From Malacoraja senta (lineage: Eukaryota), in contig CM075990.1 in the NCBI GenBank assembly GCA_038087875.1, forward strand, positions 12,154,001 through 12,218,000: DNA of 64,000 nucleotides. Direction: 5' to 3'. A program made the translations under genes and the position numbers. Positions 1 to 64,000 of the stretch are shown here, one piece after another; positions within the stretch are counted from its first letter, which is position 1; every line of letters begins with the position of its first letter. The notes below the pieces were generated by a model. The model made no database searches. It was given only the letters and a program-made list of their open reading frames with translations, and was not told the DNA's origin.

Positions 1-126
1 CCGTGACCTGCGCGGGTTTTCTCCGAGATCTTTGGTTTCCTCCCACACTCCAAAGACGTACAGGTTTGTAGGTTAATTGACTTGGTATAAATGTAAATTG
101 CCCCGAGTGTGTGTACGATAGCGTTA

Positions 127-362
127 AGGGCCTATCCCAAGAGCATGCGACTGCATGCGGCAAGCGCGACCTGACGTGGTCGCTTGAGCCGTACGGTCTC
201 GTGGGGCCGGTCCCACTTCGATTGCCGGAGCTGTATGGAGTTGTGCGGAGCTGGTCCCGACATCGCGCGGGGCTCCGAAAAACTGACAGTGTTCAAAAAT
301 TCCGCGCGGCAACGGGCCTGCCGGCCCGCAGCCGCCTCGACGCCGTACGCACCGCCTCGATG
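127..362. mobile_element. Harbinger-type MITE, one end only (same family as 35962-36427, opposite orientation)
   Basis: TTA (124-126) followed by agggcctatccca. The body is the reverse complement of ~36165-36340. Inserted in a V-SINE. Confidence 0.75.
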
Positions 363-634
363 TGCTAGCTGTTCTCTTCACTGCCTGAACTGCTGATCAT
401 TTTCTACCGGTTATATTTTAATTTCATCACGCTGACTTCTGCAGTGTTTTGTCTTTGTGCGTTGGTCTCTCATGTTCCGGCTACTCATGCAGTACTGTGT
501 TCAGTTTGGCTCAGTCTGTTACAGGAAAGATGCCAGCAGGCTGTAAATAGACCAGAGAAGATTGGCAAGGATGATGCTAGGACTCGAGGTATCTGACCTA
601 TAAGGGGTTGGGCAGGCAAGGACTTGATTCCTTA

Positions 635-1036
635 AGGGCCTGTCCCACTTTCACGACTTAATTCAAAACCTCTGCCGAGTTTAAAGGACCTAAAAAAAAA
701 ATCAAGATCGTGGTAATCTACGAACTCCTACGACTATGTTCACGAACTCCAACGAGTATGGCTACGAATTACCACGACTATTTCGATGCCCTCCTTACGA
801 GTAAAAAGTTGCAATTTCTTTCATCCCGACCATTTTTTTACTCGTGGACATTTTTTATCGGGCTGGAAAAAACGTCCCGACTTACCTGATGCCACGTGTA
901 CCTACAGCTGGCGTAACGAGCCGCTACGATATATCTACGAACTCCTACGGACTCGTTACGAACATTCTGCGAGTTTGAATCAAGGGGAAAACCCGGGAGA
1001 ATTCGTGAATTACCTCGTGAAAGTGGGACAGGCCCT
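635..1036. mobile_element. Harbinger-type MITE (tacga-rich family)
   Basis: TIR agggcctgtcccactttcacga...tcgtgaaagtgggacaggccct with TTA TSD (632-634, 1037-1039). The empty site restores a CR1 fragment (gattccTTAgagagcaggaggctgagg). Confidence 0.88.
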
Positions 1037-2364
1037 TTAGAGAGCAGGAGGCTGAGGAGAGATCATATAGAGTTGTATAAAATCCTGAGGGGAATAGATA
1101 TATTGAATGTACAGAGTCTTTTTCCCAAGGTAACGAATCAAGAACTCGAGGGAATGGGTTTATGGTGAAAGCAGAAAGATTTAACAGGAAGCTCAGTTTA
1201 GATTTTTTAGTTATAGCATGGAAACAAGCTCTTCGACGCACCGGGTCCATGCCAACCCATGCACGAGTTCTGTCCGACACACTTGGGACAATTTATAGAA
1301 GGCAATTAACCTACAAACCTGTACGTCTTTGGAATGTGAGAGGAAAAAGGAGCAGTCGGAGTAAACCCACACAGTAACAGGGAGAAAGTACAAACTCCGT
1401 ACAGACAGCACCCGCAGTCAGGATCGAACCCCAGTCTCTGGTGCTGCAAGGCAGCAACTCTACCGCTGCGCCAATGTGCTGCCCCGAGTGGCAACTTTTA
1501 CATGCGGAGGGTGGTGGGTACATGGAATGAGCTGCCACAGGAAATAGTTGAGGCAGGAAACAATAAAAGAATGTAACAGACACTTGGGGCAGGTTCATGG
1601 ATAGGAACGGTTTGGAGGGCCATAGGGCAGACGCAGGCAGATGGGACGAGCTGGGATGGGGCATCTTGGTCGGCATGGGCGAAATGGGCTGAAGGGCCTT
1701 TTTCCCTGCTGTACGACTCTATGATTCTAAGTGCCCACTGTTCCTCCACTACTGCCTGAACGGTTGATCTTTTCCTGCTGGTGATGTCTTCATTTTGTAT
1801 TCCTGGCATCCACAGTGTTTTGCCTCGGGTACTCGTGTGCTGTCTCAGCTCATAGTCCTAAACTGCAATGTGCTCCTCGCTGGGGAATCGGAGGCATTGT
1901 GACTCCTCATGCAGTCTGATTGCTTTGGCTCGTGATAGTGAATGATGTCCCCAAACCTTGGTGCCTTGGTGTTGCAAATGAAAGGGTAAAAGGCTAATGT
2001 GGCTGAAGACAATTCAGTCCCCTAGCATTCTCTGTTGGTCTTTATTGTGTTTGACTTTGCAAATCTTGCAGCCTGATCGTGTGAGTCAATCCACTGGAGA
2101 GAATGGTCAGCAGTATCTGTTTTACTGCACGCTTTTAAACTGAAGATTGGCCACTGTAATATTGTTTAAACATTGCATATGTAGCAGACAAATGAAGATG
2201 TGGTGGTTCTTACACATGGGCTAATACTCTAGGATAACTAAACAAAGATAATTGAATTAGATCGTTGTTCAAGCGAGTTCGGATTGAACCTTCTGAAGAA
2301 GGGTCTTGACCCGAAACGTTGCCCATTCCTTCTCTCCAGAGATGCTGCCTCACCCGCTGAGTTA

Positions 2365-2609
2365 AGGGCCTGTCCCACTTTCACGACCTAATTCACGACC
2401 TTTTTTACTCGTGGACATTTTTCATCAGGCTAGAAAAACGCCCGACCTACTTGATGCCACGAGTACCTACGACTAGCATCACGACCTACCTACGTCCTAC
2501 CTACGACCTCTACGACCTCCTACGACCTCATGACGACCATGCTGCGAGTATGAGTCAAGGCAAACTCGGTTGAGGTCGTGAATTAGGTCGTGAAAGTGCG
2601 ACAGGCCCT
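2365..2609. mobile_element. Harbinger-type MITE (tacgac-repeat family)
   Basis: Long TIRs (agggcctgtcccactttcacgacctaattcacgacc) with TTA TSD (2362-2364, 2610-2612). The empty site restores cccgctgagTTActccagc of the PLE repeat. Confidence 0.88.
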
Positions 2610-2689
2610 TTACTCCAGCATTTTGTGTACCTTCGGATTGACTTTTAAGCACGCTTTGAGCGCTCAACACCGTGCCTGGGAGGTAGTCC

Positions 2690-4170
2690 ACCCCTACCAC
2701 CGAGCAGCAGATAATAATCCTGGATTCACCCCACGTTTGGAGAGCCCTGACCAGGGTTGACCCACGGAAAGCCCCAGGACCAGACAACATACCTGGTCGT
2801 GTGCGCAAGGAATGTGCTAACCAGCTGGCGGACGTCCTCACAGACATTTTCAACATCTCCCTGAGCAGAGTGCAGGCAGCAAATCCAACGTCACAGCACT
2901 TCAAGCAGAGTGCAGGCAGCAAATCCAACGTCACAGCACTTCAAGCAGAGTGCAGGCAGCAAATCCAACGTCACAGCACTTCAAGCAGAGTGCAGGCAGC
3001 AAATCCAATGCCACAGCACTTCAAGCAGAGGGCAGGCAGCAAATCCAACGTCACAGCACTTCAAACAGAGTGCAGGCAGCAAATCCAATGCCACAGCACT
3101 TCAAGCAGAGTGCAGGCAGCTAATCCAATGTCACAGCACTTCAAGCCGCCATGATCATCCCGGTGCCAGTAAAGTCATCTGTCTCCTGCCTCGATGGCTG
3201 CCGTCCCCGTGGCACTGACCCCACCGTGATGAAGTGCTTTGAACGGTTAATCGTGGGACTCATCAAGGATAGCCTCCCCACCTCACTGGGCCCCCACCAG
3301 TTCGCACACCGCCCTAACTGCTCCACAGAAGATGCCATCTCCTCCACCCTCCACGCAGTCCTCTCCCACATAGACAACAACAAAAACACCTACGCTCGAA
3401 TGGTATTTATTGACTTCAGCTCGGCATTCAACACGATCATCCCTGACTCAGAAGCTGGTGGGGAAGCTCTCCCTGCTCGGCCTCAATACCCCCCTCGACA
3501 ACTGGATCCTGGACTTCTCAACACATCCACCACAGTCAGTCCGTGTTAACAATAACACCTCAAACATCCTGAACACCAGAGCACCCCCCCCCCCCCCAAG
3601 ACTGTGTGCTTAGCCCACTACTATTCACACTACCTACCCACCACTGTGCCGGCAAACACAACACCAACCAGATAAACACATTTGCTGATGACACTACAGT
3701 GGTGGGCCTCATCAGAGACAACATCGAGACTGCCTACAGAGAGGAAGTGACGCAGCTTGTGAACTGGTGCAAAGACAACAATGAACGTCACCAAGACCAA
3801 AGAGATGATTGCCGACTTCAGGGGAACGCAGGCTGCCCACTCCCCCTGCACATCAATGGCTCCATCGTGAAGAGGGGTGAGCAACATCGAATTCCTAGGG
3901 GTGCACCTCGCTGATGACCTCGCCTGGTCTCTTAACACTACACACCTGGCCGGGAGGGCTCAACAGAGGCTGTACTTCCACAGGAGGCTGAAACGAGGGA
4001 GGCTTCCCCCACCCATCCTCTCTATGTTCTACAGAGGTACCGCGGAGAGTGTCGTGACCAGCTGCATCACCGTCTGGTACGGCAACCGCGCCGCATCAGG
4101 CAGGAAGACTCTGCAGAGATTAGTCAGCTCAGCGGAGAACCCTCTCCCATCCATTCAAGAGTTCAAGGCC
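2690..4170 (+). mobile_element. Rex1/Babar-like LINE RT fragment, decayed
   Basis: KAPGPD (in DNA), [72 protein letters not shown], with frameshifts. Confidence 0.85.
2864..3145 (+). repeat. 40-bp minisatellite, ~7 copies
   Basis: Unit agcagagtgcaggcagcaaatccaacgtcacagcacttca in direct tandem with few substitutions and no spacers. Confidence 0.95.
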
Positions 4171-4860
4171 ATGCACCAATTGGTACCGTGAGATTTGAAT
4201 GACCATATAACCATACGAATAAAAAGAACACAATGCACCATAGAATATAACATGAACATCCCCACACAGCAGAATCAACGTTCCCCACTGTGAGGGAAGC
4301 CAATGAAGTTCAGTCATCTTCCTCTTTGTTCACCCGTGGTCGGGGTCTTTGAGCCCTCCACAGTAGCCGCAACGGCGGCCCGATGTTCAAGCCCTCTTGC
4401 CGGGATGATGGAACTCCGGCGTCGGAACGTAAGAACACTCTCAGCGGCTTGGAGTTCCGAATCGGCCACTTCTTACCGGAGACCGCGGTTTCCGAAGTCC
4501 ACAGGCCGAGCTGGGCGGAGCTCCAACACAGGCGATCCCCGGTAAGGCATTGTCCTGCTCCACGACGGGATTCAGCGCTGCTCCGCCGCTGAAGCTCTGG
4601 CCGGTCTCCGGCAGGAAAGGCCGCGCCAATCCAGATGGTAGGCCGCGAGGGGGGGGGGGGCGAAGACGCTACTCGGAGAATAGTCGCATCTCGACCTTGA
4701 AGTGACTGGGAAACAGTTTCCCCCTTCCCCTCCCCACCTCCCCCACATAAAAACGTCTAAGAAACCTCCAGGAATATACTTTTAAACAGATTAAAAATAA
4801 CAAAAAGGGTGAAAGGACGAACAGACTGCTGGCGAGGCTGCCGCGCGGAGCGCCACCCGA
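4170..4860 (-). mobile_element. GC-rich non-coding interspersed repeat with a LINE-like 3' tail (unclassified)
   Basis: The reverse complement of ~4230-4350 aligns by eye with ~17230-17350 (gaacaaag..gga..ctgaactt..cacagtg..gatgtt..ttctat..tgtg). No coding capacity recognised. Confidence 0.5.
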
Positions 4861-4881
4861 TGACGTAATATCTGACAGTTA

Positions 4882-5200
4882 TAGCCCTGTCCCACGGTAC
4901 GAGTTCATTCCAAGAGCTCTCCCGAGTTAAAAAAAAATAAACTCGTGTTAAGCACGTAGAATGAACGTAGCGGGTACGTCGGAGCTCGGGGACGTCTCTT
5001 AGCGCTAACGGCAAGTACTCGGGAAGACTCGCTAATGGCAGGTAAGCACGGGAAGACTCGTGAAGATTTTTCAACATGATGAAAAATGTCCACGAGAGCC
5101 CCGAGTACCGACGAGTGGCCATTACCGTAAATCTCCGAATTCGAATCAGGGCAAACTCGGGAGAACTCTTGGAATGAACTCGTACCGTGGGACCGGGGTT
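4882..5200. mobile_element. Harbinger-type MITE (ctcggga family)
   Basis: Ends tagccctgtcccacggtacgag / ctcgtaccgtgggaccggggtt with TTA on both sides. Homologous to 10358-10656, 50789-51000 and 51299-51607. Confidence 0.85.
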
Positions 5201-5544
5201 TTAATTAGCACTTATATTAGCAGTTAATCCCATTTGACTTGTGCTGTTGTGGAGCCTAGGTGGTGTGATTTTTTTTTTGTTTTCCTTACCTCATTATATT
5301 GTTAGCCAACACAAAATAGTTAGTTTTGCATCGAGTTTCCATTTACATTCTGGACATTTTCAACATATGATGCCTCCGAAAAGCCTCCAACATTATTAAG
5401 GACTCCTCCCACCACTTCCATGGACTCTTTGTCCCTCTGCCCTCTGACATGAAGCACAGGAGCATCAAGGCCAGCACCACCAGGATGTGCAACAGCTTCT
5501 GCCTCCTGGCTGGTAGAATGATGAGCACCTTGCTACCCTCCAAC

Positions 5545-7063
<1,519 letters not shown>

Positions 7064-7346
7064 CTGGCACCTTACATCAATATCAACCACTACGCATCTT
7101 GCACCTCAGCCCCGTGACGAACGGCATTTCGTTCAAATGTATACTTATATGTTCGAATGACAAATAAATTATTATTATTATTACTATTAATATTACTATT
7201 ATTATCAGTCTCATCTCTAGCAAGTCTCTTGAATAAAAATAGAATATGTTTGATCGTGGTTATCTGTGGGAAGAGGAACGGTGAACCTTTCAGGCCAAAG
7301 ACCCTTCGTTGGAACTACATTAGAGAGAAACAGGTTGGTCTTGGTA

Positions 7347-7518
7347 AGGGCCTGTCCCATTTGGGCGTCACGCAGATGGCGCGCGAAGATTTTGTACATC
7401 CCAAAATCCTGGGGCGCTGCGCGTGTCACTGCCTACGTCACCACGCACCATGCGCGCATAAGTGCGTCGTGACGCGTAAATTATGTTGCGCAAATGACGC
7501 CCAAGTGGGACAGGCCCT
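7347..7518. mobile_element. Harbinger-type MITE (tgacgc family), GTA TSD
   Basis: agggcctgtcccatttgggcgtca...tgacgcccaagtgggacaggccct flanked by GTA (7344-7346, 7519-7521). Homologous to 16722-16910. Confidence 0.85.
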
Positions 7519-10357
7519 GTAGTTGTTTTTAAATTTGAGGAACAAAGGGAATTTCTGTGATAGGATGGAATAATGTGGCCACTAATTAGCAGTTAATCCC
7601 ATTTGACTTGTGATGTAGTACAGCCTGGCTGGTGTGATTTTTTTTCTTTCTTTCTGTTTTCTTAATTCATTATATTGTTAGCCAGCACAAAATAAATAGT
7701 TTCTTCAAGCTTCAAGTTTCCATTTACAATGCAATTAATTTCTCGTGGATGAAAGCTGTTTCTGTTTTCGAAATTGATTTAAAGACACACAGGTCTTCCA
7801 GTCCAAAGGATTTCAATTGCTTGTGTTTTCCTGTTACAACGAAAATACATTTAACTTGGGGTCTTTAGAAGCACCCCTAACCTGAAGTACTCCAGAGCTG
7901 CATTTTATTATTCTTGATACATTTGTTTTACATTTGATAGATTTAATCTTTCAATGACCTGTTTATGCAGTATGACTGATCGTCCTTGTGCGTTCCATCC
8001 CTTGAGGGGAGAGAGTTTAGAAATACAGCGCGGAAACAGGCCAATCGGCACACTCAGTCCGTGCCGACCAGCGATCCCCATCCACTGACACTCTAGGGAC
8101 AGTTTACAATTTGTTCACCGAAGCCAATTAACCAACAAACCTACACGTCTTGGGAGTGTGGGAGGAAACTGGAGCACTCGGGGAAAACCCATGCAGGTCA
8201 CGGGGAGAACGTACAAACTCCGTACGGACAAGCACCCATAGTCAAGATTGAACCCGTGTCTCTGGCGCTGTAAGGCAGCAACTCTACCGCTGCGGCACCG
8301 TGTTTGCACTGAATAGAAACAGTAGGCATCTTTCCCTGGACCTTTGTGCCAGCATGGTCATGGTTGGCCATCATAATGTCCAGGGATTGCTTATGAACAT
8401 GGGGTGGGGAGTGGTATTCAGTTTGAAGACAGATTCCAACCAGAAATGATGTCAGCCCTTTCCCTCCTCCCCCCATCCCCCACCATCCTCCCCCCATCCC
8501 CCACCACCCCCCCCCAAACCCGCCCCGCATCCTACCTGACCTGCTGAGTTCTTGAGTTTTTTGCTCAGGGATTTAGGTGTATTGGAGGCAGTTTAGACAA
8601 GGTTGCTAAATCCACTTCTTAGAATAAAGGGGGGTGGGGTTTAGAGGGTGGGGAGATTGAGCATGTTGGGCATATATTTAATGAAATTAATGGAGAAATT
8701 GATGTTCCAACCAGATTGCCTCTCCCTTTTAACGAGACTTTGAAAGCTTGACCTGGTTGATTGCTGATGGCTGTTTCCCATCATAGAAACTAGAAATCAT
8801 GCTTTAAGAATGACGACTTGCTAGTTTAAGGTGTCGATGATAAGGAATGTCTTCTCTGGTGATAGTCACAAAAAGCTGGAGTAGCTCAGTGGGACAGGCA
8901 GCATCTCTGGAGAGAAGGAATGGGTGACGTTTCGGGTCGAGACCCTTCAGACTGGTTAGGGAGCAGGGAAAGTTTCCCTTGTCCCTAACCAGACTGAAGT
9001 AGGGTCTTAACTCGATCTTTTGTATCTATCTTCGGTTTAAACCAGCATCTGCAGTTCCTTCCTACGCATGTCTTCCCTGGTAATTAGGCTTTGGCAATTC
9101 TCCACTCTGGAGAATCTTTGCATCATGGATTATATTCAGATGGTTGGCTTAGGGGTGCCAAAGATTTTAGGGCCAGTCAGAAAAGAAGGTCAGATCAACC
9201 ACGATCTTGTTGAATGGTGCAACAGGATCAGGAAACATATGGCGTATTCTTGCTCTTATATCTTGTGCTGTTATGTTCCGATATTGGTGGCCATTGTGTT
9301 CAGAATATTTGATTGAGGGTGTAACCTTGCCAGTCTGCCCAGTGGTATCTCAGCAGATGCCACATGAGGGGCTTGAGACTGGGTCTTTGCGAGTTCAAAT
9401 CTGAACGTCTGTGGAATGTAGGAGGAAATCAGAGCACCCGGTGAAAACTCAGGTGGTCACAAGAAGAACGTATAAATACCATGCGGACAGCATCCGTGGT
9501 CTGGATCGAACCCCCATCACTGGAGGTTGTAAGGCAGCAACTCCACCGCTGCGTCATTGTGCCTCCACAAATACTCCCTCCATTTCGATGGTGGGTTTGT
9601 CTACGGCCTGCAGCAATATGTATTGCAGTGGCAAGCAAAATCTCATGGGGGGTTGGTATCACATTGGTTTTCCATTTATTGTGCCCATGTTTCCCGCCTT
9701 CCCTGTTTTATAGGTTGTGCTCTCTCCCAGCTCGTGTGGGTTGATATATAGATACATAGGTGCAGGAGTAGGCCATTCGGCCCTTCGAGCCGGCACCGCC
9801 ATTCAATATGATCATGGCTGATCATCCAACTCAGTATCCTGTACCTGCCTTCTCTCCATACCCCCTGATCCCTTTAGCCACAAGGGCCACATCTAACCCT
9901 CTTAAATATAGCCAATGAACTGGCCTCAACTACCCTCTGTGGCAGAGAGTTCCAGAGATTCACCACTCTCTGTGATGAAGTGTTACCTTCCTTCCCGAGT
10001 GCTGCGATTGTCTGAACTCTCCAAGCTCCTGCTCTTTATTTATCTCCTGTCTCTACTCTGCATTCTGCACCTCTCTACCTTCTCCTTAGATCTGACCTTT
10101 CAAATTGATCGCCTGATCTTAGAAATTTGATTTTTTTAATTTAAAAAAAAATAAGATTCTGTTCTATTAAACTCTTAAATTTCATCTCCCGATCTACAGT
10201 TTTGCCCGGGTATGCTGGCTGGGCTTTATCTCCCAGTACTGGCCACACGTGACTGCACAACGAGGCGCCATTTTGAATACAAGATGGTTTAGGGTGGTGT
10301 TTCTGTATTCAGTGGCAGTCAGTTGCTCACTCAAGAAGCAGAGCAGAAGCAGTGTTA

Positions 10358-10656
10358 AGGCCCTGTCCCACGATGCGAGTTTACCCAAGAGCTCTCCCGA
10401 GTTAAAAAAAATAAAATCAAACTCGTGGTACTTCATCACGAGTATTTTTTTACTCTTGGAAATTTTTCACACTATTGAAAAATCTTCACGAGTTTCCGCT
10501 TTTCCCGAGTACCTGCCGTTAGCATTACGAGCCGCTACGAGACGTCCACGAGCTCCGACGTACCCGCTACGTACATTCTACGTACTTACCACGAGTTTGA
10601 TATTTTTTTAAACTCAGGAGAGCTCTTGGGTAAACTCGTATAGTGGGTCAGGGCCT
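10358..10656. mobile_element. Harbinger-type MITE (ctcggga family)
   Basis: aggccctgtcccac...gtgggtcagggcct with flanks TTA/TGA. The body is homologous to 51299-51607. Confidence 0.82.
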
Positions 10657-10905
10657 TGAGGAAAATTCAAACTGACTCCGTCCAGCGATGAGTGCAGCAA
10701 ATAAAAATACAGAGAGTGTATGTATGTTGGGAGAGATTTGAGAAAGAGACTCACTATTCTATCTCTCCAAAGATGCTGCCTGTCCCACTGAGTTACTCCA
10801 ACTTTTTGTGTTAATCTTTGGTTTAAACCAGCATCTGCCGTTCCTTCCTTCATACTTTATCTTACACCTTTATCTTCTACCAGCATTTTGTGTCTATCTT
10901 CGGTT

Positions 10906-11500
10906 TAAGTAAGTAAGTAAGTTTATTGGCCAAGTATTCACATACAAGGAATTTACCTTGGTGCTCCGCCCACAAGTAACAACATGACATACAGTGACAG
11001 TTATGAATAACTCAGAAAACACTAAATATTAATAATAATAAGACATTAATGATAAAACACCATTGATCAAGCATGTGAACCAACAAAATACCAGATCAAA
11101 GGGAGGCTACAGATTTTTGGCTGTTGAGTAGAGCAACTACTTGTGGATAAAAAACAGTTTTTATGTCTGGCTGTGGCAGCTTTGACAGTCCGGAGTCGCC
11201 TTCCAGAGGGAAGTGATTCAAAGAGTTTGTGGCCAGGGTGAGAGGGGTCAGAGATGATCTTGCCCGCTCGCTTCCTGGCCCTTGCAGTGTACAGTTCATC
11301 AATGGAGGGAAGGTTGCAGCCAATAACCTTCTCTGCCGATCGGACGATTCGCTGCAGCCTCCGGATGCCGTGCTTGGTGGCTGAGCCAAACCAGACCATG
11401 ATGGAGAAGGTGAGAACAGACTCTACGATGGCCGTGTAGAATTGGACCATCATTGCCTGTGGCAGATTGTGCTTCCTCAGCTGCCGTAGGAAGTACATCT
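10906..11500 (-). mobile_element. Rex1/Babar-like LINE 3' end with (TACT)n tail; near-identical shorter copy at ~61312-61632
   Basis: MYFLRQLRK..ESVLTFSIMVWFGS..DPSHPGHKLFESLPSGRRLR. gtttaa is duplicated at both ends within a PLE repeat. Confidence 0.85.
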
Positions 11501-14370
11501 GTTTAAACCAGCATCTTACACGGAACTATTTACATGCTGCACGACTGTGACTTTTTTCCATGGCTGATTTTAACGGTGGTGTCTTTTGCCTCACAATTGC
11601 ACCAATTTTTAAGAACGTTGAAAATGTCTCCAGCTAAAACTTTAACCAACAGGTGCAGTGTAAGATTCAAATAAATAATACAACAAAGACTGATGAGCAG
11701 TGGAACAATGCATGATTTATGTGCATAGAAATGCCCAGCGGGCCCGTAATTAAAATAAAATCCTGTATATAGTCAAGAAGCAACAACAACAACAGCGGAA
11801 AATAGACACCAAATGCTGGAGTAACCCAGCGGGACAGGCAGCGTCTCTGGAGAGAAGGAATGGGTGATGTTTTGGGCTGAGACCCTTCTTCAGACTGAGA
11901 GTCAGGGGGAGGAGACACAGAGATAAGGAGGGGTAAGGTGTGAAACTGGGACATCAAAGTGGGCTAAGATCAAGGAAAATGCACATAAGCTCAGGGAAGG
12001 TGGAAAGATCTTAAAGCCATCTGATCATTTCAAACTTGTCCTTTCTTTCCAGTGACTGCATTTTTATCCCTCATTTCATTGCACCATCGATAGAATAGAG
12101 AGTCAGAACTTTTTTTCCAGGGTGGAAATATCAAGGACTTGACATATGGGGCATAACTTTTAAGGAGAGAGTAGCAAGGTTTAAAGGAGATGGATGGGGC
12201 AAGTCTTTTTATACAGAGGGTTGTGGGTGCCTGGAATATGTTGCCAGGGGTGGTGGTGGAGGCAGATACGATCGTGACATTTAAGTGACTTTCATGTACA
12301 TGGATATGAAAGGGATGCATGGAAATGGCTCAATGCAGGCAGATGGGATTAGTCTATTTTAACATCATGTTTGATAAAGACATTGTGGACCAAAGGGCCT
12401 ATTCCTGTGCTGTATTGTTCGATGTGGTATAATTTAAATGCTTGCGTTATGCATGTACAACGCATGTATAATGCTTGCTTCAAGATCTTGTATTCCTGCC
12501 AAGTGGTAAAATTGACAACTCATTTGTCTTTACCTAGATTGGTGAGAGTCCAGGCAACAGGTGCAGGAGTAGGCCATTCGGCCCTTCGAGTAGTGAGTCA
12601 TTTAACAAAACACATTAGGGACAGCGGTAACTTCACTCGTTGCATCCTAGCCTGGCTCTTTTTTTTCAAATAAGTGCACAATTGCTGCCTGTACTGTCAC
12701 GAGAAGTACCGTATGAGGAGATTTGGTCTGCCGATGAGCACACTCTTGAACTTCTACAGGTGCACAGCAGAGAGCATATTAACTGGTTGCATCACGGCCT
12801 GGTTTGGCAACTCAAACTCCCAGGAATGACTGAGATTAGAAAAAGTAATCTGCCCGGTCCATCACGGGTACAGACCTCCCCACCATCTAAGGGATCTACG
12901 GGAGGCGGTTTCCAGCATTTTCCGTTTTTATTTCAGATTTCCACCATCTGCATTTGTTTGATTTCCAATTCGACTCAGGGTTTACAGGTGGGTCCGAATT
13001 TCCCAGGAACCAATCCAAGTTGCTTGGAGGGACTACATTTAAAGAGCGGCACTTCTGATATATGATGGACAGATTATCCCTGCCATTGCTAATTTCTTTG
13101 GCAGCTTCATTTCTAAACGTTGGTGTATTTGAGCAGGATTATCCAGTCTGATAATCAATAGTTTATGTATGATTTATGGAATTGATTGCATGTCAACTCT
13201 ATCCAAGAGAGTTCACAGTTATGAGGAAGAAGTTCCATTGATTCAGGAATTGAAGTGGGCGGTTTTGCAGATTAAAAATTAATCACTACTGCTTGGGTTT
13301 TAAATTAATTCATTACCAATGCTTGATTTTCCCCTTATCCCCCACCCCTCCCATTGTCGACAACTTCCGGCAGCTTCCAACAGCAAGAATAAAAGGATGT
13401 ACCTTTAGAAAGCAGATGAGAAGGAATTTCTTCAGTCAGAGGGTGGTGAATCTGTGGAATTCATTGCCACAGACGGCTGTCTGTGGAGGCCAAGTAAATG
13501 GATACCTTTAAAGTGGAGATGGACAGTTTTTGATTAGTATGGGTGTCAGGGGTTATGGAGCAAAGACAGGAGAATGGGGTTAGGGGGGAGAGATAGATCA
13601 GCCATGATTGAATGGCGGAGTAGACTTGATGAGCCGAATGGCCTAATTTGGAGATGCTGCGCGGAACAAGTTCTTCGGCCCACCGAGTCCACACATTAGT
13701 GACGATTTACATTGATACCAAGCCAATTAACCTACAAACCTGTAGTTCTTTGGAGTGTTGGAGGATGGAGTTTCCAGAGAAAACCCACACAGGTCACGGG
13801 GAGAACGTACAAACTATGTTACAGATAGCAACTGTAGTCAGGATCGAACCCGGGGCTCTGGCGTTGTAAGGCAGCAACTCTGCCAATAACTGCTGCTACA
13901 ACTCATTACTTGAACTATCATTGGGTATTGGTTGAATGCCCTTGATCCCCTAGAACTTAGCAACTTATAATAAGAACGTTACCGCAAACACGCAAGAAAA
14001 TGGACAATTATCTGAGACGCCTCTCCAGGAAATTATGGTGCAAAAAAAAATCTTGGGCAGTTTTCAGCTCTAAAAGTGGTTTATCATTATGTGGTTTTTT
14101 TGTTGTGACAATTTGCTGGGTTAATTTATTTTATCTTTTGAATCTTTTTCTGTAATTTGACCAGCAGAAGTAAAGTGATGTGAAACCTAACAACTCTGGA
14201 ATGGCATTGAATGGCAAGCAGCATCTGTGAGGAGAGAAGCAGTTTATAGTTCCAGTTGTGGAATGAATCAAAGTTGTTCGACGTGAAATATTAATTTTCA
14301 CTCTTCGCGGATGCTGCCTGACATATTGATTGTGTTTTGTTTCAGTTTTCCAGCATCTGCACACTTTTGA

Positions 14371-14590
14371 GTACATGTGTAGGAAGGAACTGCAGACGCT
14401 GGTTTAAACCGAAGGTAGACACAAAATGCTGGAGTAACTCAGCGGGACAGGCAGCATCTCTGGAGAGAAGGAATGAGTGACGTTTTGGGTCGAGACCCGT
14501 CTTCAGTCTGAAGAAGGATCTCGACCCATTCCTTCTCCCCAGAGATGCTGCCTGTCCCGCAGAGTTACTCCAGCATTTTGTGTCTATCTT
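14371..14590. mobile_element. Inverted pair of short PLE ends with TSD
   Basis: A minus copy followed by a plus copy, joined at the ctgaagaa motif. cacttttga is duplicated at 14362-14370 and 14591-14599. Confidence 0.75.
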
Positions 14591-14689
14591 CACTTTTGAC
14601 AAAAGTCAGAAGTTACATTCATAGGTATTTTGCTGGGTTTTTTTTGGGGAATGCTTTTGTGTTAAATCTTTCCTTTCTCTTCCTTGCAG

Positions 14690-14884
14690 AACACACCGGC
14701 AAGGACACCGATATTCATAGTGAATGCCACGGATCGCGATCAGGGAACTGGGGGCAGTGTGCTGTATTCCTTCCAGCCCCCGTCACGCTTCTTCACCATT
14801 GACGGTGCCAGGGGAGTGGTGACTGTTCAAAGACCCCTGGATTACGAGACCACTCGAGCCTACCAGCTGCAAGTCAATGCGACG
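14690..14884 (+). CDS. cdh23: Cadherin-23 internal coding exon (extracellular cadherin repeat), 195 bp, phase 0/0
   Basis: Polypyrimidine tract plus ttgcAG acceptor (14688-14689) and GTatga donor (14885). Translates NTPARTPIFIVNATDRDQGTGGSVLYSFQPPSRFFTIDGARGVVTVQRPLDYETTRAYQLQVNAT, with cadherin DxD and LDYE motifs, closely matching vertebrate CDH23 as I recall it (NTPVGTPIFIVNATDPDLGAGGSVLYSFQPPS). Confidence 0.95.
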
Positions 14885-16721
14885 GTATGATTCATCGTCT
14901 TTACACTTTAGAGACGGAGAAACATAGACGTAGAAAACAAGTGCAGGAGTGAGCAATTTGGCCCTTTGAGCCAGCACCACCATTCAATACGATCATGGCT
15001 GATCATCCAAAACCAGTAACCCGTTCCTGCTTTCTCCCCATATCCCTTGATTCCGTTAACCCGAACATCGCGCGGAACATTCGGTGATCACCCCATACAC
15101 TAGCACGATCCTATACACTAGTGACATTCTACAATTTACAGAAGCTAACTAACCTACAAACCTGCACGTCTTTGGGCTGTGGGAGGAAACCGTAGCACAT
15201 GGAGAAAACCCACGCAGTTCAGGAGGAGAATCTACAAACTCCGTACAGACAGCACCCATAGTCAGGATCGAACCCGGGAGTCTGGCGCTGAAAGGCAGCA
15301 GCTCTACCACTGCACCACCCCCTTGCTCCCTTCCCTTTACAGGTACACACAGGGAGCCAGGGGGAGTTCTCTTGGGCATGGGAAGCTGACCAAATCCCAC
15401 CTTTCATTTCCCTGATGCGATGACACTGTCGTAAAGAAGACTACCTGAAATGATTGTGTGCGCTGATGAGGAGACGTTGGACAGGCTAGGTGTCCATTGG
15501 GTGGAGTTTAGAATTTGAGACAGGGCCAACTCTTGCACTGCCATGGACTTGTTTTCTAATTGTGTATTTTTGCACAAATTCCTTTTTTCTTGCAGTTTTT
15601 CTCTTCTCGTTGTCTTGTTGTCTTGTCCCATTTATGTGTCATTTATGTCTTTGTGTGTTGAGTGGTTGTGTCAAAACCAGGTCGAACAAAACTGAATACA
15701 ATACTCCAGATGTGGCCTCTCCAACGTCTTGTACACTTCAAAGGTTATTTATTGTCACGTGTACCGAGGTACGGTGAAATATGATTTGCCATGCTGTGGA
15801 TATGAGCGAGAGACCATATCCAAAGTATGGATAATTGTGAAATTGCAGAGACCAATTGTGAAATTGCAGAGAGAGAGAGAGAGCGAGAGAGAGAGAGAGA
15901 GAGATGGTTGTCTTATTGATTCCGGGAGGGAGATGCAGGAGGGTACATTTCACTGAAATGATTTCAGTGCGAGGAAATCTGTAGAACATGTAAAATACTA
16001 ACTGCAAAAAAAGGCAATCAATAGGAGAAGTTGTACAAAGACTAATCAACATTAAAATTAATTTGAGTGGATTTGCTTTTTATGCAGCAGAATGTGATTG
16101 CAGGCAATTTGGTTGCCATCTTTATCAATGTTAGCATATTAATCAGAGGCAATGACAAATAACCTAGAAGTCAGTGTAATTTATTATTCATTTATTTAGA
16201 ATTTAATTTGCAGCCATTAATGACTTCCGGCATCAGAGAGAGATGATGCCATTTGACGATGCATTTGTAATGTTCATTTATTGTGGCTAAATTTGACCTC
16301 TGTGCTTGTGAAAAACTTGAGTTTTATATACTGCCTTTTACAATCTGGGGATGTTGAAAAGTAGTTTATAGTCTGACGGACCTTTTAAAATGTGGTCACC
16401 TTTATCCCCCGCAGTACATAACAAGCTCCCACAAATAACACAAGTGGAGATTAAAAGTAAAGCACAAAGTGCTGGAGTAACATTGTGGCAATAACCCTTC
16501 AGCCCACCAAGTCCACGTCAACCAGCTATCACCCATACAGCAGTTGTGTCTTACACACTGGGGACAATTTACAGAAGCCAATTAACCTGCAGACCTTCAC
16601 GTCTTTGGAGTGTGTGAGGAAACTGGAGCTCCCCAAGAAAACCCACGGGGTGAACGTGCAAACTCCATACAGACAGCACCGTCAGGATCGAACCCAGGTC
16701 TCTGGTGCTGTAAAGCAGTAA

Positions 16722-16910
16722 AGGGCCTGTCCCACTTGGCTGTCATTTGTGCGTCACGCAGATGGCGAGCGAAGATTTTGTACATCACAAAACCCTGCAA
16801 CGCCGAGCGTGGCCGCGCGTCACTGCCTATGTCATCGCGCACCATGCGTCGTGACGCGTAACGATGTTGCGTAAATTACGTGCAAATGACGGGCAAGTGG
16901 GACAGGCCCT
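16722..16910. mobile_element. Harbinger-type MITE (tgacgc family) inside a V-SINE head
   Basis: Perfect agggcctgtcccacttg TIRs and TAA TSD (16719-16721, 16911-16913). The empty site restores gtaaagcagTAActctacc. Confidence 0.88.
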
Positions 16911-19006
16911 TAACTCTACCGCTGCACCACTGGGCTGCCCAACTGAATCCCTTACTGAATGCATTCACTTGAGATCAGTGAAATAGATATCTGGAAAATT
17001 AACTAAAACCCTATTAAATCAGTTGATTTAGAGCTGGTTCAATGGCCAATAAATATGATTGAAATAATCATAGAACATATTACAGTCTAGCATAGGATTC
17101 AAGCCCTTTGACCCACGATGTGCGTAGTGAACATGATGTCAAGTTAAACTAATCGCCTCTCCCCGCTCTTCATTCCCCACAGAGGGTCTGTACATGGGGC
17201 CGTCCGTACGACTACGGAGGGTTTATGGCCCCAAACACAGATGAACAAAGGAGGAAGGACTGGCTGAACTTTGTTGCCTTCCACCACAGTGAAGAATGCT
17301 GTGGTGGATGTTTGCGTTAAATTCTATAGTGTATTGTGTGTTCTTTTTTTAAGTGTATCGCTGCTGGCAAATTCATTTCACTGCACCTTCGGGTGCATGT
17401 GATGAATAAATTTGACTTTGACTTTGATATCCATGCGCCCATCTAAAATCCTCTTAAATGCATCCATCATATCTGCCTTCACCGCCACACCTCGTGGCAC
17501 GTTCCAGACACCCTGTGTAAAAACTTGCCCCACAAGGTCTCCTTTACACTTTACCCCTCTAACCATAAAGCTGTGCCCTCTAGTCCTTGACATTTCCACC
17601 CCCCAGTTCTGACTGCTCACCCTCTCTACGCCTCTCATATTCAGTCTAACCCTCAGTCTCTGTCATTGCAGAGAAAACAATCCAAGTCTGTGCAACCTCT
17701 TCTTTTAACCAAAGATAGGCACAAAATGCTGGAGTAACTCAGCGGGACAGGCAAGGAATGGGTGTGACATTTGAGAGAAGGAATGGGTGACGTTTCGGGT
17801 GGAGTCCCTCCTCTAGACTCTTATAACGAGATCACTTGCTTCTCATGGCTCTGGTGAGCATCTCTTGATTTGGAGATGGGTCAAGCAACGAGCATTAAAT
17901 GTCCAAACGATGGGGGATTCACGTGGATTGTTGTTCAGTTGTCCACAAACTGATGGACTGGTGTTACCTCTCAAAGACACAGCTCATTGCTTGGTGTCTA
18001 TCTGTGCGTGCAGCTAGGCTTCTTGTGTCTACAGATGGTCACAGTGGTACTAGTGTCACAGTTTGACTTGAATGAAATACTAGCTCTGCATGAAACGAAC
18101 TGGAGCAATCGCTTTCTGACAACCTGATTCAACTTGCAAATGAGCAAGGCTGCTGCAGGAACCAATGTGAAATTCATCAACGTCTGTGTAAAAAGAATGA
18201 CATGGGCTTGTGTAAAGTCTTTCCCCGCCTCGGGACATATTTTACAATCATAATTGACGATTCATAAAGCATGGAAACAGACCCTTCGGCCCAACAAGTC
18301 CATGCTGACCATCAAGTGGGCATTTTACACAACTTATTTTATTCTTCCCTCACTAATCAATACTCTACCCCAACCTCTACACAGGAGGCAATTTTACAGC
18401 AGCTACTTAACCAACCAATCAACACACCTTTGGTGTGTGAGGGGGGGCCAGAATACCAGCAGGAAGTGCATGTTGGTGCTGGGAAAACATGCAAACACCA
18501 CACAGAAAGCACCAAGGGATCAGGATCATCAGCTGGGTCCTTGACCCATCACTGGGTCATTAGCACCACTGTGCCGCCCGTACTCACCGACATACTTGTC
18601 GACGTGCAGCCACTGTCGCAGTGTGTGGTCTTGTTCCATTGTAGAAGAACACGGCATGGGAACTTGCCATTTGGCCCACCATGTCTATGTGAAGGGTCTC
18701 AACGCTGCTCTCCTCCATTGTCAGCTCCGAGGGACCTCGAGCCGACCTGGGGGGCGTTGAAGCTTTTCCCCAAACAGCCGCAATCTGTGCTGTTGTATAA
18801 AAGAGGGCAGTGATCTTTAGCCGCGGTGTCTGCCTTTGTGAGGATGTGGTACCTTCTCCAGCGACTCTTCATTGTCACCCCTCTACCAACCTACCCTTAG
18901 TGTGTACAGGATATAGCGAACGATGGCACGGTTAAGAAATCCATCGCTGAAACGAGAATAAAAAAGCTGGGATAAATAAATGTCAATTAATTTCTCTTTG
19001 TTTCAG

Positions 19007-19135
19007 GACCAGGATAAAGACCACCCACTCTCCACGTTGGCTAACCTGGCGATCACTATCACAGATATCCAGGACATGGACCCCATTTTCATCAACCTTC
19101 CTTACAGCACAAACATACATGAAAACTCCACACCT
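19007..19135 (+). CDS. cdh23: Cadherin-23 internal coding exon, 129 bp, phase 0/0
   Basis: tttcAG acceptor (19005-19006) and GTgagt donor (19136). Translates DQDKDHPLSTLANLAITITDIQDMDPIFINLPYSTNIHENSTP, in frame with the previous exon, with the CDH23-type linker DxQDMDPIF. Confidence 0.95.
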
Positions 19136-21444
19136 GTGAGTAGCAGTGTTTTATCTTTTATATCTCTCTGCAATAAGATATAAGCATTGCAGCAATAACT
19201 TCCTAAATGTATGTTGGACGAGGATTTTTAAAATGTCGCTAAGAAAGGCGGGGAAGGAGGGCAAGTTATGATGAAATTGTGACTATGCATTGGGACAGGT
19301 TGAGTTGGTGGCCTAAAATTTAGCAAATTGAAATTAATGTGGGCGATTGTGGGAACATAGTCAAAGGGCAGGTTATTATCTAAATGGAAAGAGACTGCAA
19401 ATGAGTATAAAGGGTGACGTTTCAGGTCGAGACCCTCATTCTGACGTCTGAAGAAGGGTCTCAACCCGCTACGTCACTCATTCCTTCTCTCCAGAGATGC
19501 TGCCTGTCCCGCTGAATTACTCCAGCATTTTGTGTCTATCTTCGGTTTAAACCAGCATCTGCAGTTCTTTCCTATACAATGAAAACTGGTGGGCGAGTTT
19601 AGCAAGAGGTTGAGATTGCAAATGGCCATTAGTTTAGTTCAATTTAGAGTTACAGCAGGGAAACAAGCTCTTCGGCCCACCGAGTCCGCGCCGACCAGCG
19701 ATCCCCGAACATTAACATCATCCTACACATACCAGGGCAATTTACAATTTTTACCAAAGCCAATTGGCCTTCAAACCTGTATGTCTTTGGAGTGCGGGAG
19801 GAAACCGGAGCTCCCGGAGAAAACCCATGCAGGTCAGGGGGAGAACGTACAAACTCCACACAGACAGCACCCGTGGTCAGGATCGAATCCGGGTCTCTGG
19901 CGCTGTAAGGCAGCAACTCTTAACGCCGCGCCACCATGCTGTCTTATTGCAAAGAGTTTGGAGTTTAGCAATAGGGAAGTGTTGACATGATCTTGGTGAA
20001 GCCAAACATGGAGTAGTGTACACACTTAGGGTCCCCTAACCAAAGAAAAGGGGAATAGGCAATGCAAAAGGGATTCTCCAGGCTAATTCCTTGGATGTGC
20101 GGATTGTCTCTCAGGATAGACTAAACATATTAGGTCTGTGTTCTTTTGAGTTTAGAATAATAAGTGTTGACCTTATTGAAGCAATAAGTGTTGACCTTAT
20201 TGACAGAGTAATGTTGAGATACTTTCCACCAGTTGTCCTTTGTTGTGTTAGCTGTATTTGGGGCCATCTCATATTCACGTATGTGGCCCTTTCTTGAAGA
20301 GGGGTTTGAAGATAAGGGATGGTCATTAAAAACCAAGGTACAAAACATTTTCTTGCTGCAGAAAGTAGTGAATCTCTGGCTTTCTCTGCCCCAGAGAGTT
20401 GTAGATGCCAGCTCATGAGAAATACTTAACATGGAGGAAGATAAGTCATAGATATAAGACTTGATTATTGTTTTTGTTTCTTCAGGGATGTATTCTCAGT
20501 GCATATTAATGTTTTATCTCAACCCATGAACCCTTACTTTCAATAGAAATTTTGTGTGGTAACTAATTGAATGTCTTTTTCAATCTAAATATGTTACATC
20601 TACTAGTTCTCCCTTATCCATCCCGTGACTCACATCTCAAGTATGATTTCCCTAACATAAGAGCATAAAGCCTATGCCGCTGGTTTTCGCTGCTCAAATA
20701 GTGAATGATTCATGTAAATATTTCTCAGAAATTGTAACTTCCTTCAGAGGTACTTTAAAACACTGTTCTAATGCCTCCTTGAGCAATGCCACCAAGTCTG
20801 GTTTGATCCTTCGAATATATTAAAGCCATCATTATTTTATCAGACCTCATACCAAATATGAATGCGCAGTCCTTTACCTTGGGTAAAGAATCAAGATCCA
20901 GGTGACCTAGGTTTAAGGTGAGAGGGGAAAGAATAGTAAGATTAAACGAGAACTTACCTAAGTTTGAAGTTTGATCTTTATTTTATGAGGAGTTACGTAG
21001 GTGATTACGTGAAGAACCCCGCCAGTGCGCCTGCACGTCAATCTTTAAAGCAGCGGTGTGAAATCACAAAAAACAACAACCGAAGTAATATAGTCTCATA
21101 ATAAAACGAGTAATACAAGAACTTCCATCTGACCTTTATGATAGAGGGTAGGGTCGTGGTGGGCACGTAATCACCTACGTAACTCCTCATGAAATAAAGA
21201 TCAAACTTCAAACTTAGGTAAGTTCTCGTTTAATCTTACTATTTTACTTCGAGTCACGTGAGTGACTACGTGAAGATTTTAAAGCTTTGTGATTTCATGC
21301 CGTAGATCAATCCCGGATTCTCACTGCATTGATTGACTCGGAACGAGAATAATCAATCATGCATTCATAATAACATTTGTACCACAAATGCAGTAATTCA
21401 TTTCAATAATGAAATGAATCAGATCCCCTTTAAACCAGAGGAAT

Positions 21445-22440
21445 TTACACAGAACTTAAAATAGTTTCTGCAAACAATCCCGCATTAACAATAGGCCGAT
21501 GGTAAAAATGTTGAAACATCAACTCATTGGACCACCCGGCGACTGCGAGGATATGGTCGACAGGGACGTCTTTCGCCCTGGCCGCCGACTTTTCTGCTGC
21601 CCTAGTCAAGTGAGACGTAAATACATCAGTGTTAATACCAGCAGCTGTTAAGACTTATTTTATCCATCTGGAAATAGTCTGTACTGAAACTCTCTTGTGT
21701 GGTTTCTTGTGTGTAATCAACAACCCAGTTTCCATATTTCTCAAATTCTTTGTGACCTCCATGTATTGTAACAAATATGTCTTAACACAGAGACAAGGAT
21801 CATTTGGATATGCTGCTAGCACAATTTTAAATCCTGTCACACCTGCTTTGCTTTAGTAGGTCATAGATATAGAATGTAACCTTGTCTTCAGTTACTTCCA
21901 TCCTGTCTATTTGTAATTTGCCAAGTGTTTGCACTCGTTGTGTTGTCACTAATGCCATAAGCAGGACTACTTTCATACTGAGCTTGGCCAAAAGTAAAGA
22001 CACACTTGGTGACCATTCACGAAGTAGTTTCAGTACCACACTTACATCCCAGATTGTCATGTACCTAGGTTTCGGTGGTTTGGAATTAAAGATTCCTTTC
22101 ATTAATCTGGAAACAAGTGGGTGTGACCCAATTGAGTTTCTTTCTGAATCCAGAACCAAATATGAGGACAATGCACTTCTGGCTGAATTAATTGCACTAC
22201 AACTCAGACCTTCATCATAATAAAGTTTTGACAGAAATTCTAAACATTTGAAATATCTGCAGTACCATATTGCACATTCTTTTGTACACAGAACTCTTCC
22301 CATTTCTTAATATAAGAAAGGTACTGTTTTTGAGTGCTCTTCCTCCAGGCTGCCGTAAGCATGTCCACAGTATGCTCAGACAGTCCTCGCCCCAGAAAAG
22401 GCATTCTTAAAACCTGCAAATCAACAAATCCAAACGATCA
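21445..22440 (-). pseudogene. DIRS tyrosine recombinase, frameshifted (boundaries approximate)
   Basis: AINSARSALS, HPLVSRLMKGIFNSKPPKPRY..WDV, LLMALVTTQRVQTL. My translation of ~21490-21630 (-) gives FTSHLTRAA...ILAVAGWSNELMFQHFYHRP, containing the catalytic HxxR, W and Y positions. Confidence 0.88.
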
Positions 22441-24166
22441 TATAATGGATGTTGTTCCCCTGTACAGGGTGCAGCAATAAATTACTCCTTTTTGGGACTT
22501 TCATCAACATTTGTGTTGTTAATTCTAATATCAACGGATACCATGGCTGTGTAGGCCAATCTGGTACTACCAATACCCCTGAAGCAGCATCTTGCCTGAT
22601 TTTAAGGAAACATTGGCTTATGAGGCAGAAAGGTGGAAATATATATGAAAACATACCACCCCAATGTAGCGAGAAAGCATCAATCGCCACTGCTCCTGGA
22701 TCTGGTTTCCATGAGACATATCGCGATAGCTGATGATTCACTCTGGATGCGAACAAGTCGATGTCGGGCATTCCAAATCTGATTACTATATCATTGAATA
22801 CCTCTCGATTCAACATCCATTCTTTATTATCATGGAACTTTCGTGACCTGGTGTCTGCTATCGTGTTCATTCTACCTGGTAGATGGATAGCTGAAATCCA
22901 AATGTTCTTTTCAATACACCAAGACCAAAGTTGATTAGCCATTTTGTCACATGACACCGACTTGATTCCACCCATATCATTAATATAGGCAACTGCTGTT
23001 GTGTTATCAATCTGAACTTGAACATGCCTTTTAGTTGTGTTAGAACAATAAGCTTGGAGTCCATAGAAACATCCTAAAAGCTCCAAATAGTTAATTCCCC
23101 ATGTCTGCAGTAACAATGACTCTTCCTGATTCCATCTGCCTCCGCAGCTAGATGCTAAGTCAGTTGCACCCCATCCTAGTGCACTGGCATCAGTTTGTAA
23201 TATCATGGAAGGTTGTTCAATCAGCACTTTGCCAGAACTGCTTGAGACATGCAGAATCCACCACTGCAGATCAGAAACAGCATTTGTTGTTAGTTACATG
23301 GTTCTATCAAAATGACCAGCATTCATTCTCAGTGCCTGTTCTTTAACTCTCTGCAGCTGTTGATAATGTAATGGTCCATATTGGACTGCTGGGAATGCTG
23401 CTACTAATTTTCCCAGTACTCGAGCCACTTGTCTGATTGAGGGATTTTGCTCGTTTAACAGATTACTGCAATCTTTAATCAACTCCACCCTTTTTTCACT
23501 GGGCAAAGTAATTTTCATTTGGACTGAATCAATTGTGAACCCCAAATAATCAATCGAGGTACATGTTGTTAACCTTGATTTCTTTGGATGAATTAGAAAA
23601 CCCCAAACTTTCAAAAGTTGATTTCACAACTGCAACAGATGCTTCTGTTGACTCTTTTGTCCTTCCTATAATCAGGACATCATCCAAGTATGCCATTAGT
23701 ACATGCCCCTCGCTTCTCAGCATCCCCAGAATTGATTTTAACAATTTTGTGAATATTCTGGGAGCGGACGTTATCCCATTAGGCAAAGCTTTGAACTGCA
23801 ATAACTGGTTCATCCATTTAAATTTAAGATACTTCCTATCTTCCAAGTGACTGAATAATATGCATCTTTTAAATCTATAGTTGCCATATAACATGCTTCT
23901 GAGATAAGTTGTTTGGCAGTCACAAATGTCTCCATTTTAAAATGTCTAAATTGAACAAAAGGATTCAGACTTGTCAAGTCTAGAATAATCCTACATCCTC
24001 TATCCATTTTTGATCGAGGGAATATATTTGACACAAATTGGTGATTTTGGTAGACTGATTCTTCAATAACACCTTTTATATATAGGGTTTGAAGCGCAGC
24101 TTGAACCTCCATCACTTCTTTTTGTGCAAAGTGGAGAGTTCTGCTAGGAACATGCTGGACAGGCAA
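22421..24166 (-). pseudogene. DIRS pol: reverse transcriptase, RNase H and DNA N6-adenine methyltransferase-like domain, frameshifted
   Basis: RT motifs RIILDLTSLN..FKMET, LPNGITSAPRIFTK, AYLDDVLI. RNase H motifs QTDASALGWGA, INYLELLG, IDNTTAVAYIN. MT-like motifs DIDLFAS, IDAFSLHW, YIFPPF, VPDWPTQPWYP. Split across four ORFs. Confidence 0.9.
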
Positions 24167-24430
24167 ATCATAATTTGGATTGAATTCAATTCAAAATCCT
24201 TATATACTATTCAGAATTACCACATCTGAAGTAATCTTCTTCCAATTGTTATAGAAGAGACGTAATCTGCCTCCAACTTTTGGACTTAATCCGGTTAGTA
24301 TGTTCCCATGAGAACCAGGTCCACCTACCTCTTGAGTCATTTGAGTACCCTGAGATCCCTGGATTCTCCCGGAAGCACCCCCACTGGTTCTTGCTCCCGC
24401 TGCAGGCCGCCAGCTACGTCCCTGCGTTGA

Positions 24431-25375
24431 TTAGCGACTTGGTCCTGGTCCAGGATCCGTATGACGTCTGAAAGGATACTTCCTCTTTACAGACTTTACA
24501 ACCATTGATGTTTTCATCAATCCTGTTTTCGCTCCATCTTCCAACTCTTTAATACGTCTCCCGAGATCCTCTCCAAAGAGTAAGTTGGGTAATTGTATAT
24601 TACTTGGTTTGCAGAGTGCTGCGAATTTCGGATTCATAGTAGGCCGTATAGCACCTTTCCTCAAATAATTGATCTCGAAGTGGGTGCTGCATAGCAACCC
24701 CAGTGCTTCCTGATGCAACTCCGTCATCACTTGGCTTTTATCCGCTATTCTGGCAAAAGCAGTTATTCCAGAACCCAGCAGCTTTAATATTCTCTGTAAT
24801 TTCAATTCTTGAGTTTCTCATAGTCATACTCAACTGATTCCAGATAATTTGATTCACTGCAACACCCAGTTACTTGGGGTCTCATGCTTTCTTGCAGTCT
24901 CATCCATCTCCTGCTGTTCCAGCTGATGGGAAACCAAGTAATTTATTAGGGAGGCCAATTCTTCTCCTAATGGCTCTCCTGACCCTGACGGGGCAGCGAA
25001 TCGTACTGCCAGTGGTGGAATATCTGCCAGCTGCCGTTCTTCGCCTTATACAGCCTCACCGTCAGAGTCGGGGTCTGAAATCTCATGACCCGTGGCACGC
25101 TCCTCATACCTGAGGGTGCATTCCATCAGCCCTGTACCAGGAGCTGTCGAGCTGCTTCCAGCAGCTTGGATTTCAGTACACTCTTCACTGAGTGTGCTTC
25201 GCTCCAACAGCCTATGTAGAAGGCTTTCCATTTGGACAATACGCTCAAATGCAGTATCAATCCCTGGAGCTATTTCCATTGCCTGGGACTCCTCCTCCGT
25301 GGGCCGTGTAGATTTAAATTTGGCCTTTCGCCCGACAGGCGTTGACTGCCCCAGGTCCACAGTCGCTATGCTCAC
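24431..25375 (-). pseudogene. DIRS ORF1 (gag-like), fragmented
   Basis: ORF pieces 25046-25375 and 24431-24805 (HFEINYLRKGAIRPTMNPKFAALCKPS..LLFGEDL) lie upstream of RT inside the element. Assignment is by position and resemblance. Confidence 0.6.
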
Positions 25376-25912
25376 CGCTGGCGACTGTACCGGGGTTTAG
25401 AGGCGGTCGGTCGCTAACCGCAGACTCCCGACTTTCTGTCGGCTGAGTCGCTCGCCTCTTCCCCCTGCCCGTTTTTTTCCATGGCATCTGGAAAAAATCC
25501 CCACAGACCCACAGTAAACGGACCTGGAAAACATGAAAAAAGTTTCTACTTGTAGTTGAAAAACTACAAATCCACCTCACGTCCATTTGCGTCAAGGCGT
25601 CTGACGTAATGACGCGCAGGCGCACTGGCGGGGTTCTTCACGTAGTCACTCACGTGACTCCAAAGTAAAATTAATAGGAACCTGAAGGGGAAGTTTTTCA
25701 CACAGAGGATAGTGGAAATATGGAACGAGCTGCCAGAAGAAGTGGTTAAGGCAAATACTACAAAACCATTTTAAAGATATTTGGACTGCTACATGGACAG
25801 GGAAGGTTTAGAGGATTATTGGCCAAATGATGGCAAATGGGACTAGTGTAGATAGGACATCGTGGTTGGCATGAGCAGGTTGGGTCGAAGGGCCTGTTTC
25901 CATGCTATAAGT

Positions 25913-25940
25913 CTGAAGAAGGGTCTGGACCCGAAACGTC
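25913..25940 (+). ncRNA. Minimal hammerhead-ribozyme-like motif in a PLE end
   Basis: CTGAAGA-A-GGGTCtgGACCC-GAAACGTC: CUGANGA box, hairpin II, GAAA box, minimal AC/GT helix III and GUC triplet. Helix I is weak. Confidence 0.55.
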
Positions 25941-27812
25941 ACCCATTCCTTCTCTCCAGAGATGCTGCCTGTCCAGCTGAGTTCCTCCAGCATTTTGTGT
26001 CTATCTTCCATGCTGTAAGAATCCGACTCTTTGACTCAATCCATGAGCCTTCCCGTGGATGCTTTACTAATGTTATTAGCTGCTCAGAGTTAGAAATGAT
26101 TAAGGTAAATTATATGGTAGACAAAAATGCTGGAGAAACTCAGCGGGTGAGGCAACATCTATGGAGCGAAGGAATAGGTGACGTTTCGGGTCAAGACCTT
26201 TCTTCAGATTGATGTGGGGGTGGGGGGTGGGAAGAAGAAAGGAAGAGGCGGAGACAGTAGGCTGTTGGAGAGCTGGGAAGGGGAGGGGAAGGAGGGAGAA
26301 AGCCAATGTTCATACCGCTGGGGTGTAAACTACCCAAGCGTGAAAGCAAGGACTACCTGAAACTGGAGAATTCAATGTTCATACCGCTGGGGTGTTTCTT
26401 AAACAAGGTCAATTATATATACGGTTATCATTTTTACTCTGCATTTCACACATTGGGGATTTGACTTGCTGTCTTCTCAAGAGTGGTGGACTGCTCAACA
26501 TGAGGAATGGCTTGGAGCTGGGCACCCATTCTAGCCTCACATCAGTTTAACACATCCATAGTTATGGCCCAGGTGGATAGCAACTCAGCAACCACCGAAG
26601 AGATTACAGAAAGATTACTTTATGCACCAGCTTCCCCAACCAAATGCCACTAAAAATAAATGAGCTGACTAATCTTTGTGACAATATTTAGCTGAGCATG
26701 TTGGAGCATATAATGGCTACGGGTGTTGCACTTTGAAGTAATTAATTTCTGAGATGGAGTGAGTTCAATATATAAATGCAAGTCTAGGCATCATGTAATT
26801 CTTTTGATGCACTGAAGGTTTAAAAATCTAGAGATTTGTAAATATGTTTCCAGTTGCGATGTCAAAGCATTGGTGTGAAATTACTCACCTTTAAACTTGT
26901 TAATCAAGTTAATGACTGTGATGAAGTGACTTGTTTGTCCCTGACATGGTGAAGGTTTATGGTGGCCCATAAAACTCAACAACTCTGAATGTCCAAGTGT
27001 GGAACCTGCAATAAAACTGGAACCCCTTATTTAAACTTCTAAAGATGTGCAGTGCCATTTGGTTAGAACCAAATCTTCCTGGGGTATTTCAATTAATATC
27101 CACATTACAGCCCTATTTTTGTATACAGCCTTGCTCAGCAGTGCATCAATCCCTTTAATTAAATATTTAAAGATAATTGAAGTGAATAGTAAAGATTAAG
27201 TGCTCATGTATCAATGAGGCTCAATCGACCATTTCCTTCAAGTGCTGCAATAATGGGAACCAAGGGCTTGTGTCACTGTTGGTACTTTTAATATTCAACC
27301 CATGTGCTTTCAGTCAGAAATAATTACCAACAAACTGGAGTTACTCTTCTAAAACGCAGAATAATCGGCCCTGCGGTTCTCTGTTTAGATGCAAATAGCA
27401 GTGGCTTCGGAGACTATCTGGTACGTTTTTCTCTGTGTGAGGCTAATACGTTAAAATAGTGAAGAGAGACTTTCAAAACCTCTGTTGTATCCATTATAAA
27501 TATAATTAAAACGGCTCCAAATCTCTTAATCCTTTTTATATCAAGGAAATTAAATGATACACAGAGAGTTGCATTTATTTAATGAAATTACTACATAATA
27601 GAATTTAATTATTAGCTGCAACAAATGCTTCTAACTGAACATAAACACGATGGTAGTTTTACACCCCAAGGGATATTCTCAGGGATATCTTGTGGCTTTC
27701 AGTTGTCCTACTTGACACAATGTAATCCACACAGCCCTCTACCTCTCCCACCACCATCTCACACACAGTGGCGGCTAGTCCTTGGTATACACTGAGTTCT
27801 TGCTTTTAAAGA

Positions 27813-28136
27813 GGGCAGTCACGGTGGCGCAGCGGTAGAGTTGCTGCCTGACAGCGAATGCAGCACCAGAGACCCTGGTTCGATCCCGACCATGGGTGCT
27901 GTCTGTACGGAGTTTGTACGTTCTCCCCGCGACCTACGTGGGTTTTCTCCGAGATCTACTGTTTCCTCCCACACTCCAAAGACGTACAGGTTTGTAGGTT
28001 AATTGGCTTGGTAAATGTAAAAAATTGTCCCTAGTGGGTAGGATAATGTTAATGTACGGGGTGATCGCTGGTCGGCGCGGACCCGGTGGGCTGAAGGGCC
28101 TGTTTCCGTGATGCATCTCTAAACTAAAACTGAACT
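27813..28136 (+). mobile_element. tRNA-derived V-SINE (HE1-like), full-length representative
   Basis: A box tggcgcagcgg (27825), B box gttcgatcc (27878), V-domain-like ggagtttgtacgttctcccc..ttcctcccacactccaaagacg, LINE-type tail gaagggcctgtttcc..ctaaactaaa. Other copies at about 1-123, 1210-1475, 8015-8302, 13650-13885, 15075-15320, 16490-16935, 19630-19937, 31130-31450, 38240-38545, 39150-39427, 47130-47420, 49465-49750, 50205-50497, 51088-51675, 54265-54555, 56752-57645, 60258-60552 and 62545-62845. Confidence 0.85.
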
Positions 28137-28734
28137 ATCATAGGTTGAAGTGCAGAGATGAGGGCGCACATGAATTTATCCTGACACTTCAGGGTGGGAA
28201 TGCTGCATTTTTGAAGCTGATCTGTCTTGCAAGAAGTATCATGGCATCATTTTGAAAAAGAGAAAGAGTTTTGCCTGGTATCATAAAGTGATTGGAGCAG
28301 AATTAGGCCTTTTGGCCCATCAAGTCTACCACGCCATTCAATCATGGCTAATCTGTCTTTCCCTCTTAATCCATGGTGTTCTGGCTAATATTTTGATTTA
28401 CCACTGTTATTAAACCACAAATCATGTTATCGTTAATGAGATGTTGGTGTTGGGAACTTGCAAATTGGATGTTGCTTGTCCTACATTGGTGGGAATAAGT
28501 TGGAAAGGGTGCAGAAGAGATTCACCAGGATATTACCTGGGTTTATGGGCTTCTGTTATAGGCAGAGGTTGGATAGGCCGTGATTTATTTATTTGATATG
28601 TATAAAACTGAGGGGTGACCTCTTTGAAGAGTACAATATCTTGAAGGGCATGGTTCCAGTCTTTGACTAAGGGCAGAGGATTTTAAAACCAGATGGTGTA
28701 GGCTTAAGGTGAGAGCCCACCAATGCTGGTAGAC

Positions 28735-29195
28735 ATAGAAACTTAGAAAATAGGTGACGCAGCAGGCCATTCGGCCCTTCGAGCCAGCACCGCCATTCAA
28801 TATGATCATGGCTGATCATCCAAAATCAGTACCCCGTTCCTGCATTCTCCCCATATCCCTTGATTCTGTTAGCCCTCAGAGCTATATCTAACTCTCTCTT
28901 AGAGAATTGGATATGGCTCTTAGGGCTAACGGAATCAAGGGATATGTGGAGAAAGCATCCACTGAATTGGCCTCCACTGCCTTCTGTGGCAGAGAATTCT
29001 GTGGCAGATTCACAACTCTCTGGGTGAAAACGTTTTTCCTCGTCTCAGTCCTAAATGGCCTACCCCTTATTCTTAAACTGTGACCCCTGTTTCTGGACTC
29101 CCCCAACATGGGGAACATTTTTCCTGCATCTAGCCTGTCCAATCCCTTAAGAATTGTATATGTTTCTATACGATCCCCTCTCGTCCTTCTAAAAG
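28735..29195 (-). mobile_element. CR1 LINE 3' fragment with an internal fold-back inversion
   Basis: RGDRIETYTILKGLDRLDAGKMFPMLGESRNRGHSLRIRG. The 3' UTR matches 33960-34078. Similar CR1 3' ends lie at ~9750-9975, ~13385-13645, ~32056-32280 and ~63845-63980. Confidence 0.85.
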
Positions 29196-29644
29196 AGGGG
29201 TGAGGCAGATTAAGACCAGGCATGCACCGGACCCCAGTGGCATAGAATAATTTGAAGGGTTGCAGGCTGGCAGAGTCTACAGAGAAGGGGACACGGTGGG
29301 GGAAAGAGGGGGAAGGAGGCTGCTGCCACGTGCGGCGGCAGTCAGTCAGTGGGATTGTTCAGTGAATCTTTGTGACTTTGGCTGCGCCTAAACGTGGCGA
29401 GTGGAGGTGTGCTACGTGCTTTAACCGGGTTGTATGTAAAACAAAGCATTTCACTGTACCTCGGTACATGTGACAATAAAGTACCATTGAATCATTGAAT
29501 GAAGGGCTTGAAAACAGCAATGAGAGGGACTTGATAACTTTACCGTTGACTTGATAGATCTGAATCGTAGCCTCATTTCATAAGTAAGGCAAGTTTTTTG
29601 AGCAGAGCGTGGGCTTGCTTTACACAGGGCCAGTTTGGGGCAAG

Positions 29645-30545
29645 TGGTTTTTATTTTTTTATTTTTTAAATATTTTTATTTTATTAGAAGCAAGTACAGT
29701 AATGTGGCACCAAGGTGCCTAATATATATTGGCATGTTGCATTTTATGTACAGCTTCTTATTTTTTTTTAATAATGAAAGAGAGAAAGAGAGAATAGATA
29801 ATACAAAAATAGAAAAACGTGTGATGTATGGTGTGTGAAAAGGAAAAAGGGGGGAAAGAGGGAAAGTGGAGGAAACAAAAGGAGAGAGACAGAGAAAGAG
29901 TAGAGAGTAGGAAATTATAGGAGATCGTTATTTATATTCTTGACCATCCATCACCCAGTCCTGAAACAGCTGGTTTCTACGATTTTGTTGCACCATATGC
30001 TTCCAAACAGTCGATAAATGGAGATCAACTCGTTAAGAATTGGTCTGATTTATCTATTGGGAGGAATCGCATTTCTTCAAGATGTGCGGTGTCCAACATG
30101 TTTGAAATCCACATTTTAAGCGTTGGTATGGGTGTATTTTTCCAAAATTTAAGTATACGTTTTTTTGCAGTTATTATCCCATAATTAAAAAATGAATTTT
30201 GAAATGTGTTCAATTTGTTCCCGTCTTCCGTTACTCCAAATATAATCATTTCAGTGTTAGGTTCCATTTTTTGAATAATTTTGTAAATATTTCAAAGATA
30301 TCGCTCCAGAATTTATAAAGTTTTATGCAGGAAACAAAAGAGTGTGTTATAGTGGCATTTTGGGCTAAACATTTATCACAGATGGGGGAAGTATTTGGAT
30401 AGAATTTATTCAGTCTAGATTTTGAATAATATAATCTATGTAAAATTTTAAATTGAATTAAGTTATGTCTTACATTAATCGAACATTTGTGTATATACAT
30501 CAAATACTTTTCCCATGTTTCTTTCGTGATTTTTATCATTCATTC
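29645..30545 (-). mobile_element. L1-clade LINE 3' fragment (ORF2 cysteine-rich C-terminus, 3' UTR, A-rich tail)
   Basis: IQFKILHRLYYSKSRLNK..ICDKC..TITHSFVSC..LYKFW. T-rich run on the + strand at ~29647-29685. Confidence 0.8.
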
Positions 30546-32312
30546 TTGGTTTTGATGCCAAGCAAGGCAGGAGTAGCAAACCTCTGACTGGGTGAGAACC
30601 TACTGGCTTTGGACGGGGTGAGCTTTTGGAGAATTAGCCCTGTGCCCAGTAATGGGAGGAAGTTGGGTGCTGATGGACCTGTGAGATCGTGAGACATTGT
30701 GGGCCCAAAGGCCTGTTTCTGTGCTGTATTCTATGTTCCAGAACGGCATCTTCCCCTCTGATATCAGACGTCTGACCAGTCCTTCTGTAAGCTCAGACAC
30801 TGTCTGATTCACTTCTACCCCATTGCGAACACTGGACTTTGTCTTTGGAACTGATGCGCTACAATGCTGAGAACTATATTATACGCTATCTATCTTCCAC
30901 TTTGCTCTATTACTGAACTTGAGTTTGACAAGAAGGAGTTTTAAGGGGTAATTTTTTACACAGAGTGGTTGATATTTTGAAAGGCTGCGGGAGGAGGTCG
31001 TGAAAACAGATACAATCACTTTAGTTTTAATTTAAACTAATTGAGTTTTAACTTTAGTTGTAGTGTAAAAATAATTACCCCATAAAACTCCTTCTCAAGT
31101 ACAGTGATAGAGCAAAGTTTTATTTTTTAATTTTAGAGAGACAGCACGGAAACAGGCCCTTCGGCCCACCGAGTGAGCACTGACCAGTGATCCCCGCACG
31201 TTAACACTAACCTACACACCAGGGACAATTTACATTTATACGTTTATAACATTTATACCGAGCCAGTTAACCTACAAACCTGGACGTCTTTGGAGTGCGG
31301 GAGGATACCGAAGATCTTGGAGAAAACCCTCGTGGTCACGGGGTGAATGTACAAACTCCGTACAGACAGCACCTGTAGTCGGAATCGAACCAGGGTCTCT
31401 GGCGCTGAAGGTGCTGTAAGGCAGCAACTCTACCGCGGCGCCACCATGCCGCACTCCACTTTAATGAAGAGGCATTTAGATCAAATCTCCAATAAGCGAG
31501 GTATTGGAGGATACGGACCTAATGCAGGCAGATGGGATCAGTGTAGATGGGCAAAGCAGTCGCCACGCACGTGATGGGCCACAAGGCCAATTCTTTGACT
31601 CTAATCCTTGCGGAGCAGCTTGATTTATTATTGCTCAGCATGGAGTACTGGATATCTTGCGAGTTCAGAAGCCCAGAGCCCGTGGCTTGCACTGGTGCTG
31701 CGGGGCCTGTGGAGCTCTGGGTTTGCTTGCTGCAGCAACCCTGCGGGGTAGAGAGGTCCTTGAAGGGCGACTGAGCCTGGAGTGGAGGATCCTGAGGCCA
31801 TGTCTCCGACTGCCCCCATCTCCACATCATCGCCTGAAGGTCAATTGCCTTCAGTAGCGCTGATTAGCTGACATTCATTTGAATAACTAAAAAAATTAAG
31901 TTCTTAAAAAACTTCAATTTTGCTTAAAATATATTTGTGACAGAAAGTAAAGACATTAATATGAATGATAATAAAACATTCCTTTGCAGATAGACACCAA
32001 ATGCTGGAGTAACTCAGCGGGACAGGCAGCATCTCTGGAGAGAAGGAATGGGTGACATAGATACATAGACATTAGGTGCAGGAGTAGGCCATTTGGCCCT
32101 TCGAGCCAGCGCCGCCATTCAATGTGATCATGGCTGATCATCCACATCAGTACCCCGTTCCTGCCTTTCCCTCATACCCCTTGATTCCGCAAGCCCTAAG
32201 AGCTCTATCTAACTCTCTTTTCAATGCACCCAGTGAATCGGCCTCCACTGCCTTCGGAGGCAGAGAATTCCGCAAATTCACGGATCGAGACCCTTCTTCA
32301 GAAACGTCACCC

Positions 32313-34078
32313 ACGCAGACCAATGGCAGACCAATTGAATAACTACTTTGGTTCTGTCTTCACTAAGGAAGACATAAATAATCTGCCGGAAATAGCAGGG
32401 GACCGGGGGTCAAATGAGATGGAGGAACTGAGTGAAATCCCGGTTAGCGGGGAAGTGGTGTTAGGTAAATTGAATGGATTAAAGGCCGATAAATCCCCAG
32501 GGCCAGACAGGCTGCATCCCAGAGTACTTAAGGAAGTAGCCCCAGAAATAGTGGATGCATTAGTGATAATTTTTCAGAACTCTTTAGATTCTGGAGTAGT
32601 TCCTGAGGATTGGAGGGTAGCTAATGTAACCCCACGTTTTAAAAAGGGAGGGAGAGAGAAAATGGGGAATTACAGACCAGTTAGTCTAACATCGGTAGTG
32701 GGGAAAATGCTAGAGTTAGTTATTAAAGATGGGATAGCAGCACATTTGGAAAGTGGTGAAATCATTGGACAAAGTCAGCATGGATTTACGAAAGGTAAAT
32801 CATGTCTGACGAATCTTATAGAATTTATCGAGGATGTAACGAGTAGAGTGGATAAAGGAGAACCAGTGGATGTGTTATATCTGGACTTTCAGAAGGCTTT
32901 CGACAAGGTCCCACATAAGAGATTAGTATGCAAACTTAAAGCACACGGTATTGGGGGTTCAGTATTGATGTGGATAGAGAACTGGCTGGCAGACAGGAAG
33001 CAAAGAGTAGGAGTAAACGGGTCCTTTTCAGAATGGCAGGCAGTGACTAGTGGGGTACCGCAAGGCTCAGTGCTGGGACCCCAGCTATTTACAATATATA
33101 TTAATGATCTGGATGAGGGAATTGAATGCAACATCTCCAAGTTTGCGGATGACACGAAGCTGGGGGGCAGTGTTAGCTGTGAGGAGGATGCTAGGAGACT
33201 GCAAGGTGACTTGGATAGGCTGGGTGAGTGGGCAAATGCATGGCACATGCAGTATAATGTGGATAAATGTGAGGTTATCCACTTTGGAGGCAAAAACTGG
33301 AAAGTAGACTATTATCTGAATGGTGGCTGATTAGGAAAAGGGGAGATGCAACGAGACCTGGGTGTCATGGTACACCAGTCATTGAAAGTAGGCTTGCAGG
33401 TGCAGCAGGCAGTGAAGAAAGCGAATGGTATGTTAGCTTTCATAGCAAAAGGATTTGAGTATAGGAGCAGGGAGGTTCTACTGCAGTTGTACAGGGTCTT
33501 GGTGAGACCACACCTGGAGTATTGCGTACAGTTTTGGTCACCAAATCTGAGGAAAGACATTCTTGCCATAGAGGGAGTGCAGAGAAGGTTCACCAGACTG
33601 ATTCCTGGGATGGCAGGACTTTCATATGAAGAAAGACTGGATAGACTTGGCTTGTACTCGCTAGAATTTAGAAGATTGAGGGGGGATCTTATAGAAACTT
33701 AAAAGATTCTTAAGGGATTGAACAGGCTAGATGCAGGAAGATTGTTCCCGATGCTGGAGAAGTCCAGAACAAGGGGTCACAGTTTAAGGATAAGGGGGAA
33801 GTCTTTTAGGACCGAGATGAGAAAATCAGTTTTCACACAGAGAGTGGTGAATCTGTGGAATTCTCTGCCACAGAAGGTAGTTGAGGCCAGTTCATTGGCT
33901 ATATTTAAGAGGGAGTTAGATGTGGCCCTTGTGGCTAAAGGGGTCAGGGGGTATGGAGAGAAGGCAGGGATGGGATACTGAGTTGGATGATCAGCCATGA
34001 TCATATTGAATGGCGGTGCAGGCTCGAAGGGCCAAATGGCCTACTCCTGTACCTATTTTCTATGTTTCTATGTTTCTA
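32313..34078 (+). mobile_element. CR1 LINE, 5'-truncated, RT-containing ORF2 with in-frame stops
   Basis: KSPGPDRLHPRVLKE, NYRPVSLTS, YLDFQKAFDKVPH, GVPQGSVLGP, FADDTK. Stops at 33328-33330 and 33700-33702. (ttctatgt)n tail. Confidence 0.93.
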
Positions 34079-35961
34079 TTCCTTCTCTCCAGAGATGCTC
34101 TGTCCCGCTGAGTTACTCCAGCATTTTGTGTCCACCTTTGATTTAAATCAGCATCTGCAGTTCTTTCCTACACACACTGTACCTTTGCAATTAGATCAGT
34201 GATTTCATTGGAATAGGGATCCATGTCCACAGTTGAGCAGATAGATACATAGACATGAGGAACAGGATAAGGCCATTCAGCCCTTCGTGTCTGCACTTCA
34301 CCAGGTCATGGCTAATCTGATTCTATCCTTAACTCCATTTGCCTATCCACTAACAATAAGCTATCCCACCCTGCTTTAATTTGGACTTCAGTCTTGGGAG
34401 ATACAGCATGGAAACAGGCCCTTCGGCCCACCGAGTCCGCACTGACCAGCTATCACTCCCGTACACTCGCACTATCCTTCACACTTGGGCTAATTAACAA
34501 TTTTTGCAGAAGCTAATTCACCTACAAGCCTCAATGCTGCTTTACTTGTCACATGTGTAACTGCACGGTGAAATTCCGTTTGCATATTTACACATGCAGG
34601 CGCTGCCAAGTTCTGGCGCCGTTTCCAAAGTTCCGTCCGCCCGCATGCTCGGTCAATAGGAGCGGTTCCCGATCCTGGATAACCCCAGGCTCCTGCAGGG
34701 TCTCCCTCCATCACCTTCCACCGGCTCGGCCCATGAACCGACGTCCCTCTCCTCGCCCGGCCATCTGTGTGAGTCGGGGGGGGGGGGGCACCTCCTGCAG
34801 CCCAACTGTGAAGGCGCTGGAGGCAGTTCCATGGTTCATCCTCCTCCCGGCACTTGCGTCTGGCCTTATGTCTGTTTGTCTTCAGCTGTGGGAGGTAAAC
34901 CAGAGCATCCGGAGAAAACCCACGCGGCCCACAGGGGGAACGTGCAAACTCCACACACAGATTGTACCAATGGCAAAAACACTCAACACACATCAATGTA
35001 AGTCTATAGTCATACTGGTTTGCAACATTTGTTGGCATAAGAATTCTGCATTGCCTGTCAAAACTTTGAAGCCCCAGGGCTCATTACAGTTTAAAAGTAC
35101 CTTTGAAACATGGTTGCTATTGAGAAGCTGGAAGGTTCGCAGACAAGTAGAGAGACAAGTTCGCAGAGAAGTATTTCCGCAGAGCACCCATAGTGAGGAT
35201 CGAACCCGGGTCTCTGGTGTTGTAAGGCAGCAACTCTACCGCTGCGCTACTGTGCTGACCTATCAAGGATCTATTTACCTCTGTCTTAAAAATATTCAAA
35301 GACAATTCTCCGCCAACTCTTTGAGAAAGGGAGGTCTAAAGATCCACCATAGTCTCATCTAATTTTTCTTAAAAGGGCGACTGGACATGGTGCTGAGAGA
35401 AACATATGTCTTCTGTTCACTGTGTGCCTGCCCCTCACCATTTTATGCACCCTCAATAAATCTTTCCTCGGACACCTTTGTTCCAAAGAACTCCCAATGC
35501 ACTGTTGGAGTGTGAGCTGGGACCTGATCCCTGGAGTCTTGTTGGTGTGAGTTTGGTCTCCCAGTGTGAATCACTACGTGGGATCTCCGCAAGATCTCCA
35601 CACGGTCTTGTTGCCTTTCAGGGGACATTGCTCTGTGGAAATTGTCTGCACATTTTCCAGCTTTTCAACAGCAACCATGTTTCAAATGAATTCTTGAGTG
35701 TGAAGAGCCCTGAGGCTTCAACCCTTTGACAGGCGGTGCTTAACTACTAATTATTTTGCCTACAAATGTTGCAACCAATATTCCTACAGGCTTAAGATGG
35801 ACACAACGAGCTGGAGTAGCTCAGCAGGTCAGGCAGCATCTCTGGAGAAATAGGATAGGTGACGCTTCGGGTCAGGACCCTTCTTCAGACCCATCTTTTG
35901 GTACCGACCCAAAACGTTAGCTATCCTTTATCTCCAGAGATTCTGCCTGCCTGCTGAGTTA

Positions 35962-36427
35962 AGGGCCTGTCCCACGGGCATGCGACTCCAAGCGGCAAGC
36001 GCGATCTAACCGGAAGTGGGGGGCGCACGGGGGCCGCGCGGAGGTCGAGTGATCCCCGTACAGGGCCTGTCCCACGAGCATGCGGCTGCATGCGGTGAGC
36101 GCCACCAAACCGGAAGCGGGGGCCATGCGGAGGTCGAGTGACGTCAAGACGGTGCGTCCGGCGTCGAGGCGGTGCGTACGGCGTCGATGCGGCGCGCACG
36201 GCCTCGATGCGGCTGCGGGGCGGCAGGCCGTTGCCGCGTGGAATTTTTGAGCAGTGTCAGTTTTTCGGAGCCCCGCGCGATGTCGGGACCAGCTCCGCAC
36301 AACTCCATACGGCTCCAGCGATCGAAGTGGGACCGGCCCCGCGACCTCCGCGCGGCCCCCGCACGGCCCCCGCTTCCGGTTTGGTCGCGCCTGCCGCATG
36401 CAGTCGCATGCCCGTGGGACAGGCCCT
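35962..36427. mobile_element. Harbinger-type MITE (GC-rich gcatgc/gcgg family) with a duplicated left end
   Basis: TIR agggcctgtcccacgggcatgcgact at both ends, and a second internal TIR copy at 36062. Flanks TTA/TAA within the PLE repeat ctgagttactccagc. Confidence 0.85.
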
Positions 36428-37050
36428 TAACTCCAGCACTTTGTATCTATCTCTGCTATAAACCAGCATCTGCAGTTCTTTGTGACTATAGGCTTGTTCT
36501 GATGTGTGTTGAGTGTTTTTGCCATCGGTACAAGCTCTGTTAATTGATAAAAGCAATATTTCTCCTCACAAAGTAGATGGTTGATCAGGCTTCCATGGGA
36601 CTTTGTCTCTGTGTCTCTACATGAAGAGGTGTTGTTGGCATCGGTTGTTGTGGTAAGATTTGCAGGAGAGGGCATATCTCCAGGAGTGCTGGTATTTTCA
36701 GTGGAGGGAGGGGGTAAGGCTTCATGTGTCAGTGTTTACAAGGCAGTATTTAATGGTAAGCCATTGTGTGAACAGGATTTCACGATGTCAGTTATTGATT
36801 TTTACAAGCAATCCTCTGGGACTGGTGCAGTCAATTAAATTCACTGTCCTTCTTACTGATAGCTATGGGAAAGAGCAGATTAAAAACAATTTACAATGTA
36901 ATGCAAAACTCTACACATTCTCGATTTGTGTTATGAGGCTTTTGTAACATTTCAACAGAGATTGAAACCCACGCGGTCACTGGGTGAATATACAATCTCC
37001 GTACAGACAACACCTGTGGTCAGGATCGAACCCGGGTCTCTGGAGCTGTA

Positions 37051-37294
37051 AGGGCCTATCCCACTTGCCGATTTTTTCGGCGACTTCAGGCATCCTTGAC
37101 TAATGTATCCGGTAATCGAAAAAGTTGCGACGTGACGCGGCGTGATGACGTATGACGCGCGGTGATTCCTCAAGTATCGCAACATTTTTTCGCCCGCTGG
37201 ATTTTGAAATGTTCAAAATCTTTCGGTGACCCTGACACATCAGTCAATGACGCCGGCAGTCGACGAAAAAAATCGGCCAAGTGGGACAGGTCTT
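37051..37294. mobile_element. Harbinger-type MITE (tgacg family)
   Basis: agggcctatcccacttgccgattttttcg...cgaaaaaaatcggccaagtgggacaggtct with central palindrome gattttgaaatgttcaaaatc. The left flank is a V-SINE; no clean right TSD. Confidence 0.78.
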
Positions 37295-39814
37295 CTGTTC
37301 CAAGTTCCCCATGTTCTTCCTCTCGTCTGTTCTTTGCAAGGAGGCTCTCTGGGAGTGTCCATCCAAGCATCCTGAAGGAAACATCAGATAGACACAAAAT
37401 GCTGGAGTATCTCAGGGGGACAGGCAGCATCTCTGGGGAGAAGGAATGGGTGACGTTGCGGGTCGAGACCCTTCTTCAGACTGCGAGTCAGGGGAGAGGG
37501 AAACTAGCGATAGGGACGATGACACAGAACAACGAATGAAAGATAAAGAAACGTAAATGGACACTTCACATTTCGCAGGTAAAAGTAAAATGTAAGCTGT
37601 TTCAGCAGATAAGATGCTCGATGCCCCCTTGAAACCTTAGGGACTCAAAGCTTCGTTGGAGATTCTCAGCGAGTGCGTCTCTGTTTTTATACCTGGCAGT
37701 AGGCTTTTATGCTTCACAGAGAAAGCTGCTGAAACATGCTGAAGATTGTCCCCCTGAAGGTTAACCGGCCCTGACACAACTGTCAGATACTGTTTACTGC
37801 CTTTAAGAAAACAGAATGTCAGTTTTTCTCTGAACGAGAAATTCCCAGGCTGATTTAAATTAACTGCCATAAATTCTGGAAATGGGATGTTAAATATCAC
37901 ACGTTGCCTCTCTTTCCCCTGCTCCGCTCTATAATACTGTTGCTGATTTGTAAAACAATTACCGCAGTGACCTATGGCCACGAGAGACCATTTGCGTTCT
38001 TTCCCCACCCCCTCTGTGGTCTCTCTACATCGAAAGGTCAGTGGCCTTGGATTTATGGGTATCGCTGTCCAAGTCGAATTTTGATTCTGTAAGCTTGGTG
38101 AACGTGCTGCAAATTCCAGCTACTGCAGCAGAGCAGGCAACACATTTTTTTCTACTGTTTGATCTCAAGACAAGATAAGTGCTTTTAATAGCTGAGACCC
38201 TGGTGCGGTTCAGTAGCATTTATTGGCAGATTGTTGATTGTTTAGTTTAGAGATGCAATGCAGAAAGAGGCCCTTTGGCCCACTGAGTCCGCACCGACCA
38301 ACGATACCCGCACATTATCACCACCCTACACACACTAGGGACAATTTTACATTCATACCAAGCCAGTTATCCTACCAACCTGTACGTCTTTGGAGTGTGG
38401 GAGAAAACTGAAGATCTCGGAGAAAACCCACGCAGGTCACGGGGAGAACGTACAAACTCCGTACAGACAGCACCCGTGGTTAGGATCGAACCCGGGTCTC
38501 TGGTGGTGCAAGGCAGTAGCTCTACTGCTGTGCCACAGTGCCGCCCAATACAAAAAAATATTTGCTTCAATACAAGTATAGAGTCACACAGTATGAAAAC
38601 AGATCCTTCAGCCCAACAAGTCTGTGCTGGCCATCAAACATCCATTCATGCTAATCCCACTTTATTTTTCGCACATTCCCATTCACTCCTCCCAGAATCT
38701 ATCATTGACCTACATACTTGGGGAAATTCACGAGGCCATTTAACCACAATTTGTAAAAAAAACACCGTGAAATTATATCATAATATCATAATCATACGTC
38801 ATTGGCCAAGTATGTTCTGCAACATACGAGGAATTTGATTTGCCATATAGTCATACCATTAAAAACCAACAAAACACACAAAATACATTTTAATCTGAAC
38901 ATCCACCACAGTGACTCCTCCATGCGGTCACAGCGAGAACGTGCAAGCTCAATACAGGAGCCACCTGGATCAGATTTGAACCTGGGTCACTGCAGCTGAG
39001 AGGCTCATCTCATCAGAGTTGTTGATGCTGTGTTGTGCCTGAAGCTCTCTCCTGTAGTCCAACTGATTCCTGAAGGCAATTGAATGATTTAATACGGAGC
39101 TCCTTTGGTTTGATATTAGAAAACATACAGAAAAATTGCTGCTGATTTTTTGTTTAGAGATACAGCATGGAAACAGGCCCTTCGTCCCACTGAGTCCACA
39201 CCGACCAGTAATCACCAGTACACTAGTCCTTATCCTACACACATTCAGGAACGATTTACAGAAGCCACTTAACCTACAATCCTGTACGTCTTTGGAAAGT
39301 GGGGGGAAACCAGAGCACCTGGAGGAAACCCACGTGGTCACAGGGAGAATGCACAAACACCGTATGGACAGCACCCGTAATCAGGATCAAATCCAGGTCT
39401 CTGGCGTTGTAAGGCTGCAACTCTACCCATTCCTGAAACGTCACCTATCCTTTTTCTCCAGAGATGCTGTATGACCCGCTGAGTTACTCCAGTGCTTTGT
39501 GTCTATCTTTGGTAGAAACCAGCACCTGCAGTTCTCTGTTTCTGCATAATTGGCCTTTAATACTGATTAAGAAGTGAACATTGGCGAAGGACACCAGGGA
39601 CTCCTGTTTGGTGGGATCTTTGGCACCTATTTGATAGCGCAGACAGGGCTACAGTTTACCTCGTCAAACAGTGCATCAGTCCACTGTTCGAAGCAACATT
39701 TTTTAACCAAATGTGTCGGAAGGAACTGCAGATGCTGGTTTAAATTGAAGGTAGACACAAAATGCTGGAATAACTCAGTGGGACAGGCAGCATCGCTGGA
39801 GAGAAGGAATGGGT

Positions 39815-39842
39815 GACGTTTCGGGTCGAGACCCTTCTTCAG
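39815..39842 (-). ncRNA. Minimal hammerhead-ribozyme-like motif in a PLE end
   Basis: The reverse complement reads CTGAAGAAGGGTCTCGACCCGAAACGTC. Confidence 0.55.
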
Positions 39843-40564
39843 ACTGAACCAAAAAACAGCTGACTAGGAAGTTCGACCTCACACACAGACTCTGAAGAAG
39901 GGTCTCCAGAGATGCTGCCTGAGTTATTCCTGCTGATGTGATGGGACTTGAGAGACGGGAGTCTTAAGTGTTCACTGTGTGACTCAAACAACTTTGTCAC
40001 TAACGCTTTGCCGGAGTGAAGAAGATCTTTCCCAGAAACACCAGCATATTTTTATTTTAAAGCCCACTCGGACTTCTCCTGCCCCATGTACTTGCGTCTT
40101 GTTTTGAATTGTTAAATCAGAATTTGAAAGCAAAAACACCTCACTGCCTTTCAAAGTAGAAGGATACTAGGAGGCCAGTGGAAGAAGTGTCACGACCCCT
40201 GCCATTTCAAAACAATTTGCTGTCTGTACAGGTCCCATCATCTTTTGGTTCGACAATTAAACTGTGATTGTTTTGTTCAGCATTTTCCGCATGAACGGAC
40301 GACATTTACGCAATATTTTGCCTTTTCCTTTTGTTAAAAGTCAGGATGAGGGGAGAAATGAATCTGTGATACCATAAAAATAAGGAACGCCTCTGGTGGT
40401 CGGGTCTAAATTGGTTTTGGACACTTTATGCACAGTGTGGTGGAACATTTGAATGAATGTTAATTACTAGGATCAGTCCTGTTGGTAGCGCATGGAATCC
40501 CAGTACACAGGGAAGCAGAGTGGATTTTATCCAGCACTACCTCCGACAGCTATTGCATTTCAAC

Positions 40565-41140
40565 GGAAGGACACAAAAAGCTGGAGTAATTCAGTGGGAC
40601 AGGCAGCATCTCTGGAGAGAAGGAATGGGACACCCTTCTTCGGACTAGTTCGGGATAAGGGAAACGAGAGATATAGACGATAATATAGAGAGGTAAAGAA
40701 CAATGAATGAAAGATATGCAATAAGTGACGATGATAAAGGAAACAGGCCATTGTTAGCCGTTTGTTGGGTGAAAATGAGAAGCTGGTGTGACTTGGGTGG
40801 GGGAGGGATAGAAAGAGAGGGAATGCCGGGGTTACTTGAAGTGAGAGAAATCAATGTTAATACCACTGGGCTGTAAGCTGCCCAAGCGAAATATGAGATG
40901 CTGTTCCTCCAATTTGCGATTAGCCTCACACTGACAATGGAGGAGACCTAGGACAGAAAGGTCAGTGTGGGAATTGGAAGGAGAATTAAAGCGTTCAGCA
41001 ACCGGGAGATCAGGTTGGTTCAGGCAGACTGAGCGAAGGTGTTCAGCGTAACGATCGCCCAGTCTACGTTTGGTCTCGCCCAATGTATGAGTCCACATCT
41101 TGAACAACAGATGCAGTAGATGAGGTTGGAGGAGGTGCCT
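40565..41140 (-). mobile_element. Penelope-like element 3' fragment: GIY-YIG endonuclease C-terminus plus terminal repeat
   Basis: GETKRRLGDRYAEHLRSV..PVAERFNSPSNSHTDLSVLGL..RKLEEQHLIFRLGSLQPSGINIDF, running directly into the short repeat (agatgctgcctgtccc..tactccagc) found throughout the window. Confidence 0.85.
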
Positions 41141-43649
41141 GCCTTGGCAGCTGCGGGCATTTTCGCTGAGGTTTGGTGCCAGGGTTAGCCTGCCCTGTAC
41201 TTCACAGTGGAAGCCTGTTGTTCCCTGACTCTGCCAACTCGAAGGAGCTTCCATTAAAACTCTCGTGTGAAATTGTGGGAGAGCTCTTGTTTCCCATTCA
41301 CGGGAAGTTGAGGTAATGCAGACATGCGGCAAAGCAGATAGCAAACCCGCTCCCAGTACCCCGGAAAGGCCTGCATTTCTGTAGCACCTATTGTGATCCC
41401 TTTATGCTACACGGCCACTGGTGTACTTATGAAATAAATCAAGGACAGCATGGAATTGATGGACTGAATGGTCTCCATGGTCATAAGAAAATGATCAATG
41501 TACAATACAATACAGGCATTGTCTGATGCAGGGAATGTGAATTGTGTGCACATTGGTTGCCACAAACTACTGGGGCAGTAATAGCCGAATTAAGACCATT
41601 TTGAGGCTGAGAGGAGAGATAGCTGATCCAAGCAGCCCGATTACATTGGGGATGTGGGAGGAAAATGGATCGATGGCTTAAGTTGCTGTGAATGAAGTTA
41701 GATTGTGGTGGGAAGTGAGGCTGCTATGATGGAGCATCATTCAGGCTGGCTTTCCCTTGCAGTTTAAGTGCAGCCGGCCAGCACTGATATGCCGCGTTGC
41801 TGCTGTCTTGGTATTAGTGTTTGCTTCTGCCCACTGGCAACATTCTCAACATTGAGCGACGAGGCTGTGGGCTGAGGGAGGGAAGCACAAACCTCAGGAC
41901 TGAAGGTTGGAATGTTGATCAGAGGAGACATTTAATCCAGCCTTTGGCTGTTACAGTCATAGTCATGCAGCATGGAGCTTGGCTCTTTGGCGCAACTAGT
42001 CCAATTCGCCCCATCTAAAGTAGTCCAATTCACCTGCATTTGATCCATTTGGGTGCCGCTCTTAACAACCGGAGCGCGGGCTGGACTTTGAAAATGGCGC
42101 CAAACCATGGCGTGTCTTGCACGTGGGCTCAGTGGTCTATTTCTGTACACTTTGCTAATCGAGGATGTGCTTGGACATGGGAATACTGTACTGGACTATC
42201 TGTGAGAAAAAAATTATCTGTACGTTTGCACCTGTGATAATAAAAGTACCATTAAACCTTTCCTATCCATGTACTTGTCCAAGTGCCCATTAAATGTTAT
42301 TATAGTACCAGTCTCAACTACCTCTGCTGGCAGCTTGTTTGATATACCCACACCTTCTGAGTGAAAAAGTTCCCCCCCAGGTTTCTGTAAATATCTTTCC
42401 CGACCTTGGGTAAAAGGCTGTGCATTCACACCATCAATTCACCTCATTGTGTCTCAGTGGATGAATCCTTGATACACTTTTGAATATGCAAGGCTATTTA
42501 TTTCCCGGTTTTGGCCAACATTTAACATCATTTGTGTTAAAGAAGGTACTGCAGATGCTGGAAAAGTTTAGCAGCTTTGGGAGATTGCAGTGCACTACCA
42601 GTGCGATCTATGTGGAGTTTGCATGTCTATTTGACCAAGGGGGCTCCATTATCTTCCCACATCCATAATATAATCTCATTGTTAGTTACCTGTTAGTTAT
42701 CTCTGGTGTAGGTGAGTTCCAGGAGAGCTGGGGGACTTGATAGAAATGAGAGGGAGACTAGGTTAGATGCAAATAAGTGCTTATTTGCATCTAATGATAG
42801 AAATACTCTGAGAGAAGGCGTGGACTTGACAGACGAAATAATATGAAAATAACATGCTGCATGTAATGACAAAACTAATCCCAGAAAATTTGTTAACTCA
42901 TTCATCAGGCGTCTGTGAGAATGTGGTTTTTATGCAGACAATTTGGATAGAACTGCACCCCATTCACAACATTTTTTAGTGAAATTAATCTTAGATTGAT
43001 AGACTCTTGATTAGTATGGGTGTCAGGGGTTATGGGGAGATGGCAGAGGAATGAGGTTGAGAGGGAAAGATAGATCAGCCGCAATTGACTGGCAGAGTAG
43101 ACTTGATGGGCCGAATGGCCTAACTCTGCTCCTATAACTTATGAACTTATGATTGGAGGACATTACCATAGTTTCTTTAAATTTCTTTCCGCCTCTGTTT
43201 AAGTGGGCTCAAATTGATTGTTGTACAATCTGTGCTTGCCGCATAATTAGACTTAAGACCATTTCCAACTCTTTGGCCAACTCATTATATTAAGGTCAAA
43301 TATAAATATACCTCAATTATCATAAAGGGCTTTGGGAAAGAGTTCACTGTGAAAAGAATCGAGTGTTTTTAAATTGTCACGTGTATGACCACCGAACAAT
43401 AAATCCTTGCTTGCAACAGCATAACAGGCCGGTAAACACAATATACATAGATAATATATAATAAACACAAATTCAATAAATAGCCCAAAACACACGCCCA
43501 AAATTATGTCATAAATCCCACCCACAATATAACGGCCAGTCTAAAATTTAAAGGCACATGCCATCATCAATGACATGCAAAACAAGCCAAATGGCCACTA
43601 CATTAATTGCAACCAAAACAAGTCCGTAGAAATTCATTGTCAAATCAAA

Positions 43650-44500
43650 ATCAAATCAAAATCAAAAACTTGATTTGCCATTTGTGCTTACACACATAGA
43701 AACTCTTGTGCGGTTGTTCAGAGAGTCAAGTCAAGTCAAGTTAAAAAGACACACAGAAAGACACATAATCTATAAAACATATACTTCTCTAGAAATAAAA
43801 AAGAAAGTGCCTAAAACCCTATATGTTTTGAGGTGGATCAGGACATCAGTTCATTTTGTTTTGGCCAAGAGTCTCACTGTGGCAGGGAAGAAGCTCTTGA
43901 AAAAGCGTGTTCTGTTTGTGGCGATGCTGTCCGCTCGTCTGTGCCTGAGGTTGTATGTGCAGTTTTTGTGTTTGAGCAGGGAGTGAGCTGGATGTAGTGT
44001 GTCTCTGATGATTCTCTCTGCTCTTTTTTGACAGCGCTGTGTGTAGATTGTTTCCATGGAGGGAAGTTCCATTCTGATAATCCTCTCTGCAGTCTTTATG
44101 ACTCTTTGCAGAGCCTTCCTCTCTGTCTATGTGGTGTTTCCATACCACACCGTGATGCCTGTGGTGAGGATGCTCTCTATCAGTCCTTTGTAGACCTGGG
44201 TGAGAGGGCGACAGTGCAGACCAGCTTTTCTGAGCAGCCTGATGAAGTACAGTCTCTGCTGGGCTTTTTTCACAGCAGTGTTCAAAGTCCAGTTCAGATC
44301 TGATGTTACTTGTAATCCCAGGTACCTGTAACTGTCAGCCCTCTCCACCACAGTCCCCTTGATGGGGCTGCAGGGGGGGTGGATTTTTCCTGAAGTCCAT
44401 TATTATTTCTCTTGTCTTGTCTGTGTTGAGGCTTAGGTCGTTCACCTCACCATAGGCAAGAATGTCGTTCACCAGATTCCTGTAGCCCGACTCGTCCCGA
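43650..44500 (-). mobile_element. Rex1/Babar-like LINE 3' fragment
   Basis: YRYLGLQVTSDLNWT, KKAQQRLYFIRLLRK, IESILTTGITVWYGN, RFFKSFFPATVRLL, and a (tttga)n tail. Confidence 0.8.
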
Positions 44501-44750
44501 CTCGAAAACATCGATAACCTCGATAACATTGTCGAGGTTATCGATGTGTTTAAGAGTCTAATGATTGTTGGGAAGAAGCTCTTCTTGAACCTGGAGGTAC
44601 ATTGTTTGATCTCCTTTCCCTTCTTGCCGATGGTAGGAGTGAAGTGAGAGCATGGCCAGGGTGGTGTGGGCCTCTGATGATATTGGCCGCCCATGCAAAT
44701 TCTTCCTTTCCAACTAAGATTTCAACTATTTGTTTGCGATTGTTTTCCAG

Positions 44751-44829
44751 GGTAAGACCGTGCGAGTTATTACGGCGTTGGACCAAGACCGAGGACGGCC
44801 TCGGGGAATTGGTTACACCATCGTTTCGG
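44751..44829 (+). CDS. cdh23: Cadherin-23 internal coding exon, 79 bp, phase 0/1
   Basis: ttttccAG acceptor (44749-44750) and GTaaga donor (44830). Translates GKTVRVITALDQDRGRPRGIGYTIVS(G), the expected continuation of CDH23 (recalled GTTVRIITAIDQDKGRPRGIGYTIVSG). Confidence 0.93.
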
Positions 44830-45140
44830 GTAAGAGAGTTGGTATTGCTTTGGTTTTATCGCCATTTTGCCTTCCATTGGTGAAAAGAGATGAGCAAGGA
44901 CCTCCATTTGTGGTGAAAGGAACTTGCAAATGCATCCAACAAGACTGGAAAACAAAGAATGAATAATAGAGCTATTGAGTAATGTCGCTGTCACAATTGG
45001 GAACATTGTGTAAACTGGTTATTGTGAAATGGAAGTCCCTTCTCATGAAGCCTGGTGGTTGTGACAGGAGCTCGGAGAGGTTTTCAATTACAACTCTGAG
45101 CAACATTAGCTAGCTTCATGTTGCTTTCTCTGGAACATAA

Positions 45141-45490
45141 AGTACCTGTCCCACTTAGGCTATTTTTTAGGTGACTACAGGCGACTAGGCTGTCGCCAGG
45201 GTGTCGCCTGTATTGTCGTGAGTCGTCTCCTCAGTCGCCCAAAGAGTCGGAGCGTCTTTCTGGTCGCTGCTGGATTTTTAACATGTTCAAAATTTTTTGC
45301 CGACAGTGGGTTTGACGCCAATGAGCGTAGCTTGACTTCTCCTGACGTAGGTGCTGTCGTAGGTTGTCGCCAGGCGATGTAGGATGTCGCCGGTGCTGAC
45401 TTTGGTGAATTCCATTGGCGACTACCTACGTCAACCGGCGACAGGTAGAGGCGACTGAATTGTCTTCAGTTGTCGCACCAAGTCGTATCT
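45141..45490. mobile_element. Harbinger-type MITE, right end missing (gtcgcc/ggcgac family)
   Basis: TAA then agtacctgtcccactt, many gtcgcc/ggcgac motifs, and central ttttaacatgttcaaaa. Confidence 0.68.
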
Positions 45491-45809
45491 GTAACAATTT
45501 AAACTAGAAGCTATGTTTACTGAAAGTAGAGTGATCTCTCCTGCCGAATGCAGTCAGTGGAAGTTAGCCACATAACAGAGATTCTGGGGAAATCAAACCT
45601 TAGTCAGCTTCAGAAGAGTTCAAATGAAAGAATTGCGTAGTCACCTTCGTAATCTGAGTCATGAGTGTGGTGGTTAGGTTCCTTGTCACTTGTTCAGAAG
45701 GATGACAGATTTAAATGTGCACCCAGAAAAATCATTACAAGTATGCAGGCCAACACTTGGCATGAGTCAAGCTGTGAGGAAGAACAAGTGACTCAGACTA
45801 ACACAGAGA

Positions 45810-46120
45810 TTTGAGTGCGTCATCAAAGGAGTGACACCCTGTCAAAGATGTTGCCTTAGAGATAGAACATTAAGCCAAGGCCCTGTCTGGTGTGCCAGCT
45901 AACTGTAAAAGATTACATTAACACGATTGCAAAAAAGAAAACTGGGAGATATCCCGTGGCCTGGCCAATATTCATCACCAACCAAAGCAAACCATATCTG
46001 TCCTCCAACATATCGTATCTGACTGAGCTCGTCATGCATATTAGCTGCCACATTTCCTGCATGACATTGTGACTGCACTTCCAAAAAATGTCATTGGCTG
46101 CAAAGCAATTCAGGACAAGC
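45810..46120 (+). mobile_element. Ancient Deu-domain SINE relic (SacSINE1/AmnSINE1-like)
   Basis: Degenerate match to the recalled Deu-SINE core (attaagccaaggccctgtctg..gtaaaagat..cctggccaatattcatc..cattggctgcaaagc). Similar relics at ~28180-28490, ~48170-48600 and ~53650-53820. Confidence 0.5.
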
Positions 46121-48310
46121 TGAAAAAATGCTCTGGAATTGCTCTCTGGGTTTCCAGTCATCGCTCCAAAGCCATGCAACACACTAATGTGTCTCTTTAA
46201 CCTTTTGGCGACCAGTTAAAAGGCCACGGTTAGCTAAACAACTGATTGTGGCCACTTCTCTCCGAAACTACCAGCCCGCAAATAAAAGCAATTTGGAAAT
46301 TTGGTCCCTGAGGAAAGTGACTGATATTAATCCTTACCTGGAGAGACAGGGGCAGAGAATCAAAATTCCACGTGTAATACCAAACGCGACAAATTAGTTT
46401 ACCACTGGCTCTGGGCATCCCAACGCACTTTGCTCACAAGATCTCACTTCATTCAGTTCACAAGAAGAGAAAGCCTGCCCTCAGGGACCTGAATTTTATG
46501 TTCGGTTCAAATCATTACAGTTGTGTAACAAAAAGCCACATGACTTTTGTATTATAGTAATGGACCCACTTGAGCGCAAGTCAGAAATTAAATGCACTTT
46601 TCAATCAAAGCCCTTGATTGTGTTTTTTTTGTGCTTTGTTAACTCAGGGAAGGATTACGTTAAGTGAGTAATTGGATCTTGGAGCTTGTTTGTGTCAGGA
46701 GTTCATTAATTCACTCCATTTCTTTTTGAAAGTGCATGTGCGCATCTGTAATTTTACAGCCACGCAATCAATTATGGCCTTTGAAGAAAGAAGGTCTCGA
46801 GGAATCAGTAAGGCCTGGAAATATTTCAATAAAAAGTTAACCATTAAAAGATCAAATAAGAATGTATGAAACAGGGAAGTCAAGGAAGTAGTGATCACGA
46901 GCCCAACAAAATTTAAGGTCTGAAGAAGGGTCCCGACCTGAATCGTCACCTATCCATGTTCTCCCAGGATTCTGCCTGACCCACTGCGTTACTCCCGCAC
47001 TTTGTGTCCTTTTGATATGTGAAATGGGAATCAATCCAACACCATTTCCGCCTGTTTTGCTGTTGAGTAAGATTATGATGGACATTCTGCCTATCATCTA
47101 TTCTCTGACCAGTGCCATGAATCTTTAGATTAGATTAGAGATCCGGAGCGGAAACAGGCCCTTTGGCCCAGCGCGTCCGCGCCAAGCAGCGACCCCCGTA
47201 CACGAGCGCTATCCTACATATTAGGGACAATTTACAATTTTTACAGAAGCTAATTAACCTACAAACTTGCACGTCTTTGGAGTGTGGGAGGAAACCAGAG
47301 AAAACACACGCGGTCACGGGGAGAACGTACAAACTCCGTACAGACAGAACTCATAGCCAGGATCGAAACTGGGTCCCTGGCGCTGTAAGGCAGCAACGCT
47401 ACTGCTTCACCACCGTGCCACCCTCCTCTTGATTTCTCCCAGTCTCTTATCATAGACAGATCAATGATAAGTATTCATCTACTTGAATGACTGCAATTTT
47501 AATAAATGAAAGAATACAAATTGCTCATTGTACCTTGAGCGAAGAATAGACTGCTATATTTTTACCTGCCCTTATGAATTTTGAAAGGTAGCTCTGCCAC
47601 TGTGGCTCGAGTGCAGAATATGAAGAAAATTTGAAGACTATTCTGGTTCCAGAGATTTAATAAATGGATTTATTTTAACAGCTATGACAATGTTTTAGAT
47701 CCAGGCGTCATGATCAATGTGTAACCTCTGTACTCTGCACATCTGCTGATGCATAGGAGCAGACACGTCCTGTTTCTTGGGAAATGGAGTTTAAAGATAC
47801 AGCGCGGGAACAGGCCCTTCGGCCCATTGGATCAACGCTGACCTGTGATCCCCGCACACTAATGCTATCCTACACACACTAGGGACAATTTACAATTATG
47901 CCCAGCCAATTAACCTACAAGCCTGTGCATCATAAGTCCCATCTACACTAGTCCCACCTGGCCCATATCCCTGCAAACCTATCCTATCCATGCACCAATC
48001 TACATATTTCTTCAACGTTGTCAGAGTAAATACATTGTTGGTTTGTGTCACTCACCAGAATGAGCACAAAGCTTACCCTGAGGATCTACCCTAAAGAACT
48101 CCTGCAGTGTTTACCCGTGGTTGAGATAATTGATCTGAAGGCCCCATTAATCATTCCTTACAAGAGCAGAGCTTTCCTTGATGTCTGCCAACATTCATGC
48201 CTTTACAGCATAGATGTGTAATATCTGATGATTATAACATTGCTAATAATGGGAGCTTGCTGTGCATAAACAGACTGCCACGTATCCTGTATTACACCTG
48301 CAGAATACAT

Positions 48311-48516
48311 GTGTAGGAAGGAACTACAGATGCCGGTATAAACCGAAGATAGACACAAAATGCTGGAGTAACTCAGCGGGACAGGCCGCATCTCTGGAGA
48401 GATGGAAAAGGTGACGTTTCGGGTCGAGACCCTTCTTCAGACCCGAAATGTCACCCATTCCTTCCCTCCAGAGATGCTGCCTGTCCCGCTGAGTTACTCC
48501 AGCATTTTGTGTCTAT
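48311..48516. mobile_element. Inverted pair of short PLE ends with TSD
   Basis: Same architecture. Flanks cctgcagaatacat (48297-48310) and cctgaaaaatacat (48517-48530), 12/14 identical. Confidence 0.75.
48413..48440 (-). ncRNA. Minimal hammerhead-ribozyme-like motif in a PLE end
   Basis: The reverse complement reads CTGAAGAAGGGTCTCGACCCGAAACGTC, identical to 39815-39842. Confidence 0.55.
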
Positions 48517-50788
48517 CCTGAAAAATACATAACTGGTTGTGAAGTGCTCGGGGATGTCCTGAGGTTCTCAAGGTGCTATATAAATGCAAATCTGCACTTT
48601 TAAAATACACAAGTCACCATCCCAAGTCTTTATCTGTTTCTCTCTCCACAATTGCTCCTGAGCACTCCCAATATTCTCCACTTTTCTTTGAATTTTCTTT
48701 TACTTATTTTTCTTGAAAGAAAAAAGTGTTTGGGTCAGCAAGCATTCCATTACAGCCTTAAAATGCCTACAAACATCCATCTCATTCATGTCGAAAAGCA
48801 TTTTCTATATATTCACGTTTTTCATAAGGCAGAACGTCAACAAGACCTTACTAATAAAGCACACTGCATTTAAAATAGCCAGCTTCAATTTACAATCAAA
48901 TGCATCTGAGAATTTGATTAAATCACATTGAGTTCTGCTCAAGGTTGAATAACCCTTCCCAGTCGATAGTTGCCACTTTCGCTAACAGATACCAATTTAT
49001 TGGTCTCAAAGGCTTGACATATCAATCCCATTTGCTCAGGAGGAGATCGTTAATTTGTAATTAAAACTCATAATTTCAGCATGAGATTCATTAGCTACGT
49101 AGGGAGGGACATCAGTTGTTAATGGTTCACCACTAGCCTGCTCGTGATTCTGTATCATTCTTGCCGAGACCGGTGTTTCGATGTTCAAGCACTTTACATT
49201 TATCCTTTGATCAACAGTGTCAAAAAAATAAGGTTTGCCATTGAAAGTGTTGTTTGAGTGAGGTTCGTGTGTGGTAATTGGGTGTCATGCATTGTATGTT
49301 CAAACAGTGAATGCCCTCCAAAACTGCTGCGTTGGCTGAAAGGTTTTAGCTATTAAAGGCACTGCACAAACACAAGTCTTTCCTCTTACATTGACACCAA
49401 TTCAGGATGGTGTCTTAATCCAGGATGATGGATTGTGAAAAATCTTTCAGCTGCATCTCCTTTTTAGTTTAGAAATACAGAGTGGAAAGCAGGCCCTTGG
49501 CCACTGGGTACAGGCCGACCAGCAATCATCTATACACGAGTTCCATCCGAAGCACGAGGGCAGTTTACACAAACCAATTAACCTACAAAAACCTGCAGGT
49601 CTTTGGAATGTGGGAGGGAACTAGAGATCCCGGAGAAAACCCACGTGGTCACTGAGAGAACGTACGAACTCCACACAGACAGCATCCGTAGTCAGGATCA
49701 AACCTTGGTCTCTGGCGCTGCAAGGTAGCAACTCTACCATTGTGCCATCCTAGCAAGGTTGTATTTTTGGTGCAGTGCGGCGGCAACTCCACTGTTGTGT
49801 TGTGCCACTATGCCGCCCATTAGAGTCCAATGGTAAAGAAAACCCACGCAGTCACAAGGATAACATGCAAACTCCACACAGACAGCACCCGAGCTCAGGA
49901 TCGAACCCGGGACACTAGCGTTGTGAGGCAGCAGCTCTACCAGCTGCATCACTGTGCCGTTCTCTTGCCATCAGCATTACAGACATTTAATAACCCACGT
50001 GCAATGGTGGGATTCGAACTCGCATCAGCAGACTGACGGGTCAGGCCATCGGATATTAGCCCAGTATCTCAACCACTCTGCTGCAACAGCCTGTAATATC
50101 TACAAGATGTTAATGGTACTAAAATAATCGTACATATCCCTGCAAGTGTCCAATATACTTGTTTGCAATTGCCCATTTTGTATTTTCTTATCATCTTCCC
50201 ACTCGGCACAATGGCCCAGCAGTAGAGTTGTAGCATCAGAGACCCGGGTTCAATCCTGACCACGGGCCCTGTATGTACGGAGTTTGTACCTTCTCCCCAT
50301 GACCTGCATGGGATCTCCCGTTTCCTCCCACAACCCTATGATGTACAGGTGTGTAGGTTAATTGGCAGGGTATAAATGTAAAATTGTCCCTAGTGTGTGT
50401 TGGATAGCATTAGTGTGCGGGCTTTGCTGGTCGGTGCAGACTCGGTGGGCCGAATGGCCTGTTTCTGTGCTGTATCTCTAAACTAAACTAAACTAAAATA
50501 TGGATGGTTTCCTGCAGTTGGTTCTTTGGAATGAAACTGATGAAATTGAGTGGGGCGTGAGTGTGGGAACGCTCAGTGGGATGGCAATACAAGATCAAGA
50601 TTCATCCCCAAGGATATTTCTCCTTTGCTTAATGACCACTCTCAATTGGTAAACCAGGTTGGCTGAATAACTAATACTTCAGATTCTTGTTGGTCAAATG
50701 GTGATGATCAGCCATTTGGCCTTTTCACAAGTATCTTATTGTAAAGTGTAATAGGCAGTTAAATAATACATGCTTTGATACAGTTTTA

Positions 50789-51000
50789 AACCCCTGTCCC
50801 ACGGTATGAGTCCATTCCAAGAGTTCTCCCGAGTTTGCCCTGATTCGAACTCGGAGATTTACGGTAATGGCCATACCGGGTAATGGCCATACCGGAGCTC
50901 CGACGTACCCGCTACGTTCGTTCTCCGTGCTTACCACGAGTTTGATTTTTTTAAAACTCAGGAGAGCTCTTGGAATGAACTCGCACCGTGGGACAGGCTA
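50789..51000. mobile_element. Harbinger-type MITE, internally deleted inverted copy of the 4882-5200 family
   Basis: aacccctgtcccacggtatgag...gtgggacaggcta with TTA on both sides. Short duplication ggtaatggccataccg at the deletion junction. Confidence 0.82.
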
Positions 51001-51298
51001 TTATTAGTTATAAGATACATTTGTTTGACGACTTGTATCGAGCTATCTTACCTTCACTGGCTGTTGCTTTTCTTCTGCTTCAGCAGAAGTGGCGCAGCGG
51101 TAGAGTTGCTGCCTTACAGTGCCAGAGACCTGGGTTCGATCCTGACACGGGTGCTGTCTGTGTGGAGTTTGCACATTCTCCCTGTGACTGAGTGGATTTT
51201 CTCAGGATGCTCCCAGTTTTCTCCCACATTCCAAAGACGCGCAGGTTTGAAGGTTAATTGGTTTCTATAAATTGCCCCTCGTGTGTACGATAGAATTA

Positions 51299-51607
51299 AG
51301 GGGCTGTCCCACTGTACGAGGTAATTCAAGAGCTCTCCCGAGTTTAAAAAAAAAATCAAACTCGTGGTAAGCACGTAGAATGTACGTAGCGGCTACGTCG
51401 GAGCTCGTGGACTTGTCGTAGCGGCTCGTAACGCTAACGGCAGGTACTCGGGAAACGCGGTGACTCGTGAAGTTTTTTCAGCACTGTGAAAAATGTCCAC
51501 GAGAGCCCCGAGTACCTACGAACGGCTATTACCGTAATTCTCCGAGTTCGAATCAGGGGAAAACTCGGGAGAACTCTTGAATTACCTCGTACAGTGGGAC
51601 AGGCCCT
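51299..51607. mobile_element. Harbinger-type MITE (ctcggga family) inside a V-SINE
   Basis: aggggctgtcccactgtacgaggtaattcaagag...ctcttgaattacctcgtacagtgggacaggccct with TTA TSD (51296-51298, 51608-51610). Confidence 0.88.
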
Positions 51608-52059
51608 TTAGTGTGCAGTTGATCGCTGGTCGGCGCGGACCCGTTGGGCTAAAAGGGCCTGTTTCCATGCTGTAACCCTACAACTTAAACTGTAGGTTGG
51701 TACCTGATGGATCAACATGGATGGAGGGGTCTGAAGCACTGCCGTGGAGTGGGGCTAATTGCACAGGATTTTCCCAGGCACAATAGATGCATTGCCTTAG
51801 ATAGACACAAAAAGGTGGAGTAACTCAGCAGGACAGGCAGCATCTCTGGAGAGAAGGAATGGCTGAGGTTTCGGGTCGAGACACTTCCGCATTGCCTTGT
51901 TTGTGCTGTGTAGTTCTGTGATTCTGCTGCAGTGAACGTGGATGGTTTGAGAGAATTTCAAATGAACATTTTAATCTCTTTGTCATCCCACCTCGTTCTC
52001 TGTGCACGCTGTCAGGGGAGCAAAATAAATAATTTTCTGCCAGTCTAGTCATTGTGATA

Positions 52060-53180
52060 ATAATAAAACTTTATTTAGATAGCACTTTCCCTACAATTGA
52101 ATGCAACCCAAAGTGCTTTCCACAGGTCTAAACAAAGTACAATATAAAACAGAAAGAACATAGGCAGTTAATAGCATAAAAAGCACAGATTGGTACAAAA
52201 ATATAGAATATTAAATTGAGAGGGTAAAAGGACAAAGGAAGTAAAGTCAGTTAAAAGCTTGATTGAAAAGATAAGTTTTTAGCTGCCGTTTAAAAATGTC
52301 AATTGAGTGGGCGTCTCTCGTAGCCCCCCTGGGTTGGATATTCCACAGCTTGGGGGCGTCATCGAAAAAGGCTGCTTCAATTTTCTTATTGATGCGGCAT
52401 TGAGAGTCTAACAGGCATCAGAAGACCTGAGTGCTCGAGTAGGGGCAAAGGGAAGGAGGGACTCTGTAAATTATGCTGCTCCAGAGACATTTAGGGCTTC
52501 ATAGACAAGAGGAGGACCACCATCGTGGCTTGGTTCAGCAACTTGAGTGCCCTGGAGAGGAAAAGACTACAAAAAGTAGTAAACACTGCCCAGTCCATCA
52601 TCGGCTCTGACCTCCCTTCCATCGAGGGGATCTATCGCAGTCGCTGCCTCAAAAAGGCTGGCAGTATCATCAAAGACCCACACCATCCTGGCCACACACT
52701 CATCTCCCTGCTACCTGAAGACTGCAACAACCAGGTTCAGGAATAGCTACTTCCCCACAGCCATCAGGCTATTAAACCTGGCTCGGACAAAATTCTGATC
52801 ATTAATAACCAATTATCTGTTATTTGCACTTGATCAGTTTATTTATTCATGTGTGTATATATTTATATAATGGTATATGGACACACTGATCTGTTTTGTA
52901 GTCAATGCCTACTATGTTCTGTGTGCTGAAGCAAAGCAAGAATTTCATTGTCCTATCAGGGACACATGACAATAAACTCACTTGAACTTGAACTTATAGT
53001 CTATCCTGGATCTCACAGGGAGCCAATGAAGGGAGTATAATACTGGGGTGATATGTTCCCTTTTCTTGGTATTTGCGGCATTTTGAATGAGCAGTAACTT
53101 GTTGGTGGATTTTGAAGGCAGACCGGTAAATAAGGCATTACAGTAATCAAGTCTGCGAGTTATGAAAGCAGGTATGAATA
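52060..53180 (-). mobile_element. Old L2 LINE 3' fragment interrupted by a + strand Rex-like 3' end (~52520-52995)
   Basis: The minus strand near 53120-53160 reads RLDYCNALFTGLP. The insert reads ERKRLQKVVNTAQSIIGSDLPSIE..DPHHPGH with a cttgaa tail. Confidence 0.65.
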
Positions 53181-54999
53181 CTTGGTGCTGGATGTTGTTA
53201 TGTCACTTACACGCCCAGAGACTTGTGAATTACTCAATACTGCCTTTCAGCACAAGCATTTTGTGCATATTTATAGCCGGAATCAAAATGGCCCTGATAA
53301 GAATGAGCATCACTGACAATGGTCATAAAAAATAAGCTGTGGATGGACCCACCATATATTAAGTGAACTGTTTGTGAGGGAGATTGCTTCTCCACAGCAG
53401 AAATGTTGGGGGGGAATTTAATTCCAGACTATACACTTCAGTGTGCTTCTTCAAAGTCCTGAATATTATCGACCAATTTTTTTTCTGCATGATTGCTCTG
53501 TTACGGTTGGCCAACGCACCACATCTTTGATCTATCATGCAATTCCACGGTGTCTAGACAGTGTTCCTTCGTAGCTGGGTCAAGACGCTGGGAAAAAAAT
53601 AAACCATGTGGCTCAGAAAGCTGGTTTTAAGCGAAAAAATGTTCTTGCTTAAACCTGTCACTTGTGGCTGCTAAATTGCACCGTGTATCTCAGCTCATGG
53701 CAAAGGTGCGGTAATTCTTGAAGAGAATCTCGCCACTGGGGGAAACATTTCTTTCTGTTTTATTCACCCCCGGGAGAGGTTGTGCGCATTTGTGCATTTA
53801 CCTGCACATCCCCGATATCACAACCAGTCGCAACGTGGAGAAACAAGGAATTGCAGATGCTGGTGGATACACAAAAAGACCACCAAGTGCTGGAGTAAAC
53901 TCAGCAGGTCAGGCAGCATGCCTGAAAAACATGGGCAGGTGACATTGTGGGTCAAGACCCTTGGTGTATTGTGGCGTAGTCTGTGATGTTTTACAGTTTA
54001 AAAATGTTCCAGGCCCTCAAGAATAATGCGACCATTGTAATTACATTCTGTGACTGTGATTTTGATGGCGTTTTAAACTTCTAATAAAGCAAGTGAAGAT
54101 TGACCCAAACTCTCCACTGATGCCACCTGAGCTGCCGGGTATTTTCAACAATGTTTCTTTATGTTTGGGCATTTCCATGTCTCGTTCAGAAAGAGATATG
54201 TTGCAGAACTTTTACAAATGGAACTGAGTTTCTGCAAAAAATATCTCTGGAGTTAAAGGGCTTCATGGTGGCTCAGAGGGAGAGTTGCTGCCTTACAGCA
54301 CCAGAGACAGGGGTTCGATCCTGACTTCGGGTGCTGTCTGTACGGAGTTTGTATGCTCTCCCTGTGACCGCTTGGGTTTTCTCCAGGTTCTACGGTTTCC
54401 TCCCACACCCCCAAGACGTACAGGTTTGTAGATTAATTGGCTTTGGTAAAATTGTTAAATTGTCCCTAGTGTGTAGAATAGTCTTAGTGTATGGGGATCG
54501 CTGGTCGGTGCAGACTCAGTGGGCCGAAGGGCCAGTTTCTGCACTGTATCTCTATAGTCAGAACACAGAGGATGTAACTACTCTGAAAGGCAAACACATG
54601 GTCAGGGGTGACTACATTCGGGATTGGGGGAATGCTGCAGATGTGGCCCAGTGTATGAGATGCTAAAATGAGACATCGTCTACCACTTGCTGTTCTATTA
54701 GTGCGAGTGTACAGGGTGATCGCTGGTCGGCATGGGCTCGGCGGGCCGAAGGGCCTCTTTCTACGCTGTATCTCTGAAGTCTAGTCTAAAGTCCACACAT
54801 GACAGGAAGACTGAGACCAAGGAACAGGACATGAAACAGCAGTAACGTGAAATAAAGGGAGAATGGAGGTATATAGAGATGTAAAATGGAAATTTAGTGT
54901 TAATGGTCCCTTGCAACAAGATATGTAACAGTGCAATTTCACTGTTTCCCTTCAGGGTCTTCATGGTTAAATCATATGTCAGGCATCCATTCCATATTA

Positions 55000-55178
55000 C
55001 AGATGCTCCCCGATTTACGATGTTTCGACTCATGATATTTTGACTTTACGATGGTGCAAACGCTGGGTAATGGCAGCGAGCCGCAGCGCACGTCCCGTCA
55101 CGTGATCACATTGTATTAAATGCGTTTCCGACTTCCGATATTTTTGATTTACGATGGGTTTATTGGAACATAACCCCA
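55000..55178. mobile_element. Tigger/pogo-type (Tc1-mariner) MITE fragment resembling MER47/Tigger5
   Basis: TA then cagatgctccccgatttacgatg, with repeated (ac)ttacgat motifs and tacgatgggtttattggaacataacccca. The right TIR is missing. Family assignment is from recall. Confidence 0.6.
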
Positions 55179-56977
55179 AGCTGTATTTTCAGGGTCTCTG
55201 GTGCTGTAAGGTAGCAAATCCACTGCTGCATCACCGTGCCTCCCCACCTAGGGCCACGACATGGGTACGCAGTCTGGTGCAGTGTTGGTTTAGTTTGTGC
55301 GGAAACACAGTGCGGTACAGCGCTGTGAGGCAGCAACCCTACCGCTGTGCCCAGCAGGTTACAGGCTGGGGTGAGGAGATGAAGCATTGTCCTACACCAG
55401 TGGTTTCCAGACCATTATTGATCAATATTGTTTGAACTCGTGTAGCCTCTGGTGCATTTAACAAAATGTTTCTGAGAAGTAGAGGCCTGACCTCTCAACA
55501 ACCTATCCCTCCCAAGTGACTGTCACTGACTCTAAATCTTATTCACCCACAAAACAGTGAGTCAGTCAACCAAGATCAGAATTAAACAATCAATTGGCTT
55601 TCTACTCCCTGACTTGAGGAAATGATGTTTCTGCCTGAATGGTAAAGGCTTTGGAAAGTTTCAGAAAGCTTTTCACATTGTTTTTCATTCAATGTTGAAC
55701 CACTTGTATAGATTGCAGACTTTAGTTTGGATTGCCAATCAGATTTGTGAATCTTTAGTCTAAGTTCGTGCTATACGGCCATTTCAGGTGATTTGAGCTT
55801 GGATTTCTTCAGCTTCTTAGTTTGATTACACAGTCTTCCTTGGTTGTAGATAAATCCCACCACTAATACCTTGGAGTCAGGCTGTTATACTGCATAGAAA
55901 CAGAGCCATCGGCTCAATGTGTCCATGCCAACCAGGATGTCCCATCAATCTCAGTCCCATTTGGCCCATATCCCTCTAAACTTTCCCCATCCATGTACCT
56001 GTAAATTGAGCTCTAATACCTGCCTCAACTACCTCCTCTGACAGCTCGTTCCATACATGTTCACCAACTTGGTATGCCTTTGAAGTTTGGGAGGAAACCG
56101 GAGCACCCGGAGAAAACCCACACGGTTATGGGGAGAAGGTACAAACTCCGTACAGACAGCACCCGTAGTCAGGATTGAACCCGGATCTCTGGCGCTGTGA
56201 GGCAGCAACTCAACCGCTGCGCCACCATGCCGAGTTGACAGGGATGTAATGCATGGCGCTCGTAAGTGAGAGCGCTCTCTACCTGTCCCTGAGCATGCTG
56301 CTGTTTTTTTTCATGAGAATACTCTAATTTGAAGGCTTGAGTCTTGAATTGATCAGTTAGGCGTCCAAAAGCAGTTGGGCTGGAGACTGGGGCAGATGTT
56401 GAAGTTTAATCCAACAGAATCCTGATTCCAACCCTATTGGCTTCTTGGTCACATGGAAGACCAAGGTAGGTTGGGCAACCGAGCCGGTGGGTTTGGCAAA
56501 TTTAGTATTGAAAGGTAAAAGAAACCTTTTGATTTAATTAATTTTTCTAAACACTGGAAATGCCGGGTCCTTTGGGCTTCGGCAAGCTGCCAGTGAAAGG
56601 AGTTTTCTCTGGGATTTTCTATTTTTATTTCAGATTTTTAATGACTGCAATTTTTTTTTTGACAATTCTGGATCCATCTGTAAGCAAGGCCGAACAAGTT
56701 GAAAAGTAGTCGTCAACAGCAGGTTGATTGGCCAATTATATGTTCATAAGTGGTCACGGTGGCGCAGTGGTAGAGTTGCTGCCTGACAGTGAATGCAGCG
56801 ACGGAGACCCGGGTTCGATCCCGACTATGGGTGCTGTCTGTACGGAGTTTGTACGTTCTCCCAGTGATCTGCGTGAGTTTTCGCCGAGATCTCCCGCACT
56901 CCAAAGACGAACAGGTTTGTAGGTTATTTGGCTTGGTAAATGTAAAAATTGTCCCTAGTGGGTGTAGGATATTGTTA

Positions 56978-57581
56978 AGGCTCTGTCTTACCTGTTTGCG
57001 GTCATCGGTGGTGAAGCGCGGCGTCGCCGGTAGCGAGGACCGCGCGGCAACGGCGAGAGCGTCGAGCTTATCCACCGGAGCGCCGCACGGATGGTGCGCG
57101 GGGGCCGAGTTCATTCAAACACGGCGGGTCCCACGTGCTTGCGGTAAGTAAAAAAAGGGCAGGCCGATTGCGATGACGTCGGCCCGCCGCACGTGACTCA
57201 CCAACGGCGGCTGTGGCGGCTGCCGTCCAGATCGCGGCGCTGTAGTGGTGGCTGTGCCTGCGGCCGTGCAGCACACGTGCGTCACTGGCGGCGGCACGTG
57301 CCTCACTGGTGGAGGCTGTGGCAGTGGAGGCTTGACGCACGGCGCTCGAGCCATACTGGCGGCGGCCCGTGCGAGCGGCCGTGCCGCACTCGTGCATCAC
57401 TGGTGGAGGTTGTGCGGTGAGTATTAAGTTTTGGACATTGTCGATTTTATTTTAGCACCGTGCGGTGTTGGGAACACCGCCGCACGGCCCGGGAATTGTA
57501 CTTTCTCACGAGTGCGCGGTCTATGGCGGCAGATTCTTCCCGTTTCGCCGCCATAGACCGCAGACTCGTGAGACAGGCCTT
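56978..57581. mobile_element. Larger GC/CpG-rich non-autonomous element with Harbinger-like ends, inside a V-SINE
   Basis: aggctctgtcttac...gtgagacaggcctt with TTA TSD (56975-56977, 57582-57584). The SINE resumes seamlessly afterwards. Confidence 0.75.
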
Positions 57582-58173
57582 TTAAGATGCGGGGATCGTT
57601 GGTCGGCGCGGACCCGGTGTTTCCGTGCTCTATCTCTAAACTAAACGAAAAAGTGATAGGAGCAGAAGTAGGCCATTTGGCCCATCATTTCTAGTCTACC
57701 ATTCAATCATGGCTGATCTAGCTCTCCCTCCCAATTCCATACTCCTGCCTTCTCCCCATAACCCCGGACTCCCTACGTATGTTAATTGGCTTCTGTAAAA
57801 GGTCCCTGGTGTGTCGGGAGTAGATGCAAAAGTGGGATAACATCGTGATAATGTGAGCAGGTGATCGATGGACTCAGTGTGCCGAAGGGCCTGTTTCGTT
57901 TAATTAATCAATCGATCAGTTATTGGAGTTGAAGAAAGCTCAATATATAAAATCTTGTCCAATTTGCCAGGATTGTAATTGTGAAAGCAATTGTGTTTCA
58001 TTGACCTCCCACAGCGTCCTTGATGAGATATGGTTTCCAATCATTCATTCGTATTGATATTGAATGGATGTTATGTTGAAGAATAGATACACATCACTGA
58101 GATGTGAGGATGAGAGGACACACATCCTTTACAGCTTTGGGCTGGAGACAAGGAATTATCAAGTGATTTGAAC

Positions 58174-58373
58174 NNNNNNNNNNNNNNNNNNNNNNNNNNN
58201 NNNNNNNNNNNNNNNNNNNNNNNNNNNNNNNNNNNNNNNNNNNNNNNNNNNNNNNNNNNNNNNNNNNNNNNNNNNNNNNNNNNNNNNNNNNNNNNNNNNN
58301 NNNNNNNNNNNNNNNNNNNNNNNNNNNNNNNNNNNNNNNNNNNNNNNNNNNNNNNNNNNNNNNNNNNNNNNNN
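58174..58373. other. Assembly gap (200 N)
   Basis: Run of exactly 200 N. Confidence 1.
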
Positions 58374-59575
58374 TTACAACACTTGCAGCGCCAGAGACCC
58401 GGGTTCGATCCCGACTAAGGGCGCGGTCTGTACGGAGTTTGTACATTCTCCCTGTGACCTGCGTGGGTTTTCTCCCTGTGACCTGCGTGAGATCTTTGGT
58501 TTCCTCCCAACTCCAAAGCCATACAGATTTGTAGGTTAATTGGCTTGGGTTTGTATAGTTGGTATCAGTGTGCGTAGGCTTGTGTTAATGTGTGGGGATC
58601 GCTGGTCGGTGTGGTCTGGGTGGGCTGAAGGGCCTGTTTCCGCGCTGTATTTCTAAGTTAAATTAAACTAATCTGCCGAAGAAGGTGAAAAGCGAGACTG
58701 GAATACCGGATACAGTTCAAGAAAATATGAGTAGGAAGGCTCAGATTGTGCAATAATAGGTAGACTCAAAGTCAAGATGAGAAAGCAGGAGAGTCCATAG
58801 TGGCCGAGCAAACAGGTCTTCACTGATACTTCCACCCATATCTTAATCCCTCAGTCTCCTACTCCTCCCGTACATTATTGTACCCCTTTCTATCTTTCAC
58901 TTACAATTGCTTCAGCTCTGAGTCATGTTCATAAGTGATATGAGCAGAATTTGGCCCATCAAGTCTACTCCGCTGTTTAATCATGGCTGATCTATCTCTC
59001 CCTCCTAACCCCATTCTCCTGCCTTCTCCCCATAACCCCTGACACCTTTACTAATCAAGAATCTATCTATCTCAGCCTTAAACATATCCGTTGCCTTGTG
59101 CCTGTGAGTGTGGTACATCTAAGATCTCTCTTTAAACACACATTTCTACTTGAGTCATTTATATGCACAATGGAGCTATTACAAAAACATTCGGCGCACA
59201 AAGTTATATTAGATGTGCTCTGAGGCTTCATTCAGGTGACTGCATATTGTTAGTGATGTGAACACTTCTAGACTGCAAATCCGGTCAGGGCAATGGAGCA
59301 GACAAACCAATTTGGAGCCATCATTTTCTGTTAGATTGTACAGCATCACTCACCTGACAGTCAAGGTTGTCCGCTTAGGCAAGTCTATTGGAAATGCAAA
59401 CACTTCCCCTCATCGTTCTATCGAGCTGGATTTCAAACAAACCCACCTCAAGTTTCCCATTCGTACTGAAAGCTGTCCTCTCGGCAAATGCAAGATGTGA
59501 ACCTGATCACGGTCCTGTGATTGCCAGTCGCTGGGCACTCTATGACGTTGATTACTATTCACTTGACGCCAATAT

Positions 59576-59890
59576 GGGCAGCGCAGTGGCACAGGGGTAG
59601 AGTTGCTGCCTTACAGCGCCAGAGACCCGGGTTCGATCCTGACTACGGGTGCTTCCTGTACAGAGTTTGTACGTTCACACCGTGACCGAATAGGTTTTCT
59701 CTCGGTGCTCCGGTTTCTTCCCACACTCCAAAGACGTAGAGGTTTGCAGGTTAATTTGGCTTTGGTAAAAATTGTAAAATTGTCCCTGGTGTGTAGGATA
59801 GTGCGAGTGTACGGGGATCGCTGGTCGGTGCGGACTCGGTGGGCTGAAGGGCCGGTTTCCGCGCTGTATCTCCAAACTAAACTAAACTAA
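59576..59890 (+). mobile_element. tRNA-derived V-SINE (HE1-like), full length
   Basis: Same head, core and tail organisation, ending in (actaa)n. Confidence 0.85.
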
Positions 59891-62800
59891 GGTATCAAAA
59901 TTGCTGGAGAAACTCAGCGGGTGCGGCAGCATCTATGGGGCGAAGGATATAGGCAACGTTTCGGCCCGAAACGTTGCCTATTTCCTTCGCCCCATAGATG
60001 CTGAGTTTCTCCAGCAATTTTGTCTACCTTCGGTTTTCCAACATCTGCAGTTCCTTCTTGAACATTTAAACTAAACTAAAACTCTGCTGTGGTTGTTCCA
60101 GGCACGATGAGAGAGGTGCTTCATTCATAGCGCAGAATTGGTTGAAGGCTGTTGTCATTGGACTTTGTAATGGAAGTGAAGTTGATGGCCGACACCAAGA
60201 GGATGTAGTATCATTGGAGAAGTTAGATGTGCTCTAAACCCCAACTCCACCACCCACTTTAGTTTAGGGATACAGCACAGAAACAGGCCCTTCAGCCCAT
60301 CGAGGCCTCACCGACCAGCGATCCCCATACACTAGCACTATCCTACACACTAGGGGTGATTTACAACATTTACTGAAGCCAAATTAACCTACAGAATCTA
60401 TCTATCTCTGGATTGGAATGTGGGAGGAAACCGGAGCTCCCGGAGAAAACGCATGCGGTCATGGGGAGAACATACAAACAGCACCCGTAACTAGGATCGA
60501 ACCTGGGTCTCTGGCGCTGTAAGGCAGCAACTCTACCGCTGCGCCACCATGCCACTGTAGCTGCATATTCTTTGGTATAATTTATGGACCAGTGGGTAAT
60601 GAAGGAGAATAAAATGGGGTTAGTGTGAATGGGTACTCAGGGATTGTCAAAAGGTCTATTTTTAAACTGTATGATATTGTTAAATGCTGAATAAAACTCA
60701 CACTTGGGGTTGAGAATTCCTCTGTGCGTCTGTCACTGTGCAAGTATGGAACGGGTTAAATATCCTTTTGATATTAATACACTTAAATGGTTTTATTGAC
60801 CCTGCTCCTGTCAAATTAGTGCCTTGGGTCCTCTCCATACCCACCTGACAGAGATGGAGCATTGGTTTAATGTTCTCGTAGTCATAGAGTGATCCAGCAT
60901 GGAAACAGGCCCTTTGGCCCAACTTGCCCACACCGGCCAACATGTCCCAGCTGCATGTCCCACCTGCCAGCATTTGGTCCATATCTCTCCAAACCTGTCC
61001 TATCCATGCACCTATCTAATTGTTTCTTAAATGTTGGGATAGTCCCAGCCTCAACTACCTCCACTGGCAGCTTGTTCCATACACCCACCACCACCCTCTG
61101 TGTGAAAACGTGACCCCTCAGATTCCTATTAAATCTTTTCCCCTTCGCCTTAAACCTATGTCCTCTGGTCCTCAGTTCCCCAACACTGGGCAAGAGGCTC
61201 TGTGCATCATTCTGCTCTGAACGAAGACACCCCTGGCAGTGTGGTGCATCAATGCATCGGTTTAGGCATTGCGCCCAACTCTTTAAACTGGTGTAAGGAT
61301 TAAGCAAAGCTAAGTAAGTAAGTAAGTTTATTGGCCAAGTATTCACATACAAGGAATTAGCCTTGGTGCTCCGCCCACAAGTAACAACATGACATACAGT
61401 GACAGTTACGAACCAGAAAACACTAAACATGAATAATAATAAAACATTAATGATAAAACACCATTGATCAAGCATGTGAACCAACAAAATACCAGATCAA
61501 AGGGAGGCTACAGATTTTTGGCTGTTGAGTAGAGCAACTACTCGTGGATAAAAACTGTTTTTATGTCTGGCTGTGGCAGCTTTGACAGTCCGGAGTCGCC
61601 TTCCAGAGGGAAGTGATTCAAAGAGTTTGTGGCGCAGAAACTTAATTTCTCTGCTGCTTATTCGCCCACTGATCCTTCGCCCCACTTGATTTTAATCACA
61701 CCCAGTAATGGTGGCACGTCTTAAAAAAACGATCTACAGGGGGGGGGACGTGGTATTTTCGAACTGCTGCAAAATGCATTGGAGGGAGGGATAATCCCTC
61801 TGATGCCTGTGTGGAGTTTCACTCCTTCCCCTCTCCATAAAATGCAATTAAAGTGCTGGCTGCCTTGGAACAGCGGAGAGCCTCCTGAAAGGCAGCTTAA
61901 TGTACCTTCTGAACCTTTGCATCTGGAGATTTTACAATGCAATATTATTTTACAAATGCTCACATCATCCTTTCACAGTTTCTCTCTGCTGTGTTAATGA
62001 AGTCATTAGACTGGATTAATGCTGTTGGAGCAGCCAGTATAAATGTCCTTAAACATCCTCGGGATGGTATTAACCCGTGCAATTTACAGTCTGTGAGTGA
62101 AGCTCCACGGAGCATCACTGATTGACATCAATCTGACATTCTGGATATAAGTGGTCTTTTTTTTACACTAAGTGTATGCCTCGACAAAGTGAAAGGAGCT
62201 GCATGTATAATGGAGCTTTCAGGCAGACTAATAAACAAATACTCATCAGTCTGGAGAAGGGTCTCGACCCGAAACGTCACCAATCCCTTCTCTCCAGAGA
62301 TGCTGCCTGTCCCGCTGAGTTACTCCAGCATTTTGTGTCTACCTTTGGTTTAAACCAGCATCTGCCGTTCTTTCCTACACACAAGTACTCCCTTCAGCCA
62401 TAGCCTTATTTTCTCATGCATTTGTAAATATTGAACATAGTACCCCTCCCGTCCCACCTTCCCCCTCCCCTCATTCCATCACTCACGCGAGACATCGCTT
62501 TAAATTTTTTTTAAAGTAATCACAAAGTGCTTTTTGCTCAAGGAGGCCCAGCGGTAGAGTTGCTGCCTCACAGCGCCAGAGACCCAGGTTCGATCCTGAC
62601 TACGGGTGCTGCCTGTACGGAGTTTGTACGTTCGCCCCATGACATGCGTGGGTTTTCTCCGAGATCTCCGGTTTCCTTTCACACTCCAAAGACGTACAGG
62701 TTTGTAGGATAATTGGCTTGGTATAAATGTAAATTGACCCTAGTGTGTGGAGTACAGTGCTAGTATGCAGGGATCGCTGGCCAGCGTGGACTCTGTGAGC

Positions 62801-64000
62801 CGAAGGGCCTGTTTCCGCTCTATATCTCTAAACTAAACTAAATTAACTGGCTGGAGTAACTCAACGGGTCAGACAGCATCTCTGGAGAAAAAGAATAGGT
62901 AACGTTTTGGGTCGAGACCCTTCTTCAGACTTCTAACTGGGCCCCCTGGTCCTCATCCATTGTTAGTGATCGTGGTTTCAAGATAGGGAACGATTGGCAA
63001 AAATACTTCAGTAATTTCCCTTGAATGGTTTTATGGGATCCTCCACAGGCATGGGGACTGTGTTAGTGACCCTTAGCAGCATCCTAGCTGGGGCCTTGAG
63101 TGGCTGATACGGACATTGCTGTCACCTTGCCTTGTCAATGGCACCACATGAAATTCCAATTATAGCTGAACCAAAATAATTAGTTGTCGACGCAAGGAAC
63201 TGCAGCTGCTGGTTTACTGAAGAAAACACAAAGTGCAGAATAACTCAGTGGGTCAGGCCACATCTCCGGAGTGACTTTTGAGGTCGGGACACTTCTTCAG
63301 AATAATTGTATGGGGGGGGGGGGGGGGGTGGGAAAGCTGGAAGAGAGGTAGGGCTCTTGTCCCGCCCCCACCCCTCTTCCACCCCCCCCCCCCTCACAAC
63401 AATCAGTCTGGCTGGAAAAGTAGCCCATCCACGTTCTCCAGAGATCCTACCTGACTCGCTGAGTTACTGCAGCATTTGTGTCTTTTCAAGATAACTAATT
63501 GTTTGATATGCTGTCCAGAATAATGTCTACATTGGACTTGTGTCGCTGGCTGTAATTCACATGCGACTTTATAATTTGTTAGGTCATCCCAATTGCTTGA
63601 TGTAAATTGTACTTGGCAAGTGATAACTCAATATTCTTGGAGAGAATTGCTGGAGGCATTGGTTTGAGCGAAAATAAAACTGTTTGAGGTTTTGCATTTC
63701 AATTCACCCAGTAATCTGCTGTAACCCACTCGTGTCCTGGCTCCTGCTCCAAGCTGCTCCTGACCCAACAGCTCCCCACTGGCTAACTCCCCCTCCAAAA
63801 CATTTGGATTAAAATGACTGCTGCGATCTACTGGGAATAAAGGCTGGGAATCAAGGGATATGGGGAGAAAGCAGGAACGGGGCGCTGATTTTGGATGATC
63901 AACCATGATCATATTGAATGGCGGTGCTGGCTCGAAGGGCCGAATGGCCTACTCCTGCACCTATTTTCAATGTTTCTATATTACTCTATGACTAGACACG

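What the first reader, a model, noticed from the sequence alone, without database searches (positions are those of the whole stretch)
127..57581. Thirteen CpG-rich MITEs share one terminal repeat but carry different family-specific internal motif codes
Seen: 13 elements (127, 635, 2365, 4882, 7347, 10358, 16722, 35962, 37051, 45141, 50789, 51299, 56978) begin or end with a variant of AGGGCCTGTCCCAC, mostly with 3-bp TTA/TAA duplications. Their interiors fall into about seven groups, each built from its own short CpG-containing motif in both orientations (tacga/tacgac, tgacgc, gtcgcc, ctcggga, gcatgc/gcgg). Established: 3-bp TWA TSDs typify PIF/Harbinger, and Harbinger3_DR uses a separate Myb-like protein that binds repeated subterminal motifs. 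Inference: a radiation of Harbinger families with a conserved transposase end signal and diversified Myb-like recognition motifs, i.e. a modular specificity system. I do not know whether it has been described in chondrichthyans.
Basis: partly seen in the sequence, partly recalled or inferred. Interest (0 to 1): 0.7.

Follow-up and report, generated by a model that had tools for sequence, protein, structure and literature searches.

The report
Harbinger mini-transposons with phased CpG arrays
Thirteen short, non-coding mobile elements in the introns of a shark-or-ray gene share one end sequence and carry CpG motifs that differ between families but sit at a similar spacing of about one DNA turn from the ends; they are likely Harbinger-type mini-transposons whose motifs would be docking sites for a transposon-encoded DNA-binding protein, a known design with an untested family-specific twist.

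Summary
The 13 elements are real: 23 terminal-repeat matches against 0.4 by chance, all inside them. Eleven have both ends, 8 of those an exact 3-bp duplication (TTA, TAA, once GTA), and paralogous empty sites confirm the 3-bp size. They lie in cadherin-23 introns of an elasmobranch and are most likely Tourist-like PIF/Harbinger MITEs. The 'seven independent codes' are overstated: interiors fall into 4-6 groups, six elements with supposedly different motifs align to each other, and motif enrichment holds in 8 of 13. That fits a protein-bound array of fixed geometry and variable letters, but no autonomous partner or Myb protein was found, so family-specific recognition is untested. Conserved end plus diversified subterminal repeats read by a second protein is already proposed for CACTA elements, and PIF-Harbinger is listed for whale shark. 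The scan noted a Harbinger MITE once in another shark-like genome, not this anatomy. Interest 0.37.

The parts
127..360 (+). Group III element, one end only (truncated); inner second terminal copy at 203-216; AT box centred near 290
   Evidence: 84% identical to 35962 reversed over 215 nt
635..1036 (+). Group I element, TTA/TTA, 31-nt arms, ACGA array with 10-12 nt gaps, degenerate AT box near 860
2365..2609 (+). Group I element, TTA/TTA, ACGACC array (7 copies with one arm removed), AT box near 2427; inserted in a short repeat with 22 empty paralogous sites
4882..5200 (+). Group I element, TTA/TTA, asymmetric first 4 terminal bases shared with 50789, AT box near 5076
7347..7518 (+). Group II element, GTA/GTA duplication, AT box near 7398
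10358..10656 (-). Group I element whose two arms are copies of the same family end (56-nt arms), TTA/TGA, AT box near 10473
16722..16910 (+). Group II element, TAA/TAA, inserted in a SINE-like repeat with 13 empty paralogous sites, AT box near 16784
35962..36427 (+). Group III element, TTA/TAA, 86-nt arms, duplicated outer end at 36062-36075, inner terminal copy at 36327-36340 followed by GGAG at 25/35/45, AT box near 36253
37051..37294 (+). Group II element (weak link), both ends, no target duplication, AT box near 37210
45141..45492 (+). Group II element (weak link), left end only, GGCGAC x9, AT box near 45284; right boundary approximate
50789..51000 (-). Group I element with the centre (AT box) deleted, TTA/TTA
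51299..51607 (+). Group I element, TTA/TTA, 47-nt arms, AT box near 51483
56978..57581 (+). Group IV element, degenerate ends, TTA/TTA, CGTGC x13, inner terminal-like copy at 57121, AT box near 57437; 4 empty paralogous sites
14690..14884 (+). Host context: cadherin-23 exon; the elements lie in the introns around it
   Evidence: PDB hit E 7e-34; 95% to a ray and 94% to a catshark cadherin-23

Best explanation
The 13 elements are short non-coding insertions with a shared 14-bp terminal repeat and 3-bp target duplications, likely non-autonomous PIF/Harbinger transposons whose helically spaced CpG motifs would be binding sites for a transposon-encoded Myb-like protein. Shown by sequence: ends, duplications, 4-6 related groups, a shared internal AT box, a common CpG register from the terminus, and ends that were duplicated or added within elements. 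From established PIF/Harbinger biology: a DDE transposase and a separate Myb/SANT-like protein are both needed in trans, and the latter binds the ends. Inferred: several copies of the Myb-like protein load on one face of the helix next to the terminal repeat and position the transposase; selection keeps the spacing while the letters drift step by step with the fast-evolving protein; slippage and arm copying spread a changed motif through the element. The AT box is inferred to be a site or bend shared by all families. How strictly motifs insulate families from each other is unknown; partial cross-mobilisation is likely. Confidence by step: Harbinger-type MITEs 0.9; arrays are protein sites 0.6; motifs act as family-specific codes 0.35.
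For: Terminal repeat 23 matches vs 0.41 by chance. Exact 3-bp duplication in 8 of 11. Empty paralogous sites fit when 3 bases are dropped (22, 13 and 4 sites for 3 of 13 elements; one single match at 2 bases). G precedes TTA in 7 of 10 sites vs 18% background, P 4e-4, like the extended target preference of PIF/Harbinger (PMC2836001, passages). By eye the repeat matches 9 of 11 bases of the mPing primer start in PMC2836001 and 8 of 14 of Xenopus Harbinger-N12A_XT. CpG pair spacing peaks at 11 and 22 nt (z 3.7, 3.3; 8 elements pooled). End-anchored CpG phase peaks at 20.5, 20.3, 20.9 and 21.4 + k x 10.8 in the four groups, agreement P 0.005, AA/TT in antiphase at 14.4-15.7. Leave-one-group-out: 22 of 24 ends score positive, 11 of 24 at P<0.05; register-shift control 3 of 3000 for 7 ends, 108 of 3000 for 4 ends. 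A matrix trained on other groups picks the same AT box as best site in 11 of 13 elements. At six aligned sites 2365 reads ACGAC where 635 reads another variant (by eye). Fish Harbinger Myb-like proteins are far more divergent than transposases yet track the same tree (PMC9179366, section 4.2).
Against: No autonomous element, transposase or Myb protein was seen: none in 149 reading frames scanned, no genome held, 0 of 27 outside loci with an inward-facing pair. Whole-interior phasing at 10.7 reaches P<0.05 in only 5 of 13 elements; groups III and IV peak at 8.75-9 nt instead. The period and the 7 representative ends were chosen after seeing the data, box anchors were set by eye, and shared ancestry alone could preserve a register. 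Box scores beat shuffles at P up to 0.05 in 8 of the 11 hits and are weak in 7347, 16722 and 37051. Motif enrichment fails in 5 of 13. Group III carries two different motif modules in one element. In rice, internal effects of mPing were not sequence-specific and tracked GC content (PMC9921582), and Ping and Pong proteins are interchangeable (PMC2836001).
Confidence: 0.6

Rival explanations
1. Same Harbinger MITEs, but the CpG/AT alternation is a structural signal (bendability or nucleosome positioning that brings the ends together), not a sequence code; letters vary freely as long as G+C and A/T blocks alternate each turn.
For: CpG and AA/TT are in antiphase in all four groups; letters are weakly constrained in groups II-IV; mPing internal effects correlate with GC content and the authors propose nucleosome effects (PMC9921582, passages).
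Against: Exact 5-6-mers recur 7-11 times in 2365 and 45141 (P<0.002), more specific than bending needs; the fitted period of 10.8-11.1 is longer than the roughly 10.2-10.5 expected for nucleosomal DNA (own knowledge).
Confidence: 0.2
2. The motif arrays are neutral by-products: one ancestral end with a roughly 11-bp repeat was inherited and re-amplified by slippage and arm copying, and CpG richness only reflects young copies in a slowly evolving genome. One or few transposase/Myb pairs move all groups through the terminal repeat.
For: Six elements align; tandem-like units in 2365, a local duplication in 50789 and a copied arm in 10358; CpG transitions between close copies are few (1 of 60, 3 of 39, 7 of 43, 7 of 74 CpG sites); review passages describe binding at the terminal repeats (PMC9179366, PMC2836001).
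Against: The register and the AT box persist between groups whose interiors no longer align, although interiors within groups are full of indels.
Confidence: 0.15
3. The elements belong to another cut-and-paste superfamily (Kolobok or piggyBac with TTAA, CACTA with 3-bp duplications, or another PHIS group).
For: Left junctions often read TTAA; subterminal motif arrays recall CACTA; no transposase was seen.
Against: Empty sites hold TTA once and fit a 3-base, not 4-base, duplication; ends do not start with CACT; the duplication is TWA, not CWG, ANT or AT as given for NuwaI, Pangu and ISL2EU (PMC4482050, passages).
Confidence: 0.05

Closest known systems
Tourist-like PIF/Harbinger MITEs (rice mPing; Xenopus Harbinger-N12A_XT; Caenorhabditis inopinata Harbinger-1M family)
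   Same: Short, non-coding, about 14-bp terminal repeat of similar letters, 3-bp TWA duplication, extended target preference, internal palindromic structure.
   Different: Here several non-aligning families share one end, one internal AT box and one CpG register; no such comparison appeared in the passages read.
Zebrafish Harbinger3_DR / Harbinger3N_DR (Sinzelle 2008; seen only through PMC3016246, PMC2836001, PMC9179366, PMC5339849; the paper itself was not held)
   Same: Two-protein model in which the Myb-like protein binds the element ends and brings in the transposase.
   Different: Targets a CWG-centred palindrome, not TWA; a single family; that it binds repeated palindromic subterminal sites is recalled, not read here.
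CACTA/En-Spm subterminal repeats read by TnpA (PMC2613891, passages)
   Same: Conserved terminal repeat, family-variable GC-rich subterminal motifs, a second divergent DNA-binding protein; co-diversification proposed there in 2008.
   Different: Different superfamily and termini; plant; no helical register described in the passages read.
Coral CMITEs (PMC2872659, passages)
   Same: An internal segment conserved across MITE families.
   Different: piggyBac-type TTAA elements; there the whole 75-nt interior is conserved and the ends vary, here only a roughly 20-nt box and the ends are conserved.

Membership tests
PIF/Harbinger group (PHIS), Tourist-like MITE | 3-bp TWA target-site duplication | tested here: met
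   7 of 11 exact TWA, 1 exact GTA, 2 with one mismatch, 1 none; 3-base size from empty sites
PIF/Harbinger group (PHIS), Tourist-like MITE | Terminal inverted repeats, mostly under 60 bp, first base A or G | tested here: met
   14-bp core, A first in 22 of 23 ends; arms up to 86 nt; criterion from PMC4482050
PIF/Harbinger group (PHIS), Tourist-like MITE | Short and non-coding, multi-copy | tested here: met
   172-604 bp, 13 in 64 kb (4047 of 63800 bases); no Pfam hit in frames over the elements
PIF/Harbinger group (PHIS), Tourist-like MITE | Insertion preference extending beyond the duplication | tested here: inconclusive
   G at -1 in 7 of 10, P 4e-4, but several sites are homologous repeat positions and not independent contexts
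PIF/Harbinger group (PHIS), Tourist-like MITE | Autonomous partner with DDE_Tnp_4 transposase plus Myb/SANT ORF and the same ends | not testable with these tools
   No genome held; none in window; outside scans gave only single chance matches
NuwaI-type / Harbinger3_DR-like elements | CWG target duplication | tested here: not met
   0 of 13 left flanks are CWG; criterion from PMC4482050 and PMC3016246
Kolobok / piggyBac | 4-bp TTAA duplication | tested here: not met
   No empty-site match when 4 bases are dropped; Kolobok criterion recalled
CACTA/En-Spm | CACT(A/G) termini | tested here: not met
   Ends start AGGG or variants
   Enriched in 8 of 13; motifs shared and graded between groups; two modules in one element
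   No Myb-like sequence from this lineage was available

The most novel reading that the evidence does not exclude
Elasmobranch Harbinger families use a fixed-geometry, variable-letter address: a constant terminal repeat and a constant internal AT box for the conserved transposase, and between them a once-per-turn array of 5-6-bp CpG motifs read by a family-specific Myb-like protein; whole end modules are captured and swapped, so one genome holds a library of orthogonal, retargetable transposon/adaptor pairs.
Probability: 0.25. Interest if true: 0.62.

Novelty: new member of a known kind. Interest (0 to 1): 0.37.

Why it matters
As annotation it is modest: it gives structural evidence for abundant, fairly young TWA-type Harbinger MITEs in an elasmobranch (6.3% of this window), where two surveys had reported Harbinger/PHIS absent from sharks or the elephant shark (PMC4482050, PMC9179366) and one genome paper lists PIF-Harbinger in whale shark by name only (PMC8455134). 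If the register and the box hold genome-wide, they give a concrete prediction for how the two-protein Harbinger complex sits on DNA and a natural series for asking why the Myb-like partner evolves so much faster than the transposase. If motifs are read family by family, this would be a source of orthogonal vertebrate transposon tools.

Tried and rejected
Genome-wide collection: no genome held. Orthologous empty sites and presence/absence polymorphism in the source species and relatives: no read or contig layout was obtained, so this stays open. Run search on 34000-38500: one holder at 0.83, one at 0.20, the rest small shares, none laid, so no evidence; no RNA holder listed. Terminal pattern in viral (2 loci), metagenome (14) and prokaryote (11) collections: 0 of 27 with an inward-facing pair; the one with 28 bp likeness lies in a bacterial reading frame. 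Idealised AT box in viral contigs: 0. Pfam on 149 frames (148 of the 163 stop-free frames of 82 aa or more outside the 5.3-7.0 kb tandem, plus one cadherin frame): only reverse-transcriptase-related, ALKBH8_N and cadherin hits. Rfam at gathering: 0. First box test was misregistered by one base between groups and was redone. Automated empty-site search found nothing for 10 of 13 elements at the threshold (35962 gave 13 sites). Methylation-sensitive binding as the reason for CpG cores: no support; the domesticated Harbinger Myb protein HDP2 bound methylated and unmethylated DNA alike (PMC5339849, passages). Terminal and box letters in supplements of PMC4482050 (3 files, one cut) and PMC9179366 (1 file): 0 hits; Table S1 gives repeat lengths, not letters. 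Sinzelle 2008 not held; Kapitonov and Jurka 2004, Repbase and Dfam not available, so prior cataloguing cannot be excluded. Ten paper searches showed no listing on these families, the box or the register; bioRxiv supplements are closed. Earlier-finding look-ups by sequence, place and words were empty; one search gave one note.
Full report
Context. The window lies in cadherin-23 introns: a 64-aa exon at 14690-14884 hits cadherin-23 structures at E 7e-34. Among the 120 listed of 161 relatives it is 95% identical to a ray (Narcine bancroftii), 94% to a catshark, 84% to the elephant shark and 83% or less to the rest, so the host is an elasmobranch. No whole genome was held.

Ends and duplications. 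The 14-mer matches 23 times with up to 2 mismatches against 0.41 expected, always within the 13 elements. Its inner nine positions are nearly invariant, the outer four vary, and 4882 and 50789 share their own asymmetric variant. Eleven elements have both ends; 8 of 11 have an exact 3-bp duplication (6 TTA, 1 TAA, 1 GTA), 2 differ by one base, 37051 has none. Three elements sit in repeats whose uninterrupted copies occur in the window; these fit when three bases are dropped (22, 13 and 4 sites; one stray match at two bases, none at four). For 16722, 16 of 18 empty copies read CAA where the occupied copy reads TAA, as expected for a TWA-seeking element. G precedes the TTA in 7 of 10 sites (P 4e-4). 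This matches the PIF/Harbinger definition in PMC4482050 (passages read) and excludes TTAA, CWG and CACTA types. By eye the repeat shares 9 of 11 bases with the start of the mPing primer in PMC2836001 (where the element starts in the primer is own knowledge) and 8 of 14 with Xenopus Harbinger-N12A_XT (supplement of PMC12676858).

How many families. With terminal repeat and internal box removed, interiors give group I (635, 2365, 4882, 10358, 50789, 51299; z 6-77), 7347+16722 (z 28), 127+35962 (z 60), weak links of 37051 to 16722 and 45141 (z about 4) and 56978 alone (blastn agrees). Motifs are graded: the commonest CpG context is ACGA or CCGA in most of group I, GCGA in 45141, ACGC in 7347 and 16722, CCGC in groups III and IV. 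With one arm removed, enrichment holds in 8 of 13 (strongest ACGACC x7 in 2365, GGCGAC x9 in 45141) and fails in 127, 7347, 16722, 35962 and 37051. Between 635 and 2365, six aligned sites read ACGAC in 2365 and another variant in 635 (by eye): a concerted shift, by selection or by homogenisation. Ends are rebuilt as blocks: 10358 has two copies of one arm, 35962 a duplicated outer end, and group III has an inner terminal copy followed by GGAG at 25, 35 and 45, unlike its outer GCATGC module.

CpG. Observed/expected is 1.06-1.53 against 0.47. CpG transitions between close copies are 1 of 60, 3 of 52, 3 of 39, 7 of 43 and 7 of 74 sites, against 9 of 226, 16 of 234, 3 of 169, 4 of 120 and 8 of 158 elsewhere: little to moderate decay, consistent with young copies.

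Shared internal box. Twelve elements show a T-run, A-run box by eye; 50789 has the centre deleted. A matrix trained on the other three groups picked this box, on either strand, as best site in 11 of 13 (not 635, 50789); 8 of the 11 reached P up to 0.05 against 500 shuffles, and the full matrix ranks 12 sites in 11 elements above any outside site (this last ranking is circular). Anchors were set by eye. Its distance from the ends varies.

Helical register. Pooled over 8 elements, CpG pairs are enriched at 11 and 22 nt (z 3.7, 3.3). Per element at period 10.7, 5 of 13 reach P<0.05, 3 more are near 0.05-0.07, 0 of 8 control stretches do, and groups III and IV peak at 8.75-9 over their whole interiors. 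Measured from the terminus (positions 16-80, 24 ends), the four groups peak at 20.5, 20.3, 20.9 and 21.4 + k x 10.8 (agreement P 0.005) with AA/TT at 14.4-15.7. Fitting on three groups and scoring the fourth, 22 of 24 ends are positive and 11 reach P<0.05, none in group IV (0.058, 0.059); the two negative ends are short left arms. Sliding each end randomly reached the observed value 3 of 3000 times for 7 ends and 108 of 3000 for one end per group. Period and representatives were chosen after looking, ends within a group are related, and common descent could carry a register, so this is a good lead, not proof.

Mechanism. Established: PIF/Harbinger needs a transposase and a Myb/SANT-like protein that binds terminal or subterminal DNA (PMC9179366 introduction; PMC2836001, PMC9392472, PMC7282668 and bioRxiv 10.64898/2026.05.26.728016 passages); the Myb-like proteins diverge much faster but follow the transposase tree (PMC9179366 section 4.2, read whole). 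Inferred: the phased motifs are sites for that protein on one helix face, geometry is kept and letters drift with the protein. Against strict codes: Ping and Pong proteins cross-function (PMC2836001) and mPing internal effects were not sequence-specific (PMC9921582 passages). No autonomous copy was found: none in 149 frames, 0 of 27 outside loci paired.

Known systems and novelty. Conserved terminal repeat, variable subterminal repeats and a divergent second protein were proposed to co-diversify in CACTA elements (PMC2613891 passages). Harbinger3_DR targets a CWG-centred site (PMC3016246 passage). On cartilaginous fish: reported absent from sharks (PMC4482050) and the elephant shark, with other species said to need analysis (PMC9179366); listed for whale shark (PMC8455134 passage); no mention in bioRxiv 10.1101/2025.06.08.657570 or PMC12361510 (term searches). 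Ten searches (listings only unless named above) showed nothing on these families, the box or the register, but Repbase, Dfam, Sinzelle 2008 and Kapitonov and Jurka 2004 could not be seen. One earlier scan note (e1-9086375) mentions a Harbinger MITE in another shark-like genome; not tested here.

Verdict. Observation partly confirmed; interpretation partly supported; new members of a known kind with two undescribed-looking anatomical features; interest 0.37; most novel reading probability 0.25, interest 0.62 if true.

Noticed in passing
window 14690-14884 and about 19010-19135 (+): Two consecutive cadherin-23 exons; the first confirmed by PDB and protein searches, the second read from translation only.
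   Followed up: partly
window 127, 51299, 56978; and 2365, 35962: Elements of different groups sit at what looks like the same TTA of one SINE-like repeat (three) and at the same TTA of another short repeat (two): apparent insertion hot spots. The first set is by eye.
   Followed up: partly
window 2293, 25913, 26207, 39842, 48440: The abundant short repeat that hosts 2365 and 35962 has a CTGAAGA-stem-GAAAC core like a minimal hammerhead ribozyme (5 exact matches); the link to Penelope-like elements is recalled; Rfam gave no hit at gathering score.
   Followed up: partly
window about 21830-25400 (-): Broken retroelement with an RVT_1 hit at 23553-23936 and neighbouring frames; the label DIRS-like is from recall.
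   Followed up: no
window 32200-33700 (+); 3124-4190 (+); 11070-11525 (-); 43850-44720 (-); 30249-30539 (-): LINE remnants: a 376-aa reverse transcriptase frame (E 4e-33) and several shorter pieces with RVT_1, zf-RVT or ALKBH8_N hits; family labels not tested.
   Followed up: no
window about 55000-55184: A separate CpG-rich element with CAG...CTG ends, TA flanks and repeated TTTACGAT, not of the AGGGCC type; possibly Tc1/mariner-like (recalled).
   Followed up: no
window about 5540-7050; 2870-3140; 58174-58373: A long CA-rich tandem array, a short tandem of about 47-bp units inside a LINE remnant, and a 200-base assembly gap.
   Followed up: no
window 37051-37294: Left flank is a SINE-like repeat cut at the junction while the right flank is unrelated and there is no duplication: likely a deletion next to the element.
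   Followed up: no
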